This document shows positions 1 through 64,000 of a stretch of 64,000 nucleotides of DNA, piece after piece. The number at the start of each line of letters is the position of its first letter. Positions within the stretch are counted from its first letter, which is position 1. The translations under genes were made by a program, and so were the position numbers. Below the pieces are notes generated by a model. It had not been told where the DNA came from, ran no database searches, and saw only the letters and a program-made list of their open reading frames with translations. The DNA is from Candidatus Brocadiia bacterium (GTDB lineage Bacteria > Planctomycetota > Brocadiia > CAIUPP01), in assembly GCA_050015075.1 (NCBI GenBank), contig JBEKCB010000029.1:1-64000 (forward strand), read 5' to 3'.

Positions 1-2
1 AG

Positions 3-251
3 GTGATCCGGCCCGACGGGCTTTACTCCTCGCAGCAGCGCTTCGGCATGTACCGCTGGCACATCATGGACCCGGTCCGGTTCGAGAAAGACCTGCGCGT
101 GACGATCCAGGCGCTCGGCTGGCACGCGGACGGCAGCGGGCGCTACCTGCCGCTCCAGGACGACATCGCGTCGGTGGCCTATTGGTACCAGGCGCTGCCG
201 ACCGCGCGGTTCCCGAAGTTGCCGGAGAAGGACTTCCTGGAAGTGATCTGA
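3..251 (+). CDS. C-terminal part of DUF2961 / GH172-like protein (truncated by window edge)
   Basis: Motif YRWHIMDPVRFEKDLRVTIQALGW...DDIASVAYWYQ typical of the DUF2961 C-terminus. Confidence 0.8.
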   Translation: MIRPDGLYSSQQRFGMYRWHIMDPVRFEKDLRVTIQALGWHADGSGRYLPLQDDIASVAYWYQALPTARFPKLPEKDFLEVI

Positions 252-276
252 TTCGGCGGCGCGTCGGCGCGCCCGG

Positions 277-1203
277 TCAACCCGCTATCCTCGCGCGCTC
301 GTACGCGAACAGCGCGATGGCCGCGCACATGAGCAGGGCGGCCGCCAGCCGCCGCACGAGCGTCCAGCGGCTGACCTCCGATTCGAGATGCACGTGCCCC
401 CGCGCCGCGAGCGCCGCTCCGAACAGGATCGAGAACGGCCCGCGCATGGACTGGACGATGTTCCCGAACACCGCCCCGAGCAGCCGGAAGCAGATGAACA
501 GGAAGATCATCGCCGCGAACCACGTCAGCGCCACCGGCAGCGCATCCTTCCACTTCTGAAGCGTCCGGTCCTCCGGCGCGCCCGCGCCCGTCAGCAGCGC
601 GCCGATCCCGCCGCAGATGACGTACGCCAGGCACGCGGCCAGCAGGATGCCCTTGAGTTCGTGGTGGGGCGCAAGGACTTTCGTCATCGCCACGATGCTC
701 AGGTCGGAGAACGCGTAGGCCACGCACGCGCCGCCGATGGCCAGTAGCCCGTGCCGCGGGATGCCGCCGCCGGAGTAGTTCAGCCCCACCGCCGCCGCGA
801 GACTGATGCCCACGGCCACCCACTGCAGTGGCGTGATCTGTTCGGAGAACAGGAAGACCGCCGTGAAGGACAGGATCAGCAGTTTCAGCCCGAGCAGCGG
901 CGACACGCGCGAGGCGTCGGTGAACCTCACCGCGCGGAACAGGAACGTCTGGCCGGTGAGGTAGAAGATGACCGAGCCGGCCAGCGGCCAGGCGTACACG
1001 CGGACGTTCCAGATCTGCGAGCTGTAGCAGAACGGCAGCAACGCCACCGCCAGCACGCCCATCTGCACGTGCGAGAGCGCGAAGAGCACGCTCGACCGGT
1101 TCATCTGCCGCGTCACGAACCGCCGCGAGAACAGGTAGCACAGCGACTGGCATATCGCCGCGGCGAGCCCGAGAACCACGCCTTCGATAATCATCAGTTC
1201 CAT
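277..1203 (-). CDS. DMT/EamA family membrane transporter
   Basis: 308 aa, about 10 hydrophobic segments, EamA-like ASRVSPLLGLK...LFSEQIT motif. Confidence 0.75.
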   Translation of the reverse strand: MELMIIEGVVLGLAAAICQSLCYLFSRRFVTRQMNRSSVLFALSHVQMGVLAVALLPFCYSSQIWNVRVYAWPLAGSVIFYLTGQTFLFRAVRFTDASRVSPLLGLKLLILSFTAVFLFSEQITPLQWVAVGISLAAAVGLNYSGGGIPRHGLLAIGGACVAYAFSDLSIVAMTKVLAPHHELKGILLAACLAYVICGGIGALLTGAGAPEDRTLQKWKDALPVALTWFAAMIFLFICFRLLGAVFGNIVQSMRGPFSILFGAALAARGHVHLESEVSRWTLVRRLAAALLMCAAIALFAYERARIAG

Positions 1204-1359
1204 TCACCATCGAGAAATCCCGCCGGGAAGCCGGCCGATTATACTTCCGGCGACGCAATTCGGCCAGCCGGTTCTCCATGGACGCCCTATCACTGTTGTG
1301 CTAAAATCCTGGCTTGGGTTCGTCCCTGGTATTCTGAATAAGACGAGAGGAGAGCGAAC

Positions 1360-2727
1360 ATGGGCATGATGCGGAGATTTCTTGCCGGCGGAGTCGTCCT
1401 CGCGCTGGCTTGCCCGGCCTGGGCGAGCGGGCCGATCGAGATCACCGACGCGAAGGACAAGCAGATCGTGGAGAGTTTCCTGAAGCATGTGGACAATGTC
1501 CCCAGCCAGATCACCGCCGACGCCTGCAAGAAGAAGGCCGCCGATGAGCCGGAGGGCTTTACGTGGGAGATCAACCCGGTCGCCGCGATGCCGCTGACGG
1601 CGTATGAGATGACCGGCGACGTGAAGTACCTCGACATGTTCGTGCAGGTCTTCGACACCATGCGCTCGGCGATGACGACCGGGCCCGGCGGCTACCTGGA
1701 CTGGTACGGCAAGCCGCTGCCGGGTTTCCAGGACCCGGCGAATCCGGATTTGACGGTGCCGGTGATGATCACCGGCTACTCCACCAGCGCGATGATAGCG
1801 CATTTTGTGGAACTCGTGCGGGCGGACCCGGCCCTGAAGGCCAAGTTCGGCGACAAAGCCGCGCAGTATCTCGATCTGGCCGAACATCAGCTCATCCGCA
1901 AGTGGGAAGTGGGCGGCAACTTCGTGGACCTCGGCCACACCGGCGCGATCTTCCGGACGGAATCCCACCTGCTCGCCGTGAAGGCCTCGCTGACTCAGCC
2001 GCACAACAAGCACTCCATCATCATCAACGCGTACCTGCAGCTCTATCGCGTCACCGGCAATGACGATTACATGAAGAAGGCGATCCTGCTCGGCACGCGT
2101 TACAAGCACTCGCTGCACCTGAATGCCGGCCACTACGAGTGGCATTACTGGGATCCGGCCGGCGCGTGGGATATTAACCCGGCCAGCCCCCAGGAATGGA
2201 AACATTGGATCGGCGTCGAACACACCGGCGGCTACTACGGCTCGACGCTGTCGCAGGCGGTGCGGCTGTATGAGTTCGGCGTGGTCTTCGACAAGACGGA
2301 CATGGAGCGGTTCGTGAAGACGCAAGTGGGCGAGTGCTGGAACGGGAGCATGGACAATCCGCAATGGGCGCGAGTGGACGGCACGCGCTCGGAACAATAT
2401 ATGCAGGGCGAGTACATGTGTGCGGCGCTGGCCCCGTTCAACGACAAGGTCGCCGAGTTCTGCTACGGTCCGCGCGGCCAGTCGGAGCGGCTCAAAGGGC
2501 TGGAGCATAGCTGGCAGGGCGGCCCGGTGGCGCGCGGCTGGATCGCCGGCAAGTACATCGAATTGCCGCGCATGAAGGGCGGCGTGCAGGCCGATAGCGA
2601 GTTCGGTCAGAAGTTCCTGTCGAAGCCGGAGAACCGGGCGTGGTACGACGCGCTGGCGTTCACCGTCGAGCCGCCCGGATATATCGCGCCGCAGACTCCG
2701 GCTGAAATGAAGCACATGCCGAAGTGA
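1360..2727 (+). CDS. Secreted hypothetical protein, possibly an alpha/alpha-toroid carbohydrate-active enzyme
   Basis: Signal peptide (ALACPAWA); repeated helical LYRVTGNDDY / AYEMTGDVKY motifs; RBS GAGGAG upstream. Confidence 0.6.
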   Translation: MGMMRRFLAGGVVLALACPAWASGPIEITDAKDKQIVESFLKHVDNVPSQITADACKKKAADEPEGFTWEINPVAAMPLTAYEMTGDVKYLDMFVQVFDTMRSAMTTGPGGYLDWYGKPLPGFQDPANPDLTVPVMITGYSTSAMIAHFVELVRADPALKAKFGDKAAQYLDLAEHQLIRKWEVGGNFVDLGHTGAIFRTESHLLAVKASLTQPHNKHSIIINAYLQLYRVTGNDDYMKKAILLGTRYKHSLHLNAGHYEWHYWDPAGAWDINPASPQEWKHWIGVEHTGGYYGSTLSQAVRLYEFGVVFDKTDMERFVKTQVGECWNGSMDNPQWARVDGTRSEQYMQGEYMCAALAPFNDKVAEFCYGPRGQSERLKGLEHSWQGGPVARGWIAGKYIELPRMKGGVQADSEFGQKFLSKPENRAWYDALAFTVEPPGYIAPQTPAEMKHMPK

Positions 2728-3068
2728 AGAGAGACTCGTCGCGGAAGTCAGCGGCCGGAAACGCAGGTGCGCCCGAGATGGACGAGTTCATCGGCGAAGC
2801 GGTGGAGGTGGAGCGTGCGCCGGACTCGCCGCGGCCGGTGCGGTTCCGCTGGCGCGGCGAAACCCGCGAGGTGGCCGAGGTGCTCCGGGAGTGGGTGGAC
2901 GCCGGCCACGGCGACCTGCCGCCGCACAGCCGCCGCTGGTACAACCGCAGGCACCGGCGCGGCTTCGAGGTCCGCGACGCGAGCGGCGAGCGCTTCATCC
3001 TGTTCCTGGACTACAGCCACCGCGAGCGCCCGACCTGGTTCCTGGCGCGGAAGATCGTGGAACCGTAG
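2724..3068 (+). CDS. Small DUF6504-like protein
   Basis: PVRFRWRG...VAEVLREW...W motif; GTGA overlap with upstream gene (alternative start at 2778). Confidence 0.65.
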   Translation: MKRDSSRKSAAGNAGAPEMDEFIGEAVEVERAPDSPRPVRFRWRGETREVAEVLREWVDAGHGDLPPHSRRWYNRRHRRGFEVRDASGERFILFLDYSHRERPTWFLARKIVEP

Positions 3069-3075
3069 CCGGCGC

Positions 3076-4158
3076 TCATGCGCCTCCGACGATCTCCGCC
3101 ACGGCCTTCGCGTCGAGCCGCTTCACGGTTTCCACCAGCAGCGCGACGGTGCGGTCGTAATCGTCGGCGTTGAGGATTCCGGCGTGGCAGTGGATGTAGC
3201 GGACCGGCACGCCGATGAAGAGCGTCGGCACGCCGCGCGCGTGCACGTGGATCGGCCGGCCGTCGGTCGCGCCGCCCTCCATCAGGCTGAACTGGTACGG
3301 GATCTTTTTCTTCTCGGCGACGCGGACGACGAAATCGCGCAGCCGCCGGTGGGCGATCATGCCGCCGTCGAGCACGTAGATCAGCGGCCCGCCGCCGAGC
3401 GTGGCCTGCGCCTCTTCCGGTTTCATGCCCGGCACGTCGCCGGCGATGCCCGACTCGAGCACGATGCAGATGTCGGGGTTGACGACCTCGGCGCAGGTCT
3501 TGGCGCCGCGCGTGCCGACCTCTTCCTGCACGGTGCCGACGCCGTAGACGGTGTTCGGGTGATCCTGGCCTTGCAGCGCCTTGAGCAGGTCCACGAACAG
3601 GCCGCAGCCGACGCGGTCGTCCCACGCCTTGGCGACGAGCAGCTTCTTGTTCTTGAGCGTGCCGAACGGCGAATCGGGCGCGATCGGGTCGCCGACGCGG
3701 ATTCCCAGTTTCTCCGTCACTTCCTTCTTGTCCTTCGCGCCGACGTCAATGAACATCTCGTCCTTCTTGATCAGCTTGGTGCGCTCCTCCTGCGTCATCA
3801 GGTGCGGCGGCTTCGAGCCGACGAGGCCGGGCACGTCGCCCCGGCTTCCGCGGATCACCACGCGCTGCGAGAGCACCACCTGGTCCGGCCAGCCGCCCAG
3901 CGGCGCGAACTTGAGGAAGCCCTCGGCGGTGATCATCTTCACCATGAACCCGATCTCGTCCATGTGGCCCGGGACCATGATGCGCGGCGCCGGCTTCGTG
4001 CCCTCTTTCTTGCAGACGATACTGCCGAGGCGGTCGTACTCGATGCGCGTCCGCGAAGGCAGGTGCTTCTTGATGACGGACTGGATCTCCTCCTCGAAGC
4101 CCGGCACTCCGTGCGCTTCGGTCAGCTCCTTGAGCATCGCCAGCGTGGCCTGGTTCAT
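3076..4158 (-). CDS. M42 family aminopeptidase
   Basis: Metal-binding motifs GHMDEIGF, KAWDDRVG, VQEEVG, RYIH. Confidence 0.93.
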   Translation of the reverse strand: MNQATLAMLKELTEAHGVPGFEEEIQSVIKKHLPSRTRIEYDRLGSIVCKKEGTKPAPRIMVPGHMDEIGFMVKMITAEGFLKFAPLGGWPDQVVLSQRVVIRGSRGDVPGLVGSKPPHLMTQEERTKLIKKDEMFIDVGAKDKKEVTEKLGIRVGDPIAPDSPFGTLKNKKLLVAKAWDDRVGCGLFVDLLKALQGQDHPNTVYGVGTVQEEVGTRGAKTCAEVVNPDICIVLESGIAGDVPGMKPEEAQATLGGGPLIYVLDGGMIAHRRLRDFVVRVAEKKKIPYQFSLMEGGATDGRPIHVHARGVPTLFIGVPVRYIHCHAGILNADDYDRTVALLVETVKRLDAKAVAEIVGGA

Positions 4159-4237
4159 CGTGCGCCTCCACAGGGGTCAAAACCGTCCATGATGAAGAAG
4201 CGCTTCATCACTCCTCACGCGCGCTTCTCGACTTCCG

Positions 4238-4561
4238 TCACTTCGCCGCTCTGCGCAGCTTTCGCCTGAGCGCGTGCAGCAGCGGCCGGAGTTCCGCCAG
4301 CTTCTTCTTGTCATGCGCCGTCACGGCGGCGTCGCGCTGCTTCTTCAACTCGTGGATCTGCGCCTTGACCTTCGACTTGTCGGCGAGCTTGGCGACGTGC
4401 TGAGCGTGCCCTTCGATGTTCAGCGCCTTGCACAATGCCGGCAGCAGGTGGTCCTTGTGCATCGTCATGAAGCCCTGCAGCACCTCGCTCTGGACATCCT
4501 TGGCGATGTCGCGAAGTTGAGCGACCGTCATGCCTTTAAGCTCCTCGAACGTATGCGCCAT
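4238..4561 (-). CDS. Small basic protein with Rho-N-terminal-like helical domain
   Basis: ELKGMTVAQLRDIAK...MHKDHL pattern; RBS AGGAG before ATG at 4561. Confidence 0.65.
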   Translation of the reverse strand: MAHTFEELKGMTVAQLRDIAKDVQSEVLQGFMTMHKDHLLPALCKALNIEGHAQHVAKLADKSKVKAQIHELKKQRDAAVTAHDKKKLAELRPLLHALRRKLRRAAK

Positions 4562-4648
4562 GAAGTTCTCCTTTCTCCTGGAAACCGTCCATGCCCGAAC
4601 AGTCCCGGCGATTATACCCAAGACGGCCGCGCGCGGCCAGCGTTCGGA

Positions 4649-5350
4649 CTACTTTGCGCCGTTTCCGATCCGGACTTTCTCGCCGAGGAGCTTGGGCTGC
4701 ATGTGCAGCACGTATGCATCGAGCACCGCCCTCACGCGCGCGAACTGCTCCCGGCAGAGGCTCATGAGGCCGTGGAACCCGCCGGGCATCTCCGCGTTGA
4801 ACCCGATCGCGTCCAGGCCGTGGCGATTCGCGATGAAGATCGCGCGCTCGTTGTGGAACTTCTGCGAGACGATCGTCAGTTCCGTCTGCCCGAAGACCTC
4901 TCGGGCGCGGACGACCGAGTCCAGCGTCCGCAGGCCGGCGAAGTCGCAATAGATTTTCCCGGCCGGCACGCCGGCGGCGATCAGGGCCTCCTGCATGTCG
5001 GCCGTCTCCGTGCACCTGTCCGAGAGATTATCGCCGCTCACGAGAAGGTAGTCCACCTTCCCGGCCTGGAAGAGCCTCGCCGCCGCTTCGATGCGATACC
5101 CGAAGAACAGGTTCCGCCGCCCGTGCGAGACGATCCTCGGGCAGCCGAGCACCAGCCCCACGCGCCGATGCGGCATGGCCCCCGGATCGTCATAGGTCCG
5201 GCCGCCGGCCGAGAATATCACGCAGGCCGACGCGCCGGCGAGCACCAGCAGGCAGAGGATCGCGCCGATGGCCGCCAGCCGCGCGGCTTTCCGCCGGAAG
5301 CTCTTCGGTTTGCCCTGCGCGGCCTTTCCGGCCATGGACCCGTTCACCAT
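4649..5350 (-). CDS. sanA: SanA/YdcF (DUF218) family protein
   Basis: GLVLG...LLVSGDN...DFAGLRTLDSVVRA...SQKFHNERA...REQFAR motifs; start uncertain (ORF extends to 5422). Confidence 0.85.
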   Translation of the reverse strand: MVNGSMAGKAAQGKPKSFRRKAARLAAIGAILCLLVLAGASACVIFSAGGRTYDDPGAMPHRRVGLVLGCPRIVSHGRRNLFFGYRIEAAARLFQAGKVDYLLVSGDNLSDRCTETADMQEALIAAGVPAGKIYCDFAGLRTLDSVVRAREVFGQTELTIVSQKFHNERAIFIANRHGLDAIGFNAEMPGGFHGLMSLCREQFARVRAVLDAYVLHMQPKLLGEKVRIGNGAK

Positions 5351-5473
5351 TGACCGCGGATGGACATCACGGACGACACCAGCGACGGAAAGGGTTGTAC
5401 GTTCCGCAGGCTTCGGTGTCAAGAGAGCCTTCTTCGCGCTCCCGGCGGCCCGAGCGCGCTTCGGCGATCAAAA

Positions 5474-5502
5474 TTGACTCTGCGAAGTCTCACGGTTACA
5501 CT
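5474..5502 (+). promoter_or_regulatory. sigma70-like promoter
   Basis: TTGACT-17 bp-TACACT upstream of the 5571 gene. Confidence 0.5.
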
Positions 5503-5570
5503 GATGTGCCGCGGGCTTGAGAGAGGCCGCCATCCGAGCGGCGCCACGTTTCCCGGAGGGAATAACGATA

Positions 5571-7160
5571 GTGGAGAAGAGAAATTTCCTATGGCTGCTG
5601 ATCGCCATAGCCCTCCTGGGGTTCCTCTTCCAGGCGTTCGCAACGCAGCGCGGCATCGGGGTGTCCAACGACTCGGTAGGTTTCATTTGGTCCGCGCGCA
5701 ACCTCGACCGAGGCCACGGTATCACCTGGGAGGACGGCCGCGGCGGATTCACGCCGGTCGTCTTGTGGCCGCCGCTCTACCCGTCGCTGCTGGCCGGAAT
5801 CGGGCTCTCAGGGGTGGACCCGCTGGTCGCGGCGCGATGGCTGAACGGCGTGTGGTTCGCGGGAATCATCCTTGTCGCCGGCGCGACCTTGTACGCGTAC
5901 AGCGGCCGGAACGCATGGCTGGCGGGGTTCGGCGCGGTGCTGATCCTCGTCTCGCCGGTCATGATTCTAATCCACGCCATGGCGTGGAGCGACCCGCAGG
6001 CGCTCTTCTTCGGGTTTCTCGGGATCTACCTGCTGGCGCGATACCTCGATAATTCCAAGCGGGCTTATCTGCTCGCCTCGGCGGTGTCCGTGGGGCTGGC
6101 TTTTCTGAGCCGTTATGTCGGCGCGGCGTTCATCGGGGCGGCGTGCCTGGGACTTTGTTTCCTCGGCCCAAGGCGCTGGCCGCGCAGGATCGCCGACGCG
6201 GTCCTGTTCGGAGCCATCAGTTGCCTGGGCACGGCGCTGTGGCTGGTGAGGAATATTCACGCCGGCGGCAGCTCAACCGGGCGAGCGGTCTCCGTTCATC
6301 CCGTGACCGAAAAGCCGTTCGGGCCGATCCTGTACGTCCTCTCGCGATGGCTGGTGCCCGATTCCGGGCTGGAGCTGACCCTCCGGCACGATCCGGTCCG
6401 CATGGCGAACCTGCTGCTCGTGGCGGCCGGCCTGGCGCTGGCCTGCTACCTGGCGTTGAGGCGAAAAACCATGCGCGTTCCGGAGGCGAACTCCCCAGGC
6501 CGCCTGCGTTTTCTGCCGCACCTGTTGATCGCCTACGTGCTCTGCTATGGCCTGATCCTGGCCGTGACGCTTTCATTTCTCGATGCCTCGACGGTGCCCG
6601 ACACCCGCATCCTGGCCCCGCTGTACGCGGCGTTCCTTTTGCTCTCGCTGTGCGCGCTGAACTGGCTGCTGCCCGTGTTGAAAGGCCGGAGGGCCCTCGC
6701 GACGGCGGTTGTATTGATGTGCGTCGCGTTCGGCCTCTTCTATTCGATCAGCGCCTTGCGGTGGGCCAGCCGGGCTGCGCGGCAGGGCGAAGGCTTCCAG
6801 AGCCGCGCCTGGCAAACCTCCCGGATCATCGGCGAAATCAGAAAACTCCCGCCGGAGGCGGCGATCTACACCAACAACCCCTTGCCCGTCTACATCGTCG
6901 CCGGCAGGGTGTCGTGCAAAATCCCCGAAAAGTTCAACCTCATCACCATGAGCCCCAACGCGCGCTATTCCGCCGAGATCGCGGAAATGTCGGAGCAGCT
7001 CGAAAAGCGCGGCGGGGTCTTCGCATATTTCAAAGGAGAGGAACTGGCCTCGCACCCTTCCGAGGCGGAGATCAAGGCGGCATTGCCCGGGGCGCTCGTC
7101 TCGGAAGCGCCGGACGGCCGCCTCTACCGGCTGGAGGCTCGACCGCAGGAAGCGCGCTAG
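5571..7160 (+). CDS. GT-C fold (ArnT/PMT-like, GT39-type) membrane glycosyltransferase
   Basis: Polytopic membrane protein; DS motif in first loop, WPPLYP, WSDP, LSRYVG motifs; GTG start after GGAGG. Confidence 0.7.
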   Translation: MEKRNFLWLLIAIALLGFLFQAFATQRGIGVSNDSVGFIWSARNLDRGHGITWEDGRGGFTPVVLWPPLYPSLLAGIGLSGVDPLVAARWLNGVWFAGIILVAGATLYAYSGRNAWLAGFGAVLILVSPVMILIHAMAWSDPQALFFGFLGIYLLARYLDNSKRAYLLASAVSVGLAFLSRYVGAAFIGAACLGLCFLGPRRWPRRIADAVLFGAISCLGTALWLVRNIHAGGSSTGRAVSVHPVTEKPFGPILYVLSRWLVPDSGLELTLRHDPVRMANLLLVAAGLALACYLALRRKTMRVPEANSPGRLRFLPHLLIAYVLCYGLILAVTLSFLDASTVPDTRILAPLYAAFLLLSLCALNWLLPVLKGRRALATAVVLMCVAFGLFYSISALRWASRAARQGEGFQSRAWQTSRIIGEIRKLPPEAAIYTNNPLPVYIVAGRVSCKIPEKFNLITMSPNARYSAEIAEMSEQLEKRGGVFAYFKGEELASHPSEAEIKAALPGALVSEAPDGRLYRLEARPQEAR

Positions 7161-7189
7161 TAGTCTGTTACACAAGAAATGACAGGCAG

Positions 7190-7426
7190 TGTCACCCTGA
7201 GCGAAGCGAAGGGTCTCACACCATGAACCGTTGCAGGCCGCTGCGTATGAGATTCCTCGCTACGCTCGGAATAACGATCTTATCAGTTCGCGTGTAACGA
7301 AGCGCTAGCGTGGTGTCCCGGAAACAAGCTGCATAATGTCCGGTCATTCAGAGCGGAGCGAGGAATCTCATACGCAGCGCGCGGGCAACGCTTTCGTGTA
7401 TGAGATGCTTCGCCGTTCGGCATGAC
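7190..7426. repeat. Two REP-like inverted-repeat doublets (GTCA..GAGCGAAGCGAAG..TCTC / GAGAT..TTCG..GAC type)
   Basis: Arms at 7190-7217 and 7249-7275, and at 7343-7369 and 7402-7426, are imperfect reverse complements. Confidence 0.65.
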
Positions 7427-7442
7427 GCGGAGCACGTCGGTC

Positions 7443-7491
7443 GCAGTGGCGCCCTCAGGCGCTGCTTCGCACGGCCTGGCGGGCACACTAC
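7443..7491 (-). repeat. GTAG-type REP palindrome, copy 1
   Basis: Reverse complement GTAGTGTGCCCGCCAGG...CGCCTGAGGGCGCCACTGC closely matches 50374-50422. Confidence 0.65.
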
Positions 7492-7500
7492 AGGCGGTAA

Positions 7501-7992
7501 TCAGATCTTCCGCCGCCGCTCTTCATCGAGGAACTTCCCGATCCACTCGCGGATCACCTCGCAGGCGTCGGCGTCGGCCTGCGACGCGACGAACTGAGTG
7601 AAACGCTCGAACCCGTCGAGCATCGGGCCGATCGCCTCCTGCTGCGCCTCCATCTTCGCGATGGCCATGTTGAGCCTGTACAGCGTGGCGATCGCGGCCG
7701 GATCGGGGATTTGCCTGGCGGCCGCGCCGGCGGCCGGCTTGCCGTCCGCGTCGGCGACCGGCTTCGCGTCGAGCGCCTGGACCTGCACCTCCCGCAGGCG
7801 CTTGAGGACATCGAGCGAGGCCCGCGGCGACTCGCGCCGCCGCTGCTGCCGCCGCTTCATCCAGCTCCCTTCGCGCGACCAGTTCAATATCGTCTTTTTG
7901 CACGCGCCCAGAGCGGCGGCGATCTGACTGAGGGATTTGCCCTCGTTCACAAAGAGCACCTCCGCCAGGGTTCGGTCCTTCTGCGGTCTCAT
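7501..7992 (-). CDS. DUF1804-like / phage terminase small-subunit-like HTH protein
   Basis: N-terminal AEVLFVNEGKSLSQIAAALGACKKTILNWSREGSW HTH-W pattern; RBS GAGG before ATG at 7992. Confidence 0.6.
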   Translation of the reverse strand: MRPQKDRTLAEVLFVNEGKSLSQIAAALGACKKTILNWSREGSWMKRRQQRRRESPRASLDVLKRLREVQVQALDAKPVADADGKPAAGAAARQIPDPAAIATLYRLNMAIAKMEAQQEAIGPMLDGFERFTQFVASQADADACEVIREWIGKFLDEERRRKI

Positions 7993-8015
7993 CGCGCGTT
8001 CCTCACGGGTCACTT

Positions 8016-8080
8016 AGACAGGATTGCAGGATAAAGAGGATTCGCTTAAGTTGAATCCGGTCCATCCTGTCATCGGGTCG
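8016..8080. repeat. Imperfect hairpin with short-period arms (CAGGAT / ATCCTG)
   Basis: GACAGGATTGCAGGAT...CCATCCTGTC. Confidence 0.45.
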
Positions 8081-8093
8081 AAACCTGTCGTTC

Positions 8094-8241
8094 ATTATAA
8101 GTCATAATCTGCGGCGCGGAGCGGGCGGGGAAAGTGAGTGCGCTTGCCAGCGGGTTCAGTGCGGTTCGGAGCGGTTTAAGTGCGCTTCAGTGCGCTTCGG
8201 AGCGGTTTGAGTGCGCTTTTTTCGGCGAGTCGGATTTGACA
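8094..8241 (+). repeat. Dispersed phased-repeat element, copy A
   Basis: ATTATAA, then 43 bp from its first base the units AGTGCGCTTGCCAGCGGGTTC / AGTGCGGTTCGGAGCGGTTTA / AGTGCGCTTC / AGTGCGCTTCGGAGCGGTTTG / AGTGCGCTTTTTT, then TTGACA. Confidence 0.85.
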
Positions 8242-8366
8242 AGGGGGTTGAGATTGTCGAATGCCGACTTGTCCGCCTTAGCCCTGGCGAAGGCGGATTG
8301 CCGAATGCCGAATGATGATGGAAAAGCGTGAAGGAAAGGAAAGCGGCAGGCTGCGGCATCCTCGGC

Positions 8367-9203
8367 CTACTCTTTTCTCCAATACCTGCCGCTCCAGTCC
8401 ACTTCCTCGAGGGCCGTCTTTATTCCGTTCTGCGATCGGAAATCATCCACGGCTTCCTTGCACCCCGACAAGGCATAGTCGTCTATGATGCAGAATCCGC
8501 CTCGGGATAATTTGCGATACAAATTGGTCAACGCATACATCGTGGAGCCATACATATCGCCGTCAAGGCGGAGAACCGCAAGTTTTTCTATGGGGGCATT
8601 GGGAAGTGTGTCCTTGAACCAGCCCTTTAGAAAGACCACCTGGTCATCCAGAAGACCATACTTCCTGAAGTTATCCTCGACCTGTTCTTTGGAAACAGCC
8701 AGGAAGGTTCGGGTATAATGCTTGTCGCCTGCATCCGCGGGAAACTTCTCCGGGTCGGGTTTGGGCAAGCCTTCAAACGAATCCGCGACAAAGACTCTGC
8801 GATTTTTAATGCCATGAGCAGCTAAAACGGCGCGCATGAAAATGCACGCTCCGCCTCGCCACACTCCGGTTTCAATGAAGTCGCCCTCGATGCCCTCGCG
8901 GATTGCGGTGTCAGCGCAGAAGTGGAGGTTGTTGAGACGCCTGAGGCCGATCATCGTATCCGCATATCCGGGCCAAAGCCGCCCTTCTTCCCTTTTCTCT
9001 GTGGCGGAAGGCAGTTGTTGAACAAGCTGAAAATGTTTTAGCCTGAGAATCCGGGAAATGAGTGAGATGGCCAATCTTTTTACGGCAGGTCGTTTGTAGT
9101 TGAACCTCTCGACTGGAATGGGCGGTTCCGGCCACAGGGCGAAGCACAGCGTCTTCTTCAGCAATTCCAGATAGAGATCTTCGGCTGTTCTTTCCACAGG
9201 CAT
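8367..9203 (-). CDS. TylF/MycF/NovP family O-methyltransferase
   Basis: TMIGLRRL, GDFIETGVWRGG, VADSFEGLP, GWFKDTLP, LRLDGDMYGST, IIDDY motifs; visibly lower GC than flanks. Confidence 0.93.
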   Translation of the reverse strand: MPVERTAEDLYLELLKKTLCFALWPEPPIPVERFNYKRPAVKRLAISLISRILRLKHFQLVQQLPSATEKREEGRLWPGYADTMIGLRRLNNLHFCADTAIREGIEGDFIETGVWRGGACIFMRAVLAAHGIKNRRVFVADSFEGLPKPDPEKFPADAGDKHYTRTFLAVSKEQVEDNFRKYGLLDDQVVFLKGWFKDTLPNAPIEKLAVLRLDGDMYGSTMYALTNLYRKLSRGGFCIIDDYALSGCKEAVDDFRSQNGIKTALEEVDWSGRYWRKE

Positions 9204-9325
9204 CCTTTTCTGGAGCGTGCGCCGCCTTCACGCTACGGCCGGTCCGCAGAGGCCATATTCTCACGATTCCAGCAGCCCCGTCAAGCGCTTTTTCGCCGGC
9301 CTGCCGGCCTTGAGTGGAGCTTCAA

Positions 9326-9408
9326 GGCGCGGAAGGGGCGGGGAAAGTGAGTGCGCTTGCCGGCGGGTCCGGCGCCGTCCGGAGCGGTCCGAGTGCGCTT
9401 CGCAGCGG
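9326..9408 (+). repeat. Dispersed phased-repeat element, degenerate truncated copy B
   Basis: GGCGCGGA..GGCGGGGAAAGTGAGTGCGCTTGCC.GCGGGT matches copy A; later AGTGCGCTTCGCAGCGG. Confidence 0.7.
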
Positions 9409-9418
9409 AACGCGTCGG

Positions 9419-11152
9419 TCACTGATATTGGTAGTAATACCAGTCGTACTCGAACGTCACGCTCTTTCCGGCCGGCACGGTCGTGTCCCACGTAATGGCG
9501 GAAATCGGGTTGGCCTGGAACGCCCACCACGGCCAGGAGTCCCCGGCGTATTCTTCGCCGCCGAACGGCGTATCCTCGTAAAGGTTTGTGGCGCTGATCT
9601 TCCCTTCATTGCTCGCCCCGGTCACGGCGCCGAGGACCTTGCGGACGGCGATCAGGCGCACCGGCTTGTCCTTGAAGCTGGCGATGGTCAGCTTTCCGCG
9701 CATCGAGACCTTGGTGTAGTCGTGGTCGCCCAGGGTGAGGCTCTTCGGCTCGCGCTTGACCTCGGTCTCCTCGCGCTTGGGATTCAGGTCGGTCGCGACG
9801 GTGACCTCCAGGTCGGCGCTGTTCTTCACGGAGGTGTAGGTGAGGATCTGTTGCGCGAGCGGGTCGCCGGACTTGAAGACCGTGGCGGGCCCGGTGGTCC
9901 ACGGGGCGTCGCCGTTGTTGGTCAGTCGCAGGACGTGCATCACCTTGGCGGCCGAGAGCGCGGCGGCGAGCTGGCGGACCTGCATGGCGCGCGGCGGGAC
10001 GGGCGGCGCCTCGTACTTGTATATGTCCTCATAAGGGACGGTGACTTCGAGGAGCTTGACGACGGCGCGCTCGCCCTTCTTGAGCGTGACGCCCGCCTGG
10101 TGATAGAGGTAAAGGTCTTCGTTCTGGCCCTCCACCGGCATGATCGGGGCGGCCTCGGCCGCAGCGGCGCGGTCGGGCTGCGCTGCGACCTGGCTCATGA
10201 CGAGGTTGCCGGTAGGATCGTTGATGAATTGCCCGCCGCGGCGCGCGGCCGGCGGGGCAAAATAGGAACTGAGTCTCGGCGCGACTTCCCGCAGCGCCAG
10301 CGGCGAGAGCTTGTCCTTCATGATGAAGCTCGGCACGCCGACGACGAGGCGCACGTTCACGTTGTCGAGGTCGGCGATCTCGTTGATGATCGTGCCCTGG
10401 AGCGTCACGCGCGCCTGGCCGCCGTCGAGGAGATCCACGCGGTAATCCGGGATCCACCGGATTCCCTTCTGAAGGTAAACGACGCCCACTTCGCCTTCCG
10501 CGCCGGCCGGCTTGCCCTGGGCGCCGGCGACGTGCAGCGAGATCTCGCGCGCGACGCGGGTTTGCGCCGAGACCGTGCGCAGGTCATCCACGGTGAGGCT
10601 GACGACGTTCTCGCGCTTGATGATCCGGACGGACTTGTCCTCCCTGAGCATGACGAAGGAGGCGAGCGTTGCAGATTCGGCCTCCGCGCTTTCCTCCGGC
10701 GGGACGAAGGCGCGGTCGTCGCCATGGTCCTTCGACTCTTTCTCCGGGGTGCCGAGCAGGGTGCCGGCGTACGTGGCCGGAGGCGCGCCGGGCAACTGCT
10801 CCACGATGCTGACCTGCTTGCCGGTGTTGGCCTGGATGAGTTCATCCATCGTCAGGCAAGGGCGGTCTTCTTTCAACTCCACGGGGCCGGCGCGGACGAA
10901 GTCCACCGAGCTGTCCTTGTCCGCCGCGAATGCCCAGAACGCGCCGAGCACCGGCGCGGGAACATCGCGCGTGCGGCACCAGCCGTCCTCGAGCTTCGCC
11001 TTCGCGCGCGCCATGATCAGCGCGTGGCCGTCCTTGAACACCGTCACGTCCGTCACCTGCAGCTTGAAATCCGGCGCCTGCGCTTGAACCACGGCGCCGA
11101 GCGCAAGCGCCGCGAACGCTGCGATTGCCCGTCGCGTTCCCTTGCCTCGCAT
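9419..11152 (-). CDS. Secreted DUF4139/DUF4140-like protein
   Basis: Signal peptide; VTVFKDG, YLQKGIRWIPDY, LTNNGDAPWTTGP motifs. Confidence 0.7.
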   Translation of the reverse strand: MRGKGTRRAIAAFAALALGAVVQAQAPDFKLQVTDVTVFKDGHALIMARAKAKLEDGWCRTRDVPAPVLGAFWAFAADKDSSVDFVRAGPVELKEDRPCLTMDELIQANTGKQVSIVEQLPGAPPATYAGTLLGTPEKESKDHGDDRAFVPPEESAEAESATLASFVMLREDKSVRIIKRENVVSLTVDDLRTVSAQTRVAREISLHVAGAQGKPAGAEGEVGVVYLQKGIRWIPDYRVDLLDGGQARVTLQGTIINEIADLDNVNVRLVVGVPSFIMKDKLSPLALREVAPRLSSYFAPPAARRGGQFINDPTGNLVMSQVAAQPDRAAAAEAAPIMPVEGQNEDLYLYHQAGVTLKKGERAVVKLLEVTVPYEDIYKYEAPPVPPRAMQVRQLAAALSAAKVMHVLRLTNNGDAPWTTGPATVFKSGDPLAQQILTYTSVKNSADLEVTVATDLNPKREETEVKREPKSLTLGDHDYTKVSMRGKLTIASFKDKPVRLIAVRKVLGAVTGASNEGKISATNLYEDTPFGGEEYAGDSWPWWAFQANPISAITWDTTVPAGKSVTFEYDWYYYQYQ

Positions 11153-11483
11153 GGCCCTGCCTCCTCTGCTCAGTCCCGGCCGAATCGGGCCGGCGACCCC
11201 TTAAGAGCATCTTTGCCCGCCGCTGAAATATACCAGAAAACCGGATTGACTTGTAAGCATATTGTGGCCAGGCGGAACGCCAGGGTTTGCTGGGCGGAGG
11301 AATATGAAAATTATGGGAATCAGGGGAAGGATGCGACTGATGGGGGCTGTTCCGATAGTTCAGGCGGGCGCGGGTCATGCGCTCGCGCAGGCCGCCCTGT
11401 TCGAGAGAATCTTTCTCCAGGCGGTGAAGCTGCTGGTCAGCATGTGCCCAAGCCGCCCGCGAGGTTTCCGCGGTTCCGGCATT

Positions 11484-12515
11484 CTATTGCGGCCGGCTCG
11501 AAGATGCCGCGGACGGTCGGTCTTCACTACGCCCCGTTCCCGCGCCGAAGATCTTCGCCATTTCCAGGAGAAACGCGCGGCGGGCGGCATCATAGCCGCG
11601 GTCGTTCGGGTCCTCGAAGACGGGACTGAACCAGTAGTGCGGATCGTCCGCGCGGTAGGTGGAACGCCAGAACTGCGCGCAGGTGATGCCGTGGCCCATG
11701 AACAGCGCGTGCAGGTCCACGAGATGGACGTTGCGGTGCCGCGCGGCTACGCGGGCGATGACGGCGTTGTACTCGGCGAGCACTTTCAGGCCGTCCGGCC
11801 ACGAAGGCAGCAGGACGACGTGCGCGGTGCCGGCTCCGTCGGTCGGATCGTAGATGTTCCCGAGGAAGATTTCGCAGCCGCCGGGGAACCTGGCCGTGAC
11901 GGCGGTGAGCATGTCGTCGAGGCGGCGCTCGTAGCTGGCGATCCAGGGCTGCGCCTGCGCCAGGGTGGCGCCGTACATGGCGCATTCCGCCGGCGGAGAG
12001 CGGCCGTAATCCTTGATGATGTCGTTGCCGCCGCTGGTCATCACGACGATGCCGAATCGCTCCGCCGGCTCGACGGGCAGTTTCTCCACCTGCCATTTCA
12101 TGTGCTGGAGAGAGGTCGTGCCGGACAGGGCGCGGTTGGTCTGCGCAAGGCCGGGGATTACGGCGGACAAGGATATCCCGCGCATGCCGTCGAATTCGTC
12201 GGGCGGGTTCGCGAAGAGCCGGTCGAAGTAGCCCTTGCCCGGCGAGGCGCCGTAGCCTTCCGTGATACTGTCGCCCAGTCCGAGCAGGAGCGTGGGGCGG
12301 CGCATCCAGGTTCGCTCGAAGTCGGCGCGCGGCACCGTCGGCCCGGCGGGCCCGCTGCCGACGGGACGGCGGATGTAGAAGAGGTAGAGCGAGAGCGCGC
12401 AGAGCAGGAAGACGCTCCAGAACGCAATCCGCAGGCGCAGTCGCCGGCGTTTCTTGCGCTGGAGCGCCGGATGGGGCGGCGCGGTTGCCGGGGCGGGGAT
12501 CGCGGGCGTCTCCAT
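11484..12515 (-). CDS. SGNH/GDSL hydrolase with N-terminal membrane anchor
   Basis: LGDSITEG, SGGND, NIYDP motifs; DPN in place of the usual DxxH. Confidence 0.8.
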   Translation of the reverse strand: METPAIPAPATAPPHPALQRKKRRRLRLRIAFWSVFLLCALSLYLFYIRRPVGSGPAGPTVPRADFERTWMRRPTLLLGLGDSITEGYGASPGKGYFDRLFANPPDEFDGMRGISLSAVIPGLAQTNRALSGTTSLQHMKWQVEKLPVEPAERFGIVVMTSGGNDIIKDYGRSPPAECAMYGATLAQAQPWIASYERRLDDMLTAVTARFPGGCEIFLGNIYDPTDGAGTAHVVLLPSWPDGLKVLAEYNAVIARVAARHRNVHLVDLHALFMGHGITCAQFWRSTYRADDPHYWFSPVFEDPNDRGYDAARRAFLLEMAKIFGAGTGRSEDRPSAASSSRPQ

Positions 12516-12691
12516 GGGCTCGACCTCATTTCGAACGGACCGCAATGTCGGGAGGCCGCAGACGATGATTATGCATAGAAAGGTGGCGGGCGGCAAGGTG
12601 AGCGGAGTTTGATGCCTTGCTGCGCGCTCCGTTCGCCTTGTCCGTCCGCCACTGACTGTTCGATGCGACATTCACTGCACGGTGCTTCGGT

Positions 12692-13696
12692 CTACCGGCC
12701 GTGTCCACCTCCTCCGTGACCACCGAACCCGCCTCCTCCGAAGCCGCCGCTATGAGAGAAGCCGCTGCTATGAGAGAAGCCGCCGCCGCTGAACCTCGTT
12801 CCTCCGCTGTAGGAGGATCGAGTTCCTGAACTCCTGTAAGTCGGAGCCGATGTGTTGGAGTACGACGCCGTTGAATCACTGCGGAAGGTCGGCGAGGAGA
12901 AAGTGCGTCCCGATGTCATGTGGCTCTCTCCGGCCGTCCCATCGAATTGCCGGGCCGACTCGCCATCCGAATGCGATACGCCGCTCTTCCAGATGGCGCC
13001 GGAGCCGCGACCATCGAATCGGCCGTCGAATCGGTCATGGTGCCTGTCAAAGCCAAAGCTCTGCCCGAAGCCCGCACACCCAATGAACCCGAACCCGAAA
13101 TCGGGGCACCAGGAGTATGGATAATCACCTGTATAGCAGTAAGGCTCCGTCGGATAGTACGACGGCCAGTAATAGGGGGCCTCCGCACCGTATTCGTAGG
13201 GCGGAAGGTCCATAAGCGTCGCAGGTTGAGAGTAAATATCCGAAAGTGTAGTGGAGCCCTGGCTGGCCTCGTCGTACGAGTTTGAGACTTCCGGAGGAGT
13301 CCAATTCGGAGCCTCGGCGTAGAGCGCGTCGATGCTGACCACTTTGGCGAGGTCCACGTTAACCGGCCCCACTTCAGTGGTGGTTTGCAGGAAGCTGCTT
13401 TCGGGTTTGTACTGCACCCGCAGAGCGACGGACTTCGTGCGGATCTCCGCCCATCCGCCGGTCGAGTCGAAATCGGCCGAGACGAAGTCTGTGGATGGCA
13501 GGGTCAACTGCCCGTACTGGGTGGTAATATTCAAGGTGAAAGACAGCGCGCCCTTCAGAGTGCTTCCGTCCGAAAGCAGAATCTTGAACCCCTGGACGCC
13601 GGGCTGAGTTGCCGGCGCCGCTGCGCTTAGCGCTGCCGTCAGCGGAAAGATGAGCAGCGCTGCTACGATTGGTAAGATCAATTTATTGTATCGCAT
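12692..13696 (-). CDS. Secreted hypothetical protein with Tyr/Pro-rich middle and Gly/Ser-rich tail
   Basis: Signal peptide, RBS GGGAGG; C-terminal GGFSHSSGFSHSGGFGGGG. Confidence 0.65.
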   Translation of the reverse strand: MRYNKLILPIVAALLIFPLTAALSAAAPATQPGVQGFKILLSDGSTLKGALSFTLNITTQYGQLTLPSTDFVSADFDSTGGWAEIRTKSVALRVQYKPESSFLQTTTEVGPVNVDLAKVVSIDALYAEAPNWTPPEVSNSYDEASQGSTTLSDIYSQPATLMDLPPYEYGAEAPYYWPSYYPTEPYCYTGDYPYSWCPDFGFGFIGCAGFGQSFGFDRHHDRFDGRFDGRGSGAIWKSGVSHSDGESARQFDGTAGESHMTSGRTFSSPTFRSDSTASYSNTSAPTYRSSGTRSSYSGGTRFSGGGFSHSSGFSHSGGFGGGGFGGHGGGGHGR

Positions 13697-13876
13697 GGTT
13701 TAACCCTCCCATGCTGCACGCGTCCATCAATGCTTGCCTTCTATATAATTATACCACGCTAAGAGGAGGAACGCGCCCAATTCCGCCGCCGGCGTAATGG
13801 CCTAAGTGCTTGTAACTGAGCGCGATATGCCATGTGGGCCCTCTCGCCCGCGCGGTCGCGCCGGTCCCTCAACTCC

Positions 13877-13905
13877 TTGACAAATCGGGCATGAGCAATC
13901 ACAAT
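13877..13905 (+). promoter_or_regulatory. sigma70-like promoter of the gcv operon
   Basis: TTGACA-17 bp-CACAAT. Confidence 0.55.
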
Positions 13906-13955
13906 GGGTGTTGAGCGGGCAACCTTCATTCGCAAGGTTCACGATGGAGACCGAA

Positions 13956-14357
13956 ATGGCGGAGCCAACGGCCGTGCCGGAAGATCGCCGCTACACCAAG
14001 GACCACGAATGGGTGCGCTTTGAGGGCGATCTCGCGGTGGTCGGCATCACCGATCACGCCCAACACGCGCTGGGGGAAATCACGTACGTGGAACTGCCGC
14101 CGATGGACAAGGCTCTCAAGCAGTTCGCCGAAGCGGGCGCGGTGGAATCCGCCAAGGCGGCTTCCGACATGTTCTCGCCGCTTTCCGGCGTCGTGGCCGA
14201 GGTCAACCTGGCGCTGGAGACCGAACCGGAGAAGGTCAACGCCGATCCATACGGAGAAGGCTGGATGTACAAGCTCAAAGGCGCGTCGGCCGGGGAGTTG
14301 GCCAACCTCCTCACGGCCCAGCAATACCGGAAGCTGATCGAGGAATCGCCGCAATGA
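13956..14357 (+). CDS. gcvH: Glycine cleavage system H protein
   Basis: YTKDHEWV, VGITDHAQHALG, lipoyl-lysine motif VESAKAAS, NADPYGEGW. Confidence 0.96.
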   Translation: MAEPTAVPEDRRYTKDHEWVRFEGDLAVVGITDHAQHALGEITYVELPPMDKALKQFAEAGAVESAKAASDMFSPLSGVVAEVNLALETEPEKVNADPYGEGWMYKLKGASAGELANLLTAQQYRKLIEESPQ

Positions 14358-15682
14358 GCTTTGTGCCGAATACCGACGCGCAGCGCGCCGAGATGCTCGC
14401 CGCGCTCGGGAAATCCATGGACGACCTCTTCAGCGGCATTCCGCCGGAACTCCGCGCGCGGTCGTTCGATCTCCCGCCGGGCCGGTCGGAATTGGAGGTC
14501 CGGCAAGTGCTGGGAAAGCTCGCCGCGAAAAACCACTATCAGCTCGTCTCCTTTCTCGGCGGCGGGTTCTACGATCACTTCATCCCGGCCGCGGTGGACA
14601 GCATCCTCAGTCGCGGCGAGTTCTTCAGCGCCTACACGCCGTACCAGCCGGAAGCCTCGCAAGGCACGCTCCAGGCCATCTACGAATTCCAGACGGCCGT
14701 GAGCCGCCTGACCGGGATGGAGGTGGCGAACGCGTCGCTCTACGACGGCGGCACGGCGCTGTACGAGGCGACGATGATGGCCCTGCGCGTGACCGGACGA
14801 CGGAAGATCATCCTCGACGAGGCCGTCAACCCGATCTACCGCAAAATGCTCCGCTCGTACACCACGAACCTGGAGATTGAGTTCCGCGAGTTCCCCAGCC
14901 GCGACGGCCGCAGCGACCGCGGGCGGATCGCGGAGCAGCTCGACGATAAGACCGCCGGCGTCATCGTGCAGAACCCGACCTTCTTCGGCTGCGTGGACGA
15001 TTACTCCGACATCGCGCAGATGGCGCATAAGGCCGGGGCGCTGCTGATCGTCTCGTGCTATCCGCTCTCGCTCGGCATCCTCAAGACGCCCGGCGAAATG
15101 GACGCCGACATCGCCACCGCCGAGGGTCAGAGCCTGGGGCTTCCGCTCTCGTTCGGCGGGCCGTATCTAGGGCTGCTGGCCACGCGGCGCCGCTTCGTGC
15201 GCAAGATGCCCGGTCGCCTGGTCGGGCGCACGGTGGACAAGAAGGGCCGGCCGGGCTTCGTGCTGACGCTCCAGGCGCGCGAGCAGCACGTGCGCCGGGC
15301 CAAGGCCACCAGCAACATCTGCACGAACGAATCGCTCTGCGCGCTGGGCGCGCTCGTCTACCTAACGCTCCTTGGCAAAGACGGCCTCACCGAGGCGGCG
15401 CAACTGTGCGCGGCCAAGGCCGCTTACGCGCGCCAGCGGCTCCTCGCGATCCCCGGCGTCACAGCGCGGTTCGCCGCGCCGGTCTTCAACGAATTCGTCG
15501 TGGACCTTCCGCTGCCGGCGGTGCACGTGATCAGCGACCTGATCGAGCACGGCTTCGCCGCAGGATTCCCGCTCAGCCGCTACTACCGCGGCATGGACAA
15601 CGCCATGCTGATCGCCGTGACTGAGAACCGCACGCGTGAGGAGATCGGCATGCTCGCCGAGACGCTGGAGGGGCTGCTGTGA
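14354..15682 (+). CDS. gcvPA: Glycine dehydrogenase subunit 1
   Basis: AYTPYQPEASQGTLQAIYEFQ, ANASLYDGG, REQHVRRAKATSNICTN. Confidence 0.96.
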   Translation: MSFVPNTDAQRAEMLAALGKSMDDLFSGIPPELRARSFDLPPGRSELEVRQVLGKLAAKNHYQLVSFLGGGFYDHFIPAAVDSILSRGEFFSAYTPYQPEASQGTLQAIYEFQTAVSRLTGMEVANASLYDGGTALYEATMMALRVTGRRKIILDEAVNPIYRKMLRSYTTNLEIEFREFPSRDGRSDRGRIAEQLDDKTAGVIVQNPTFFGCVDDYSDIAQMAHKAGALLIVSCYPLSLGILKTPGEMDADIATAEGQSLGLPLSFGGPYLGLLATRRRFVRKMPGRLVGRTVDKKGRPGFVLTLQAREQHVRRAKATSNICTNESLCALGALVYLTLLGKDGLTEAAQLCAAKAAYARQRLLAIPGVTARFAAPVFNEFVVDLPLPAVHVISDLIEHGFAAGFPLSRYYRGMDNAMLIAVTENRTREEIGMLAETLEGLL

Positions 15683-17124
15683 AGTTGATCTTCGAGCAGA
15701 GCGTCGCCGGCCGGCGGGGCGTGCGCCTTCCGAAATCCGACGTGCCGGAAGCCCCTGCGCTCGCGCCGGAATTGCGCCGCGCCGCGCCCGCCGAACTGCC
15801 GGAGGTCTCGGAGCTCGACGCGGTCCGGCACTTCACGCGCCTGTCGCAACTCAACTTCAGCGTGGACACTCATTTCTATCCGCTCGGCTCGTGCACGATG
15901 AAGTACAACCCGAGACTCTGCGAGCACGTCGCGCGCCTCGAGGGCTTCACCGGCCTGCATCCGCTCCTACCGCAACTGCGCGGCGGCGGCCTGCTCACGC
16001 AGGGCGCGCTGGCGGTGCTCTTCGAGTGCGAACAACTGCTCTGCCGGATCACCGGCATGGCGCGGTTCACCCTGCAGCCGCTGGCCGGCGCGCACGGCGA
16101 ACTGACCGGCATCATGATCATGGCCGCCTTCCATCGCGCCCGCGGAAAGAAGCGAAGCAAGGTGCTCGTCCCGGACTCCTCGCACGGCACGAACCCGGCG
16201 AGCGCGGCGATCGCCGGCTACCAGGTCGTCTCGGTCCCGTCGGATCGCAGAGGCCGCGTGGACCTGGCCGCGCTCAAGCAACTGCTCGACGACGAAACGG
16301 CCGGCCTGATGATGACCTGCCCGAACACGCTCGGCCTCTTCGAGGAGCAGGTCGGCGAGATCGCGCGCTGCGTGCACGAGGCCGGCGGGCTGATGTATTA
16401 CGACGGTGCGAACCTCAACGCGATCGTCGGCAAGTGTCGGCCGGGCGACCTCGGGTTCGACATCGTCCACCTGAACCTGCACAAGACCTTCGCCACGCCG
16501 CACGGCTCGGGCGGGCCGGGCGCGGGACCGGTCGGCGTGACCGCGGCGCTGGAGAAATTCCTGCCGATCTCGCTCGTCGTCAAGCGCGAGGACGGCACCT
16601 TCTCGCTCGATTACGACCGGCCGGATTCCATCGGCTACATCGCGCCGTTCTACGGGAACTTTGGCGTCATCCTGCGCGCGTACGCCTATATCCTGTCGCT
16701 CGGCCGCGAGGGCCTCATCGAGGTCGCCGAGAACGCAGTGCTGAACGCGAACTACCTCATGTCGCGCCTGCGGGACCATTACGCGGCGCCGTTCGAAGGC
16801 GCCTGCATGCACGAGTTTGTCCTCTCCGCGGCGGCGCAACTGAGGGACTCCGGCTGCGGCGCGAACGACATCGCGAAGGCGCTGATTGACCGCGGCTTCC
16901 ATCCGCCGACGATGTATTTCCCGATCACCGTCAAAGAGGCGATGATGATCGAGCCGACGGAGACCGAATCGCGCGAGACGCTCGACGCGTTCGCCGACGC
17001 GATGATCGAGATCGCGCGCCTGATCCGCGACGATCCCCAGGCGATCAAGGACGCGCCCGTGACCACCGCAGTCTCGCGCCTGGACATCACAAAGGCGGAG
17101 CGCGATATGGACCTCGGGGCGTGA
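15679..17124 (+). CDS. gcvPB: Glycine dehydrogenase subunit 2
   Basis: YPLGSCTMKYNP, HLNLHKTFATPHGSGGPG (PLP lysine), MIEPTETES. Confidence 0.96.
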   Translation: MKLIFEQSVAGRRGVRLPKSDVPEAPALAPELRRAAPAELPEVSELDAVRHFTRLSQLNFSVDTHFYPLGSCTMKYNPRLCEHVARLEGFTGLHPLLPQLRGGGLLTQGALAVLFECEQLLCRITGMARFTLQPLAGAHGELTGIMIMAAFHRARGKKRSKVLVPDSSHGTNPASAAIAGYQVVSVPSDRRGRVDLAALKQLLDDETAGLMMTCPNTLGLFEEQVGEIARCVHEAGGLMYYDGANLNAIVGKCRPGDLGFDIVHLNLHKTFATPHGSGGPGAGPVGVTAALEKFLPISLVVKREDGTFSLDYDRPDSIGYIAPFYGNFGVILRAYAYILSLGREGLIEVAENAVLNANYLMSRLRDHYAAPFEGACMHEFVLSAAAQLRDSGCGANDIAKALIDRGFHPPTMYFPITVKEAMMIEPTETESRETLDAFADAMIEIARLIRDDPQAIKDAPVTTAVSRLDITKAERDMDLGA

Positions 17125-17450
17125 AACTGGCGGTCCACCACGGCGACAATTTTCTTGCCACGGATTTCACGGATTTCCACGGATTACCGGCGACGGCCGG
17201 AAACTGACTTGGAAAGAGCCGTTCGTTCCTTTCCACTGATCCGCCGTCGGGGCGTGTTTACCTAACACGCGGTGTCATATTATCTTATGATGCGCTGGGT
17301 TCGTTTTTCAAACTGCCTTTTGCGCCTGTGCCGCTGTCCTCTGGAAGAAGGAATCCTCTTTGACAGCTTGAAACAAGTCGCCGCCGTCCTTTGCGACTTT
17401 GCGCCTTTGCGTGAGACTCGTTGTGCCGTGCCGTTTTCAAAGTGGCGTCT

Positions 17451-17598
17451 ATTATAACACGGAATTTCGGCACGGAGCGGACGCGGGAAAGTCAGTGCGC
17501 TTGGCAGCGGGTTCAGTGCGGTCGGGAGCGGTTTGAGTGCGCTTCGGTGCGCTTCGCAGCGGTTTGGGTGCGCTTTTTTCTGCGACCTGGACTTGATG
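17451..17598 (+). repeat. Dispersed phased-repeat element, copy C
   Basis: Same layout and spacing as copy A (ATTATAA to first unit 43 bp; to TTGA 142 bp). Confidence 0.85.
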
Positions 17599-17775
17599 GC
17601 GCCCACGTCCGCTAGGAATGCCCGGTCGAGAGCGTTAACGGCCGCTTTTTGCGTTCCAGTTATCCTGCCGCTCGGCCCGGCGACGCCTTATGGATTAGTG
17701 AAGTAGCGGGTGTTATACTGCGCTGGGCTGAAGGTAAGTTCCTCGCAATAGAGTCCCTGAGAAGAAGGTCTCCCC

Positions 17776-19782
17776 GTGATGCGCAGCGCGCTTATTGCCG
17801 CACTTTGCATGCTGAGCTTGCTGAACGCACGGGCGGAAGACGTCCCAACGGGCGTTCCGCGAATCCCTACTGCGTCCTGGGGGGCTACGCTCAACGAGCA
17901 TCCGCGGCTGTTCGGCTCGAAGGAGTACCTGAAAGAGCTCGCCGCGAGGAAGCCGCGCGAATACCAGGGCGTCCAGCGACTGTCCAGGGAGTCGGAGGAC
18001 CTCGCGGCGGCCGGCGTGGTCAACGCGGTGGAGGGCATCGGCGCCGACGCGGCGCAGGGATATGTCGCCGCCGCGATGAAGCACGTCGAGCGCGGCGCGA
18101 CCAACACGCACCAGGATACCTGGATCGCGCTGACCGACGCGGCGTTGACGTACGATTTCTTCTACGACCGGATCGCTCCGGCCGACCGGCAGAAGATGAT
18201 CGGCTGGTTCAACGCGCACCTCGCCGCCTACACACAGGATGAGAACGCATTCCACAACTCGACGTTGTCCAAAATCCTCTGCTACCTCCGCATCGCTTAC
18301 GCCACTTGGGGCGAAAACCCGCGCGCGAAGGAGTTTCGCGACTACGCGCTGACGAAATTGTACGAGGGAAAGGTGCTGCCGGTGCTGAAGGAATTCGGCG
18401 CCGGCGGCGGCTTCACCGAATGCGGCTGGTACGCCCGGCATTCGCTCTGGCACCTGACGCAGGCGCTGGAGCTGGCGCGGCGGTTCGAGAACTACGACGG
18501 CTTCGCGCTGGACGCGCCGTTCTTCTATCAGCGCATGGCGTACGAACTCTACGACGGCTATCCCGGACTCTGGATTTACGGCTGCGAGCAGTACCCGGTG
18601 GAAGGCGACGGATCGAACATCTACGGCGGCCACACGGAGTATCCGCGCGAGATGCGCACGCTGCTGGCGCAGTACTTCCGCGGGTCGCCGCTGGCCGGTT
18701 ACGTGGCCGCGAAGCGCCGGCCGGCCTCGAATCCGCAGGTCGCGACGATGGACTTCCTTTATGAAGAGCCGCCGGACCCGCCGCGCCCGCTGACCGAGCT
18801 GCCGCTGGCGCACCTGGCCGAGGGCATCGGCAAAGTCTACGCGCGCAGCGACTGGACCGACGGCGCGTCGTGGCTGCGCTTCGAGTGCGGAGATTACTGG
18901 ACCGCGCACCAGCACTTCGAGGTCGGGAACTTCGAGATTTACCGTTTCGCGCCGTTGGCCACGGAAAGCGGCGAATACCAGGAATGGGGCGACGCGCACG
19001 CGATGGACTGGCTGATCCGCACTGTGGCGAACAACTGCATCCTGGTCTACCAGCCCGGCGAGAAGTGGACGAACATGCGCGACGGCGGCCGCATTGACTA
19101 CGCCAACGACGGCGGACAGGCGAAGAAGTGGGATTGGCCGGTGGACACGCTTCAGCAGTGGCTGGCCAAGCGCGAGCAGTTCACCCGCGGCAAAATCGTG
19201 GCATACGAGAACCAGCCGGCGTGGCTGTACGTCGCCGGAGACTGCACGCCCGCTTATTCCCCGGAGAAGCTGGCGCTGTGGATGCGGCAGATCGTGTTCC
19301 TGCGGCCCGGGACCTTCGTGATCTTCGACCGCGTGGTCAGCCGGAAAGCTGAATACGAAAAGACCTGGCTGCTGCATTGCAGAAACGAGCCGCAGATTGA
19401 GGGCGCGCAAGCCGTCATCCGCAACGGCAAGGGCGAGCTGGTCATGCGGACGCTGCTGCCCGAAGCCGCGACGCTCCGCAAGGTGGAAGGATACACCTAT
19501 CGCGGGCAGACGTTCGAGGCGCCCAAAGGCCCGCTGAACGCCGCGGCCAACCGCTGGCGCATCGAGGTGACGCCGGGCAAGCCGGCCGAGGAGGACCTGT
19601 TCCTGCACGTCCTTTTCACCGACGGCGCGCAACCGGTCGAGCTCATCCGCGACGCAGACAAAGTGGGCGTCAAGGTCGGCGGCGATCAGGTCCTGTTCAG
19701 CGGCAGGCAGGGCGGTGAGCTATCCGTCGGCGGAGAGCGCCGCGAGCTTCCGCAGCGCGTGGTCAAGGGAAATTGGGAATGA
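17776..19782 (+). CDS. Secreted heparinase II/III-like polysaccharide lyase family protein
   Basis: Signal peptide; HPRLF, YARSDW, HQHFEVGNFEIY, VIFDRV, FLHVL motifs. Confidence 0.7.
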   Translation: MMRSALIAALCMLSLLNARAEDVPTGVPRIPTASWGATLNEHPRLFGSKEYLKELAARKPREYQGVQRLSRESEDLAAAGVVNAVEGIGADAAQGYVAAAMKHVERGATNTHQDTWIALTDAALTYDFFYDRIAPADRQKMIGWFNAHLAAYTQDENAFHNSTLSKILCYLRIAYATWGENPRAKEFRDYALTKLYEGKVLPVLKEFGAGGGFTECGWYARHSLWHLTQALELARRFENYDGFALDAPFFYQRMAYELYDGYPGLWIYGCEQYPVEGDGSNIYGGHTEYPREMRTLLAQYFRGSPLAGYVAAKRRPASNPQVATMDFLYEEPPDPPRPLTELPLAHLAEGIGKVYARSDWTDGASWLRFECGDYWTAHQHFEVGNFEIYRFAPLATESGEYQEWGDAHAMDWLIRTVANNCILVYQPGEKWTNMRDGGRIDYANDGGQAKKWDWPVDTLQQWLAKREQFTRGKIVAYENQPAWLYVAGDCTPAYSPEKLALWMRQIVFLRPGTFVIFDRVVSRKAEYEKTWLLHCRNEPQIEGAQAVIRNGKGELVMRTLLPEAATLRKVEGYTYRGQTFEAPKGPLNAAANRWRIEVTPGKPAEEDLFLHVLFTDGAQPVELIRDADKVGVKVGGDQVLFSGRQGGELSVGGERRELPQRVVKGNWE

Positions 19783-19906
19783 GCGCAAAGCGCCGGGCAT
19801 ACGGCGCGGACGCCCGGAATGCCCGATTGTCGCGCTTGCCTCCTGGCCGGCGTGATGGTAACCTCAGTCTGTAATTACGTTGATTACAGAGATCAGGAAG
19901 TAAACC

Positions 19907-20125
19907 ATGCGAAGCACAATGACCATCAGCATTCCGAAATCGGTCCGGGCGGAGATTGACCGCGTTTCGAAGGCGGAAGGCGTGTCGCGGAGCGACATCG
20001 TGCGCGAGTCCATCCGCGACTACCTTTTCGTCAGAAAGTTTCGCGGGCTGCGCAAAGCGATGACAGCCAAGGCGTCGCGCCGCAAGGTCCATACCGATCA
20101 AGACGTATTCGACCGGGTGTCATGA
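19907..20125 (+). CDS. CopG/ribbon-helix-helix antitoxin
   Basis: TMTISIP...VSRSDIVRESIRDY; ATGA overlap with the PIN gene. Confidence 0.85.
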   Translation: MRSTMTISIPKSVRAEIDRVSKAEGVSRSDIVRESIRDYLFVRKFRGLRKAMTAKASRRKVHTDQDVFDRVS

Positions 20126-20520
20126 GGATTCTTCTCGACACGAACGTGCTCATTGCGGCCTTCATTGCGCACGGCACATGCAGCGAGTTGCTCGAGCACT
20201 GCGCGGTCAATCATACGGTCATTGTTTCTCCATTCATCCTATCCGAATTCCGAAGGAACCTCGTTCGTAAGTTCGGCTTCACGGCTCGCGAGGCGGAAAG
20301 CGCCGCGCGGCTGCTGGAATCGCGGTTCGAGCAGATCACCCCTGTCGCGCCCCGGCTCCGCATCTGTCGCGATCCTGATGATGACCACATTATTTCCGCC
20401 GCAATTGCAGGTTCGTGCGATTGCATTGTGACCGGAGACAAAGACCTGTTGGTGCTGAAAAAGGTCAGAGGCATTTGCGTCATTACTCCTTCGCAATTCT
20501 GGGAGAATGAGAGGAAATGA
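20122..20520 (+). CDS. PIN-domain toxin (VapC-like)
   Basis: ILLDTNVLIAA, CRDPDDDHII, IVTGDKDLL. Confidence 0.9.
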   Translation: MRILLDTNVLIAAFIAHGTCSELLEHCAVNHTVIVSPFILSEFRRNLVRKFGFTAREAESAARLLESRFEQITPVAPRLRICRDPDDDHIISAAIAGSCDCIVTGDKDLLVLKKVRGICVITPSQFWENERK

Positions 20521-20632
20521 AATTCCGCGATGCGCCGCCCTTGTCCCGCTCGGCCATTTAAAGCATTTCTTTTCTTGGCGTCTTTGCGACTTTGCGTGAG
20601 ACTTTTTTGCGAAGATCATTAGGAAGGTCGCG

Positions 20633-23600
20633 ATGACCAGTTTCCCTTTCGCCGGAACTCCGGAGGACACAAATTCGGACATCCTCCACATCGCCGAGGC
20701 CGAGCGCGCGCGGCAGTGGCGGCGGCTGATTATGATTCCTTCCGAGAGCATCTGCCATCCGGCTGCGGCGGAGGTGCTTAACGGGGAACTCGGGCACATC
20801 TATGCTGAGGGGCTGGCGCAGCCGCCGCTTTGCCACGATCCGCGCGGCGCGGCGGGCGATGAGGCGCTCTTTCAGGCTTGGCAGACGCGGCTGGCGGACC
20901 GGCGCTATTACAAGGGCACCGTCAACGCGAACCGCGTGGAGCTGATCGCGCATCGCGCCATCGCGCGGGTCTTCGCGGCGCTGGACGGAAGCCCGGGCGC
21001 CGAGGAAATTCACGTGAACGTCCAGCCGCTCTCCGGCGCGGCGGCGAACCAGGCGGTGTACGAGGCGCTCCTGCAGCCGGGCGAGCGCGTGATGGGGCTC
21101 GACCTTTCGCACGGCGGCCACCTGACGCACGGCTCGGTCTTCAACTTCTCCGGGAAACGATACGAGGTGCACTCGTACGGGATCGAGGAGAGCACGCGGC
21201 GGCTGGACTACGGGCGAATCCGCGAGCGAGCGCGCGAGTCCAGGCCGCGCATCATCATCGGCGGCGCGTCGGCGTATCCGTGGGATTTCGACTGGGCGGC
21301 GCTGCGCGAGATCGCCGACGAGGTCGGCGCGTATCTCCTGGCCGACATCGCGCACCTGGCCGGTATGGTCGCCGCCGGCATCCTCAACAATCCGCTGCCG
21401 CACGCGCACGTGATCATGTTCACCACCCACAAGACGCTCTGCGGCCCGCGCGGCGCAGTGCTGATGACGGCGCTCCCGGAGATCGCGAAGCGCCTGGACA
21501 CCGCGGTTTTCCCGGGCCTGCAGGGCGGCCCGCACGTGAACAGCATCGCGGCGATCGGCCGGCTCTTCGAGCTGATCCTGGAGGACCGCGAGGGGTTCGT
21601 CGCTTTCCAGCGGAGCGTCGTGGAGAACACGAGTTACTTCGCGCGCTGCCTGGCGGAAGAGGGGTTCGCGCTCGAGTACGCCGGCACGAACACGCATATG
21701 ACGCTGGTGGATCTGAAGAGGTTTCCGGTGCACGGCGAGACGTTCCTCGACGGCGAGATCGCGTCGCGCCTGCTGGAGATCGCCGGGATCGTGTGCAACA
21801 AGAACGTGATCCCCGGCGACTGCGACGCCGCGCACGCCAGCGGCCTGCGGTTCGGGCTGCCGTGGCTGACGCAGCGCGGCGTTACGCGCGAGCAACTCCG
21901 CGAAATCGCGCGGCTCGTCAAGTTCACGCTCGAACGTGTGCGGACGTGCGCGATCTGGTCGCCGACGGGCGAAAAGAAATGCCGCGGGCGCGTGCCGCCG
22001 GGCGTGCTCAGGACAGCGGCGGAAAAGACGCTCGCCATCGCCGACGCGCTGCCGTATCCGCCTCAGCCGCCGCGCCGGGTGGAAAAAACGCCGGTGCGCT
22101 CGGCGGTCGGAAATCGCACGGCGCTCCTCCTGCGCGGCGACAAGGTCCGTCTGGCGCTCGACCAGATGCTGACGGCCCGCCTGCCTCTGGACGGATCTCC
22201 CGTGCGAGCAGAAATGCTCGACTCGGCCGGGCGCGAGCTGGCCGATGTCATTGCGCAGGAACTCGAACCGGCCGGGCGTCAGGAGCAGTGGCTGCTGCTG
22301 CCCGCGAAGGACCGCGCCGGCGCGGTGCGCCGCTGGATCGAGGACCTCTCGGACGGATACCTGATGTTCGACGAGGGCGATCTCCAGCAGAAGATTGACG
22401 GGCCGATTGCGGTGGAGGAATTCGACGTCTCGCAATTGCCGCATGAATTTCTGCTGCGCCTGCAGACGCACTCCGCCGGCTCGGCCGCCGACGCGACGAA
22501 GCCGTGGTTCGTCGGGCAGCGGAAGCTTTACGCGGCCCTGAAGCCGCCGCCGAAGGAGAAGTATCAGTATGTCCCCGCGGAACCGCCGCTGCGGAAGACG
22601 GTCCTGAACGCGATCCATCATCAGTTGTCGGCGAAGATGGCGGCGTTCGCCGGATGGGAGATGCCGATCCAGTACCCGGCCGGAATCCTCGCCGAGCATC
22701 GCGCGGTGCGGACGGCGGCGGGGCTGTTCGACGTGTCGCACATGAGCGCGTTCGAGGTCGGCGGGCCGCACGCGCTGGGATTCCTGGAGCTGCTGCTGGC
22801 GAACCGCGCGTCGCGGCTCGCGCCGGGCGAAGCGCAGTATTCGTCGGCGCTTTACCCGGATGGGACGCACATAGACGACCTCTACGTGTATCGCCTCGAC
22901 CGCGAGCGCTTCATGCTGGTGCTGAATGCTGCGAACGCGGAACGCGTGATGGACTGGGCTGCGGCGGTCAACTCGCGGCGCTTCGCCATTGACGAGGAGA
23001 TGCCGGCGAAGGAGATTGATGCGCCCGTCCGGCTGCGCGACCTGCGGAACGCCGGCGACGAGAGCCTGATCGGCCTGGCGTTCCAGGGGCCGGCGTCATC
23101 AGCGGTGCTTCGGAAGCTGGCCGACAAGCCGTCCGAGCGAGTGCTCCTGGACCGGCTGATCCAGAACGAGTTCGCGACCGTAAGGCTGGCCGGGCTCAAG
23201 GCACTGGTCGCGCGGACCGGATACACCGGCGAGAAGACGGGGTTCGAGATCTACCTCCATCCGACGGATGCGGAGAAATTCTGGAACGCGGTCTTGACGG
23301 CGGGACGGCCGCTGGGCGTTCTGCCCGCCGGATTGGGCGCGCGGGACTCGACGCGCGTCGAGGCGGGCTTTCCGCTCTTCGGGCATGACCTCGAAGGCGA
23401 ACTCGGAATTTCCATGACGGAGGCCGGATACGGTTTCGTGGCGCGGTTCCACCAGCCGTTCTTCATCGGGCGGGCGCCCTACATGGAGCGCGCGCGGCGC
23501 TCGCGGCGGCACATCCTGCGCCTCCGCGGGCAGGGGCGCAAGACGCTGCGCGCCGGTCATGCGATCCTCGATGAGTCCGGCAGGGCGGTCGGGCGCGTCA

Positions 23601-23845
23601 CGAGCTTCGCTTACGCGCACGAGGACATGACCTTCATCGTCCTCGCCTGCGTGGAGGAACCATTCCAGCCGGCGCCCGGCAGCCTGGTGCGCGGCGCGCG
23701 GGCCGCGGTGGGAGAATCGTCGAGCCCGCCGGACGAGCGCAGCCTGGTCGAGCTGAGGGCGCTGACCCGCTTCCCGGACGACGAGGAGCGGAGCGCGTGG
23801 CCGGCCCGGTACGCGAAGCCGGCGTCGAAACCGGTAGCGAAATGA
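20633..23845 (+). CDS. Serine hydroxymethyltransferase - glycine cleavage T protein fusion (GlyA-GcvT)
   Basis: N-terminal SHMT (NVQPLSGA, LSHGGHLTHG, FTTHKTLCGPRG, FPGLQGGP); C-terminal GcvT (FAGWEMPIQY, GLFDVSHM, RTGYTGE, GLGARDS). Confidence 0.93.
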   Translation: MTSFPFAGTPEDTNSDILHIAEAERARQWRRLIMIPSESICHPAAAEVLNGELGHIYAEGLAQPPLCHDPRGAAGDEALFQAWQTRLADRRYYKGTVNANRVELIAHRAIARVFAALDGSPGAEEIHVNVQPLSGAAANQAVYEALLQPGERVMGLDLSHGGHLTHGSVFNFSGKRYEVHSYGIEESTRRLDYGRIRERARESRPRIIIGGASAYPWDFDWAALREIADEVGAYLLADIAHLAGMVAAGILNNPLPHAHVIMFTTHKTLCGPRGAVLMTALPEIAKRLDTAVFPGLQGGPHVNSIAAIGRLFELILEDREGFVAFQRSVVENTSYFARCLAEEGFALEYAGTNTHMTLVDLKRFPVHGETFLDGEIASRLLEIAGIVCNKNVIPGDCDAAHASGLRFGLPWLTQRGVTREQLREIARLVKFTLERVRTCAIWSPTGEKKCRGRVPPGVLRTAAEKTLAIADALPYPPQPPRRVEKTPVRSAVGNRTALLLRGDKVRLALDQMLTARLPLDGSPVRAEMLDSAGRELADVIAQELEPAGRQEQWLLLPAKDRAGAVRRWIEDLSDGYLMFDEGDLQQKIDGPIAVEEFDVSQLPHEFLLRLQTHSAGSAADATKPWFVGQRKLYAALKPPPKEKYQYVPAEPPLRKTVLNAIHHQLSAKMAAFAGWEMPIQYPAGILAEHRAVRTAAGLFDVSHMSAFEVGGPHALGFLELLLANRASRLAPGEAQYSSALYPDGTHIDDLYVYRLDRERFMLVLNAANAERVMDWAAAVNSRRFAIDEEMPAKEIDAPVRLRDLRNAGDESLIGLAFQGPASSAVLRKLADKPSERVLLDRLIQNEFATVRLAGLKALVARTGYTGEKTGFEIYLHPTDAEKFWNAVLTAGRPLGVLPAGLGARDSTRVEAGFPLFGHDLEGELGISMTEAGYGFVARFHQPFFIGRAPYMERARRSRRHILRLRGQGRKTLRAGHAILDESGRAVGRVTSFAYAHEDMTFIVLACVEEPFQPAPGSLVRGARAAVGESSSPPDERSLVELRALTRFPDDEERSAWPARYAKPASKPVAK

Positions 23846-23932
23846 ACCGGAACGTGGTACGATTCGGATGAAAAGAGGCCGGGGCCTCTTGGGCGTCAAC
23901 GGGTGGCAAAATTCAGGGGAAAGGAGCTTCGC

Positions 23933-24469
23933 ATGGCTGACTTGAAGGGCACGAAGACGGAGAAAAATCTGCGCGACGCGTTCGCCGGCGAGTCGCAGGC
24001 CAGGAACAAATACACCTACTTCGCCTCCATGGCCAAGAAGGAAGGTTACGAGCAGGTCGCGGCGGTCTTCCTGGAGACGGCGGACAACGAAAAGGAGCAC
24101 GCGAAGCTGCACTTGCAGGCGCTCCACGGCATCGGCGACACGATCGCGAACCTGAAAGCCGCGGCGTCCGGCGAGGGCGAAGAGACGAAATCCATGTATC
24201 CGCGCATGGCCAAGGAAGCCCGCGACGAAGGGTTCGAGGAGATCGCCAAGGTCTTCGAGGGCATCGGCGCGATCGAGAAGGCGCACCAGCAGCGGTACGA
24301 GTTCCTCCTGAAGTCCATTCAGGACGGCGCCGTCTTCAAAAAGGGCAAGGCCGTGGCGTGGCGCTGCCGGAACTGCGGCCACATCCACATCGGCCTTGAG
24401 GCGCCCGAGCGCTGCCCGGTCTGCAAACATCCGCGAGCGTACTTCGAGGTGATGGCCGACCTCCGCTAA
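23933..24469 (+). CDS. rbr: Rubrerythrin
   Basis: AFAGESQARNKY, EKEHA, WRCRNCG...CPVCKHP. Confidence 0.95.
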   Translation: MADLKGTKTEKNLRDAFAGESQARNKYTYFASMAKKEGYEQVAAVFLETADNEKEHAKLHLQALHGIGDTIANLKAAASGEGEETKSMYPRMAKEARDEGFEEIAKVFEGIGAIEKAHQQRYEFLLKSIQDGAVFKKGKAVAWRCRNCGHIHIGLEAPERCPVCKHPRAYFEVMADLR

Positions 24470-24490
24470 TGAGCGCGGGACAAGTAAAGC

Positions 24491-24582
24491 TCACCACGAA
24501 GAGCACGAAGGCCGCGAAGGACGGATTGGAAGACATTAATTCCCTTCGCCGCGCTTCGTGCTCTTCGTGTGCTTCGTGGTGA
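24491..24582. repeat. Hairpin element with 9-nt-period arms
   Basis: TCACCACGAAGAGCACGAAGGCCGCGAAGG ... CTTCGTGCTCTTCGTGTGCTTCGTGGTGA. Confidence 0.75.
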
Positions 24583-24607
24583 AACCTATTGTGACAGCGG
24601 AGCGATT

Positions 24608-26143
24608 ATGCTTGGCACGGTGAAGAGCGCCGGGCTCTACGGCATCGAGGCATATCCGGTCGAGGTCGAAGTCAACATCAGCAAGAGCGACTTCGGACAC
24701 GTCGCTCTGGTCGGCCTGCCGGACGCGGCGGTGAAGGAGAGCCTCGAGCGCGTCCGCGCCGCCATCATGAACAGCGGCTATCATTACCGCGTTTTCCGCC
24801 TCACCATCAACCTCGCGCCCGCCGACCTGCGAAAGGAAGGCCCGTCGTTCGACCTGCCGATCGCGGTCGGGATTCTGCTGGCCTCGGACCAGATCGTCTC
24901 GAAAAAGCTCGACCGCTACGCGATCACCGGCGAACTCGCGCTCGACGGCCGGCTGAGGCCGGTCAAGGGGTGCCTCTCTATGGCGCTGCGGTGCCGCGAG
25001 GCGAAGCTCGACGGCATCATCATCCCCGAGGAAAACGCCGAAGAGACCGGCGTGGTCGAAGGGATCGAGGTCATCCCGCTCAAGTCGCTGGACCAGGTCG
25101 TCGGGTTCCTCACCGACGAAGTGGTCATGGAATCGTACCGCGTGGACATCGAGGAAGCGCTTCAGAGGAACTCGCGGTACGACGTGGACTTCAGCGAAGT
25201 GAAGGGGCAGGAGCACGTCAAGCGCGCGCTGACCGTCGCGGCGGCCGGCGGGCACAACGTCCTGATGATCGGCCCGCCCGGCGCCGGGAAGTCCATGCTC
25301 GCGCAGCGGTTCCCGACGATCCTTCCGCCGATGACGCTCGAGGAGGCGCTCGAGACGACGAAGGTGTACTCGGCCGACGGCCGCCTGGTCACGCGGCAAT
25401 CGCTCGTCGCCGTCCGGCCGTTCCGCGCGCCGCATCACACCGTCAGCGACATCGGCCTCATCGGCGGCGGCACGTACCCGAAGCCCGGCGACGTGAGCCT
25501 GGCGCACCACGGCGTGCTCTTCCTCGACGAACTGCCGCAGTTCGAGCGGAAAACGCTCGAGGTGCTGCGCCAGCCGATGGAGGACGGGCGCGTCACCATC
25601 TCGCGCGCGAAGATGTCGGTGACGTACCCGGCGCAGTTCACCCTCGTCTGCGCGTTGAACCCGTGTCCGTGCGGCTACCTGACCGACCCGCGCAAGGAGT
25701 GCCACTGCACGCCGCGGCAGATTCAGCAGTACATGTCGCGAATCAGCGGGCCGCTGCTGGACCGGATTGACATCCAGGTGGAAGTGCCGGCGGTGAATTA
25801 TCGCGACCTGCGCAGCCCTGCGGAGGGCGAGCCGTCGTCAGCCATCCGCGAACGAGTCATCCGCGCGCGGGATATGCAATTGAAACGTCTCAAGGACGCC
25901 GGAATCTTCTGTAACGCGCGGATGAGCGCGCGGCTGATCAAGAAGTTCTGCAAAGTGGACGGCGCCGCCGAAACGGCGCTGGCGGCGGCGATGAACCAGT
26001 TCTCGCTCTCCGCTCGCGCGTACAACAAGATCCTCAAGCTCTCCCGCACGATTGCGGACCTCGACGGCGCGGAGGAGATACGCACGGAACATGTCACGGA
26101 AGCGATACAGTACCGGAGTCTGGATCGGAATCTTTGGGCGTAA
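24608..26143 (+). CDS. comM: YifB/ComM family Mg-chelatase-like AAA+ ATPase
   Basis: VGLPDAAVKES, NLAPADLRKEG, Walker A GPPGAGKS, LFLDELP, NPCPCG, SGPLLDRID. Confidence 0.95.
   Translation: MLGTVKSAGLYGIEAYPVEVEVNISKSDFGHVALVGLPDAAVKESLERVRAAIMNSGYHYRVFRLTINLAPADLRKEGPSFDLPIAVGILLASDQIVSKKLDRYAITGELALDGRLRPVKGCLSMALRCREAKLDGIIIPEENAEETGVVEGIEVIPLKSLDQVVGFLTDEVVMESYRVDIEEALQRNSRYDVDFSEVKGQEHVKRALTVAAAGGHNVLMIGPPGAGKSMLAQRFPTILPPMTLEEALETTKVYSADGRLVTRQSLVAVRPFRAPHHTVSDIGLIGGGTYPKPGDVSLAHHGVLFLDELPQFERKTLEVLRQPMEDGRVTISRAKMSVTYPAQFTLVCALNPCPCGYLTDPRKECHCTPRQIQQYMSRISGPLLDRIDIQVEVPAVNYRDLRSPAEGEPSSAIRERVIRARDMQLKRLKDAGIFCNARMSARLIKKFCKVDGAAETALAAAMNQFSLSARAYNKILKLSRTIADLDGAEEIRTEHVTEAIQYRSLDRNLWA
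25664..25717 (+). repeat. 54-bp direct repeat, copy inside comM (putative att site)
   Basis: 51/54 identical to 32469-32522. Confidence 0.85.
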
Positions 26144-26144
26144 T

Positions 26145-27224
26145 ATGGAAGCTAATCTTTTGGCTTCGGCGTTTTTCCATGCGGTCCGATCGGTCGCAGG
26201 AAGAGGTGCAAAGATTCGAAGCAGGCAGTTCCTGAGCGTATGCGCGCTTTTCGTTTTGGGTCTGTCAGGGTGTGGATACCTCAAGAACCGCGTGAGCGAC
26301 GCGTGTGACATCGTTTACTGCTCAGGCGGCTGGGGGCCTGGATTATCCGCCGAGGTATTTCTGAGCCATGTTGACTTCGGCGTCGGTTATGACCATGCGA
26401 CGATCGTGGGCTGGGAAGGCAGGTCGTGGCTTTATCGGGAAGAGCGATTTGCAGGCCTCTGCCCTTTCTCTACCATGATGCAACGAGATCTTCTGGACGT
26501 ATCGTGGATTCGACCCATGTCCGAAGACTGGAAAGATTGGATTGCTCCCGCAACACTTCCTGATAGGCAAGTTCCGTACATCAATCGTCGTTTCGTCGCG
26601 TTTGGACCTTTGCCGTTTGACCATCTCGGGCCGGAACCTGTTAAGTGCGAATTCGCCCCACGTGTCTTTCCAGCGGGATCGGATTGGGTCAATTGGGGTG
26701 TCGGCGCAGGAGTTGGGATCGTCATAGTGAATGCGCGAAGCGGCGCGCGGCCGACCAAGATTCTGGACTTTGTTTTCGGGTTTGCAGGCTTTCACGTTTT
26801 CCCGCCCTATAGGCCGTTCACGAACACACTCGATGCTTCTGACCTGCAAGCGCGCGGCGTACGGCCATCTCCAATTAGCGGCGACTCGGCGGCATTCTGG
26901 ATGAACCGCTTAAAGACGCCTGGCGTAAGCGAGGAGGAGAAAATCTACTGCGTGAAAGAACTGGGTCTGATGGGCGCTGAGGCCGCTCGGTTTCTACAGG
27001 ACCTAAGGGCACTTCTTCAGAAACCACACTTTCCCAATCAAGGGGAGAGATTGCGGATTCACATCGCAGTAGTTGTCGACAGAATCGCCCCGAATGACAC
27101 GGAGAGCATCGAGTTTCTTAAGACATTGCTGGATGATCCACGTGAAGGGGCCTTTGCCCGCGAAGCTCTCGCTGCGCTGCGCGGGTCAGGCGATTCGGTC
27201 GATACGCGGCCCGGCGACAGATAG
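26145..27224 (+). CDS. Putative lipoprotein with HEAT-like helical C-terminus
   Basis: Lipobox LSGC after a hydrophobic stretch; lower GC than core genes. Confidence 0.6.
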   Translation: MEANLLASAFFHAVRSVAGRGAKIRSRQFLSVCALFVLGLSGCGYLKNRVSDACDIVYCSGGWGPGLSAEVFLSHVDFGVGYDHATIVGWEGRSWLYREERFAGLCPFSTMMQRDLLDVSWIRPMSEDWKDWIAPATLPDRQVPYINRRFVAFGPLPFDHLGPEPVKCEFAPRVFPAGSDWVNWGVGAGVGIVIVNARSGARPTKILDFVFGFAGFHVFPPYRPFTNTLDASDLQARGVRPSPISGDSAAFWMNRLKTPGVSEEEKIYCVKELGLMGAEAARFLQDLRALLQKPHFPNQGERLRIHIAVVVDRIAPNDTESIEFLKTLLDDPREGAFAREALAALRGSGDSVDTRPGDR

Positions 27225-27666
27225 ATCGATTTTAGGATCGACGGGAGTTTCGCGACGTTCAACGTGTGCACAGAATGCAGCGTCTTCCACGACCGCAGTT
27301 TGTTTGACTTTTGTCTGCAGGGCTGATCGTGTCGTACCAAACGTATACTGGCCGTCGGGCCGGTAAGGATGGGGTGACGGCCACAGAACTACCGGGTCGC
27401 CGAGAGAGATCGGGTTTTATGAGTAAGCCTTATTGCGGTTGTCAGGGCCCCGTGGTAGAGTCGTATGAGCGGGGGCCATGATGGCGACAGTTCAAGGCGG
27501 GGGCTGCAGTGAGCAAGAGGCACGTTGGCATTCTGACGACCCTCCTCGCGCGCCACAACTGTTTTCTGCAACCGGGCCAGGGAAAAAGCGATGTGCGCCA
27601 ATCCAGGACTTCGTCGTCGCAAGAACGGGCCATGTCTCGCTCTTGCCGGGGAAAGGGGGAAGCTTT

Positions 27667-30600
27667 ATGCATCTTTCCAGCCGCACATGGAGCGTGTGGT
27701 CCGTAATCGCGGTTCTCATCGCCGTATCAATCGCAATGACGGCGGCCAGGACGGCCGCGGCGGCGTCCTTCCTGCTGACCGTCGAGTCCACGCCGCCGAC
27801 CGAGCTGAGCATCGGTTCGACCACGGGTGACGCGGGGTTGACGATCTACACGGTTCCGGGCATCGGGGCCGGCGCCAGCGTGAACCTTCAGGCGCCCGCG
27901 ACGGATCCGAGCGGTTACACCTTCGTGCAATGGACGCTGAACGCTACGGCTCAGACGGCGGGGCAGAAGGCGATCACGTTCGCGATGACCGCGGACACAT
28001 TGGCGGTGGCGCAGTACACGCCGATCTACCTCACTGTGCAGTCCACGCCCCCGACCGGAGTGGTCATCGGTTCGAGCACGGGCAACAACGGCACGACGAA
28101 CTATACGAGCACCGTGGCCTACGGCGGCAGCGTGAACCTTCAGGCCCCGGCGACGGACCCGACCGGGTACACCTTCTGGCAATGGACGGTGAACGGCTTG
28201 TCGCAGGGCGCCGGCCAGAAGACGGTCGTGATCCCCGGGTTCGGCACCTGGGGCAGCGCGGGCAACCTCAATGGGCAATTCGAGTTCCCCGAAGGTATCG
28301 CCGTAGACCGCAGCGGCAATGTCTATGTGTCCGACACGGACAACGACCGCATTCAGGAATTCACCTCCGAAGGCGTTTACATCACTCAGTGGGGCCGCCT
28401 GGGCAGCGGCAAGGGGCAGCTCAGTGGGCCCGAGGGGATCGCCACCGACAGCGACGGCAATGTCTACGTGGCCGACATGTACAACAATCGCATCCAGAAG
28501 TTCACCTCCGCCGGCGTTTACATCACCCAGTGGGGCCGCTTCGGAACCGGCAATGGGCAGTTCGAATCGCCGTTCGGCATAGCGCTCGACGGTGCCGACA
28601 ATGTCTATGTGGTCGACTCGGGCAACAGCCGCATCCAGATGTTCACCTCCGCCGGCGCTTACGTCACCCAGTGGGGCAGCAGGGGCACCGGCGGCGGGTT
28701 TTTCCAGATTCCCAAGGGCATCGCGATTGACAGGGTCAGAAATCTCGTCTATGTGGCCGACACGTTCAACTACCTCATCCAGGAGTTCACCTCCACCGGT
28801 GGTTTCATCACGCAGTGGGGCAGCCAGGGCGCCGGCACCGGGCAGTTCGATGAGCCCTATGGCGTCGCGGTCGACGGCGACGGCAACGTCTATGTGGCCG
28901 ATACCATTAACTCCCGTGTCCAGGAGTTCACCTCCGCCGGTGTTTACGTCACGCAGTGGGGGAGTTATGGCAGCGGTAATGGGCAGTTCGAACTTCCCGA
29001 CGGCATCGCGCTCGACAGTGCCGGCAATATCTATGTGGCCGACACGAACAACATGCGCATTCAGGTCATCGGCCAGGTCATCAGCCAAAACATCCTGGCC
29101 GTGGCGCAGTACACGGCGAACAACGGCACGCTGGTCGTGGAGTCCACGCCGCCGACCGGGCTGAGCGTCGGTTCGAGCACGGGGGATGGCGGGACGACGA
29201 ACTATACCGTGCCCGGCATAACGGCCGGGAAGAGCGTGAACCTGCAAGCCCCGGCGGCGGATCCGGGCGGATACACCTTCGCGCAATGGACCGTGAACGG
29301 AACGGCTCAGCCTGCCGGACAGAAATCCATCACGTTCACGATGAAGGCGTCCAGGACGGCGGTGGCGCAGTACACGCTGAACACCTACGCGCTGGCCGTG
29401 CAATCCACGCCGCCGACCGGCCTCGTTATCGGTTCGACCACGGGCAACGACGGCGCGACGAACTACTCGAATACCGTTCCATACGGCGCATCCGTGAACC
29501 TCCAGGCGCCGGCCACAGACCCGGCCGGATTCACGTTCTCGCAGTGGACGGTGAACGGGGCCGTGCAGACCGACGGCCAGAAGTCCATCACGCTCACGAT
29601 GGATGCAGCGGTGACGGCGGTGGCGCACTACACGGCGAACGTCGGCTACACGCTCTCCGTGCAGTCTACGCCGCCGACCGGCCTGAGTGTCGGTTCGAGC
29701 ACGGGCCAGAGCGGCACGACGAACTATAAGAACAAGGGCCTCGCGTACGGGGCCAGCGTGAATCTCCAGGCGCCGGCCACAGACCCGGCCGGATTCACCT
29801 TCTCGCAATGGATGGTGAACGGCGCGGCGCAGCCCCCCGGGCAAAAGTCCGTCACATTTACGATGGATGCGGCCGTGACGGCGGTGGCCCAGTACACGGC
29901 GAACGCCGGCTACACGCTCTCCGTGCAGTCCGCGCCGCCGCACAAGCAGGTCATCGGCTCGAGCACGGGCCACGGCGGCACGACGAACTACATGGTGCCC
30001 GGCGTTGCGTCCGGGACGAGCGTGAATCTGCAGGCTCCGGCGACCGACCCGGCCGGGTACACTTTCCAGCAATGGGCGGTAAATGGTGCGGCGCAGACCG
30101 CCGGGCAGAAGTCCATCACGTTTACGGTGGATGGAGCCGTGACGGCGGTTGCGCAGTATACGCCGAACATCGGTTACGTGCTGACTGTGCAATCCACGCC
30201 GCCGACCGGGCTGGTCGTCAGCTCGAGCACGGGTCAGACCGGCACGACGAACTACACGAAGGCCGGCGTGGGCAATGGGGCAAGCGTGAATCTCCAGGCG
30301 CCGGCGGCGGACCCGACGGGCTTTATCTTCCTGCAGTGGACGGTCAACGGCGCGGCGCAAAATCCCGGACAGAAGTCCGTCACGTTCACGATGGATGGAG
30401 CGGTGATCGCCGTGGCCGAGTACGCGGCGGACGTCGGCTACACGCTCTCCGTGGAGTCCACGCCGCCGACCGGGCTGGTCATCGCCTCGGGCACGGGCCA
30501 GAACGGCAGGACGAACTACACGAAGGCCGGCGTCGGCAACGGAGCGAGCGTGAATCTCGGGGCTCCGACGGTGGATCCGGCCGGATACACCTTCTCACAA

Positions 30601-32283
30601 TGGATTGTGAACGGCGCGGCGCAAAGTTCCGGGCAGAAGGTCATCACGTTCACGATGGATGGGCCCGTGACGGCAGTGGCGCAGTACACGCGGAACGGCT
30701 TCGCGCTGACGGTGGAGTCCACGCCGCTGACCGGGCTGAGCATCGGCTCGAGCACGGGGCAGAAAGGGACGACGAACTACTACATCAATAAGGGCGTCGC
30801 CGATGGGACCAGCGTGAACCTGCAAGCGCCGGCGACGGACCCGTCCGGATACGCCTTCTGGCAATGGACGTTGAACGGCACGGCGCAGACGGCCGGGGAG
30901 AAGTCCATCACGTTCACGATGGATGGGGACATGACCGCTGTGGCGCAGTACACGCTCAACGGCTACGGGCTGACCGTGCAGTCCAAGCCGCCGACCGGGG
31001 TCGTGATCGGTTCAAGCACGGGCAACAACGGCACGACGAATTACGCGAATACCGTCGCATACGGCACGGCGGTGAACCTGCAGGCGCCCGCGACGGACCC
31101 GGCCGGATTCACGTTCTCGCAGTGGACGGTGAACGGCGCGGCGCAGACCGACGGGCAGAAATCCATCACGCTAACGATGGACGGCGCCGTGACGGCGGTG
31201 GCGCGCTACACGGCGAACATCGGCTACACGCTGATGGTGGAATCCGCGCCGATCGGGCTGGGCATTGATATCGGTTCGAGCACGGGCCAGAGCGGCACGA
31301 CGAACTACACGGTTCCCGACATCGCGTATGGGGCGAGCGTGAACCTGCAGGCCCCGGCGACGGACCCGGCAGGATTCACGTTCCAGCAGTGGACGCTCAA
31401 CGGCGCCGCGCAGCCTGGCGGACAGAAGTCCATCGCGTTCACGATGGATGCAGCCGTGACGGCGGTGGCGCACTACACGGCGAACACCGGCTACAAGCTC
31501 TCCGTGCAGTCCACGCCGTCCAAAGGGGACCTTATCACTTCGAGCACGTTCCACGGCGGCATAACGAACTACACGGTGCCCGGCATTACGTACGGGACGA
31601 GCGTGAACTTGCAGGCGCCGGTGACGGACCCGACGGGCTATACCTTCTCGGAATGGGCGGTGAATGGCGCGGCGCAGACTCCTGGGCAGAAGTCCATCAC
31701 GTTCACGATGGATGCGGCCGTGACGGCAGTGGCGCAGTATACATCGAACATCGGCTACATGCTCTCCGTGCAATCCACGCCGCCGGTCAAGCTGGTCATC
31801 AGTTCAAGCACGGGCCAGACCGGGACGACGAACTACACGATTCCCGGCATCGCGTACGGGGCGAGCGTGAACCTTGAGGCGCCGGCGACGGACCCGGCCG
31901 GATACACTTTCTCGCAATGGACGGTGAACGGCGCGGCGCAGATTCCTGGGCAGAAGTCCGTCACATTCACGATGGATGCGGCCGTCACGGCGGTGGCGTA
32001 CTACACAGCGAACAGCGGCTACACGCTCTCCGTGCAGTCGACGCCGCCGGTCAAGCTGGTCATCAGTTCGAGCACGGGCCAGAACGGAACGACGAATTAC
32101 ACGAAGCCCGGCATCGCGTACGGGGCGAGTGTGAACCTGGAGGCCCCGGCGACGGACCCGGCCGGGTACACCTTCTCACAGTGGAGAGTAAACGGCACAG
32201 CGCAGACCGCGGGGCAGAAATCCATCACGTTTACAATGACCGCGGCGACGACGGCCGTGGCGGTGTATGTCAAAAGCGATTAG
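27667..32283 (+). CDS. Giant secreted repeat protein: 14 ~88-aa beta-rich repeats plus 6 NHL repeats
   Basis: Signal peptide from ATG 27667; repeat unit LxVQSTPPTG...GTTNY...VNLQAPATDPxGYTFxQWTVNG...GQKSITFTM...AVAQY; NHL GQFxxPxGIAxD six times. Confidence 0.85.
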   Translation: MHLSSRTWSVWSVIAVLIAVSIAMTAARTAAAASFLLTVESTPPTELSIGSTTGDAGLTIYTVPGIGAGASVNLQAPATDPSGYTFVQWTLNATAQTAGQKAITFAMTADTLAVAQYTPIYLTVQSTPPTGVVIGSSTGNNGTTNYTSTVAYGGSVNLQAPATDPTGYTFWQWTVNGLSQGAGQKTVVIPGFGTWGSAGNLNGQFEFPEGIAVDRSGNVYVSDTDNDRIQEFTSEGVYITQWGRLGSGKGQLSGPEGIATDSDGNVYVADMYNNRIQKFTSAGVYITQWGRFGTGNGQFESPFGIALDGADNVYVVDSGNSRIQMFTSAGAYVTQWGSRGTGGGFFQIPKGIAIDRVRNLVYVADTFNYLIQEFTSTGGFITQWGSQGAGTGQFDEPYGVAVDGDGNVYVADTINSRVQEFTSAGVYVTQWGSYGSGNGQFELPDGIALDSAGNIYVADTNNMRIQVIGQVISQNILAVAQYTANNGTLVVESTPPTGLSVGSSTGDGGTTNYTVPGITAGKSVNLQAPAADPGGYTFAQWTVNGTAQPAGQKSITFTMKASRTAVAQYTLNTYALAVQSTPPTGLVIGSTTGNDGATNYSNTVPYGASVNLQAPATDPAGFTFSQWTVNGAVQTDGQKSITLTMDAAVTAVAHYTANVGYTLSVQSTPPTGLSVGSSTGQSGTTNYKNKGLAYGASVNLQAPATDPAGFTFSQWMVNGAAQPPGQKSVTFTMDAAVTAVAQYTANAGYTLSVQSAPPHKQVIGSSTGHGGTTNYMVPGVASGTSVNLQAPATDPAGYTFQQWAVNGAAQTAGQKSITFTVDGAVTAVAQYTPNIGYVLTVQSTPPTGLVVSSSTGQTGTTNYTKAGVGNGASVNLQAPAADPTGFIFLQWTVNGAAQNPGQKSVTFTMDGAVIAVAEYAADVGYTLSVESTPPTGLVIASGTGQNGRTNYTKAGVGNGASVNLGAPTVDPAGYTFSQWIVNGAAQSSGQKVITFTMDGPVTAVAQYTRNGFALTVESTPLTGLSIGSSTGQKGTTNYYINKGVADGTSVNLQAPATDPSGYAFWQWTLNGTAQTAGEKSITFTMDGDMTAVAQYTLNGYGLTVQSKPPTGVVIGSSTGNNGTTNYANTVAYGTAVNLQAPATDPAGFTFSQWTVNGAAQTDGQKSITLTMDGAVTAVARYTANIGYTLMVESAPIGLGIDIGSSTGQSGTTNYTVPDIAYGASVNLQAPATDPAGFTFQQWTLNGAAQPGGQKSIAFTMDAAVTAVAHYTANTGYKLSVQSTPSKGDLITSSTFHGGITNYTVPGITYGTSVNLQAPVTDPTGYTFSEWAVNGAAQTPGQKSITFTMDAAVTAVAQYTSNIGYMLSVQSTPPVKLVISSSTGQTGTTNYTIPGIAYGASVNLEAPATDPAGYTFSQWTVNGAAQIPGQKSVTFTMDAAVTAVAYYTANSGYTLSVQSTPPVKLVISSSTGQNGTTNYTKPGIAYGASVNLEAPATDPAGYTFSQWRVNGTAQTAGQKSITFTMTAATTAVAVYVKSD

Positions 32284-32303
32284 CAGCGCCGCGAACTACA
32301 CAA

Positions 32304-32331
32304 ATCCCGCCGGCGAGATTGCCGGCGGGAT
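32304..32331 (+). terminator. GC-rich hairpin after the giant repeat gene
   Basis: ATCCCGCCGGC-GAGATT-GCCGGCGGGAT, perfect 11-bp stem; no clear U-tract. Confidence 0.45.
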
Positions 32332-32468
32332 GGTGAAACAGTCTCCGAAGCCCGTTGAGCCCCGGGAGAGGATTTGTGGGGCTGCCGAGGACTGCGAATA
32401 GCGTTCTAACGTGCAATCACTTCGACGGTTGTAATGTTGCCGAGCGGTTTGTTTGCTGGCCCCAAGGC

Positions 32469-32522
32469 TGTCCGTGCGGCTGCCTGACCGACTCGCGCAA
32501 GGAGTGCCATTGCACGCCGCGG
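32469..32522 (+). repeat. Isolated 54-bp comM fragment (putative att scar)
   Basis: TGTCCGTGCGGCTGCCTGACCGACTCGCGCAAGGAGTGCCATTGCACGCCGCGG versus comM 25664-25717. Confidence 0.85.
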
Positions 32523-32579
32523 TCGTTCATTTGAAGCGGTCGCGCGGCGGAACGTGCAGCTCGATGAGAAGCCACTGAC

Positions 32580-35210
32580 ATGGACGCCGTTACATCATTC
32601 GAAAAGCCTCTGCATGGCGCCGCCAAGGTTGTATTGATCGCCTGCGCAGGACTGCTGGTCTTCGTTTTTTACTTGTGGGCGCTGGTCTCGCTGTTGTTCC
32701 TGCTGCTGGTGGCAGCGCTTGAAATCGCGGTGGTCGTCGTCCTCATACGGTTTGGACTGGCAGCGATTGCGCTCGTTCCCCTGCAGAGCCACATTCAGCT
32801 CATCTGGCTGTTCGTCCGCAGTTTTCCGCTGAGAAAACCAGTGGAGTTCCGCATCCCGCTGAAGCGGGAAGATGCGCCGGCGCTTTTTGCCATGCTGGAG
32901 AACCTCTGCCGGCGGCTCCAATTGGCTCCGCCTGACACCGTCTTCCTCGAGATGCACCTGAACGCCTGGGTGCGACTCGAGGGTTATCAGCGGGGCGCGG
33001 GAAGAACTTTTCTGGGCGTCGGCTACGACCTGTTGGCGGGATTATCGGCCCGCGAGGTGGAGGCCGTCCTCGCCCACGAGATGGTGCACGCCAAACTCAT
33101 CCAGCGAGGCGTCAGCTATTGGCTGAAGACGGGCCTGCCGCGCATCGTCACGCTTGCGATGGCGCTCCATGCTAACGCGGAGATGCATCGCCGCGCAAAA
33201 CGCCCCGCACTTCTTGCCCGCGCGCTCCTGAAGGTGGCCGACCGGTTCGCGAGGCTCGGCACACGGCTGGTGGCAACTTACTCCAGGCAGGAGGAGTTCG
33301 CCGCCGATCGCGGCGCGGCCGAACTCTGCGGCGCCACGGTCTGCCGCTCCGCCCTGGCCGCACTCAGGACACTGTACGCAAGGACCCAAAGGATTCCCTG
33401 GCGCGAACGCGTCTCTCAACTCCAGTTGGGCGAAGGGTTCAGCCAATGGCTAGTGCAGGAACTGACGCGAACGGATTTGCCGCAATCGGCCGAGGTCGCG
33501 AAGGAGCCGTTCAACCGGTACTCCACGCACCCGACGGTGGCGGATCGCCTGGCGGCGCTCTCACAGGAACCGGCCTCTGGTCAAACTCAAGTCGCCCGGG
33601 AGCCCGGCATCGGTTTGCTTGCCGAACCTGACGCCCTGGCTGAGAAGCTGATGGCCGAGATTCAGCGCACCGTGGTGGAGCAGGAGGAGAAGGACAGCCG
33701 CGCGTTGCGACGCTGGCGCCGCAAGTCCTGCACCGGGCGCGCGCACCTTCGGCCGCTGCAACTGGTCGGCGTGATCGTTGGCTTCGCGGGCGCCCTCACA
33801 GCCATAGGACTCATTATTGCGATCGCCGGCAGCACGTCGCTCGGGGAGATAATCGCCATCGGGTTATTCGGGTTCCTTCCGTCGGTCGCACTCGGCATCG
33901 CATTATATCGCCTCGGACGCCGCCGCGACCGCATCGAGCTGCCGGTGCCCGAGTACGCGCTTCTGAAAGAGGCGGTCAAGAAAACAAAGGATACCGCCGG
34001 CCGGGAGGATGCTCAGAAGCAATTGGAAAATGAGTTCCGGGAGCTTGTGGCGAAAGAAAAGAAGCGCCGCGGAAAAGCAGCCGTATTGGCTTCTGAGAGT
34101 TACGCGGCGCTCGGCAAGTGCGAATACCTGAAGGCGCACGTCGCCGCGCGGCTCTGCCTGCAACATGCGCCGAAATCAATCGAAGGCGCGCTGGCCCTGG
34201 CGGTTGCCTCCGGCGCGCTTAACCAGGGCGCCCAGGTGACCAGGATGTTGACTTTCCTGGGCCGGCGCACGGGGTTGACGGGACAGTCAACGATATGGGG
34301 AACAGGCTGGGCGCTGTATCTCTGCGGCAATTGGGTCGAGGCCGAGGCGTTCCTCGACCAAGCGCAGGGGCAGCGTCCCGACGAGCCGACCCTCCTGATC
34401 CTGCTCGCAATCAGCCGGTCCAGGCGCGGCAAGCTGCAGAGCGCGATTATGAGCGCCCGCCAGGCCTGCGCCACGAAGGCCGCAAACAAGGAGCACGAGA
34501 AGGTGCTGATTCAACTTCTCCTGGAGGGCGGCTACCTGCGCGAGGCGCAGGAGAGATTGACGAAGCTGGAGGCGGAGATCCCAGGCGATCCCGAACTCAT
34601 GGTCTCCGCCGCCCGGATGAACCTGATGCAGCGCAAATTCGAAGCGGCGGACGAATGGACCGAACGCCTGAAGCAGGCATCCGCCGGACCGCACGTGCTG
34701 GTTCAACTTGGCGAGTTCTACGAGAGCGCCCGCAAGGACGAAAAGGCGGCCGCGCTCTTCAACCAGGCGCTGGAGAGCGCATTCTACCCGCAGGCGCTGC
34801 TGGGGCTGGCGCGGATCGAAGCCGTTCGCCATAACCGGGAATTGGCGCAGGGCCATCTGCTGGCGGCATTGAACACCAAGCGCCCGCTCGGGGAAAACGC
34901 AATCGGGCCCTTGCCGCTGTTCCATTACATCGTCGCCAGGCTCCGCATGCTCCGGGAACCGGAACCGAACTGTCAGACTTGGATTGCCTCGTTCCAGAAG
35001 GGAACCGGCCCTGCGGCAGTCCCCAATATGTCCCTCATGGTCTGCGCCCAAAGCCGCGAAGACGCAGAGAAACATGTTGCCGCGATCGTCCACGCAATGG
35101 ATCCCGAATCGTCCCTGCTCTCGACGGCAGGCATCGGATGGAAGAAAGCGCCCCAGGAGCAGCAACCGGCTGGCCCGACGTGTCCGGGCATTCTGAGCGC
35201 CTTATCCTAA
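32580..35210 (+). CDS. M48 (HtpX-like) membrane metalloprotease with TPR-like C-terminus
   Basis: VLAHEMVH (HExxH), SRQEEFAAD, STHPTVADR; transmembrane segments; helical repeats. Confidence 0.85.
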   Translation: MDAVTSFEKPLHGAAKVVLIACAGLLVFVFYLWALVSLLFLLLVAALEIAVVVVLIRFGLAAIALVPLQSHIQLIWLFVRSFPLRKPVEFRIPLKREDAPALFAMLENLCRRLQLAPPDTVFLEMHLNAWVRLEGYQRGAGRTFLGVGYDLLAGLSAREVEAVLAHEMVHAKLIQRGVSYWLKTGLPRIVTLAMALHANAEMHRRAKRPALLARALLKVADRFARLGTRLVATYSRQEEFAADRGAAELCGATVCRSALAALRTLYARTQRIPWRERVSQLQLGEGFSQWLVQELTRTDLPQSAEVAKEPFNRYSTHPTVADRLAALSQEPASGQTQVAREPGIGLLAEPDALAEKLMAEIQRTVVEQEEKDSRALRRWRRKSCTGRAHLRPLQLVGVIVGFAGALTAIGLIIAIAGSTSLGEIIAIGLFGFLPSVALGIALYRLGRRRDRIELPVPEYALLKEAVKKTKDTAGREDAQKQLENEFRELVAKEKKRRGKAAVLASESYAALGKCEYLKAHVAARLCLQHAPKSIEGALALAVASGALNQGAQVTRMLTFLGRRTGLTGQSTIWGTGWALYLCGNWVEAEAFLDQAQGQRPDEPTLLILLAISRSRRGKLQSAIMSARQACATKAANKEHEKVLIQLLLEGGYLREAQERLTKLEAEIPGDPELMVSAARMNLMQRKFEAADEWTERLKQASAGPHVLVQLGEFYESARKDEKAAALFNQALESAFYPQALLGLARIEAVRHNRELAQGHLLAALNTKRPLGENAIGPLPLFHYIVARLRMLREPEPNCQTWIASFQKGTGPAAVPNMSLMVCAQSREDAEKHVAAIVHAMDPESSLLSTAGIGWKKAPQEQQPAGPTCPGILSALS

Positions 35211-35618
35211 GTCCAAATGACCTCGGAATGAGGCAGGAACTTGCGGGCGCGGAAGAGGCGCTCGGATCAGCCGCCTGACCGGGGCCGGCCCGAATTCAAT
35301 CGCGCGGCGCGTCGAAAACGGCGATGCTGAATAGTCGTGCGCCGTACGCGGCGCACTCTTGATGTTTGGAAAACCCCGCTTTCGCCGACTCGATAGCCGG
35401 CGGGTTAAGCGAGTCGTTTCCGATGCTGCTCGGCATCCGTTACCTGCTCATTCTTGCCATGGCCGTCTACGCGCTGTCGGCGTTGCGCCCAAGGAAAATG
35501 GCAGGGCAGGGAGTATTGGCATGATCAAGAGCCTGCACTGGTGGGGGCAGCCGCGCAGTCCACGCGGCGCGGAGTTTCCATCATCACCGCCACGACGGCG
35601 ATCCGCCGCTGTTCTCCT

Positions 35619-36518
35619 TCAACCTCCAGGCCCGGCGCAGAGGTCGAGCCGATACCAGATCTCCCGACCGACGGGGGTTGATTTCATCCGGTGGGCAAAG
35701 TTGGCGAACGCCTTGAACTGCGTGTCATCTGTCCTGAAGCGAACGGTCTTGTAGCCGGCCTCTACGCCCTTCTGGAAGGTGCGATGCCACATGGCGATTG
35801 TGACCCAACTGGAGCGGAACTCCTCATCCACCACGTCATAAGGCGCCTCGGCCTTGCCGTCCGTGACATGGACGACCAGCGCGCCCACGACGCGCGGTTC
35901 CATCAGGACGACCGTCGAGAGATCCGGCTGCACGCGTGAACCCGGAACCTTCCAATCCACGTCCTGCACGTTGGTCAGGTATCGTCTGATCAACTCCGCC
36001 ACCGGCATGAGCGGCGCCTCGCGCAGCGCGATCACGCGTCCGTTGGCGGGAACGCCGCCCTTCCGCTCGATCCATCGGTGTGCGGACTGCACGGCCTTCC
36101 AGCCGGCCTCCACATCCATATCGTAATGCACGAGCGTCTGGAACGGCTGGAAGGCAAGTTCCCGCAGGAGGCTCTCCGCCGGCGAGCCCTCGAGTACGCC
36201 GCCTTGCACGGTCAGGCGCTCGGCGCCGGCGGCGCGCGCCTGCGCTATGCACCCCGCAACCAGCAGACGGCCCGCCTCTGCAGGGACGCCCGGCTCTGTC
36301 GCCCACTCGAAGAGGGCGGACTCTCCTCCGCGCGGGCCGGGACTGATGAGGAAGCTCGCCGCGCCCAGGACGCGCCGGTCCCCGACGGACTCCGCGACGA
36401 GGCACCGAATGCGGTCCGGCGCCATCGCAATCCGCGGAAGCAGCCGCAGCAGCCGTGGCGTGTCCGCCGGGCGCGCCGGGCGCAAGCGCATGGTGGAAGC
36501 GGAATGGGCCGCGCTCAT
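35619..36518 (-). CDS. Tandem GNAT-fold acyltransferase-like protein
   Basis: MRLRPARPAD start; GRLLVAGCIAQARAAGAERL motif; second GNAT-like half; ATGA overlap with upstream gene. Confidence 0.65.
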   Translation of the reverse strand: MSAAHSASTMRLRPARPADTPRLLRLLPRIAMAPDRIRCLVAESVGDRRVLGAASFLISPGPRGGESALFEWATEPGVPAEAGRLLVAGCIAQARAAGAERLTVQGGVLEGSPAESLLRELAFQPFQTLVHYDMDVEAGWKAVQSAHRWIERKGGVPANGRVIALREAPLMPVAELIRRYLTNVQDVDWKVPGSRVQPDLSTVVLMEPRVVGALVVHVTDGKAEAPYDVVDEEFRSSWVTIAMWHRTFQKGVEAGYKTVRFRTDDTQFKAFANFAHRMKSTPVGREIWYRLDLCAGPGG

Positions 36519-39277
36519 GCCTGGGCCTCTTTTTCCGGCGCTGACCGCTGACGGTACAGCTTCGGCCTGACGGCCGCCGCCATGGCCTCGGGCCTCTTGA
36601 TCCATTCCGGGCCGAGGAACTTCTGCAACTGCTCAACCGCCCTGGCCGGGTCCTCCACCACGTCGGGGTAATCGAGGATCAGGCACTTCAAGTGCTTCAC
36701 CTTCGCGATCCCTTTCAGAACGTTGTCCTGATGACTCCGGAGCATCGCCAGCAAGCGGTTGCGGTCCGGCGCGGGTTTGCCCATGTGTTCGAGCATCTTC
36801 GCCTGCGACGCGGCAATCTCTTCCGGCGGCCGCCACATGAAGATCACCTTGTACGCGTGGATGCGAGGCAGCGCGCCCAGCGACAGCGAGACGACCTTCA
36901 CCGCCTTGCCTTCCGTCTTCTCGATCAGGCGCGGGTTGCGGCGGAGCTGCCGGATCGGCTGCCACTCATAATAACCTTCGGGGTTGTCCTCGTTGGCCTG
37001 GCGGAGGGTGTCACTCATGATGGGGACACCTCCCGCCTCCAGCATCTGCATCATCAGAGAGGTGCCGGAGCGCGGCAGGCCGGACACGATGAGGAACTCC
37101 TTGCCGGACGAGCCGGGCGCGCCGGCGCGTGGGGCGGCCGGCGCCGCTGCGGCCGGTTCCGCCGGCAGGGCCGACACCGCCTCCATCAGCCGCTGCGCCT
37201 CCTCGTCGCGCCGGGCCTCGCGGACGCGGTCCCGCTCGGCGATCTCCTCGCGAAGCTTGTGCATGCGCTCGCGCGTCTTCGCGACTCGGGCCAGGCATTC
37301 CTGACGCAGGCGGCTGTGCTCGACGGCCTTGTCGTTCCCGCCCGGCGTCCGCAGGTAGAGCATTGCGAGGATCGCGTGGATGTCCGGGCGCGCAGGAAGG
37401 AAACGCGCGGCCGTTTCGAGCGCCTCGATGGCGCGCTGAGTCCGGCCGGTGCGAGCGAGGGCCTTGCCCAGGCAGAGGTGCGCCTCGCCGAGGCTGAATT
37501 CCAGTCCGATGGCGCGCATCGCCGCCTCCGCCGCGGGCTCATGCGAGCGGCTCCGCAGGAGGCAGCGAGCGACGCCCAGGTGCGCCAGGGGCGCGTCAGG
37601 GTCCAGTTCCAGCGCGCGCTCGAAGGCGCGCTGCGCGTCGCGGTAGCGCCGGAGATGAAAGTAAGCCCGTCCCAGATACACCAGGACGTGCGGCCGGCGC
37701 GAGTCGGCCTGGTCCACCGCCTCCAGGTGCGCCAGCGCCGCCTCCGGGCGCCCGCACTGCTGCTCCGCCACGCCCAGCAGCAGGCGCGCCCGCGCGTCGC
37801 CGGGGAACGCCTCCGACAGGTTTCGCAGCAGCTCGTACGCCTCCTTCTTGAGTCCGAGCACGAACTGGCACTCGGCGAGGAGCACGCCCATATCCAGCCG
37901 CAGCGGGTTCCGGTCGTACACCTCTTCCAGCAGCGGCAACGCCTGGGCGAATCGGCGGGAGAAAAAGTATATCCGCGCCAGGGTCCACCGGTTCTCCTGG
38001 CGGGTCATCTCGGCGAAGGCGGTCGTATCGCCGTCGCGCGGGGCCTCGACGTAGCCCAGCGCCACGAATTGCTCGATCAGCGCCTTCGAGTCGTCCGCGC
38101 TCATCGTCGCGCCTTTGGGATGCATGCCCGCCGGGCCGGGGACTTCTTCCCAGGAGAGAATCGTCTCCACCGCGGGCGGAGCGACGAACGCCTCGGCCAG
38201 GGAGCGCCCGTCCATGTCACGGCCGGCGGGCAGCCCGAAAAGCGTCAGCACCGTCGGGGCGATGTCCAGCACGCTCGCGCCGTGGATCAGCTCGTCCTGC
38301 CGGATCCCCGGACCCTTCATCGCCAGGACGCCGATGGGGCGGTGCTCCTCCGCCGGGCCGGCCGAGATCGAGGGCGGCCGCAGCAGACGCTGCTCTCCGG
38401 CGTGCCAGCCGTGGTCGGAGCAGAGAATCACCGTCGCATCCTCGCCGGCCAGTTGCAGCAGGCGCCCCAGCAGCAGGTCGTTCAGGCGATAGCCGCTGTT
38501 GACCACGTCGCTGTACAGCTCGAACTCGCGCTCGTTGATCCACGGCAGCCGCGGGGGGTGGTAGCGCATGAATCCATGGCAGAGATGGTCAATGGCGCCG
38601 TAGTAGACGGCGGCGAAATCCCATGGCTCGCGCTCCATGGCCCAGGTGATCGCGGCATGCACCGAGAGGCACTCGGCGAGCTGGCAGGCGATGACCTCCA
38701 GCCGGCGGTCGTTGGTCTGGTCCACCTCGCGGTAGCGCGGGACGAAGAGGCCGATGGTCTGCGAGTCTATGTCCTTCGGCCGAACGCACAGCTCGGCGAC
38801 TTTCGACGCCAGGTCAGCGGGATGGACCACGCCCTTCCCGACCGGCGGCGCCTTCGCCCGGCTGCTCTGCGCCGCCCGGCCGAACAGCTCCGAGATGCAC
38901 ACCCCGCTGATCGGCTCCGCCGGGTGGCCGGCGAACCAGTTCACGACGTGGGTCTTCAGGCCCTTCTGCGAGAGGATATTCCAGATGGCTTTGACCTTGC
39001 GGGAGAGGCTGCTGGCCGCGCGCACCTCATGGGCGGCCTCATCAATCTCCGTGAAGCCGATGATCCCGTGCTTGTCCGGCAGCATGCCGGTGGCGATCGA
39101 ATTCCAGATCAGAGGGGAATAGGTCGGGCGCAGGGTGGAGAGATTGCCCATGACGCCGCCGTTGACCAGGCGGCGCAAATTGGGCAGCTCCCCGCGGTCC
39201 AGCAGGGGATGGATGATCGTCCAATCGGCGCCGTCCCAGCCGATCAACAGCACCCGGCGTTTTCCAGGGGCAGCCAT
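36515..39277 (-). CDS. Alkaline-phosphatase-superfamily phosphodiesterase - TPR - sulfotransferase fusion
   Basis: LLIGWDGADW, SPLIWNSIATG, DHLCH, CSDHG (NPP-type); several TPRs; IVSGLPRSGTSLMMQML PAPS-binding loop and NPEGYYE. Confidence 0.9.
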   Translation of the reverse strand: MAAPGKRRVLLIGWDGADWTIIHPLLDRGELPNLRRLVNGGVMGNLSTLRPTYSPLIWNSIATGMLPDKHGIIGFTEIDEAAHEVRAASSLSRKVKAIWNILSQKGLKTHVVNWFAGHPAEPISGVCISELFGRAAQSSRAKAPPVGKGVVHPADLASKVAELCVRPKDIDSQTIGLFVPRYREVDQTNDRRLEVIACQLAECLSVHAAITWAMEREPWDFAAVYYGAIDHLCHGFMRYHPPRLPWINEREFELYSDVVNSGYRLNDLLLGRLLQLAGEDATVILCSDHGWHAGEQRLLRPPSISAGPAEEHRPIGVLAMKGPGIRQDELIHGASVLDIAPTVLTLFGLPAGRDMDGRSLAEAFVAPPAVETILSWEEVPGPAGMHPKGATMSADDSKALIEQFVALGYVEAPRDGDTTAFAEMTRQENRWTLARIYFFSRRFAQALPLLEEVYDRNPLRLDMGVLLAECQFVLGLKKEAYELLRNLSEAFPGDARARLLLGVAEQQCGRPEAALAHLEAVDQADSRRPHVLVYLGRAYFHLRRYRDAQRAFERALELDPDAPLAHLGVARCLLRSRSHEPAAEAAMRAIGLEFSLGEAHLCLGKALARTGRTQRAIEALETAARFLPARPDIHAILAMLYLRTPGGNDKAVEHSRLRQECLARVAKTRERMHKLREEIAERDRVREARRDEEAQRLMEAVSALPAEPAAAAPAAPRAGAPGSSGKEFLIVSGLPRSGTSLMMQMLEAGGVPIMSDTLRQANEDNPEGYYEWQPIRQLRRNPRLIEKTEGKAVKVVSLSLGALPRIHAYKVIFMWRPPEEIAASQAKMLEHMGKPAPDRNRLLAMLRSHQDNVLKGIAKVKHLKCLILDYPDVVEDPARAVEQLQKFLGPEWIKRPEAMAAAVRPKLYRQRSAPEKEAQA

Positions 39278-39330
39278 GACGCTCCTTCCGGTCTCATCAT
39301 ATCATGCGCCCGCGATGACGCAACACGGCC

Positions 39331-40590
39331 TCATCCCCAGTTCCAGTCGGGCCGGCGCTGGTTCAGGGCCACGCCCACTTGGAAGGGCATGGCCTTACCG
39401 CCTGGCCCGATGTGCCACACGCCCGTCTGGCGGTGCTCGTCGAGGTCGAGAGTCGTAATATCCGACCAGGCGAACATGCGAATGCGGTACATCTGCAATC
39501 CCCTGGGGTCTCGCACGCGCCGCCACAGCGCCTGTTCCGGGCCCGCCTCGGGCCGGCGCTCGCCGGCGGTCGTCTCGCCGCGCTGATGGATCGGCTCGGA
39601 GAACCGGAAATCCCGGACCGTCCGCCCGTCGCCGCCGTCGCACAGAAGCCAGACGAAGAAGTGCGTCGTTCCATGATAGACCGGTTCCAGGCGCAGGCCG
39701 TCGAGCAGGGCGGCGCGGTCCACGCCCCACGCCTCGCAGAGACGGCCGAGCGTTTCGCCGGCAAACGATCCTCTCACGTCATGATGCCGCCCGATGGCGG
39801 CATGGGTGCGAACCCGCAGGCTGCTCAGTCGGGCGCGGCGCTCGGCGAGGAACCGGACCATCGCCGGGAGTGTGTCGTCGTTCACGCCGGGGACGAGTGT
39901 GACGGACACGACCGGCTCAATCTCCGAGCGCATCAGGTTCTCGAGCGCAGCGAGCTTCTGCTGGAGCAGCGCGCGGCCTTCAATCGCCATGAAGACCCGC
40001 TCATCCAGACCGTTCAGCGAGAACAGGCACCGCCTGAGGCCGGCGTCCGAAAGCCGGGAGACCAAAGCCGGGTCCTGCAGCGCCAGCCCGTTCGTTGCGA
40101 TGCAGGTGTCCCGTTCCCGGCGGACGGCGTAGGAAATGAGATCCGGCAGGTCTTCCCGGACGGTCGGCTCTCCGCCCGAGAACACTATGAACGGGCCCTC
40201 GAAATCGTCTATCATGCGCCGGACCGCCCGAGGACTGGGGTCTGGAATCGCGTCGTCCGGGTAGAAGCACATGCTGCAGTGCAGGTTGCAGCGGTGGGTA
40301 ATAGGGATGACGAGTGTGACACCGGGCCGCGCGGGCGGGTCGGGGTTCATCAGGGCGCGGTAGACGGCCTCCTCCTGCTCCACCTGCGCGCGGAACGGCC
40401 CGTGGTCGGGACAGGCCTTTTCCATGAAGACACCTTCCGGCTCAGCGACGACCGTGGCCGGGATTTCGCGGCAGCACTGTGGGCAGAGACTGCGGGCGTG
40501 CTCCTTCAGCACGCGACGCTCGTCCGCATTAAAAGGGCAAGCGCCGCCGGGGTTCGCCCGGCGGCGCTTGGAATCGGAAGTATAGGTCAT
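39331..40590 (-). CDS. Radical SAM protein, MJ0619/Tes-like with N-terminal metal ribbon
   Basis: SLCPQC...MEKACPDHG ribbon; CNLHCSMC; FSGGEPT; ATNG. Confidence 0.88.
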   Translation of the reverse strand: MTYTSDSKRRRANPGGACPFNADERRVLKEHARSLCPQCCREIPATVVAEPEGVFMEKACPDHGPFRAQVEQEEAVYRALMNPDPPARPGVTLVIPITHRCNLHCSMCFYPDDAIPDPSPRAVRRMIDDFEGPFIVFSGGEPTVREDLPDLISYAVRRERDTCIATNGLALQDPALVSRLSDAGLRRCLFSLNGLDERVFMAIEGRALLQQKLAALENLMRSEIEPVVSVTLVPGVNDDTLPAMVRFLAERRARLSSLRVRTHAAIGRHHDVRGSFAGETLGRLCEAWGVDRAALLDGLRLEPVYHGTTHFFVWLLCDGGDGRTVRDFRFSEPIHQRGETTAGERRPEAGPEQALWRRVRDPRGLQMYRIRMFAWSDITTLDLDEHRQTGVWHIGPGGKAMPFQVGVALNQRRPDWNWG

Positions 40591-41252
40591 GCCGCTGGCT
40601 GACGGCGGCGCAGGGCCGCCAGACCCGCCGCGCCCATCGCCAGGAGGGCCAGGGTCGTCGGCTCCGGGACCGAGGTGGTGTCGGGCACGTGGATGGGGCT
40701 GCCATCGTCCTGGAATGCGTATGCGAACAACGTTGCGCTGTCATACGCGTTCATCTGCAGGTCCGCCCAGCCGTACAGCGGGGTGCCGGCGTCGTCGAAT
40801 TGCAGGCCCAAGTACGCGCGCGTCCCCGGCGCCCAGTCTCCGAACGAGCGGGTCCCGCCCGCGCTCACCAGGTTTACACCCATGAACAGGGATCTATAGA
40901 CGGTAGCCGACGGGCCCATGTTGTGACTGGCCGGAACCGGCAGAGCCTTGGCGTCTATCCCCTCGATGGCCGCCCCTGGCTGGACCCCCCGAATGACCAT
41001 GGCGTTGATACTTGAGTTTCGCGCGTTTTTGATAGCGAACTGATCGTTCGGTCCCGGCGCAGACGGATTCGTCATGACATTCCCGGCCAGGTCGAAGCTC
41101 AGCAGGTACTGATTGTCCCCTGTGCCCGTCCAACCGCCCGGTGTGGTGAAATACTCGATGGTGGCCTGTGCCGAGCCACCCGCAGCAAATACAGCTCCAA
41201 CTGCCGCCGAGTACGCGACCAACTTCTTATCCAATAGCATCTTGGCCCTCAT
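40587..41252 (-). CDS. PEP-CTERM sorting domain protein
   Basis: Signal peptide KKLVAYSAAVGAVFAAGGSAQA; C-terminal VPEPTTLALLAMGAAGLAALRRR; RBS GAGGAGG before ATG 41252. Confidence 0.92.
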   Translation of the reverse strand: MRAKMLLDKKLVAYSAAVGAVFAAGGSAQATIEYFTTPGGWTGTGDNQYLLSFDLAGNVMTNPSAPGPNDQFAIKNARNSSINAMVIRGVQPGAAIEGIDAKALPVPASHNMGPSATVYRSLFMGVNLVSAGGTRSFGDWAPGTRAYLGLQFDDAGTPLYGWADLQMNAYDSATLFAYAFQDDGSPIHVPDTTSVPEPTTLALLAMGAAGLAALRRRQPAA

Positions 41253-41330
41253 CTGATCTCTCCTCCTCGCAACAGTAAGCCGAGTGCCTCCCAACAGCCC
41301 CCAATGCGGAGACAGCCTTAGCTTTCCCCA

Positions 41331-41346
41331 AGCAATTCCTGTTCCT
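41331..41346 (-). promoter_or_regulatory. Possible sigma54 -24/-12 promoter of the PEP-CTERM operon
   Basis: Minus strand AGGAACAGGAATTGCT (GG-N10-GC spacing); TGT-N12-ACA inverted repeat at 41466-41483 further upstream. Confidence 0.35.
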
Positions 41347-41604
41347 TATAGTTGCACGGCAATCAGAATTGCGCCATATTGTCCTAAGACACTGTTTGAT
41401 AAGGAAATACCTTTGTGGTCCGCGATTGTCCGTCATAGCCTTGCTATACCGCGGCCTGCCAAGAATGTCGTGTCTTCTAAACACATTTTAGCCGCGACTG
41501 TCCATAACCAATTTCCAAACAGCGGCTTGCGAATAACGCCACGATCCTGGTTCGCGTGTTGACTATACTCTACACAAGGGTTGCGGGACGCCCAACGTCT
41601 CAAG

Positions 41605-42963
41605 TCAAGGACGGCCGCTTGTCGAGGGCGATTGAAGGGCGGCGTCGAGGGAAAGCAGCGCGCGCACCAGTTCGTCGTGAACGTCGGCGAACGGAACGGT
41701 CCCGCCCATGAGCGGAACGAAGCCCGCCGCATAACCGGTGGCCTTGGCTGCGGTTTCGCGATCGGGCGCGTAGCCGAGGGTGTCGTTGGTGATGCCCATG
41801 ACCAGCGGGAGCGGCGCCTTGGCTTTCGCGACGACTTCCTGCTTGATGGCGCGGAAGGTCTCCAGGGGCGATCCGAGGAACTCGATGGGGCCCACGCGGA
41901 TTCCCTGCACGTCCGTCGGCGTCTCGAACGGCTGTCCCGACTCTTTGAGCGCGATCAATCTCCGCAACGCAATGACATAGACCGTGGCAAGGCGGACTTC
42001 GCTGGCCGCGTCATCGGCATTCGGCGCGTGCAGGACCGCCTCCTTCTCCGCGAGCATCGCGCGCAGTTTCTCCAGGTCCCAGGACGCGCGGCGGAACGTC
42101 ACTTCGCGCAGGGCATAGCGGATCGAGTCCACCGTCAATGGCTTCGCCGCTGCAAGTCCCGCGCGCACGGAGCGCGCGTAGCGCTCGGCGATGACATCGA
42201 GAGCGCGGAGCGATATGGCCTCCGGGTGATGGACGAAGCACGCATTGATGTCCCCTTGCGCGCCCTGCAGGAACAGCCCGGTGGCGCCGGGGTTTTCCTG
42301 CTCAATCTTATTCGTGGCGACGCCGGCGTAATCCCCGTGGATGTAGCGCGTCTCTTCGCAGCAGACCACGGGATGGCAGCCGAAGTAACTGAAGAACCCG
42401 ATGGTCCGCCCGTCCGCTTGCGCCTTGAAGACATGGGCCGTGGTATCGGTGAGTTCGGGCTTGGCGGGCCGCCAATCGTCGCGCAGGACGACATTCGGGT
42501 CTTTCTCGCGAACGTCATATTCACGGTTATATGACATCCCTTCGCACGGAACTTCCGCATGAGAGAGCGCGGCCTCGCGCAGGTGCTCGACGGCGTCTAT
42601 GCAGGCCCGGGCGATGCGGCCGGGCAGGATTTCAAGGTAGGGCGCGTCCGGATCGCCCCAGCCGATGGACCTGCCGGTGCTGGGGCCGCTGTGAGTGTGG
42701 GTGCAATGGACCATGATGGCCTCGGCCGGGATGCCGGTGGCGCCGGTGACGAGCTTCCGGACACCCTGCGCCATGGTGCGCGGCACGCCGATCAGGTCGC
42801 AGCTCACGACGACGGCGGTCGCGCCGCCTTGCTCCATCGCCATGGCTCGCGCCCAGAGCCGGTCGCGCACGGCGATGGACTGGCGGTTGCGGAACGGGCC
42901 GAAGCCGGCGAGGTCCACGCCCACGCGCGGCGTAATGTCGCGCCTGCCGAATCCGATCCTCAT
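41605..42963 (-). CDS. Neutral/alkaline ceramidase-like (N-terminal domain) hydrolase
   Basis: GRRDITP, RDRLWARA, CTHTHSGP, GCHPV, FLQGAQGDIN. Confidence 0.8.
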   Translation of the reverse strand: MRIGFGRRDITPRVGVDLAGFGPFRNRQSIAVRDRLWARAMAMEQGGATAVVVSCDLIGVPRTMAQGVRKLVTGATGIPAEAIMVHCTHTHSGPSTGRSIGWGDPDAPYLEILPGRIARACIDAVEHLREAALSHAEVPCEGMSYNREYDVREKDPNVVLRDDWRPAKPELTDTTAHVFKAQADGRTIGFFSYFGCHPVVCCEETRYIHGDYAGVATNKIEQENPGATGLFLQGAQGDINACFVHHPEAISLRALDVIAERYARSVRAGLAAAKPLTVDSIRYALREVTFRRASWDLEKLRAMLAEKEAVLHAPNADDAASEVRLATVYVIALRRLIALKESGQPFETPTDVQGIRVGPIEFLGSPLETFRAIKQEVVAKAKAPLPLVMGITNDTLGYAPDRETAAKATGYAAGFVPLMGGTVPFADVHDELVRALLSLDAALQSPSTSGRP

Positions 42964-42969
42964 GTCAGT

Positions 42970-44229
42970 TCAGCCCTTTGCCTTGGCCGACTTCAAGAGC
43001 TCGGCGCGGCCTTCGTAGATCTTCGCGATGGCGTCCATCAGGAGGCCGGCGCGCGCCGGCGGGCAGCCGAAGAAGCGCCAGCCGGTCACAATGGCGCTGT
43101 CCTTCCAGAGGTCGTCGGCCACGGGCAGGTGCCAGCGCGCCGGCGTAATCGCCTTGACGTAAGCCGGGCTCAGCTTATGCCGCCGCTTGAGCTGGGGAGA
43201 ATAGAGGTCGCTGTGCGAAAGCGGCGTGTAGGTGCTCCCGAACCCGACGCCCAGTTCCGCGGAAAGGGCGCGGCGGAACGCGGCGCCGCTCAGGCCGTCG
43301 AACGCTTCCTTGTCGTACCGGAAAACGAAGCAGTATCCGCACTGGCGCGTAATGTGCTTGTCGCGGCGCAGCGGTTTCACGCCGGGCGCCGCGGCCACGG
43401 CCTTGTCAAGCGCCAGGCCGTTGCGGTCAATCAGCGGCGCGTTCTTCCTGAAAGCCGCCAGTTGCCCGCGCAGGATCGCCGCCTGAAAACTGCCCATGCG
43501 GAAATTCCCGCTGTGAATCCTGCAGCCCGGCTTGAATTCCCGGCCACACGCCTTCAAGCTGACGGCCTTCCAATAATAGTCTTCCTTCTGCATCAGCAGG
43601 CAGCCGCCTTCGCCGCCGGTGATCAGCTTGGACATCTGGAAGCTGTAGGAGCCGAAATCGCCCATCGTCCCTGCGCCATGGCCATCCCACTGCGAGCCGT
43701 GTGCGTGGGCGCAGTCCTCGATGATGTGGAGATGGTGTTTCCTGGCGATGCGCCGGATCGCGTTCATATCGGCCATGCGATGGTAGAGATGCACGGGAAT
43801 GATGGCGCGCGTGCGCCGCGTGACGGCCTGTTCCACCTTCAGCGGGTCAATGCACAGCGTCTCGGGATCCACGTCCACCATGACCGGCACGGCGTTGACG
43901 TCGCACACCACCGCGGCGGTGGCCTGCCAGGTCAGGCCGGGGACGATCACTTCGTCGCCGGCTCCGATGTCCAGCGCCTCCAGGGCGATCTGCATGGAAT
44001 GCGTCCCGTTCGTAACCAGGGCGCAGTACTTGGACTTGCTGAACGCCGCCCATTCCTTTCGGAATGCCGCGGCCATGGTCTGCGTCGCCTCCGGCCAGTC
44101 ATCCCACATCCCGCTCTTGTACGCCTGAAGCAGGTACCTCTGCTCAAGGTCGCGGCGCCGCGGAAAGCGGCACTCGCGCTGGAGATTCCTGGCAACAGGA
44201 ACGCCGCCGAGAAGCGCAAGCTTGCTCAC
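42970..44229 (-). CDS. DegT/DnrJ/EryC1/StrS PLP aminotransferase
   Basis: NGTHS, IIPVHLY, IEDCAHAHG, SFQMSKLITGGEGG, GNFRM. Confidence 0.92.
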   Translation of the reverse strand: MSKLALLGGVPVARNLQRECRFPRRRDLEQRYLLQAYKSGMWDDWPEATQTMAAAFRKEWAAFSKSKYCALVTNGTHSMQIALEALDIGAGDEVIVPGLTWQATAAVVCDVNAVPVMVDVDPETLCIDPLKVEQAVTRRTRAIIPVHLYHRMADMNAIRRIARKHHLHIIEDCAHAHGSQWDGHGAGTMGDFGSYSFQMSKLITGGEGGCLLMQKEDYYWKAVSLKACGREFKPGCRIHSGNFRMGSFQAAILRGQLAAFRKNAPLIDRNGLALDKAVAAAPGVKPLRRDKHITRQCGYCFVFRYDKEAFDGLSGAAFRRALSAELGVGFGSTYTPLSHSDLYSPQLKRRHKLSPAYVKAITPARWHLPVADDLWKDSAIVTGWRFFGCPPARAGLLMDAIAKIYEGRAELLKSAKAKG

Positions 44230-44339
44230 GATGTTTCTCCTTTGTACAAGATCGCGCGACGGTTGGGCATCACGCGTCGCAATCTAGCGATTGAGGTTAC
44301 CCCTGTCAAGCGGCCGGAGCCCGTCGTGTGGAGTAGTCC

Positions 44340-46295
44340 ATGATCGGATGTTATACTGCGCCGGTCAAGCCTGCGCAGCCCTGCGGAGAAGAGAGCGCGA
44401 AAGACACAAAGAACGTGACCGATAAAGTGTCCGTCCCTGGTTCACGCACGCTCCTTCAGGCGACTTCGGACGCCGGCAAGCCGAGCGCGGCGCAGCGCCA
44501 ATTCCTCCTGACGGCCCTCATCGTGGCCGCCGCGCTGCTGGTCTACATCCCGGCGATGCAGGGCGGCTTTTTCTGGGACGACCACAGTTTCCTGCTTCGC
44601 AGCGAGCTGATTCATGCCCCCGACGGCCTCCGGCGCTTCTGGCTGACCAGGGAAGCGCCGGATTACTTCCCGCTGACCTCGACCTTGCTTTGGGTCGAGT
44701 GGCGGCTCTGGGGCGCGAGCGCGGCCGGGTATCACGTGGTCAACGCGCTGCTCCACGCGACCGCCGCAGTGCTGGTCTGGCGAGTGCTCCGACGGCTGAA
44801 CATCCCGGGCGCGTGGCTGGCCGGGATCCTCTTTGCGGTCCACCCGGTGGCGGCGGCTTCGGCCGCATGGATCACCGAGGGCAAGAACACGCTGCCGATG
44901 GCGCTTGGCCTGCTTTCGGTCATGGCCTGGCTGACGTACGAGGAGCGTGCGGAGCAGCCTGCCGGGCCGGCAAGACGCTCGAAAGGCTGGTACGCGCTGG
45001 CGATCGTGCTGTTCCTGCTCGCCCTGCTGGCGAAGACCTCCGTGGTCATGCTGCCGGCGGTTCTTCTGCTCTGCGCGTGGTGGCGGCGCGGCCGCATTTC
45101 CGGGAAGGATCTGCTCCGCTCAGTCCCGTTCTTCGCCCTGTCGCTGGGCCTGGGGCTGGTGACGATGTGGTTCCAGAGGCACAACGTCATCGGCGCGACG
45201 CTGGTCCGGCCGGAGGGAATCTGCTCGCGCCTGGCTGCGGCCGGATGGATGGCCTGGTTCTATCTCTTCAAACTGCTGCTCCCCGCCGGCCTGTGCGTCA
45301 TTTATCCGCGCTGGGACGTGGACGGGGCGAGCTTCCTCGCGTTCGCGCCGCTGGCGCTTCTCGTCGCGGGCCTCGCGCTGCTCTGGCTGCGTCGAAAGAA
45401 ATGGGGCCGGGCGCCGCTGTTCGCGGCGGCGTACTTCCTCATCATGCTGCTGCCGGTGCTCGGTTTCGCGGACATGGCGTTCATGAGGTTCTCGCTGGTA
45501 GCGGACCATTTTCAATACGCGGCCATGATCGGCGTGATCGCCTTCGCCGCGGCGCTGCTGAGCCGCGCCGCGGCGGCCGCAGGCGGCAGAGGTTTTGCGG
45601 GCAAATTCGCCGCCGCCGGGTGCGTGGCTGTCCTGGCGGGCCTGACCTGGCAGCGCGCGGCGCTGTATGGGGACGAGGAGCGGCTGTGGAAGGACAACCT
45701 GGCGAAGAGCCCGGCGCCCATCGCGGCCCGGCTGGCGTGGCGCCACCTGGGCGATACGTACGTCCGCGCGGGCCGCTACGACGAGGCGCTCGACAGTTTC
45801 GGCCGCGTCATCGCGCTCGAGCCCGACTCCGCCGACGCGTACTACGATCGCGCCGCCGTTTACTTGGACCTCGGCCGATACCCCAGCGCGATCAGCGACT
45901 ACGACAAGGTGATCGAGCTGTACCCGAACTCCGCAGCCGCCTATAACAACCGCGGCAATGCCTGCGCCGGCGGCGGCCGGCTGCAGGAGGCGGTCCGAGA
46001 TTACGAGAAGGCCATGGCGCTCGAGCCGCGCTCCGCCTTGCCCTGGTTCAACCGCGCGAACGCCCGCAGGCAGCTCGGGCGCACCGCTGAGGCGATCCAG
46101 GATTTCAGCGAGGCGATCGCTCTGAAGCCGGAGTATCCGGAGGCGTACAACAACCGCGCGGCGGCCTATTTCGAACTTCGAGAATACGGCAACGCCCGCG
46201 CGGATATCCAGATGTGCGCGAGGCTCGGCGGCCGGCCCGATCCGGCGCTGGTCCTTGCGCTGACGGAGGCCTCCGGACAGACACTTCCCAAGTGA
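44340..46295 (+). CDS. TMTC-like GT-C membrane protein with C-terminal TPRs
   Basis: FFWDD, YFPLT, YHVVNALLH, LFAVHP, ADHFQY, AYNNRG TPRs; start uncertain. Confidence 0.8.
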   Translation: MIGCYTAPVKPAQPCGEESAKDTKNVTDKVSVPGSRTLLQATSDAGKPSAAQRQFLLTALIVAAALLVYIPAMQGGFFWDDHSFLLRSELIHAPDGLRRFWLTREAPDYFPLTSTLLWVEWRLWGASAAGYHVVNALLHATAAVLVWRVLRRLNIPGAWLAGILFAVHPVAAASAAWITEGKNTLPMALGLLSVMAWLTYEERAEQPAGPARRSKGWYALAIVLFLLALLAKTSVVMLPAVLLLCAWWRRGRISGKDLLRSVPFFALSLGLGLVTMWFQRHNVIGATLVRPEGICSRLAAAGWMAWFYLFKLLLPAGLCVIYPRWDVDGASFLAFAPLALLVAGLALLWLRRKKWGRAPLFAAAYFLIMLLPVLGFADMAFMRFSLVADHFQYAAMIGVIAFAAALLSRAAAAAGGRGFAGKFAAAGCVAVLAGLTWQRAALYGDEERLWKDNLAKSPAPIAARLAWRHLGDTYVRAGRYDEALDSFGRVIALEPDSADAYYDRAAVYLDLGRYPSAISDYDKVIELYPNSAAAYNNRGNACAGGGRLQEAVRDYEKAMALEPRSALPWFNRANARRQLGRTAEAIQDFSEAIALKPEYPEAYNNRAAAYFELREYGNARADIQMCARLGGRPDPALVLALTEASGQTLPK

Positions 46296-46323
46296 CAGCG
46301 GTTCCCTGCGCCGCCCGGCGCTC

Positions 46324-48972
46324 TCAAATCCAGGTCTTCCGGATCAGCCAGACCTTGATGAGCTGAGTCAGTACAATATAGAACAAAAGGGTCAGGATCA
46401 ACAGCGGCCAGTAAAGCGGCGGCAGCGCCTCGAGCTTGAGGTACGACGCGACCGGCGAGAACGGCAGGTACACGCCGATGGCCATGACGACCGCGGAGCT
46501 GAGGATGAGCGGCCAGCTTGCGCGGCTCTGGATGAAGGGAATCTTGTTCGTGCGGATGACGTGGATGATAAGCGTTTGCGTCAGCAACGACTCCACGAAC
46601 CAGCCGGTCTGGAACAGGGAAACGTGCGCCAGGTCCCGGCATTTGAACAAGTAGAACATCATGGCATAGGTGGTGTAATCGAAGATGGAACTGATCGGGC
46701 CGATGAAGATGATGAAGCGGCTGATCTCGCCCATTGTCCAGGGGCGCGGCTTGGCGATCTGCTCCGGGTCCACGTCATCCGTCGGGATCGCAACCTGGGA
46801 AAAATCGTAGAGGACGTTGTTGGTCAGGATTTGAAGCGAGGTCATCGGAAGCCACTGGAACAGGATGCTGGCGCCGAGGACGCTGAACATGTTGCCGAAG
46901 TTGGAACTGGCGCCCATGCGGACGTACTTGATGATGTTGGCGAACACCTTGCGGCCTTCCAGCACGCCTTCCTCAAGAACCAGGAGGCTTTTTTCGAGGA
47001 GGATCACGTCGGCGGATTCCTTGGCGATGTCCACGGCCGTATCCACGGAAATGCCCACGTCGGCGGCGCGCAGCCCGGGCGCGTCGTTGATGCCGTCGCC
47101 GAGGAACCCGACGACGTGCTTGCGGCTCTGGAGCGCCTTGATCACGCGCTGCTTGTGGGCCGGCGAAAGCCGCGCGAAGACGGTCGTCTTTTCCGCCGCC
47201 TCGCCCAGTTGCTCGTCGGTCATCGTCTCGACCTGGCCGCCCAGGAGCATCACGTCGGTCGGCAGACCCACCTCGTGGCAGACCTTGCAGGTCACCAGTT
47301 CGTTGTCGCCGGTGAGCACCTTCACGGCGATGCCGTGCTTCTGCAGCGCGACCAGCGCCGGGCCGGCGCTCTCCTTGGGCGGGTCCAGGAAAACCATGTA
47401 CCCTTTGAGGACCAGGTCCTTCTCGTCTTCCCTGGAATAGGCGTTCTTCTGCTCCAGGTCCTTGTAGGCCACCGCCAGCACGCGGAAACCGTCCTCGCAC
47501 AGCGCGTTGTGTTCCTCGCGCATGTCGTCAACGAAGATTTTCTCCATCGGGTAGAACTTGCCGGCGTATTCGAACTGCGAACAGCGCCGGAAGATTTCCT
47601 CGGACGCGCCCTTGGTGATCAGCCGAAAGCGGCCGTCCGGCGTCTTGACGACCACCGACATCATTTTGCGCTGGAAATCGAAGGGGATCTCGTCCGCCTT
47701 TTCGTAACCGGTAATCGTCACTTCCTTCGGGTCCGCCTCGTGAGCCAGGATGGCCCGGTCCAATACGTTTTTCAGCCCGGTCTGGAAATAGCTGTTCAGA
47801 TACGCCATGGCCATGACCTCGTCATTCTCCTTGCGGAACACATCGAAGTGTTTCTCGAGAATGACGTGGTCCATGGTGAGCGTGCCGGTCTTGTCGGTGC
47901 AGAGGATGTCCATCGCGCCGAAGTTCTGGATCGAGGGCAGGCGCTTGACGATCACCTTCTTCCGCGACATCACGATGGCGCCCTTGGAGAGACAGACCGT
48001 CACGATCATGGGCAGCATTTCGGGTGTCAGTCCCACGGCCACCGACAGCGCGAAAAAGAAGGCGCTCTTCCAGTCGTGCTTGGTCAACCCGTTGATCAGG
48101 AACACCAGCGGGACCATGACCATCATGAAGCGGAGCATCAGCCACGTGAACCGGCTGATGCCTTTGTCGAAGCTGGTCTGGACCTGTTGCGTCACAATGG
48201 CGCTGGCCATGCTGCCCATGTACGTCCGGGCGCCGGTCGCCACGACGAGCGCCACGGCGGTCCCGCTTTCGACGGTCGTGCCCAGGAAGCAGACGTTGGC
48301 CAAGTCCACCGGCGAAGAACTGGCGCCGCCGTTCTGCAGCGTGCTGAATTTCTCGGAGGGCATGGACTCGCCGGTGAGGAAGCTCTGGAGCAGGAACAGG
48401 TCCTTGCAACTGATCAGGCGGATGTCGGCGGGGATCATGTCGCCGGCGGCGAGTTTGATGACGTCTCCGGGAACGAGCTGGCCCAGCGGCAGCTCGCTCG
48501 CCTGGCCGTCGCGGATGACCGTGGCGGTGACCTTGATCATCGCCTTGAGCTTGGCGGCGGCCGAGTCGGCGCGCACCTCCTGGGTGAACCGCAGCGTGAC
48601 GGCCAGGACGAGCAGCGCCAGCATCACGTAGGCGCCGGCGCGGTCCGAAGGTTCGTCCGCCGTGAGATAAGTCACCGTGGCGAGGACCAGCAGGAGGATC
48701 ACCAGCGGATTGATGACGGCCTTGCCCAGGATGGCAAGCTGGGTGTGCTGCTTTTCCTGCCCCAGAGTGTTCGGCCCGTACTGCTCGAACCGGCGCTGCG
48801 CCTCGGCCTGCGTGAGCCCTTGCGGCGAACTCTGCACCTTTTGAAAGAGTTCCTCCGGGCTGAGCTTCGCCGCCTCCAGGAGTTCCGGCGAGACCTGGAT
48901 CTTCTGGAACGACTTTTTCTCCATGAACCGCAGCAGGACCTTCGGCAGCACCGACGTTGGCAAGATGCTCAT
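46324..48972 (-). CDS. mgtA: Magnesium-translocating P-type ATPase
   Basis: TGES, AVGLTPEMLPMI, DKTGTLT, GDGINDAP, ASSNFGNMFS, FQTGWFVES. Confidence 0.95.
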   Translation of the reverse strand: MSILPTSVLPKVLLRFMEKKSFQKIQVSPELLEAAKLSPEELFQKVQSSPQGLTQAEAQRRFEQYGPNTLGQEKQHTQLAILGKAVINPLVILLLVLATVTYLTADEPSDRAGAYVMLALLVLAVTLRFTQEVRADSAAAKLKAMIKVTATVIRDGQASELPLGQLVPGDVIKLAAGDMIPADIRLISCKDLFLLQSFLTGESMPSEKFSTLQNGGASSSPVDLANVCFLGTTVESGTAVALVVATGARTYMGSMASAIVTQQVQTSFDKGISRFTWLMLRFMMVMVPLVFLINGLTKHDWKSAFFFALSVAVGLTPEMLPMIVTVCLSKGAIVMSRKKVIVKRLPSIQNFGAMDILCTDKTGTLTMDHVILEKHFDVFRKENDEVMAMAYLNSYFQTGLKNVLDRAILAHEADPKEVTITGYEKADEIPFDFQRKMMSVVVKTPDGRFRLITKGASEEIFRRCSQFEYAGKFYPMEKIFVDDMREEHNALCEDGFRVLAVAYKDLEQKNAYSREDEKDLVLKGYMVFLDPPKESAGPALVALQKHGIAVKVLTGDNELVTCKVCHEVGLPTDVMLLGGQVETMTDEQLGEAAEKTTVFARLSPAHKQRVIKALQSRKHVVGFLGDGINDAPGLRAADVGISVDTAVDIAKESADVILLEKSLLVLEEGVLEGRKVFANIIKYVRMGASSNFGNMFSVLGASILFQWLPMTSLQILTNNVLYDFSQVAIPTDDVDPEQIAKPRPWTMGEISRFIIFIGPISSIFDYTTYAMMFYLFKCRDLAHVSLFQTGWFVESLLTQTLIIHVIRTNKIPFIQSRASWPLILSSAVVMAIGVYLPFSPVASYLKLEALPPLYWPLLILTLLFYIVLTQLIKVWLIRKTWI

Positions 48973-49175
48973 GCGGCGCCTCCGGCTATGTTCCGACCGT
49001 CAATCGGTTTCAAGTGCGCAAAAGTACCATATCTGCATTCGGGAGAACAAGGTTCAGACCAAACTTTTCTGCACCGGAAGACCGAATGCGTCCGATTGAC
49101 TTTCCGCGGGGCCTGTGATAGAAAGCCCTTTCCGGCTGGCAGTTTCCAAGTTCCCTCATTTGGAAGGAGAGACGG

Positions 49176-50012
49176 ATGAAGAAGGCCATTTGCCATTACA
49201 GCTTCCATCGCCGCTGGACGGCGGAAAAGTGGACGGCGGAGCGGCTGGCGGAGGAAGTGAAGGCGCTGGGGATCGAGTGCGTGGACTTTCACGCCGGCAT
49301 GATGGCGCCCGCGGCGACCGCGGTGGAGCGGATCCGGGCGGCGCTCTCCAAGACCGGGCTGACCCTCTCCAGCCTTTCTCTGGGGAACGATTTCAACAAG
49401 GAAAACCCGAAGGAATTCAAGGCGCAGGTGGATGGCGTCAAAGAGTGGATCCGTGTGGCGGCCGAGCTGCGCGCGCCGGTCTCCAGGATTTTCGGCGGGT
49501 CGCTCGGCGAAAAGGAGCGCGGCGATCCCGCCGCGAAGGCGAAGGGCCGGCAGCGCATCCTCGACGGCCTCGGCGCGGTGGTGAAGGAAGCCGAGAAGAA
49601 CGGACTCGTCCTCGCCATCGAGAACCATGGCGGCCTGCCGTGCACGGGCGAAGAGCAGGTGGATGTGATCCGCGCGGTCAACTCTCCGAGCCTCAAGGCG
49701 ACGATTGACGTCGGCAACTATCTCGAGGGCAACCAGGAAGCGGAAGTCGGCACGCGCGTCGCCGCGTCGCAAGCCGGTTACGTTCATTTCAAGGACGTCA
49801 AGAAGATCCCTGACGCCGCCGCGCGGTTCGGCCGGAAACTCGAGGCCTGCGCACTGGGCGAGGGCGGCGTGAATCTGCGCGCCTGCCTCGACGCCTTGAA
49901 GAAAGCCGGCTTCGACGGCGTCGTCGCGCTGGAGTACGAAGGCACCGAGGCTGAAACGACCGGTGTGCCGAAGAGCGTGGCGCACATGAAGAAGGTCATG
50001 AAGGGCTACTGA
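49176..50012 (+). CDS. Sugar phosphate isomerase/epimerase (xylose-isomerase-like TIM barrel)
   Basis: LAIENHGG, DVGN, VHFKD, LEYEG. Confidence 0.85.
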   Translation: MKKAICHYSFHRRWTAEKWTAERLAEEVKALGIECVDFHAGMMAPAATAVERIRAALSKTGLTLSSLSLGNDFNKENPKEFKAQVDGVKEWIRVAAELRAPVSRIFGGSLGEKERGDPAAKAKGRQRILDGLGAVVKEAEKNGLVLAIENHGGLPCTGEEQVDVIRAVNSPSLKATIDVGNYLEGNQEAEVGTRVAASQAGYVHFKDVKKIPDAAARFGRKLEACALGEGGVNLRACLDALKKAGFDGVVALEYEGTEAETTGVPKSVAHMKKVMKGY

Positions 50013-50229
50013 AAAACGTGAATCGCTGACGCGCGGCGCGGGACCGAAGGAGCCGGTCCCGCTGCCGCGCAGCTAATCCCGATCGCACCGAGCGGCAGGG
50101 CGGCGGGCTTCACGCAGGCCGCTCATGGCAGCCGCGGCGCGCCGCCGAAGTCGGGACAGGCGGACTTTAATCGCCAATCATCCCCGGACTTTCATGGCAG
50201 GCGATCAAAAAATCTTTTGCATTTTTCCC

Positions 50230-50257
50230 TTGACAGGGCCGTCCTGTTTGTTAGAAT
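50230..50257 (+). promoter_or_regulatory. Near-consensus sigma70 promoter with no sense-strand gene downstream
   Basis: TTGACA-16 bp-TAGAAT with extended TGn and an AT-rich upstream tract. Confidence 0.5.
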
Positions 50258-50310
50258 GCAACGATAAGCATTTGTTGTAAATGCGAGCGCCGACCTTAAT
50301 ACGCGCTGAT

Positions 50311-50358
50311 CAAAAAACACGCAAGGAAGGTCGGGAAGGGGCGCCCGACCTTCTGCGT
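50311..50358 (-). terminator. Rho-independent terminator downstream of degP
   Basis: Stem GAAGGTCGGG/CCCGACCTTC extended by ACGCA/TGCGT; T-tract on the minus strand (CAAAAAAC on plus). Confidence 0.6.
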
Positions 50359-50373
50359 TATCGCGGCTTGCTC

Positions 50374-50422
50374 GTAGTGTGCCCGTCAGGGCATACGGCG
50401 TAGCGCCTGACGGCGTCACTTC
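50374..50422 (+). repeat. GTAG-type REP palindrome, copy 2
   Basis: GTAGTGTGCCCGTCAGGGCATAC...CGCCTGACGGCGTCACTTC; matches 7443-7491 inverted. Confidence 0.65.
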
Positions 50423-50436
50423 AACCGCCACGCTTC

Positions 50437-51903
50437 CTACTTGTTCGCGAGCACCAGATAGGCTGCGGCTTTGCCGTTCCGGATGCGCAACGGGACCATC
50501 GGCAATGAGCGGGCGGCCTCGACGGCCGCGTTGTATTCCGCCACGTTATGGACTTCCTTGCGGGCGATTTCTTCGATGAGGATGCCGGGCTTGATGCCCG
50601 CCCGTTCCGCCGCCGAGCCTGCGGCAACCCCTGCAACCAGCACGCCCTGGTTCATTTTGTATCCCAACTGTGCGGCGATCTCGGGCGTAAGGTCCTGAAC
50701 GGTGATCCCCAGGAAAGCGGCGGCGGGCGTGGGTTCCTCGCCCTCGCCGCCCAGAGCGACCGCAGTCCGCTCGCCCAGCACCACCTCGACCGTCTGCGCT
50801 TTGCCGTCGCGGACGATTTCGATGGAGACCTTGTCTCCGGGCGTCATGGCCGCGACCGCCTCCAGCACCTCCTCGCGGGCTTTTACGGCGTGCCCGGCGA
50901 CCCGGGTGATGATATCTCCGTTTTTCAAGCCCGCTTTTCCGGCCGGAGAATCGGGGGTGACCTGAGCGATGAGCACGCCTGTCATGCCGGCGGCGCCCAG
51001 CGATTGAGCCAGCTCGGGCGTCAGTTGCTGAATCTGGACGCCGAGGAACCCACGCGTGACTTTGCCCTTCGTCCTCAGCGCGGCGAGCACCTTCTTCGCC
51101 GTGTTGCTGGGAATGGCCATGCCGATTCCGGCGAACGCGCCGCTCGGACTCGTGATCGCATTGGTGATCCCGATGACCTCGCCGTGGATGTTCGCCAGCG
51201 GGCCGCCGCTGTTGCCAGGGTTGATGGCCGCATCAGTTTGAATCAGGTTCTCGTACGTCGCCAGGCCGATGCGCCGGCCCATGGCGCTGACGGTGCCGGT
51301 CGTCACGGTATGGTCCAGGCCGAACGGGTTCCCCACCGCGATCACCCAGTCGCCGACTTCCATCTTGCTCGAGTCGCCGAAGGTGGCGGCCTGGAGCCCG
51401 GTCGCCTCGATCTTGATCAGCGCCAGGTCCGTATCCGGGTCCGCGCCGATCAGCTTGGCATCGTACTCGGCCGGGCCGGCCACGAAGAGCTTGACCGTGA
51501 TCTTGCCCGCGCCGGAGACGACGTGATTGTTCGTCAGAATGTATCCATCCGGATCCACGACGAGGCCGGAGCCGAGCCCGTGCTCGCTGAACTTCCTGGG
51601 GATGTCCTGCCCGAAGAACCGCTTCATGAGATCGTCGCCGAACGGGTTGCCCGGCGTTTGGGCGAACGGCTGCATCGTGACCTCGCGGGTGGTCTCGACG
51701 TGCGCGACGGTCGGCTCGAGCATCTCGCCGACGCGCCGGAAGACTCGCGAGAGGCTCTCGGCGACGGCAAGGTCCTGCGGCGACGCCGGTGCGGGCGGCG
51801 GGTCGCTGCACAAGCCGGCCGACGCCAGGACACCGATCCATAACGCGCAGGCGGCCAGCCCGCCGATGCGATGCGCCTTCCGGTTCGTGTGCTCAATCAT
51901 CAT
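50437..51903 (-). CDS. degP: DegP/HtrA (Do family) serine protease with two PDZ domains
   Basis: LGSG, LTNNHVV, TDLA, QTDAAINPGNSGGPL; start uncertain. Confidence 0.92.
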   Translation of the reverse strand: MMIEHTNRKAHRIGGLAACALWIGVLASAGLCSDPPPAPASPQDLAVAESLSRVFRRVGEMLEPTVAHVETTREVTMQPFAQTPGNPFGDDLMKRFFGQDIPRKFSEHGLGSGLVVDPDGYILTNNHVVSGAGKITVKLFVAGPAEYDAKLIGADPDTDLALIKIEATGLQAATFGDSSKMEVGDWVIAVGNPFGLDHTVTTGTVSAMGRRIGLATYENLIQTDAAINPGNSGGPLANIHGEVIGITNAITSPSGAFAGIGMAIPSNTAKKVLAALRTKGKVTRGFLGVQIQQLTPELAQSLGAAGMTGVLIAQVTPDSPAGKAGLKNGDIITRVAGHAVKAREEVLEAVAAMTPGDKVSIEIVRDGKAQTVEVVLGERTAVALGGEGEEPTPAAAFLGITVQDLTPEIAAQLGYKMNQGVLVAGVAAGSAAERAGIKPGILIEEIARKEVHNVAEYNAAVEAARSLPMVPLRIRNGKAAAYLVLANK

Positions 51904-52048
51904 GACAGCGCTCCTTCCATCGAGGATTGTCTCTGCGGCTTCAGGGGCCGGCGCCCAATGTCCGGAATCATTCCCGAAGGCCCCCATTCGAGGCTACTTC
52001 GGACGGCTGCGTTTGTCAAGGGCATTCCCGAAAAGGCGGGCCGCATGA

Positions 52049-52077
52049 TTGACATCGGTCCGCAATCCACCTAAACT
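52049..52077 (+). promoter_or_regulatory. sigma70-like promoter of glgB
   Basis: TTGACA-17 bp-TAAACT followed by RBS AGGAGG. Confidence 0.6.
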
Positions 52078-52103
52078 GAATTCTTAAGGAGGGCGCTGAT
52101 ACG

Positions 52104-54008
52104 ATGCCGCCGCAGGGAATGACGCTGCTTTCCGACTTCGACCTGCACCTGTTCAACGAGGGCCGGCACTACCGGCTCTACGAGAAACTCGGCGCGCACC
52201 CGGTGAAGGTCGCCGGCGTCAGCGGAACCTATTTCGCCGTCTGGGCGCCGAACGCGAACTACGTCGCCGTCATCGGCGACTTCAACGGCTGGAACACCGG
52301 CAGCCATCCGCTCCAGGCGCGCGCGCAATCGGGAATCTGGGAAGGCTTCATCCCCGGCGTCGGCCGCGGCGCGGTCTACAAGTTCCACATCGGTTCGCAC
52401 AACCGCGGCTATCGCGTGGACAAGGTGGACCCGTTCGGCCTCTACAGCCTGCCTCCGCCGGAGACCGGATCGGTGATCTGGGACCTGGACTACGCGTGGG
52501 CGGACGGCGACTGGATGGCGAAGCGGCCGCAGAACAACGGCCTGCACGCGCCGATGACGATCTACGAGGTCCACCTCGGCTCCTGGAAGCGCAGGCCCGA
52601 AGAGGGCCATCGGTCGCTGACCTACCTCGAACTGGCCGATGAGCTGCCGGCGTACCTCCAGAGCATGGGATTCTCGCACGCGGAATTCATGCCGATCATG
52701 GAGCATCCGTTCTACGGCTCCTGGGGCTACCAGGTCGTGGGATATTTCGCCCCGACGAGCCGCTACGGCACGCCGCAGGAGCTGATGACGCTCATTGACC
52801 GGCTCCACCAGCACGGCATCGGCGTGATCCTCGACTGGGTGCCTTCGCACTTCACCACCGACGTCCACGGGCTGGCGTACTTCGACGGCACGCACCTCTA
52901 CGAGCACGCCGACGTCCGCCAGGGGCTGCACCCGGAATGGAACAGCCTGCTCTTCAACTACGGCCGGAACGAAGTGCAGAGCTTTCTCGTCAGCAACGCG
53001 CTCTTCTGGCTGGAGAAATACCACGCCGACGGGCTGCGCGTGGACGCTGTGGCCTCGATGCTGTACCTCGACTACGCGCGGACGGAGGGCGGCTGGATCC
53101 CGAACGCGCACGGCGGCCGGGAGAACCTCGACGCCATCTCCTTCATCCGCCACCTGAACGAGGAATCCTACGCGCGGCACCCGGACGCGGAGATCATCGC
53201 GGAAGAGTCCACCGCGTGGCCGCTCGTCACGCGGCCGACCTACGTCGGCGGGCTCGGCTTCGGCCTCAAATGGGACATGGGCTGGATGCACGACACGCTC
53301 CGCTACATGTCCAAGGACCCGGTCTACCGCAAGTACCAGCACAACGACCTCACGTTCCGGCTGCTCTACGCCTTCAACGAGAACTTCGTCCTGCCGCTCT
53401 CGCACGACGAAGTGGTGCACGGGAAAGGCTCGCTTCTCGGAAAGATGTCCGGCGACGACTGGCAGAAATTCGCGAACCTCCGCGCGCTCTACGGCTACAT
53501 GTACGCGCAGCCGGGCAAGAAGCTGATCTTCATGGGCGGCGAGTTCGCCCAGTGGCGCGAGTGGCACCACGACGAGAGCCTCGACTGGCATTTGCTCCAG
53601 TACGCCCCGCACCAGGGCATGAGCAACTGGGTGCGCGACCTGAACCAGTTCTACCGGAACGAGCGCTCGATGTACGAACTCGAGTTCACGTATGACGGCT
53701 TCGAGTGGGTGGACTGCAACGACGCCGACAACAGCGTCATCAGCCTGATCCGCAAAGCGCGCACGACCAGCCGCGTCACGCTGGTCGTCATGAACTTCAC
53801 GCCGATGCCGCACTACAACTATCGAATCGGCGTGCCCTGGGGCGGAATCTGGCGCGAGGCCCTCAACAGCGACGCGAAGGACTACGGCGGAAGCGGGCTC
53901 GGCAACGCCGGCTCCGTCGAGGCCGAAGCCATCCCGCAGCACGGCCGCCCGTACTCGCTCTCCATCACACTCCCGCCGCTGGCCGCCCTCTACTTCACCG
54001 CCGGCTGA
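52104..54008 (+). CDS. glgB: 1,4-alpha-glucan branching enzyme
   Basis: FAVWAPNA, IYEVHLGSW, SWGYQ, GLRVDAVASMLY, AEESTAW, LSHDEVVHGK. Confidence 0.96.
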   Translation: MPPQGMTLLSDFDLHLFNEGRHYRLYEKLGAHPVKVAGVSGTYFAVWAPNANYVAVIGDFNGWNTGSHPLQARAQSGIWEGFIPGVGRGAVYKFHIGSHNRGYRVDKVDPFGLYSLPPPETGSVIWDLDYAWADGDWMAKRPQNNGLHAPMTIYEVHLGSWKRRPEEGHRSLTYLELADELPAYLQSMGFSHAEFMPIMEHPFYGSWGYQVVGYFAPTSRYGTPQELMTLIDRLHQHGIGVILDWVPSHFTTDVHGLAYFDGTHLYEHADVRQGLHPEWNSLLFNYGRNEVQSFLVSNALFWLEKYHADGLRVDAVASMLYLDYARTEGGWIPNAHGGRENLDAISFIRHLNEESYARHPDAEIIAEESTAWPLVTRPTYVGGLGFGLKWDMGWMHDTLRYMSKDPVYRKYQHNDLTFRLLYAFNENFVLPLSHDEVVHGKGSLLGKMSGDDWQKFANLRALYGYMYAQPGKKLIFMGGEFAQWREWHHDESLDWHLLQYAPHQGMSNWVRDLNQFYRNERSMYELEFTYDGFEWVDCNDADNSVISLIRKARTTSRVTLVVMNFTPMPHYNYRIGVPWGGIWREALNSDAKDYGGSGLGNAGSVEAEAIPQHGRPYSLSITLPPLAALYFTAG

Positions 54009-54233
54009 GCCGCCAGTATCTGTCTCATATTGCAACAGTAATACAACGCACTATCGCACAGCATGTTGCAACGCGCCGGGTTCGTTTTTTCAAATGGTCT
54101 TTACCATAACGAAAGCTCTCTCGCCAAGCCGCCAAGAACAAAATAATCAGTGTCTTTCGTTCTTTGCGCTCTTTGCGTCTTTGCGAGAGAACTTCTTTCA
54201 TTTATGAACGTCAATAGCAACTATCCAGCCGCC

Positions 54234-54372
54234 ATTATAACATGTGATTTTCGGTGCGGAGCAGTCGAGGAAAAGTGAGTGCGCTTCGCAGCGGGTTCAG
54301 TGCGCTTGGGAGCGGTATAAGTGCGCTTCGCAGCGGTTTCAGTGCGCTTTTTTCAGTGAGCCGGACTTGACA
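54234..54372 (+). repeat. Dispersed phased-repeat element, copy D
   Basis: ATTATAA...three 21-bp units AGTGCGCTTNGNAGCGGNNTN, then AGTGCGCTTTTTT...TTGACA; lacks the 10-bp half-unit. Confidence 0.85.
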
Positions 54373-54399
54373 GCAGCTCCAGTAAAGAGCCGCGCGCAA

Positions 54400-54527
54400 T
54401 CGTACTCGTCCTCGTCGTCGTCCTCGTCCTCGAATTTCCGTTCCGAACGGCCGAGGACGAGGCCGAGGACGAGGACGAGGAAAAGCGTGAGCCCGAGGAC
54501 GAGGAAAAGCGCGCGGACGAGGACGAT
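54400..54527. repeat. Hairpin element with 6-nt-period arms (CTCGTC / GACGAG)
   Basis: TCGTACTCGTCCTCGTCGTCGTCCTCGTCCTCG ... CGAGGACGAGGCCGAGGACGAGGACGAGG. Confidence 0.7.
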
Positions 54528-54541
54528 GAACTGCAACTCGC

Positions 54542-55093
54542 CTACGCGGACCGCCCGCCGAGCTCCTCGCCCTTGTGGAACGCGCGGCGGTTGATGTCGA
54601 GGAGGTGTGCCTTGCCCTTGCCCATTTGCTCCATCTCGTCGAGCACGGCGGTTGAGGAAACGACTTTCCGCGCGGCGCAGTACGCGCCGAGCATGATGAC
54701 GTTCGTCACGAGCACCGATCCGATTTCGTTCGCCGCCTCCGTCGCCGGGATCCGCAGACACCGGCCGCGCGCGGCGCGCTCCAACGCCGGGTCGGTCTCC
54801 GCCAGCGAGGAATTCAGCAGCAGCAGCCCGCCGTCGCCGAGCTGTTTCCGGAACTTGTCGTACGAAAGCTGGTTGAAGAGGAACAGCGCGCTCGCCTCCT
54901 CGACCGAGGGCGAGTAGATCGGCTCGTCGGAGATCACGATGTGGCAGTACGCGGTGCCGCCGCGGACCTCCGCGCCGTAGCAGGGGAAGTAACTCACCTC
55001 GCGGCCCTCGCGCATCGCGGCGGCGACGAGCAGCTTGCCCATCGTCATCACGCCCTGGCCGCCGAACCCCGCGATAATCACCCGTTCCGTCAC
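54542..55093 (-). CDS. 2-oxoacid:acceptor oxidoreductase gamma subunit
   Basis: IAGFGGQGV, YGAEVRGGTA, NVIMLGA; GTGA overlap with the beta gene. Confidence 0.92.
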   Translation of the reverse strand: MTERVIIAGFGGQGVMTMGKLLVAAAMREGREVSYFPCYGAEVRGGTAYCHIVISDEPIYSPSVEEASALFLFNQLSYDKFRKQLGDGGLLLLNSSLAETDPALERAARGRCLRIPATEAANEIGSVLVTNVIMLGAYCAARKVVSSTAVLDEMEQMGKGKAHLLDINRRAFHKGEELGGRSA

Positions 55094-55839
55094 GGCTTCG
55101 TCGCGCTCCAATCCTTGATGATCCCGAGCGGGAACGTCTTGACCATCTCCTTCTCGATGAACTCCATCGCCTCCGTCGGAGGCATCCGCCAGTAGGTCGT
55201 GCAGGGGCTGAGGATTTCCACGAGGCTGAAGCCCTTCTTCTGGTCCTGCGTGTCGAAGGCGCGCTCGATCAGCCGCTTCGTCTCGCGGACGCGCTTGGGC
55301 GAGGTGATCGTCGTGCGCGCCAGGAACGCCGTCCGCTCGAGCGTGCTGAGGAGTTCGCAGACGCGGATCGGGCAGCCCTCCGTCAGCGGGTTGCGGCCGA
55401 GCGGCGACGTCGAGGTCTTCATGTTCACCAGCGTCGTCGGCGCCATCTGGCCGCTGGTCATTCCGTAGACGGCGTTGTTGATGAAGATGATGGTGAAGTT
55501 CTCGCCGCGGTTGGCGGCGTGGATCGTCTCGGCCATGCCGATGGCGGCAAGGTCGCCGTCGCCCTGGTAGGTGAACACGAACTTGTCCGGGTGCGCGCGC
55601 TTGATGCCCGTGGCCACCGCCGGAGTCCTGCCGTGCGCGGCCTCGGTCATGTCAATGTCCAGGTAATCGTACGCGATCACCGCGCAGCCGACCGGCGCGA
55701 CGCCGATGGTCCGCGCCCGCATCCCGCGCTCGTCGAGAATTTCCGCAATGATCCGGTGCGCGATGCCGTGGCCGCAGCCGGGGCAGTAATGCGTCTGCGC
55801 CGGGAGCAGCGTCTTCGGACGGTGATACGATTTCGCCAT
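55090..55839 (-). CDS. 2-oxoacid:acceptor oxidoreductase beta (TPP-binding) subunit
   Basis: HYCPGCGHG, YQGDGDLAAIG, NNAVYGMTSGQMAPTT. Confidence 0.93.
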   Translation of the reverse strand: MAKSYHRPKTLLPAQTHYCPGCGHGIAHRIIAEILDERGMRARTIGVAPVGCAVIAYDYLDIDMTEAAHGRTPAVATGIKRAHPDKFVFTYQGDGDLAAIGMAETIHAANRGENFTIIFINNAVYGMTSGQMAPTTLVNMKTSTSPLGRNPLTEGCPIRVCELLSTLERTAFLARTTITSPKRVRETKRLIERAFDTQDQKKGFSLVEILSPCTTYWRMPPTEAMEFIEKEMVKTFPLGIIKDWSATKP

Positions 55840-55876
55840 CAAAACTTCCTAAACGTTCGGAACTACAGATGTTCGG

Positions 55877-56016
55877 AACCACAGATGTACACAGATGACC
55901 ACGGATACGGATTTATGGGAAGCAGGAAATACGGATTGTTTTGCTACGCCACTTTCATTCTTTGTCTTCTTCCCATCAAACTTTTTATCTGTGTACATCT
56001 GTGTTCATCTGTGGTT
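55877..56016. repeat. Hairpin element with 9-10-nt-period arms inside the oxidoreductase operon
   Basis: AACCACAGATGTACACAGATGACCACGGAT ... ATCTGTGTACATCTGTGTTCATCTGTGGTT. Confidence 0.8.
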
Positions 56017-56038
56017 AAAATTTTCCTTCTTTCGCTTT

Positions 56039-57100
56039 TTACGAAACGTGCGCCAGCGACTCGGCGGCTTGGAGCACTTCGGTTGTGGTCGGGGCGCCGC
56101 CGCCGCTGCGGCCGACGAAACCGACCGGCGCGCGGCCCTCGACGGCCAGGCGCACGTCCTCGACCATCTGCCCGGCGCTCATCTCGACGACGAGGAATTT
56201 TTTGCCGCGCTCCGCCCAGCGGCGGATGGCCTCTTCGGGGAACGGCCAGAGCGTGATCGGGCGGATGAGGCCCAGCTTCAGCCCGCGCTTCTTCGCCATC
56301 CGCGCCGTCTCCAGCGACAGGCGCGCCGACGTGCCGTACGCAACGAGGAGGACGTCCGCCTCGTCCGCATCGCGCTCGTCGTAGCGGACTTCGCGCCGGC
56401 GGATCAACTCGAATTTCGCCTGGAGGTGTTTGCAATGCTCCGCCAGCACGCCGGCCGGCAGGTAGAACGACCGGACGATCCGCCGCGGCCGCCCGTCGGC
56501 CCCCGTCAGCGCAAAATCCTTCGGCGGCAGCTCTCGATGCGGCGGCGCGCGGAATGAGCAGGGCTCCATCATCTGGCCGATCTGCCCGTCCGCGAGCACC
56601 ATCACCGGCGTGCGGTAGAGATCGCCCAGGTCGAACGCCAGCATCACGAGCTCCGCGAACTCGTCCACGCTGTACGGCGCGAGCACGATGATCCGGTAAT
56701 CGCCGTGCCCGCCGCCTTTCGTTGCCTGGAAGTAGTCGCCCTGCGAAGGCTCGATGTTTCCGAGTCCCGGCCCGCCGCGCATCACGTTGACGATGACCAC
56801 GGGCAGCTCGGCCCCGGCGCAATAGCTGATCCCTTCCTGCTTGAGGCTGATGCCGGGACTGGAGGAGGAAGTCATCGTGCGCTGGCCGGCCGCCGCCGTG
56901 CCGAAGCACATGTTGATGGCCGCCAGTTCGCTCTCGGCCTGGATGAACACGCCGCCCGCTTCCGGCATGTGGTGGGCCATATAGGCGGTCAGCTCGTTCT
57001 GCGGCGTGATGGGATAGCCGTAGTAGTAGCGGCACCCGGCGCGGATCGCCGCCTCGCCCGCCGCTTCATTGCCCGTGATCAGGATGCGTTCTTCCGGCAC
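56039..57100 (-). CDS. vorB: 2-oxoacid:ferredoxin oxidoreductase alpha subunit (VorB-like)
   Basis: GNEA, GYPITPQ, QAESE, TSSSSPGISLKQE, RGGPGLG, VEMSAGQM; GTG start at 57100 inferred. Confidence 0.88.
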   Translation of the reverse strand: MPEERILITGNEAAGEAAIRAGCRYYYGYPITPQNELTAYMAHHMPEAGGVFIQAESELAAINMCFGTAAAGQRTMTSSSSPGISLKQEGISYCAGAELPVVIVNVMRGGPGLGNIEPSQGDYFQATKGGGHGDYRIIVLAPYSVDEFAELVMLAFDLGDLYRTPVMVLADGQIGQMMEPCSFRAPPHRELPPKDFALTGADGRPRRIVRSFYLPAGVLAEHCKHLQAKFELIRRREVRYDERDADEADVLLVAYGTSARLSLETARMAKKRGLKLGLIRPITLWPFPEEAIRRWAERGKKFLVVEMSAGQMVEDVRLAVEGRAPVGFVGRSGGGAPTTTEVLQAAESLAHVS

Positions 57101-57186
57101 GGATATCCTGCTCCGCTTTTTGCGCCTCGTCGCGAAAGCTCCGCCGCGAATCCGAGAGCATAACGGCGCGCGACGGCGCAATTATA

Positions 57187-58326
57187 TCAGCGCTCTCTTT
57201 GCCCTGCAAACCCTCGGCCGGTTGAGCCGCTTCCGGAGGTCATCCGCAATACGGCGATGACTTTGCGATTGGCGCTGGGGAAGGCGTAACGGTCCAATTC
57301 CTCCGGCCTCACCCAGCGCCATTCGGCGCAGCCGAGCGCGCGCGGGACTCCGGAGACGTACCGGCATTCGTAAACGTGCAGGGTGATCCGGAAGTGCGTG
57401 TAGGCGTGCGGGACGGACATGAGCGGGCGAACGACTTTCACGCGGATGCCGAGTTCCTCGCGGATTTCGCGCATCAGGCAGCGTTCGAGCGATTCATCCT
57501 CTTTTCGCTTGCCGCCGGGGAATTCCCACAGGCCGCCGAGCAATCCTTCCGGCTTCCGCCGGTCAATCAGCAGGCGTTTCCCGCGCCGGATCACGCCCAC
57601 CGCGACATCGTAATGAGGAGATGGTTTTCGCTTCGTCTTCACGGGCAGCTTGTCCTGCTCTCCGTGCGCTTTGGCAAGGCACAACGCCGCGAGCGGGCAG
57701 ATGGCGCAGCGCGGATTTCGCGGGACGCAGACCGTCGCGCCGAGGTCCATGAGCGCCTGGTTGAAATCGCCGGCATCACCGGGCGGGAGCAGTTCTTGCG
57801 CGATGTCCCAGAGGTTCCTCTGCGTCCGGCTCTCGCGCGGATTCCGGCGGATGCGGAACACGCGGCAGAGGACGCGCGCGACGTTGCCGTCGAGTACCGG
57901 CGCGTCGCGGCGGAAGGCGATGCTGCTGATCGCTCCGGCGGTGGACCGGCCGATGCCCGGCAGCTTCACCAGCTCCTCCGGCGATTCGGGCAATCGGCCG
58001 CCGAAATCCGATGAAATGATCTTCGCCGCGCGGTGCAGGTTGCGCGCGCGGGCGTAATAGCCGAGCCCTTCCCACGCCTTCATCACCGCGTCGGACGGCG
58101 CCCTGGCGAGGGCGCGCACGGACGGGAACCGGCGCAGGAAGCGCCGGAAATACGGCTTGACCGTCTCCACCTGCGTCTGTTGCAGCATGATCTCCGAGAC
58201 CCAGACGCGGTACGGATCGCTCGAGCGCCGCCACGGCAGGTTGCGCCGGCGGCGACCGTACCATTTCAGGAGCGCGCGCCGGATAGTCCGGCGGATTTTC
58301 GGTTCCACTTCAAGCCACCTTTTCAA
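57187..58326 (-). CDS. mutY: A/G-specific adenine glycosylase
   Basis: WVSEIMLQQTQV, WEGLGYYARARNLH, LPGIGRSTAGAI, Fe-S motif C-X6-C-X2-C-X5-C, NUDIX-like tail. Confidence 0.96.
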   Translation of the reverse strand: MKRWLEVEPKIRRTIRRALLKWYGRRRRNLPWRRSSDPYRVWVSEIMLQQTQVETVKPYFRRFLRRFPSVRALARAPSDAVMKAWEGLGYYARARNLHRAAKIISSDFGGRLPESPEELVKLPGIGRSTAGAISSIAFRRDAPVLDGNVARVLCRVFRIRRNPRESRTQRNLWDIAQELLPPGDAGDFNQALMDLGATVCVPRNPRCAICPLAALCLAKAHGEQDKLPVKTKRKPSPHYDVAVGVIRRGKRLLIDRRKPEGLLGGLWEFPGGKRKEDESLERCLMREIREELGIRVKVVRPLMSVPHAYTHFRITLHVYECRYVSGVPRALGCAEWRWVRPEELDRYAFPSANRKVIAVLRMTSGSGSTGRGFAGQRER

Positions 58327-58403
58327 TGTCGCCTGGCGGCGAGACTGCGACTATGAAATAATAACATGAACGCGATTTAACGAGAAGGACGACAGAGGCT
58401 TGG

Positions 58404-58488
58404 AACCGCCGATGGACGCAGATGAACGCAGATAAGAAAAAGAAAATATTCAGTTCGTATCGGCGTTCATCTGCGTTCATCGGCGGTT
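58404..58488. repeat. Hairpin element with 10-nt-period arms
   Basis: AACCGCCGATGGACGCAGATGAACGCAGATA ... TATCGGCGTTCATCTGCGTTCATCGGCGGTT. Confidence 0.8.
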
Positions 58489-58534
58489 CAATATATCTTT
58501 TGTGTGATTATTGGTTATGCAATCAGCAGGGAAA

Positions 58535-59845
58535 ATGAAGACCGGCCCTCGCATCCACCTCGTCACACTTGGCTGCGCGAAGAACCTTGTGGACTCCGAG
58601 CGCATCCTGGGACGGCTGGCCGTCGCGGGCGCGGTCATCGCGACGACGCCGGACGAGGCGGACATCCTCATCGTCAACACCTGCGGCTTCATCGCCGCGG
58701 CGAAGGAGGAATCCATTCAGGCGGTGCTGCGCCTGTCGCAGTTCAAGCAGGCGGACCCGCGCCGGAAGCTGATCGTCATGGGCTGCCTGGCGCAGCGCTA
58801 CGCGCCGTCGCTGCGCCGGCAACTGCCCGAGGTGGACGGGATTTTCGGACTCGGCGAAGAGGATGCGATCCTCGCCGCCTGCGGTCTGCGACTACAAGAT
58901 CGCGAAGAGCCCGGCCGGCTCCTCCTGACGCCTGTTCACACGGCCTATCTGCGGATCGCCGATGGCTGCGATAACCGCTGCGCGTACTGTGCGATCCCGG
59001 CGATTCGCGGGCCGTTCCGAAGCCGGCCGGCCGAGGAGATTCTCAAGGAAGCCCGCGAGCTGGTCGCTTCCGGCGCGCGCGAGCTGAATGTGATCGGGCA
59101 GGACACGACGCTCTACGGCGCGGACCGGCCCGGCTCGCCGCGCATCCACGAGTTGCTGGCGCGCATCGCCCGGACGCCGCGGCTGCGCTGGCTGCGACTG
59201 CTCTACACGCACCCGGCGCACTTCACGCCGGAACTCATCGAGGCGTACCGCACGCTGCCGAAGCTGTGCCCGTACGTGGACCTGCCGCTGCAGCACCTGA
59301 ACGACGACATCCTGCGGCGCATGGGCCGGCGCGTATCGCAGGCGCAGGTGCTCGACCTGATCGGCCGCATCCGCGAGCGCGTGCCGGGTGTGGCCATCCG
59401 CACCTCGTTCATCGTCGGTTTCCCCGGTGAGACGCGGCGGCAATTCGATGAACTGCTCGGGAAGGCGCGCGAACTTCGTTTCGACCACCTCGGCGCGTTC
59501 GCGTATTCGCGCGAAGAGGGCACGCGCGCGGCCTCGATGCCCGGCCAGCTTTCCGACCGGACGAAGGCGCGCCGGCTGGGCGAACTCATGCGCGCGCAGC
59601 AGGAGATCGTGCTGGGCCGGAACCGCGCGATGAAGGGGACCGAGTTCGAGGTCGTCGTCGAGGAGCCGGCGCCCGGTCGGCGCGACCGATGGATCGCCCG
59701 CTCGCGCACGCAGGCGCCTGATGTGGATGGCGTGACGTTCGTCTCGGGGAAGAACCTGCACGCCGGCCGATTCGTCCGCGCGACGGTCACCGGCTCGAGC
59801 GGCTACGACCTTATTGCCAAGTGCAAAATGAAAAGTGCAAAATGA
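58535..59845 (+). CDS. rimO: Ribosomal protein S12 methylthiotransferase
   Basis: LGCAKNLVDSE, NTCGFI, GCLAQRY, GCDNRCAYCAIP, APDVDG (TRAM). Confidence 0.95.
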   Translation: MKTGPRIHLVTLGCAKNLVDSERILGRLAVAGAVIATTPDEADILIVNTCGFIAAAKEESIQAVLRLSQFKQADPRRKLIVMGCLAQRYAPSLRRQLPEVDGIFGLGEEDAILAACGLRLQDREEPGRLLLTPVHTAYLRIADGCDNRCAYCAIPAIRGPFRSRPAEEILKEARELVASGARELNVIGQDTTLYGADRPGSPRIHELLARIARTPRLRWLRLLYTHPAHFTPELIEAYRTLPKLCPYVDLPLQHLNDDILRRMGRRVSQAQVLDLIGRIRERVPGVAIRTSFIVGFPGETRRQFDELLGKARELRFDHLGAFAYSREEGTRAASMPGQLSDRTKARRLGELMRAQQEIVLGRNRAMKGTEFEVVVEEPAPGRRDRWIARSRTQAPDVDGVTFVSGKNLHAGRFVRATVTGSSGYDLIAKCKMKSAK

Positions 59846-59858
59846 AAAGTGAAGGGCT

Positions 59859-62237
59859 TCAGCTATTGATGCGCGCCGGGCGCTTTGCGTTTTTCACCGT
59901 AAGCGCGAGCGCGACCAGGTACGCCGCCGCCGAAACGATGGAGACCCAACGCCCGATCCGAAATCCCTCCGGCGCGTACTCCATCAGAATGGCGTGGTGT
60001 CCGGCCGAAAGCGGAATCGCGCGGAGCGTGTAGTCGGCCGGCATCACCCGGTACCGCGACTGGCTGCTTCCCGGCAGCCCGCGCGCGCGCCAGGCCTTGT
60101 CGTAGTTGTCGGTGACGAGCAGGATCGCGGGCTGGGACAGATCGGCCTCGATGACCAGGGAATCGGTGCCGGACTCCGTCACTTCGGCGTGCCCCGGCTC
60201 GGCGGAAGGCGCCGGCGCGGGGTCCGGCGGCGACTCGAGAATCACCTCCTGCGCCGGATCGAATGAACGTCTCGACATCGCATCGAATATTGCCTCGCGG
60301 CCGCTCACGACCTGGTATTGCCTGATGAGCGTCACCCGCGGCATCGAGTTGGGGAATTCGTCGGGCTTCGGCGCCGGGTCGTCGCTCCGCTCGATAACGT
60401 AGCGGCATCGCAGCATCTTGTAGGTCGGGACGTACGAGAAGGACTCCGGCAAATACGACGTGGCGCTGTCCGGCTTCCTTCCCTGCGATGCGTAGATGTA
60501 CTCCGCATACCTGCCGGGCAGCAGCGGACCGTATCCCCAGAATCCGTACGCGCGCAAGGACAGGGCGACATCCGGGTTGTCCAGGATCAGCATTCGATCG
60601 TCGCCGGGATGGGCCTCGAGGAACTGCTTCAGCCCCGGCGGCTGACACTCGGCCAGGTGGAACGTCGGCCGGATGGACAGGGCAAAGAGGAGCATCTCGC
60701 CGGCGGCTACGATCGCGAGGATGAAGGCGAGCGTTCGCGTGGAGCGCAAGTAGAGCAGCGCGGCCGCCGCAAACGCGCACGGGAGCGCCGCGAGCAGCAG
60801 CGAGCGCGCCGCCTGGCCCTGCGCCTCGCGGGCGAAGGCGGGGTTGTCGTACAGGCCGGCGGAGACGCGGGTCTCCGTGTTCTGGGCCGCCTCGACGTTG
60901 CGCATCATCTGCCACCAGCCGGGCGAGGGCCCGTTCGAATTCGCCGGCGCGCCGATCCATGCCGCCGCGATCAGCAGGGTCGCGCCGAGGAGGACCGGCG
61001 CCGCGGCCAGCCGCCGATCCACCTTCGCCGCGCGGATCAGGCGGTCCAGCCCGATTCCCGAAAGCAGCGCGATGAACGCCGAAACCTGCACGGCGAATTT
61101 CGACATCCCGCGGAACCGGTTGAACCCCGGCACGCAGTCGTAGAGCAACCGGAACAGCGGCGTGTGCGACCCCAGCGCGAGCAGCAGCAGGGCCAGCGCC
61201 ATTGTGATCGAGAACCGCCGCCGCGCCCGCTCGGCGCCCGCGCCGTAAATCGCCAGCAGCAGGCCGGTCACGCTCAGGAACAGGCACATCTCCCATAAGT
61301 AGCCCTGGCCCCAGTACTTGAGATGGGTCACGTCGCCGAAGAAGCCGGGCGCCAGGAGCGTCAGAAAATTCCTCGGCGGGAACGAGAACATCCGGGCGAA
61401 CACGTACTGCACGCCGCTCGATCCGCGCACACTGGACTCGGTCGCCTGCAGCCCGGTCCAGAGCTGCACCGCTGTGATCGCCGCCGCACCGGCGACCATG
61501 AGGGCGAGGCCGAGCGCAACGCGCGGCCGACGCTCGGCGCGGACCATGCACAGCGCGCAGTAGATCGCCGCGGCGACGGCGGTGTAGAAAACGTACTGCG
61601 GGTCGCCGCCGAGGATCATCATGCTGATGCCGAAGATCCCCAGCAGCGCCCATCGCGGGCTCAACTCCTCGAAGAGACCGTCTATGGCGAGGAACACGAT
61701 CGGGATCCACGCCGTGGCGATCAGCCGGCAGAGATGGCCCGCCGTGATGTGCAGGTAATGCTCGCCGCAGAACATCCAGAGCGCGCCGCAGAGAAGGCAC
61801 GCGAGGAAATGCAGCCGCCGCCGGCTGGCCCACAGATACATGAAGAACCCGGCAAGGAAGATGTGCAGCGCGATGCCGAAGTTGATCGCCTTCGCGAGCG
61901 GCAGGATGAGGTACGCGTAGTTCGGCGGGTACAGCAACCCCGATTGGAAGCCGCCGAAATACGGCGTGCCGCAGTAGAGATACGGGTTCCAGAGCGCGAA
62001 GTTGCCGCGCCGGAGTTCCGAGAAGCCGAAGTCGCGCCACGCGACATACTGATGCGCCAGGTCCGCGCCCGCCGTCGAGAGGACGACGTCGCCCGGCGTG
62101 AAGAGCACGTCCGAGAACACGATCAAGGTCAGCGCCGCGAAAAACCCGGCCGCCAGGAGCATGCGACCGGCGGGGCGGGCATCGCTCTGCGGAGGCGGTT
62201 CCGGTATGAGGTCCGTCCGCGCTGTCGCCGAACCCAT
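59859..62237 (-). CDS. YfhO-like polytopic membrane protein (GT-C-like)
   Basis: LWNPYLYCGTP, LYPPN, many transmembrane segments, C-terminal LLVTDNYDKAWRA...ADYTLRAI...GHH. Confidence 0.8.
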   Translation of the reverse strand: MGSATARTDLIPEPPPQSDARPAGRMLLAAGFFAALTLIVFSDVLFTPGDVVLSTAGADLAHQYVAWRDFGFSELRRGNFALWNPYLYCGTPYFGGFQSGLLYPPNYAYLILPLAKAINFGIALHIFLAGFFMYLWASRRRLHFLACLLCGALWMFCGEHYLHITAGHLCRLIATAWIPIVFLAIDGLFEELSPRWALLGIFGISMMILGGDPQYVFYTAVAAAIYCALCMVRAERRPRVALGLALMVAGAAAITAVQLWTGLQATESSVRGSSGVQYVFARMFSFPPRNFLTLLAPGFFGDVTHLKYWGQGYLWEMCLFLSVTGLLLAIYGAGAERARRRFSITMALALLLLALGSHTPLFRLLYDCVPGFNRFRGMSKFAVQVSAFIALLSGIGLDRLIRAAKVDRRLAAAPVLLGATLLIAAAWIGAPANSNGPSPGWWQMMRNVEAAQNTETRVSAGLYDNPAFAREAQGQAARSLLLAALPCAFAAAALLYLRSTRTLAFILAIVAAGEMLLFALSIRPTFHLAECQPPGLKQFLEAHPGDDRMLILDNPDVALSLRAYGFWGYGPLLPGRYAEYIYASQGRKPDSATSYLPESFSYVPTYKMLRCRYVIERSDDPAPKPDEFPNSMPRVTLIRQYQVVSGREAIFDAMSRRSFDPAQEVILESPPDPAPAPSAEPGHAEVTESGTDSLVIEADLSQPAILLVTDNYDKAWRARGLPGSSQSRYRVMPADYTLRAIPLSAGHHAILMEYAPEGFRIGRWVSIVSAAAYLVALALTVKNAKRPARINS

Positions 62238-62367
62238 AGGAATTCTCCGGACCTCCCGCGTTCCATTGCCGTGCCGACTATCTATCAGGCCCGGAAACTC
62301 CTGTCAACTTCGAGAGGACGCGCGTTTCGCTTCGCACGGCGGCCCGAAAATGATAGACTACCCCGCC

Positions 62368-63948
62368 ATGGAAACCGCGCGGGCGATCTTTTTCAATCTC
62401 CCGATGATCGCGACGGCCTTCGGCGCGGCCGTCATCGCCGCGATCGGGTTCGGGCTGCCCGCCGCGCGAGGGCTGAAACTGCTCATCGCGGCGCTGGCCG
62501 CGGCGCTGCTGCTCCACTTCGTCATCTTCCTGAACGCGACGCTGGCCTACGTCGTTTACCCGTACGAGGGCAAGAGCGTCGTGGAGGGCGTGACGCTGTA
62601 CAACAGCATGCGCTACCTCCACGGCGAGCAGCCGTATCGTTCGCCGGACGAGCTGCCGTTCCGTTCGCTCGTCTATCCGCCGGCGCACGAGATGATCCTC
62701 GCGGGTTTCCTCTGGATAACCGGCCCGTCGCTGTACGCGGCAAGGATCTTCAGCCTGATCTGCGTCCTCGGTGCGGCGCTCACGGTCGGCCTGACCGTGC
62801 GGCGGCACACGAAGAGGTGGCCGGCGGCGTTCTTCGGCGGGATGCTCGTGTTCTGTTTTTACGGGCTGACCGGGCAGTGGCTGGAGCAGGTCCGCAGCGA
62901 CGCGCTGATGCTGCTGCTCCTCGCGCTGGGGACGTCGCTGGCCGACCGCGCCGTCTCGCGGAACCGGTTTCCGCTCGGCGCGCTGGTCGTTCTGCTGCTG
63001 GCGGTCTTCACGAAGCAGGTGGCGATCTTCGCGCCGGCGGCGGTGGCGCTGTTCCTCTGGTTCCGGTCGCGGCGGACGGCGATCATCTGGGGCGCGGGCT
63101 TCGCAGCTTGCGCGCTGGCGGCGTTCGCGGCGATGCAGGCGTGGAGCGGCGGCTGGTTCTCGTTCTACACGATCAAGGTCCCGTTCTCCGCGGGGATGGA
63201 ATTCTCGAAAATTGAGCTGGCCGCGGCGTTCTTCGGGTCGGTATGGATCCTGCTCTGGGGCGCGCTGGCGGTTGCGGTTCCCGGCCAGGCGCGGAAGAGC
63301 GCCGGCCTCGGAGAAGCGTCTCCGGGAATCCGACTGTGGGCGTGGACGCTCGGCGGGGCGCTGGTGTTCTGTGTCGTGCAGAGCCTGAAGTGGGGCGCGG
63401 CATTGAACGCGTTCGTGCCGCTGGTCCCGGCGCTGGCGGTACTCGGAGGTGTCTCGCTGGACACGCTGGTGCGCCGGTTCAAGGAGCCGGGCTGGGGGCG
63501 GATCGCGGTCGTCGCGGCGGCGCTTGCGCAGGTCGCGATGCTCTCGTACCAGCCGACGCTGCCGTCGGACGGGGACCGCGCGGCGCAGAGAAGGATCGCA
63601 GAATGGGTCCGCGCCGCGCCCGGGGACGTCTTCGTCTCCGTTTTCTCTTCGCAGGTCTACTTGAACAAAAAGGAATATTTCGGCGACGATGTGACGATCG
63701 GCGACCTCGTCCGCGCGGGCGAATGGAGCCGGCCACAGTCGAACGGGTTGATCGGGAAGATCCGCAGCGGCGGGTTTTCAGTCCTGATTCTGCGGCCCCA
63801 ATTGGAACCGCCGGACTTCGCCGCCGCGGTCCGCGAAAGCTACGTCGTCGAGGAGAGAATTCCGGTGCCCGCCGGCGGTCTCTCTCACTGGCAGTATATG
63901 GAAGTCTACGTGCCCAAGGACGCGCCCTGGAAGCCCGCGGAACCGTAG
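62368..63948 (+). CDS. GT-C fold membrane glycosyltransferase-like protein
   Basis: EG, YPP, ARIFSL, RSD, FTKQ motifs; many transmembrane segments; start inferred. Confidence 0.7.
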   Translation: METARAIFFNLPMIATAFGAAVIAAIGFGLPAARGLKLLIAALAAALLLHFVIFLNATLAYVVYPYEGKSVVEGVTLYNSMRYLHGEQPYRSPDELPFRSLVYPPAHEMILAGFLWITGPSLYAARIFSLICVLGAALTVGLTVRRHTKRWPAAFFGGMLVFCFYGLTGQWLEQVRSDALMLLLLALGTSLADRAVSRNRFPLGALVVLLLAVFTKQVAIFAPAAVALFLWFRSRRTAIIWGAGFAACALAAFAAMQAWSGGWFSFYTIKVPFSAGMEFSKIELAAAFFGSVWILLWGALAVAVPGQARKSAGLGEASPGIRLWAWTLGGALVFCVVQSLKWGAALNAFVPLVPALAVLGGVSLDTLVRRFKEPGWGRIAVVAAALAQVAMLSYQPTLPSDGDRAAQRRIAEWVRAAPGDVFVSVFSSQVYLNKKEYFGDDVTIGDLVRAGEWSRPQSNGLIGKIRSGGFSVLILRPQLEPPDFAAAVRESYVVEERIPVPAGGLSHWQYMEVYVPKDAPWKPAEP

Positions 63949-64000
63949 CTGCCGAGCCGGCTCAAGGATGCGCGAAGAGCATCTTCTGAACTTCGATCCC

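Follow-up and report, generated by a model that had tools for sequence, protein, structure and literature searches.

A dispersed intergenic element of helically phased direct repeats in a planctomycete genus, possibly a protein-bound promoter cassette

Dispersed intergenic repeats of bacteria are usually palindromic, and their function is hard to demonstrate. Palindromes or terminal inverted repeats define the BIME/REP sequences of enterobacteria as well as the NIME and Correia elements of Neisseria, the last of which additionally carry outward promoter boxes and show a TA target duplication. BOX elements of Streptococcus pneumoniae are built from a left box, variable internal units (~45 bp) and a right box, with a predicted RNA fold. 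Tandem direct-repeat arrays that winged-helix or HTH regulators bind cooperatively include those of OmpR at ompF/ompC, the PhoB boxes, and the ParR-parC iterons of plasmid R1. The late promoters of phage Mu are activated by protein C, which binds one dyad overlapping the -35, and phage packaging (pac) sites are usually single.

Here we describe an element from a peat bacterium, found in a planctomycete genus and analyzed in a window of 64,000 nucleotides and across the genome. Like BOX, it is dispersed and intergenic, lineage-specific, present in tens of copies or fewer, and of possible influence on neighboring genes. It differs in its units of 10 and 21 bp, which are direct repeats at helical spacing, and in having neither minus-strand stem-loop potential nor covariation, and it bears no sequence similarity to BOX. 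With BIME/REP, NIME and Correia it shares the mosaic of a few modules in fixed order (here a module X, hairpins, the element, and alternative right-hand modules), but it lacks palindromes, terminal inverted repeats and target duplication, and its constrained part is a phased direct-repeat array. That array resembles those of OmpR, PhoB and ParR-parC in its 10–11-bp sites on one face, grouped in ~20-bp pairs of unequal half-sites upstream of a -10 with a poor or absent -35; set against OmpR/PhoB arrays, its nearest site is centered near -53 and its reach extends to -130. Those arrays, however, are not conserved 147-bp cassettes dispersed at unrelated genes, and the regulator here is a candidate. 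The Mu late promoters offer a parallel in having several -10 boxes without a usable -35 before lysis/terminase and head genes, although C uses a single dyad, whereas the element has a distal direct-repeat array, and we saw no Mor/C-like gene in the Mu-like cluster of this genome. According to a published account of SPP1/SF6, pac there comprises ~100 bp of direct repeats with periodic A/T–G/C content beside the small-terminase gene, and the isolated domain binds without sequence specificity (PMC4737164). In contrast, the cores of the present element are invariant, the genome holds 13 copies, and related clusters of another family lack it.

Architecture and phasing of the element

Four copies lie in the window, three full and one partial, all on the plus strand and all intergenic as the original prediction had placed them; the gene calls behind this come from our own GC3 heuristic rather than a gene finder. 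Copy A (8094–8241, +; nhmmer E 1.9e-46) runs 147 bp from ATTATA to TTGAC and comprises ATTATAA (TATAAT on the minus strand; 8094–8100), a variable spacer (8101–8135), an array of a and b units (8136–8216), a T6 run (8217–8222), and TTGACA (8236–8241). Copy C (17451–17598, +) has the identical spacing that had been claimed for it, 147 bp from ATTATA, terminates in TTGAT, and belongs to the ATTATAACA subfamily (TGTTATAAT on the minus strand). Copy D (54234–54372, +) is, again as foreseen, a full element minus one 10-bp AGTGCGCTTC unit; it measures 138 bp and sits between convergent genes, glgB-like (52104–54008, +) and POR-like (54542–55111, −). Copy B (9326–9408, +; nhmmer E 1.2e-10, positions 21–117 of a 13-copy profile) is a decayed partial copy that retains only the first units and part of the spacer, is without either end box, and shows many T>C changes.

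The general layout spans ~147 bp: ATTATAA, a 36–38-bp variable spacer, about eight GCG(C/G)TT cores at one per 10–11 bp, T6, and TTGACA. The distance from array to TATAAT is fixed at 43–45 bp, the spacer between ATTATAA and array varying by ±1 bp. Within the array, a units (AGTGCGCTT plus either a single base or a variable spacer of 3 bases) alternate with b units (AGYGGKTTn). With one mismatch allowed, the window contains 8 occurrences of the a-b unit GTGCGCTTNNNAGYGGNTT; shuffling predicts 0.03, and none of the 100 shuffled versions had as many as 8. Genome-wide, 49 of 64 occurrences of AGTGCGCTT fall within elements, and GTGCGCTT occurs 196 times outside them, inside the permuted-control range of 32–369; the motif is thus confined to elements.

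Self-identity of the 34 canonical copies peaks at lags 10 (0.50), 21 (0.69), 31 (0.67) and 42 (0.55), with other lags at 0.12–0.39. TRF returned periods of 21, 10 and 31, and the 10.5-bp A/T-versus-G/C periodicity of the array, compared with 20,000 random 95-bp windows of the genome, falls in the highest 0.31% for all 13 full copies. These measures bear out the predicted 21-bp direct repeats, helically phased on one face, and the element has at least three direct repeats at whole helical turns, as iteron and operator arrays do. Its information profile and the differences between orthologues (below) show that, as in such arrays, the cores are constrained and the spacers free.

Element lengths are quantized at 137/138, 146–148, 157 and 167 bp, through gain or loss of whole 10-bp AGTGCGCTTC units at a single tandem site or, at other points of the array, of one complete unit. 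The original prediction took a 10-bp indel as a sign of selection for phase. This argument fails: whole-unit changes at a tandem are the expected product of slippage regardless of selection, so slippage suffices to explain the lengths. On the proposed check of spacing modulo 10.5 bp, the lengths are quantized but slippage accounts for this, and the spacer varies by a base.

Features of several familiar classes are absent. The element is not a CRISPR array, as had been said, because its units abut or have 3 variable bases between them and there are no unique spacers. The claim that it has no terminal inverted repeats also held, none being consistent across A, C and D: a search found no pair in A, nothing beyond a local palindrome in D, and in C one 12-nt pair that is missing from its orthologue. 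Two filled-versus-empty comparisons revealed no target-site duplication, and the inserts exceed the size of the element; neither of these features of a MITE or IS end is thus present, and no transposase is linked. Palindromic or stem-loop units are absent as well, since the element has direct repeats only and palindromes are confined to neighboring hairpin modules. A search of Rfam over the whole window found nothing at the gathering threshold, and one around copy C found nothing even at E<=5; around copy D the sole matches were sub-threshold, miRNA-like ones on the flanking hairpins. With BOX/BIME-like mosaics the element does share a modular build, a variable number of internal units, and fixed partner modules.

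Copies across the genome and between species

The element is dispersed, as first described, but the count of four was too low: there are 13 full and 3 partial copies in the genome. The sister species has equally many, and none was found in 59 other relatives searched. Nine of the 13 copies are positional orthologues across the two species, and most of these nine are reciprocal best matches (D is not, and L just weakly so); copy C and its positional orthologue are 93.9% identical. Identity between orthologues is 0.85–0.99 against a mean of 0.83 over all pairs, indicating no concerted evolution.

Orthologues differ at 8 of 692 positions in paralogue-conserved columns versus 99 of 617 in variable columns (leave-out test, Fisher p 2e-25). 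Divergence across the nine loci is 14-fold lower in core columns, and bases between cores diverge by 16%. These counts show position-specific purifying selection on the repeat cores, which fits a sequence-specific binder. In a lineage of poorly known, uncultured planctomycetes, a non-palindromic element whose phased cores are unchanged at nine orthologous loci offers a clean signature of such a reader. The two species also differ by presence and absence. One locus has a ~330-bp insert made up of X and the element, and a second has an insert of ~700 bp. Copy A and an HTH gene lie together in a 1.2-kb insertion (7144–8335), the sister species having the same neighbors on either side but not this segment.

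The flanking genes of the copies are unrelated to one another. The left gene reads away from the element in 8 copies and toward it in 5, and the same counts apply to the right gene. The orientation of the copies to their neighbors is thus mixed. A co-oriented module X (TGGGTTCGTTTTT.CAAA core; 44 genome copies) lies left of copy C (17282–17330, +), and left of copy D an X unit from 54078 and a long type-2 hairpin with arms at 54117 and 54175 together occupy 54078–54193 (+). Among the 13 copies, X stands on the left in 7, type-2 hairpins adjoin 6–7, and type-1 hairpins adjoin 4.

Turnover of the two flanks is asymmetric. On the left, the adjoining 100 bp can be aligned in 9 of 9 orthologous pairs. 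For the 100 bp beyond TTGACA on the right, the alignment is clear in 4 pairs and marginal in 2, and the remaining 3 give none. Synteny stops at the right end, or within about 35 bp of it, at copies F, L and K; the right-flank breaks share no single exact nucleotide, and no recombinase gene is found among the flanking genes. To the right of copies A, G, J and K the DNA is low in GC. In 9 of 13 copies the plus strand of the element coincides with the G-rich strand of the ±30 kb around it, a weak association, with two of the 13 (one counted among the 9) in near-zero-skew regions.

End boxes and a candidate promoter/operator

The end boxes had been described as outward-facing promoter boxes, a description that is partly borne out. 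Of 42 aligned copies, 40 have an exact TATAAT on the minus strand, and it is extended to TGnTATAAT in 24 of 50, a count that is not independent because the 50 "unique" copies include orthologues; an exact TATAAT occurs upstream of just 13 of 281 ordinary genes. By consensus scan, no -35 hexamer lies 16–18 bp from TATAAT in copies A, C and D, and the expected -35 position of a leftward promoter falls inside the variable spacer. At the opposite end TTGACA has no -10 partner at 16–18 bp, and the scan detected no complete sigma-70 promoter using either end box. That the host uses such boxes is shown by a canonical TTGACA-17-TGTTATAAT promoter also present in its genome. T6 and TTGACA are conserved equally with the cores.

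We tentatively favor, as the leading explanation, a phased array that is bound by a protein and coupled to a TATAAT promoter, lacking a -35, that fires leftwards. The element would act at the DNA level and not as RNA, as suggested by mixed gene orientation, the absence of compensatory pairs, a minus-strand fold of -6 kcal/mol, and whole-unit length variants. The GCG(C/G)TT-type sites, about eight in number and 10–11 bp apart, would share one helix face and be bound cooperatively by an oligomeric helix-turn-helix protein, for which the best candidate is the DUF1804/small-terminase-like family (three paralogues, one adjoining copy A). Array and TATAAT would together constitute a portable, factor-dependent promoter/operator cassette with transcription leftwards from the ATTATAA end, and unit number would shift through slippage at the a-a tandem. 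Of the original case for a cooperatively bound array, the phased repeats survive and the helical-turn indel does not.

Gene positions bear on this explanation in both directions. In the ATTATAAG subfamily, a leftward gene begins 13–156 bp from the element in 16 of 26 copies; of the 24 copies in the TGnTATAAT subfamily, 15 lie behind a co-oriented gene, and a leftward transcript would meet a long hairpin. In 7 of 8 cases no other promoter intervenes between element and left gene, but this means little, such promoters being present at only 84 of 281 control genes. Against a promoter, copies C, D, F, J and K (5 of 13) have no leftward gene, and D and K lie between convergent genes yet are conserved. 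A promoter/operator does not account for the conservation of T6 and TTGACA at the far end. RNA contigs of one run do not reach the copies, which we did not count as absence of a transcript. If true, the promoter explanation would define a portable cassette of the factor-dependent kind.

A small-terminase-like protein and competing explanations

A gene for a 163-aa HTH protein of the DUF1804/small-terminase-like family (7501–7992, −) starts ~100 bp left of copy A and is a candidate either for encoding the binder or for being regulated by the element. The protein is a 40%-identical paralogue (E 2e-41) of the product of a DUF1804/small-terminase-like gene in a Mu-like head/tail cluster. That cluster has two more copies of the element in the same relative orientation, both pointing along the operon, one before the first gene and one before the portal gene; the arrangement persists in diverged relatives from metagenomes, in which identity of the terminase-like protein is down to 42–68%. 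One cluster copy precedes a p161-DUF1804-TerL operon and copy A precedes the solo paralogue, placing the element upstream of two of the three terminase-like paralogues in the genome. The HTH protein had been named as first candidate binder, and its paralogue in an element-bearing cluster lends comparative support, but 11 of 13 copies lie away from any terminase-like gene.

Assignment to the small terminases rests on family members and gene position. Among 39 aligned homologues, 26 match DUF1804, 10 Terminase_5, and 9 the Phage_terminase small subunit, and one 54%-identical homologue clears all three curated Pfam cut-offs; the window protein itself falls under all of them. Fold searches returned a generic N-terminal HTH only (Z about 7, LuxR/GerE-like and GcrA), with small terminases at TM 0.24–0.28. 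The DUF1804-like gene of the cluster sits just upstream of TerL, as does the DUF1804 gene in a published description of phage SuMu. From another family 12 loci were fetched, and in all 11 where both genes were found the TerL–portal gap is too small for the element, which is thus not needed for that cluster and appears not to be a conserved part of the packaging module across relatives. These HTH proteins and the array make a candidate protein–DNA pair to test, one that ties the conserved Mu-like head/tail cluster to intergenic DNA of the host.

The same geometry could instead serve packaging, which we consider unlikely. The array would be a pac-like landing or wrapping site at which an HTH ring of the small-terminase-like protein contacts one site per turn and marks DNA for packaging, with the other chromosomal copies as extra recognition sites. 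Seven to ten cores, one per turn, span about 85–105 bp; a published account places adjacent HTH motifs of ring-shaped small terminases about one B-DNA turn apart and regards ~100 bp of bendable DNA as ideal for wrapping (PMC4737164). The DUF1804/Terminase_5 link, the gene order shared with SuMu, and the terminase genes flanked by two copies in diverged clusters all favor packaging, and independence from neighboring genes accommodates copies D and K. Working against it are the 11 of 11 loci without space for the element, two copies per cluster plus 11 elsewhere for a kind of site that is usually single, the invariant TATAAT, left unexplained, and the window protein's sub-threshold Pfam scores and low TM values; the cluster, moreover, is a putative producer of particles. 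We know of no earlier case of chromosomal recognition sites defined for such a head/tail cluster, and packaging, if true, would be the first. Just as unlikely is another kind of DNA-level site without a promoter role, wrapped by a nucleoid or topology protein or serving as a recombination hot spot or anchor that exchanges neighboring DNA. To such a site orientation and neighboring genes would be irrelevant, and the strong A/T–G/C periodicity, the stable left and variable right flanks, the synteny ends at F, L and K, the low-GC DNA right of four copies, and the G-rich plus strand agree with it. Base-specific invariance of the cores nevertheless favors a sequence-specific reader over bendability alone, and the scattered breaks, the weak skew link and the lack of a linked recombinase count against such a site.

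A selfish, MITE-like or mosaic intergenic repeat without host function, spread with the X unit and long hairpins, is decidedly improbable. The three presence/absence inserts, the fixed, co-oriented company of X and hairpin families, and insertion of the element between TerL and portal, which abut in relatives, speak for it. Yet it shows no terminal inverted repeats, target duplication at the two insertions compared, or linked transposase, 9 of 13 copies are stable positional orthologues, and the 14-fold lower core divergence is unexpected for junk; gene conversion would homogenize the variable columns too, and those are not homogenized. Least probable of all is a plus-strand small RNA gene whose repeated AGUGCGCUU motifs run up to a U-tract, perhaps titrating an RNA-binding protein. 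The consensus folds at -21 kcal/mol on the plus strand versus the -6 of the minus strand, T6 follows the last unit, and all of the 48 one-sided changes at predicted pairs leave G-U or standard pairing in place, with 9 cells broken. However, 0 of 20 predicted plus-strand pairs (and 0 of 7 on the minus strand) are compensatory, and C/T and A/G transitions yield G-U for free on a G/U-rich strand. The scan showed neither a plus-strand promoter nor a terminator-like hairpin, the conserved sequence past T6, including TTGACA, is needless for a terminator, unit gain or loss would remodel the fold, and the Rfam searches of the window and around copy C gave no match. Very unlikely, too, is a proposal that joins packaging with exchange: the small-terminase-like protein of a domesticated Mu-like (gene-transfer-agent-like) head/tail cluster might use the copies as landing pads on the chromosome, an HTH ring wrapping eight phased sites so that packaging or exchange starts at ~13 defined loci. 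Landing pads would explain the rapid turnover of DNA right of the TTGACA end between the sister species.

Architecture and distribution of the element

The element had been described from inspection of the sequence, and it is present at the coordinates then given: copy A at 8094-8241, the partial copy B at 9326-9408, copy C at 17451-17598 and copy D at 54234-54372. Each full copy runs from an ATTATAA box through a variable spacer of 36-38 bp into the array, and then through T6 and a 13-bp stretch to TTGACA. Two kinds of unit make up the array, an a unit, AGTGCGCTT followed by either a single base (10 bp in total) or a 3-base variable spacer (12 bp), and a b unit, AGYGGKTTn, in the canonical order a b a b a a b a. 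Each element contains ~8 GCG(C/G) cores, one every 10-11 bp. The window has 8 occurrences of the a-b unit, where 0.03 would be expected. Self-identity of the element peaks at lags of 10, 21, 31 and 42, TRF reports periods of 21, 10 and 31, and 10.5-bp A/T-G/C periodicity places every full copy within the top 0.31% of random genome windows.

The genome in which the window is contig C29, a 4.64-Mb draft in 66 contigs at 64.7% GC, holds 13 full and 3 partial copies by blastn and an nhmmer profile. Two other GTGCGCTT clusters in this genome (C25:6509 and C4:54004) proved to be unrelated tandem repeats, and a 12-nt inverted repeat around the array of copy C was discarded, as it is not kept in the copy C orthologue. 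In a BLAST survey of 61 genomes, the window's genome and 60 relatives, the element was found only in the window's genome and in G001, a sister species of the same genus, with 13 matches each. A looser pattern allowing 2 mismatches gave 40 and 43 hits in this pair and a single hit in the other 59, the level of the reversed-pattern controls. One MAG only carried the pattern in a scan of one genome per species; a metagenome scan returned 59 loci, and the runs containing window DNA are labelled peat or wetland metagenomes. Pooling all sources gives ~50 distinct full copies. The only pattern hit on a viral contig (L100, on the same contig as L056) was rejected as an element and treated as unrelated because the element profile does not recognize the site. 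The site itself (L056 1500-1540) holds one exact a-b-a unit in AT-rich viral sequence, with a TATAAT box alongside, and is unlikely to have arisen by chance. A limited literature search, of titles and abstract openings, found nothing on this element; the systems with which we compared it are BOX, BIME, Correia, OmpR/PhoB, ParR and the Mu late promoters.

Conservation and length variation of a probable DNA-level array

Nine of the copies occupy corresponding positions in the two species, with ~90% identity in their flanks. Most of the nine orthologues are mutual best matches (copy D is an exception, and copy L qualifies weakly), and their identity of 0.85-0.99, against a mean of 0.83 over all copy pairs, indicates that there has been no concerted evolution. 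When columns were sorted into conserved and variable from copies with <90% identity to the tested pair only, orthologues differ at 8 of 692 conserved-column sites versus 99 of 617 variable-column sites, a contrast that is still 14-fold although the nine pairs share one speciation event and a p-value therefore overstates their independence. A simpler, partly circular column test gave 4/693 versus 103/616. The contrast points to purifying selection on the cores, ATTATAA, T6 and TTGAC, and, judged from these sequence comparisons, each of them is under such selection at many loci independently.

Element length varies in steps. One copy measures 137 bp, two 138 bp, three 146 bp, 34 147 bp, five 148 bp, three 157 bp and two 167 bp, after three rows were dropped in which the regular expression had begun at an upstream ATTAT; two further copies, of 137/138 bp, and a shorter one (L069) lie beyond this count. 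Differences of +/-1 bp are located in the spacer, and most 10- and 20-bp variants have gained or lost whole AGTGCGCTTC units at the tandem a-a site. In one 157-bp copy, L071, a different 10-bp piece is duplicated. Natural variants with 7, 8, 9 and 10 cores occur. The original prediction read a 10-bp indel as selection for helical phase, an argument that does not hold: slippage at tandem 10-bp units yields multiples of 10 only, so quantized length is not evidence for phase selection. That the array is phased stands as a structural fact.

We considered whether the conserved entity is RNA or DNA. RNAalifold on 42 copies folds the plus strand at -21 kcal/mol with 20 pairs, none of which shows a compensatory change; the numerous one-sided changes are transitions, which produce G-U pairs on a strand rich in G and U. 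The minus strand folds at -6 kcal/mol, Rfam has no match to the element, and a consensus scan found no terminator-like hairpin at T6. Relative to genes, either orientation of the element is found, in intergenic regions of tandem, divergent and convergent type, which argues against a cis-acting RNA. Contigs of one RNA run, in which 7% of the sampled words were present, cover none of the copies and so carry no information on expression. That the element acts as DNA, as an array read by a protein, is a well-supported reading of its sequence.

Promoter-like boxes, the terminase-like gene and candidate functions

On either strand, a consensus scan found no complete promoter built on either end box. 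The outward-facing promoter-like box first noted at the TTGACA end was not borne out as a promoter, because TTGACA as a working -35 has no -10 partner at 16-18 bp in copies A, C and D; in several copies the promoters of right-hand genes lie 20-40 bp beyond it. A junction promoter formed from joined ends is ruled out, since the boxes lie on opposite strands.

The 163-aa HTH gene to the left of copy A (7501-7992, minus strand) is a paralogue (40% identity, E 2e-41) of a DUF1804 gene on contig C25 (21120-21563), which is located in a Mu-like head/tail cluster (C25:9400-22080; loci L108 and L110). This cluster begins with an element, followed by a gene for a 161-aa membrane protein, the DUF1804 gene, an 84-aa ORF and TerL, and continues with a second element, portal, protease, and head and tail genes, both elements being oriented along the operon. 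Metagenome relatives share the arrangement, with DUF1804 proteins 42-68% identical. Among 39 aligned family members, 26 match DUF1804, 10 Terminase_5 and 9 a small-terminase family. The published account of phage SuMu places a DUF1804 gene next to the terminase gene.

Array and adjacent -10 box, which lacks a -35, would together form a portable, factor-dependent promoter/operator in the reading that we rank first, though tentatively. It draws on the invariant TATAAT, on the TG extension found on half of the copies, on the fixed TATAAT-to-array distance of 43-45 bp, and on the copies before the terminase-like genes and in the Mu-like cluster, which point along the genes. Five copies without a leftward gene, together with the conserved T6 and TTGACA, are misfits to it, and the lack of another promoter before the left genes carries no information, since one was seen for only 30% of control genes. 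If instead the small-terminase-like protein wrapped element DNA, the arrangement would fit the geometry described for ring terminases in PMC4737164 and would be independent of the neighbouring genes; wrapping has misfits of its own and is not ranked first. The core motif shows no enrichment in the genome outside elements, which speaks against a wider regulon of single sites.

The HTH protein is predicted (pLDDT 92) to form a four-helix HTH at its N terminus, with long helices after it, and a predicted homo-oligomer of 4 copies scored 0.33 (mark, 0.42). A PDB sequence-profile search gave weak HTH matches only, Foldseek nothing at E<=0.001 and the VIA fold search a generic HTH domain only; the modelled HTH domain thus appears to be of a common type, and fold searches show no more. 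Relatives were found neither in viral contigs (single-protein query) nor in a phage collection (tblastn). A third paralogue (C3:225616-226104, in the region C3:225440-226104) has no element and a canonical TTGACA-17-TGTTATAAT promoter; a different hairpin repeat stands on both sides, and the next gene after the paralogue encodes an ORF6N-like DNA-binding protein.

In the C25 cluster, genes for small-terminase-like, TerL, portal, protease, head, adaptor and tail proteins are present, the gene for the major head protein is broken into two ORFs, and no genes for replication, lysogeny or lysis adjoin the cluster. In another family of the class, 15 of 25 genomes carry one portal homologue each (41-44% identity), and there the 11 loci with both genes leave no room for an element between TerL and portal, which argues against an essential role of the element in the cluster. 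The cluster may be a domesticated gene-transfer-agent-like element.

Window segment 7144-8335, with copy A and the HTH gene, is missing from the sister species, in which the genes on either side are the same. The segment that brought both also contains a ~250-bp palindromic repeat (7165-7431), matched >30 times in the genome of the sister species. A TylF-type O-methyltransferase gene (8367-9203, minus strand) lies between copies A and B, with a third-position GC of 0.62 versus ~0.88 in its neighbours; it is 87% identical in the sister species, and a 168-nt RNA-library contig matches it exactly.

Neighbouring repeats and flanks

No shared function links the 44 flanking proteins that were scanned, among them the glycine cleavage system, a branching enzyme, AlaRS, H+-PPase, LpxB, LepA, a PIN toxin-antitoxin pair and a TylF methyltransferase. 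Neighbouring lineage-specific repeats keep a constant order and orientation relative to the element. One of them, the intergenic unit X (17282-17330 and 54078-54110 in the window; core TGGRTTCGTTTTTTCAAATCGCC, preceded by TGTTRCGACAAAT), has 44 copies in the genome and lies left of 7 of 13 element copies, always co-oriented where adjacent. The gene left of X reads away from it in 29 of 44 copies. X has no Rfam match, and neither a promoter nor a terminator had a convincing consensus on either strand.

Two families of long hairpins are found at a distance of 25-60 bp to the left of ATTATAA; in the window they occur at 54114-54193, 54399-54479, 55877-56001 and 58404-58473 and on many other contigs. 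Their arms are built of short tandem words, AACCGCCGATGGACGC in type-1 (55 arms) and TCTCTCGCCAAGACGC in type-2 (27 arms), and covary between copies. The heptad tandem repeats CGCACTC and GATTGCC occur at >30 loci each; CGCACTC, the reverse complement of the element core GAGTGCG, is often immediately left of ATTATAA.

Right of TTGACA stands one of a small set of alternative modules. In counts that include orthologues, 16 of 26 copies of the ATTATAAG subfamily lie 13-156 bp upstream of a leftward gene, and 15 of 24 copies of the ATTATAACA subfamily (TGTTATAAT on the minus strand) lie behind a co-oriented gene, X and a hairpin. Between species, the 100 bp left of the element are alignable in 9/9 orthologous pairs; over the 100 bp right of TTGACA, alignment is clear in 4 pairs, marginal in 2 and lacking in 3. 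On that side other repeat modules have come in by insertion or swapping, and at three loci synteny breaks at or near the right end of the element. Two copies specific to the sister species sit in inserts of ~330 and ~700 bp, neither with a target duplication.

Left of copies E, G and H, on other contigs, lie genes at C1:43806-44711, C27:1-465 and C43:25216-26058. They are paralogues of ~200-300 aa at 59-62% identity, each behind a type-1 hairpin, with no Pfam or PHROG match. Two of the genes extend to the end of a contig, so this gene is a repeat in its own right, and E, G and H look as if a single gene-hairpin-element block had been duplicated.

Copies on one contig are always oriented alike. 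For 9 of 13 full copies, the G-rich strand of the +/-30 kb around them is the one with the plus strand of the element; leaving out two prophage copies and two regions of near-zero skew makes this 8 of 9. This hints weakly at a polarity with respect to replication.

Follow-up and report, generated by a model that had tools for sequence, protein, structure and literature searches.

A surface protein gene paired with an AlkP-TPR-sulfotransferase fusion gene in a Brocadiia operon and across bacterial phyla

Four coupled genes on the minus strand

The window, that is, the whole 64,000-nucleotide stretch from a Candidatus Brocadiia bacterium analyzed in this study, carries four co-oriented minus-strand genes at 35619-41252. 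The gene identities given in the original prediction were recovered when they were re-derived from the sequence and by domain searches. The genes and their features are as follows.

41253..41604, minus strand: upstream intergenic region of 352 bp, presumed operon promoter region
40590-41252 (stop to 40587), minus strand: surface protein (PEP-CTERM) gene, 221 aa
41163..41252, minus strand: leader and signal peptide, residues 1-30, MRAKMLLDKKLVAYSAAVGAVFAAGGSAQA
40602..40673, minus strand: PEP-CTERM sorting domain, residues 194-217 (PF07589, 28.9 bits, cut-off 20.7; TIGR02595, 29.1 bits, cut-off 16)
39334-40590 (stop to 39331), minus strand: radical SAM gene, 419 aa
40538..40570, minus strand: GC-rich perfect 14-bp hairpin, then CCCUUUUAAU, within radical SAM codons 7-17
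36518-39277 (stop to 36515), minus strand: AlkP/phosphodiesterase-TPR-sulfotransferase fusion gene, 920 aa
38402-39253, minus strand: AlkP-superfamily phosphodiesterase domain, residues 9-292 (Phosphodiest, 87.5 bits)
about 37310-37981, minus strand: TPR array, about residues 433-656
36602-37093, minus strand: PAPS-type sulfotransferase domain, residues 729-892 (Sulfotransfer_3, 40.5 bits; Sulfotransfer_1, 25.5 bits)
35622-36518 (stop to 35619), minus strand: tandem GNAT gene, 299 aa

ATGA overlaps are located at 40587-40590 and 36515-36518, exactly where they had been claimed, and a gap of 53 nt (39278-39330) lies between the radical SAM and fusion genes, so that the four genes form a single tightly coupled operon. 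The surface protein starts at the ATG at 41252, which has AGGAGG 9 nt upstream; the TTG at 41294, which opens the longest ORF, is probably over-extended. For the GNAT gene, the start giving 299 aa was preferred over the ATG at 36605 because homologues align from residue 2-7 of the chosen start. Two opposite-strand ORFs (36692-39586 and 39379-40602) were rejected as shadows of a region with 65-70% GC; the GC3 of the minus-strand operon genes is 0.76-0.89.

In the upstream intergenic region, a weak sigma-54-like -24/-12 candidate (AGGAAC-N5-TTGCT, 41346-41331) may be taken as a lead only, for the pattern is not enriched (17 matches with at most 2 mismatches in the window versus 25 expected); no sigma-70-like site was found on the minus strand of this region. 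A DegT-type sugar aminotransferase gene and a ceramidase-like gene lie just upstream of the operon. The hairpin, which begins 17 nt past the stop of the surface protein gene, has a folding dG of -36.7 kcal/mol (z -4.0, none of 200 shuffles as stable), and a similar structure is present 3' of 11/70 surface-family genes elsewhere versus 0/80 control windows. It is a candidate attenuator or transcript-stabilizing element, which, placed behind the structural gene, would keep the surface protein transcript higher than the enzyme transcripts.

Domains of the encoded proteins

The surface protein consists of a leader with a signal peptide, a beta-sandwich body with YxGxxF, YGW and AYx motifs, and a PEP-CTERM tail. 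All motifs quoted originally are there: KKLVAYSAA (residues 9-17), YLGLQF (147-152), YGWADL (160-165) and AYAF (177-180). The leader, then called distinctive, proved to be conserved, with L11 in 54/70 and Y14 in 57/70 aligned family members; the family motif, [DE]x[KR]LxxY, lies immediately ahead of the hydrophobic core of the signal peptide, and a leader-only HMM matched no further ORF of the window at E ≤ 0.1. An AF2 model (pLDDT 79.9) places its strands in the stretch from residue 49 to residue 181, with helices at 6-17 and 198-217. The nearest folds of the body are carbohydrate-binding modules and lectins, although these matches are weak and non-significant (best E 0.095), and neither Pfam nor NCBIfam names the family. 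Of the 33 members that were aligned, 19 have a PEP-CTERM tail by Pfam, 2 a T9SS Por_Secre_tail and 2 a VPDSG-CTERM tail. The tails are interchangeable, and the link to the fusion partner resides in the protein body and leader, not in any single sorting pathway. The arrangement resembles the "choice-of-anchor" NCBIfam families, a label for one body domain with alternative C-terminal sorting signals; none of these models fits the family, however, the only hit being choice_anch_S in 1/33 members (E 0.0094).

The 920-aa fusion has no signal peptide, and in 21/21 aligned fusions the AlkP fold begins at most 10 residues from the N-terminus, with D15, S54, D230, H234, D288 and H289 invariant. Across 29 sulfotransferase domains, neither the PAPS loop PRSGTS nor the R102/S110 pair varies, and the profile of these domains has protein-tyrosine sulfotransferase 1 as its top solved match (5wrj, E 6.9e-7), with phenol sulfotransferases and TPST2 next. 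The enzyme thus looks cytoplasmic and active. Its C-terminus varies, being usually a PAPS-type sulfotransferase, sometimes a tandem GNAT and sometimes nothing; many Acidobacteriota carry an AlkP-TPR core without a transferase domain, with matches stopping at about query residue 650-680. Since the forms without a sulfotransferase domain retain the surface protein partner, AlkP-TPR is the core of the conserved unit, and the C-terminal domain is modular.

Complex prediction with the entire fusion and residues 1-75 of the surface protein gave weak support: it scored 0.42 against 0.00 for the best of 3 controls, the runs shared 39% or more of their contacts, and the partner had a pLDDT of at least 39; no interface was reported. 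In the calibration of the tool, 116/157 solved complexes and 2/215 mismatched pairs reached the mark, and scores of 0.60 or below comprised only 18/157 solved complexes plus both mismatched pairs that passed.

The radical SAM enzyme contains an N-terminal CxxC...CxxH zinc ribbon (HMPTM, PF23545, 54.9 bits) and a CxxxCxxC core (Radical_SAM, 79.2 bits), and 11 clade members share C36, C39, C60, H63, C101, C105 and C108 without exception. Among solved structures, the enzyme is closest to GDGT-MAS, which couples lipids (7tol, E 2.1e-31, residues 30-252). Its original label, "Tes-like", holds for the zinc ribbon and the core, which align with Tes/GDGT-MAS and HMPTM-type enzymes, but not in full: Tes and TrsS score 115.3 (cut-off 450) and 158.3 (cut-off 490), and the unrelated C-terminal 165 residues (about 255-419) match no family model. 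The clade is rare, comprising 12 clusters at 296 bits or more before a fall to 142 bits, with one Chloroflexi-named record.

The sequence call of the GNAT protein is below threshold (Acetyltransf_6, 20.1 bits, cut-off 22), and its identity as a tandem GNAT was confirmed by fold (AF2 pLDDT 92.2; top PDB match MAB_4324, 7q3a, E 4e-15, TM 0.70). All 10 long relatives tested (969-1030 aa) are AlkP-TPR proteins with a C-terminal GNAT-like region, which ties the GNAT to the AlkP-TPR module through natural gene fusions; the 4/80 loci with a separate GNAT gene beside the fusion link the two as well.

Recurrence of the surface protein and fusion genes across phyla

A total of 80 loci were retrieved around fusion homologues and searched with a surface-body profile built on residues 31-192, with the sorting tail left out. 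As a result, 73 ORFs in 46/80 loci were matched, from Verrucomicrobiota, Acidobacteriota, Planctomycetota, Proteobacteria, Nitrospirota and Bacteroidota, and in 36/46 loci the fusion gene and the nearest family member are at most 400 bp apart. Uniform placement would put about 5% within this distance (binomial P about 3e-38, with loci that are not phylogenetically independent); the adjacency of the two genes recurs far above chance expectation. Among the 70 loci with at least 900 bp upstream, a family member is directly upstream and co-oriented in 29, adjoins the fusion on either side in 34 and lies within 3 kb in 44, including 12/12 from Verrucomicrobiota. No member was found within 3 kb in the other 26, so that the enzyme must either act in trans as well or have other substrates. 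In one locus (L004), up to 7 tandem surface protein paralogues precede one enzyme gene, like precursor arrays.

The surface protein and the fusion are a pair conserved across phyla, whereas the recurrence of all four genes as a set was not borne out. The conserved unit is two genes, since none of the 80 loci carries a member of the radical SAM clade and separate GNAT genes stand beside the fusion in just 4. Two generic radical SAM ORFs in these loci scored 37-38 bits versus 626-689 bits for clade members. Neighbors other than the pair itself are heterogeneous, unrelated housekeeping genes, and no recurrent polysaccharide cluster was found among the 68 of 136 downstream ORFs scanned. No paper on the pairing was found in the literature.

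Proposed role of the system and its alternatives

Several known systems resemble parts of the locus. In pepA-prsT of Aquincola and Zoogloea, a pairing in the XrtA/PEP-CTERM system that is similar to the one here, the gene for a TPR protein lies behind that for a small PEP-CTERM protein and is transcribed less than this strongly transcribed gene, as described in PMC9850573. The window surface protein has a partial match to floc_PepA that reaches past the tail (residues 116-218, 36.2 bits), and the TPR region of the fusion matches PrsT (71.9 bits), but both scores are far under the cut-offs of 80 and 312.2. PrsT is a TPR lipoprotein without enzyme domains according to NCBIfam, whereas the window TPR protein has neither signal nor lipobox and bears AlkP and sulfotransferase domains, and its partner family also carries T9SS and VPDSG tails.

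RaxST of Xanthomonas, acting on RaxX, and animal TPSTs are described as PAPS-dependent enzymes sulfating ribosomal, exported polypeptides (PMC4646787, PMC4892823). The GxPRSGT loop is common to TPSTs and the window sulfotransferase, but TPST1 is only weakly similar (32 bits), with phenol sulfotransferases scoring almost as high. The window also differs from RaxST/RaxX: its sulfotransferase is joined to AlkP and TPR domains, which RaxST is not known to have, and its exported partner is larger than RaxX, a short peptide. Serine-rich-repeat adhesins (accessory Sec) and HMW1/HMW1C have extended signal peptides and are modified in the cytoplasm by neighbor-encoded enzymes before export; these systems glycosylate and use dedicated export or partner-secretion machinery. 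The tailoring proposed here would likewise precede export, but none of their families was detected. The analogy to RiPP clusters is reasonable in its logic: a conserved N-terminal leader is present, paralogous "precursor" genes stand in tandem ahead of the enzyme, the tailoring domains vary, and the radical SAM gene of the window comes directly behind the "precursor" gene. It fails for the "precursor" itself, a folded beta-sandwich domain of about 160 residues that bears both a Sec signal peptide and a sorting signal at the C-terminus, and the operon lacks an RRE, a SPASM domain in the radical SAM enzyme, a protease and a transporter.

We propose that a widespread two-part system, as yet without a name, is represented in the window by this locus. 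One part would be a Sec-exported, C-terminally sorted beta-sandwich surface protein with [DE]x[KR]LxxY before the signal-peptide core, and the other a cytoplasmic enzyme that has an AlkP-superfamily phosphodiesterase domain and a TPR array as its basis. Our leading reading, to which we assign a probability of about 40%, is that this enzyme, guided by its TPRs, modifies the surface protein ahead of export and that particular lineages have added further enzymes. The TPR array would bind the pre-protein in the cytoplasm soon after its synthesis, most likely via the leader; before Sec export, the AlkP domain would perform phospho-ester chemistry and the sulfotransferase O-sulfation; the signal peptide would then be cleaved and the PEP-CTERM tail processed by exosortase. 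In the window lineage, the separate tandem GNAT would add acyl transfer, and the rare Tes/HMPTM-type radical SAM enzyme may take part as well. Several observations count against tailoring, among them the 26 loci with no family member near the fusion, the weakness of the complex prediction, and the radical SAM enzyme, which bears no RiPP hallmarks and has no clade member in the related loci. Y160 (YGW) and Y180 (AYE) are equally conserved beside fusions with and without a sulfotransferase, and in the window protein residue 180 is F; the window GNAT also lacks an N-terminal-half Arg present in most relatives. Sec substrates are usually exported quickly and unfolded, and to our knowledge there are few precedents for tailoring a 160-residue beta-sandwich domain ahead of export. 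In favor of the leading reading, the leader motif is equally conserved beside fusions of both kinds, Y14 being present in 32/33 members beside fusions without a sulfotransferase and in 23/34 beside fusions with one.

It is rather unlikely, though deserving weight, that the target of the enzymes is instead a molecule other than protein, for instance a glycan of the envelope, a lipid or a small metabolite, which would undergo sulfation, dephosphorylation, acylation or radical chemistry and which the adjacent surface protein binds, delivers or is anchored to, being linked in function but not a substrate. AlkP-superfamily, PAPS-sulfotransferase, GNAT and Tes-type radical SAM enzymes act mostly on small molecules, lipids and glycans, and the kinship with GDGT-MAS, the lectin-like (non-significant) folds of the body and the two genes upstream of the operon point the same way, as does the partnership of PepA-type PEP-CTERM proteins with exopolysaccharide reported in PMC9850573. 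However, no polysaccharide or lipid gene recurs beside the pair among the scanned ORFs, and by tblastn the DegT-type gene is present in 1/80 and the ceramidase-like gene in 0/80 fusion loci, so neither is conserved. Anchors switch between exosortase and T9SS types while body and leader stay, so that chemistry on the anchor or a glycan is hard to see as what the loci have in common, and a small-molecule enzyme needs neither a TPR array nor a conserved cleavable leader. It is distinctly unlikely that the AlkP-TPR protein, instead of tailoring the surface protein, serves in the cytoplasm as a chaperone, targeting factor or regulator, such as a nucleotide or PAP(S) phosphodiesterase that governs how the adjacent protein is produced or exported and uses its TPRs for docking only. 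The transferase-free core of many Acidobacteriota would fit such a role, as would the usual activity of PF01663 enzymes (nucleotide pyrophosphatases or phosphodiesterases, according to Pfam) and the weak matches of the TPR region to models of SycD/LcrH-type chaperones, which bind secretion substrates; the complex prediction suits docking as well as catalysis. The invariance of the AlkP catalytic-type residues and PAPS motifs speaks against it, and the fusion of both sulfotransferase and GNAT to one scaffold is more easily explained by tailoring of a shared bound substrate.

That the radical SAM gene, possibly with the whole arrangement, is a lineage-specific juxtaposition, the enzyme serving an unrelated pathway and its gene just happening to lie between the conserved partners, is also unlikely. 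Consistent with juxtaposition, the small clade does not occur in the 80 loci, and no fused form joining the radical SAM enzyme to the other operon parts was found, the single long match being an 893-aa radical SAM/AMP-binding protein (36% identity); its tie to the system appears in the operon structure of the window only. Against juxtaposition stand its ATGA overlap with the surface protein gene and its close spacing to the fusion gene. A radical SAM homologue (P0276, 51% identical) and a fusion homologue (P0005, 57%) are each listed on 2 contigs (longest 22,245 bases), which suggests, short of proof, a shared contig in a relative, and in one locus (L033) the fusion is immediately followed by a radical SAM gene of another kind together with a PqqD-like gene.

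In summary, the operon, the surface protein/fusion pair and the leader of the original reading are retained, while the four-gene set and the full "Tes-like" label are not. The pairing of surface protein and fusion points to an undescribed route of surface protein decoration, probably before export.

Organization and expression signals of the operon

The operon consists of four genes, all head to tail on the minus strand, listed here from the upstream end:

Genes of the operon
40590-41252, minus strand: surface protein gene, 221 aa, PEP-CTERM; ATG with AGGAGG 9 nt upstream
39334-40590, minus strand: radical SAM enzyme gene, 419 aa
36518-39277, minus strand: fusion gene (AlkP/phosphodiesterase-TPR-sulfotransferase), 920 aa
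35622-36518, minus strand: GNAT-like protein gene, 299 aa

The layout agrees exactly with the original prediction, both in the ATGA stop/start overlaps (40587-40590 and 36515-36518) and in the 53-nt gap between the radical SAM and fusion genes. The region has a GC content of 65-70% and GC3 values of 0.76-0.89 in the minus-strand frames; the long opposite-strand ORFs are shadow frames in this GC-rich DNA. Upstream of the operon lies a 352-bp intergenic region, and downstream a convergent M48-peptidase/TPR gene ends the unit. This gene (32580-35210, plus strand) encodes an 876-aa protein in which an M48/HtpX-like peptidase is joined to TPR repeats, and between its end and that of the operon there is a GC-rich hairpin of 8 bp (35337-35356) that has a T-rich tail.

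Within the opening codons of the radical SAM gene, 17 nt past the stop of the surface protein gene, begins a perfect 14-bp hairpin with a dG of -36.7 kcal/mol and a z of -4.0; it is followed by CCCUUUUAAU. Unusually stable structures (z < -2.5) follow 11 of 70 family genes at related loci versus 0 of 80 control windows taken inside fusion genes. The hairpin is compatible with expression of the structural gene above that of the enzymes. An expression difference of this kind, with pepA above the downstream TPR gene prsT, is reported for Aquincola (PMC9850573). A sigma-54-like AGGAAC-N5-TTGCT sequence 79 nt upstream of the start of the surface protein gene is a candidate site and a lead only: the window has 17 matches to the pattern where 25 are expected, so that there is no enrichment; a sigma-70 scan of the operon strand found no site.

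Several other genes in the window are of note. A 1070-aa ORF (20633-23845, plus strand) downstream of gcvH and gcvP1/P2 (13908-17124) combines serine hydroxymethyltransferase (residues 90-428) with GcvT aminomethyltransferase (residues 658-935), an unusual fusion of one-carbon enzymes. A 1601-aa protein (27478-32283, plus strand) carries NHL repeats and InlB B-repeat/Flg_new domains; the NHL part is similar to ScyF, a scytonemin PEP-CTERM protein, at 218.9 bits, under the cut-off of 350, and a regex search for a PEP-CTERM tail on the protein was negative. In addition, a 668-aa protein (17776-19782, plus strand) without a Pfam match partially matches the heparin/heparan-sulfate lyase HepB (141.9 bits, cut-off 600) and may bear on the use of sulfated glycans by the organism.

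Conservation of the surface protein and its pairing with the fusion enzyme

The surface protein ends in a PEP-CTERM tail scoring above the curated cut-offs (PF07589, 28.9 versus 20.7; TIGR02595, 29.1 versus 16) and begins, as read from the sequence, with a signal peptide that has a basic n-region and an Ala-rich core, with AQA preceding T31. No exosortase match was found among the 37 ORFs scanned in the 64-kb window. For the body of the protein, no Pfam or NCBIfam model scored above cut-off; the only partial match, the flocculation protein PepA (NF033554), was rejected as an identity at 36.2 bits against a cut-off of 80, covering only profile positions 176-260 of 261. An ESM Atlas search with the body returned only unnamed clusters. 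The AF2 model is an all-beta sandwich (pLDDT 79.9), for which a PDB fold search gave no match at E <= 0.001 (best 0.095, TM 0.11-0.19).

To compare neighbourhoods, a scan of one genome per species was performed with the fusion protein, giving at least 608 matching stretches, at least 597 of them confirmed, of which the best 80 were kept with 10-kb flanks. These 80 loci exclude close relatives of the window itself (best identity 53%), their ORFs were called by a longest-ORF rule that over-extends some starts, and their phylum labels are taken from record titles. By tblastn, the surface protein was found in 15 of the 80 loci, the GNAT in three and the radical SAM enzyme in one, as a generic match of 25% identity, and the window's other neighbour genes in 0 to 1 of the loci. 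A surface-protein profile was then built from residues 31-192; because the signal peptide and PEP-CTERM tail were excluded, similarity of the tail cannot drive its matches. This profile converged on 73 ORFs in 46 of the 80 loci. In 36 of these 46 loci the nearest family member lies within 400 bp of the fusion gene, against an expectation of about 5% if members were spread uniformly over the flanks (P ~3e-38, the loci not being independent). Of the 70 loci with enough upstream sequence, 29 have a co-oriented member as the next gene upstream, 34 have one adjoining the fusion gene on either side and 44 have one no more than 3 kb away; the other 26 have no family member within 3 kb. The surface protein and the fusion enzyme are a real conserved unit.

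A member was found within 3 kb in all 12 Verrucomicrobiota loci and in 15 of 34 Acidobacteriota loci, and further positive loci come from Planctomycetota, Gamma-, Beta- and Deltaproteobacteria, Nitrospirota and Bacteroidota. The surface protein gene is often present as tandem paralogues, as many as seven of which precede a single enzyme gene. Clade-specific profiles found the GNAT family in four of the 80 loci and the radical SAM clade in none, the two generic radical SAM ORFs scoring 37-38 bits versus 626-689 for clade members. The GNAT sits between the surface gene and the fusion gene in three Verrucomicrobiae loci, and in another locus (L060) it directly follows a fusion gene without a sulfotransferase domain. 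Recurrence of the four genes together, on which the original prediction depended, was therefore borne out for the surface protein/fusion pair and not for the radical SAM clade, and for the GNAT only in those few loci. Beyond the pair, the neighbours are unrelated housekeeping genes (68 of 136 downstream ORFs scanned).

A few further neighbours were seen at single loci adjoining the pair: an arylsulfotransferase (ASST) with a T9SS tail (L058:7095-9647), an FGE-sulfatase-domain protein (L025:12942-13880), a 2OG-Fe(II) oxygenase (L077:4677-5294) and an O-methyltransferase (L061:14971-15588). In the window, the operon is preceded on the same strand (41605-44229) by genes for a ceramidase-like protein, matched by Pfam at 62 bits in its N-terminal half only, and for a DegT-type sugar aminotransferase; beside the fusion gene these are not conserved, being found in 0 and 1 of the 80 loci, respectively.

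Across the family, the N-terminus consists of a long basic stretch, the leader [DE]x[KR]LxxY, an Ala-rich core and AxA. Residue L11 of the leader is present in 54 and Y14 in 57 of 70 sequences, and in the body the same comparison gave 66 for G149, 62 for F152, 58 for Y160, 68 for G161, 69 for W162 and 59 for Y at position 180. The leader and body motifs singled out in the original prediction are therefore signatures of the family. The sorting tails are more diverse, with PEP-CTERM in 19, VPDSG-CTERM in two and T9SS in two of 33 aligned members; the C-terminal sorting signal thus varies by host, in contrast to the conserved N-terminus. In many Acidobacteriota members the tail is of the 'PATLGxLAxG...WRR' kind, to which no model gives a name. 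The form 'P(A/T)TLGxLAxG..L..WR(R/Q)', lacking PEP, was read at L002, L004, L005, L009, L021, L029 and other Acidobacteriota loci, and none of the sorting-signal models searched names it; this tail may be an undescribed variant sorting signal. L047 is one of the loci without a family member nearby. Upstream of its fusion gene, a 424-aa ORF (L047:7602-8876) has the family leader (DRRLEAY...) and a different, Gly/Ser-rich body, which suggests that the leader can travel with other cargo.

Domain composition of the enzymes

The fusion protein comprises a type I phosphodiesterase/NPP domain (PF01663, 87.5 bits versus a cut-off of 23, residues 9-292), TPR repeats at approximately residues 433-656 and a sulfotransferase domain at residues 729-892 (PF13469, 40.5 versus 27; PF00685, 25.5 versus 22). 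It has no signal peptide, and the AlkP fold starts within ten residues of the start in 21 of 21 aligned members. In these 21 sequences, D15, S54, D230, H234, D288 and H289 are invariant; by analogy with NPP motifs, they would be the two-metal site and the nucleophile. Likewise, the PRSGTS loop and the R102...S110 pair are invariant in 29 sulfotransferase domains and presumably represent the 5'-phosphosulfate loop and the 3'-phosphate motif, respectively. Compared with solved structures, the sulfotransferase profile best matched human protein-tyrosine sulfotransferase 1 (TPST1, E 6.9e-7), followed by phenol sulfotransferases (E 6e-6) and TPST2; this is a lead towards a phenolic or tyrosine acceptor, not proof. 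PrsT (TIGR02917) was rejected as an identity for the fusion protein (71.9 bits versus 312.2), whose N-terminus runs straight into the AlkP fold without a lipoprotein signal.

The fusion architecture is very common, with at least 3,469 proteins at E <= 0.001 among 8,000 scored candidates. The 120 relatives listed of these 3,469 are 863-943 aa long, with query coverage of at least 96% and 43-99% identity, and are named, where at all, only 'alkaline phosphatase family protein' or 'AlkP superfamily/TPR'; we know of no characterised member. Many Acidobacteriota have AlkP-TPR alone, yet keep the partner and the partner's leader. The AlkP-TPR part is therefore the core and the sulfotransferase an accessory.

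For the fourth protein, all GNAT sequence models scored below cut-off (best 20.1 bits versus 22). Its AF2 model, built from 30 sequences, has a pLDDT of 92.2, with MAB_4324 as the top Foldseek match (7q3a, E 4e-15, TM 0.70) and further matches to the clavulanate tandem GNAT (2wpw), N-myristoyltransferases (NMT) and MshD; superposition on tandem GNATs shows that the original prediction was right to call it one. In the acyl-CoA motif region, the family consensus is R....G in the N-terminal half, with V at the Arg position in the window protein, and R235..W238 is invariant in the C-terminal half. An exhaustive search found only 168 representative clusters at E <= 0.001. All ten long relatives scanned (969-1030 aa) are AlkP-TPR proteins with a C-terminal GNAT-like region in the usual place of the sulfotransferase, and these gene fusions tie the fourth gene to the third independently of position. 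Other relatives are fused to DUF4915 (P0147 and P0190, 653 and 722 aa) or to TPR repeats alone (P0235, 567 aa).

The radical SAM enzyme contains a radical SAM core (PF04055, 79.2 bits versus 29.5) and an HMPTM-type zinc ribbon (54.9 bits). Among solved structures it is closest to GDGT-MAS, an archaeal tetraether synthase (7tol, E 2.1e-31), the alignment ending at residue 252. Tes (NF045702) was rejected at 115.3 bits versus 450, with the best stretch at residues 94-251 only, and TrsS (NF045646) at 158.3 versus 490. The enzyme is therefore 'Tes-like', as originally described, in its N-terminal two thirds only, and far below the cut-off for Tes itself. The clade is small, its 12 clusters scoring at least 296 bits (43-91% identity) and the next match 142 bits, and conserves the zinc-ribbon ligands, the CxxxCxxC motif (C101, C105 and C108, invariant in 11 members) and a C-terminal FAW...DL.E..Q.G..H.GP.G..PF. 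Only four Cys residues (163, 188, 285 and 317) lie downstream of the radical SAM motif, none invariant, and the clade has no auxiliary-cluster cysteines. An ESM Atlas search with the C-terminal domain returned only unnamed clusters, and no fused form was found, the sole longer match being an unrelated-looking 893-aa radical SAM/AMP-binding protein. Among the four operon proteins, no SPASM or PqqD match, the hallmarks of RiPP maturases, was found. Maturation of the AlkP domain in the manner of anSME was rejected on the lack of SPASM, the invariant Ser as putative nucleophile and the absence of the clade from the 80 loci. PADLOC assigned no defence family; its sole matches were to pVip (41.5 bits), a generic radical SAM similarity, and to a TPR model (17.7 bits). 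At one locus of a Sulfotelmatobacter MAG (L033:11533-13276), a PqqD-like (RRE-type) gene and then a 419-aa radical SAM gene belonging to another clade directly follow the fusion gene, which hints at repeated recruitment of radical enzymes.

Possible tailoring before export and its significance

We consider the system to be a candidate for leader-guided tailoring of the surface protein before export, with a probability of about 0.4. The cytoplasmic TPR array would dock the nascent pre-protein, most plausibly via the conserved leader, and the AlkP domain would modify it, as would the sulfotransferase, GNAT and radical SAM enzyme where present; Sec export, removal of the signal peptide and processing of the tail would follow. 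The chemistry is a proposal from domain identities. Complex modelling, put forward in the original prediction and run with the whole fusion protein and surface protein residues 1-75, gave a score of 0.42 versus 0.00 for the best of three controls, in a tool whose mark was reached by 116 of 157 solved complexes and 2 of 215 mismatches and where scores up to 0.60 include only 18 of the 157 solved complexes and both passing mismatches. The runs agreed in at least 39% of contacts with a partner pLDDT of at least 39, and no interface was reported. Given the strong neighbourhood prior, this weak support counts as a small increment in favour of tailoring.

This reading is weakened because no acceptor residue can be named, because a third of the loci have no nearby partner, and because the conserved tyrosines are equally conserved with or without a sulfotransferase domain, the window protein itself having F at position 180. 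No tyrosine was found to be conserved only beside sulfotransferase-bearing fusions. The enzymes might instead act on a non-protein substrate bound by the surface protein; we regard this as unlikely, though a serious competitor. That the AlkP-TPR protein is a chaperone or regulator appears quite improbable.

The radical SAM enzyme could also be an unrelated passenger, with its clade seen at none of the compared loci. The evidence for its membership is local, its start overlapping the stop of the surface gene. Moreover, homologues of the radical SAM enzyme (P0276, 51% identity) and of the fusion protein (P0005, 57%) are each recorded on two contigs, the longest of 22,245 bases, suggesting that both may lie on one contig in a relative. 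We think the passenger explanation improbable.

Among described arrangements, the locus comes nearest in layout to the pepA-prsT pair of XrtA systems, in its possible chemistry to the tyrosine sulfation of RaxX by RaxST, and in logic to RiPP clusters together with cytoplasmic pre-export tailoring of adhesins. The locus fails the tests for PepA, PrsT, Tes, TrsS and RiPP radical SAM maturases and passes at the superfamily level only. In the literature outside subscription journals, PEP-CTERM/exosortase proteins were not found linked to a sulfotransferase, radical SAM or AlkP-TPR enzyme. Tailoring of an exported protein by adjacent enzymes is of a known kind, and there is a credible chance that the locus represents a distinct, widespread pathway. 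In its broadest form, which we consider a doubtful but real possibility, a cytoplasmic AlkP-TPR enzyme would, before export, read the [DE]x[KR]LxxY leader of Sec-exported, C-terminally sorted proteins and install phospho-ester, sulfate, acyl or radical-derived modifications via interchangeable C-terminal or neighbouring domains. Such a pathway would be a protein-scale counterpart of RiPP maturation, independent of the anchoring sorting machinery and extending to at least Verrucomicrobiota, Acidobacteriota, Planctomycetota, Proteobacteria, Nitrospirota and Bacteroidota.

Soil and water bacteria that have received little study are rich in PEP-CTERM and T9SS cargo proteins, and to our knowledge very little has been reported on the chemical fate of these proteins before display. 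If the fusion enzyme is a leader-guided protein sulfotransferase/phosphodiesterase, this would assign a function to thousands of entries annotated as 'alkaline phosphatase family protein', define a new leader motif that can be recognised and add a second bacterial case of exported-protein sulfation. Together with the lineage-specific radical SAM enzyme, the modular C-terminus, which carries a sulfotransferase, a GNAT or neither, would then constitute a natural toolbox for surface-protein modification.
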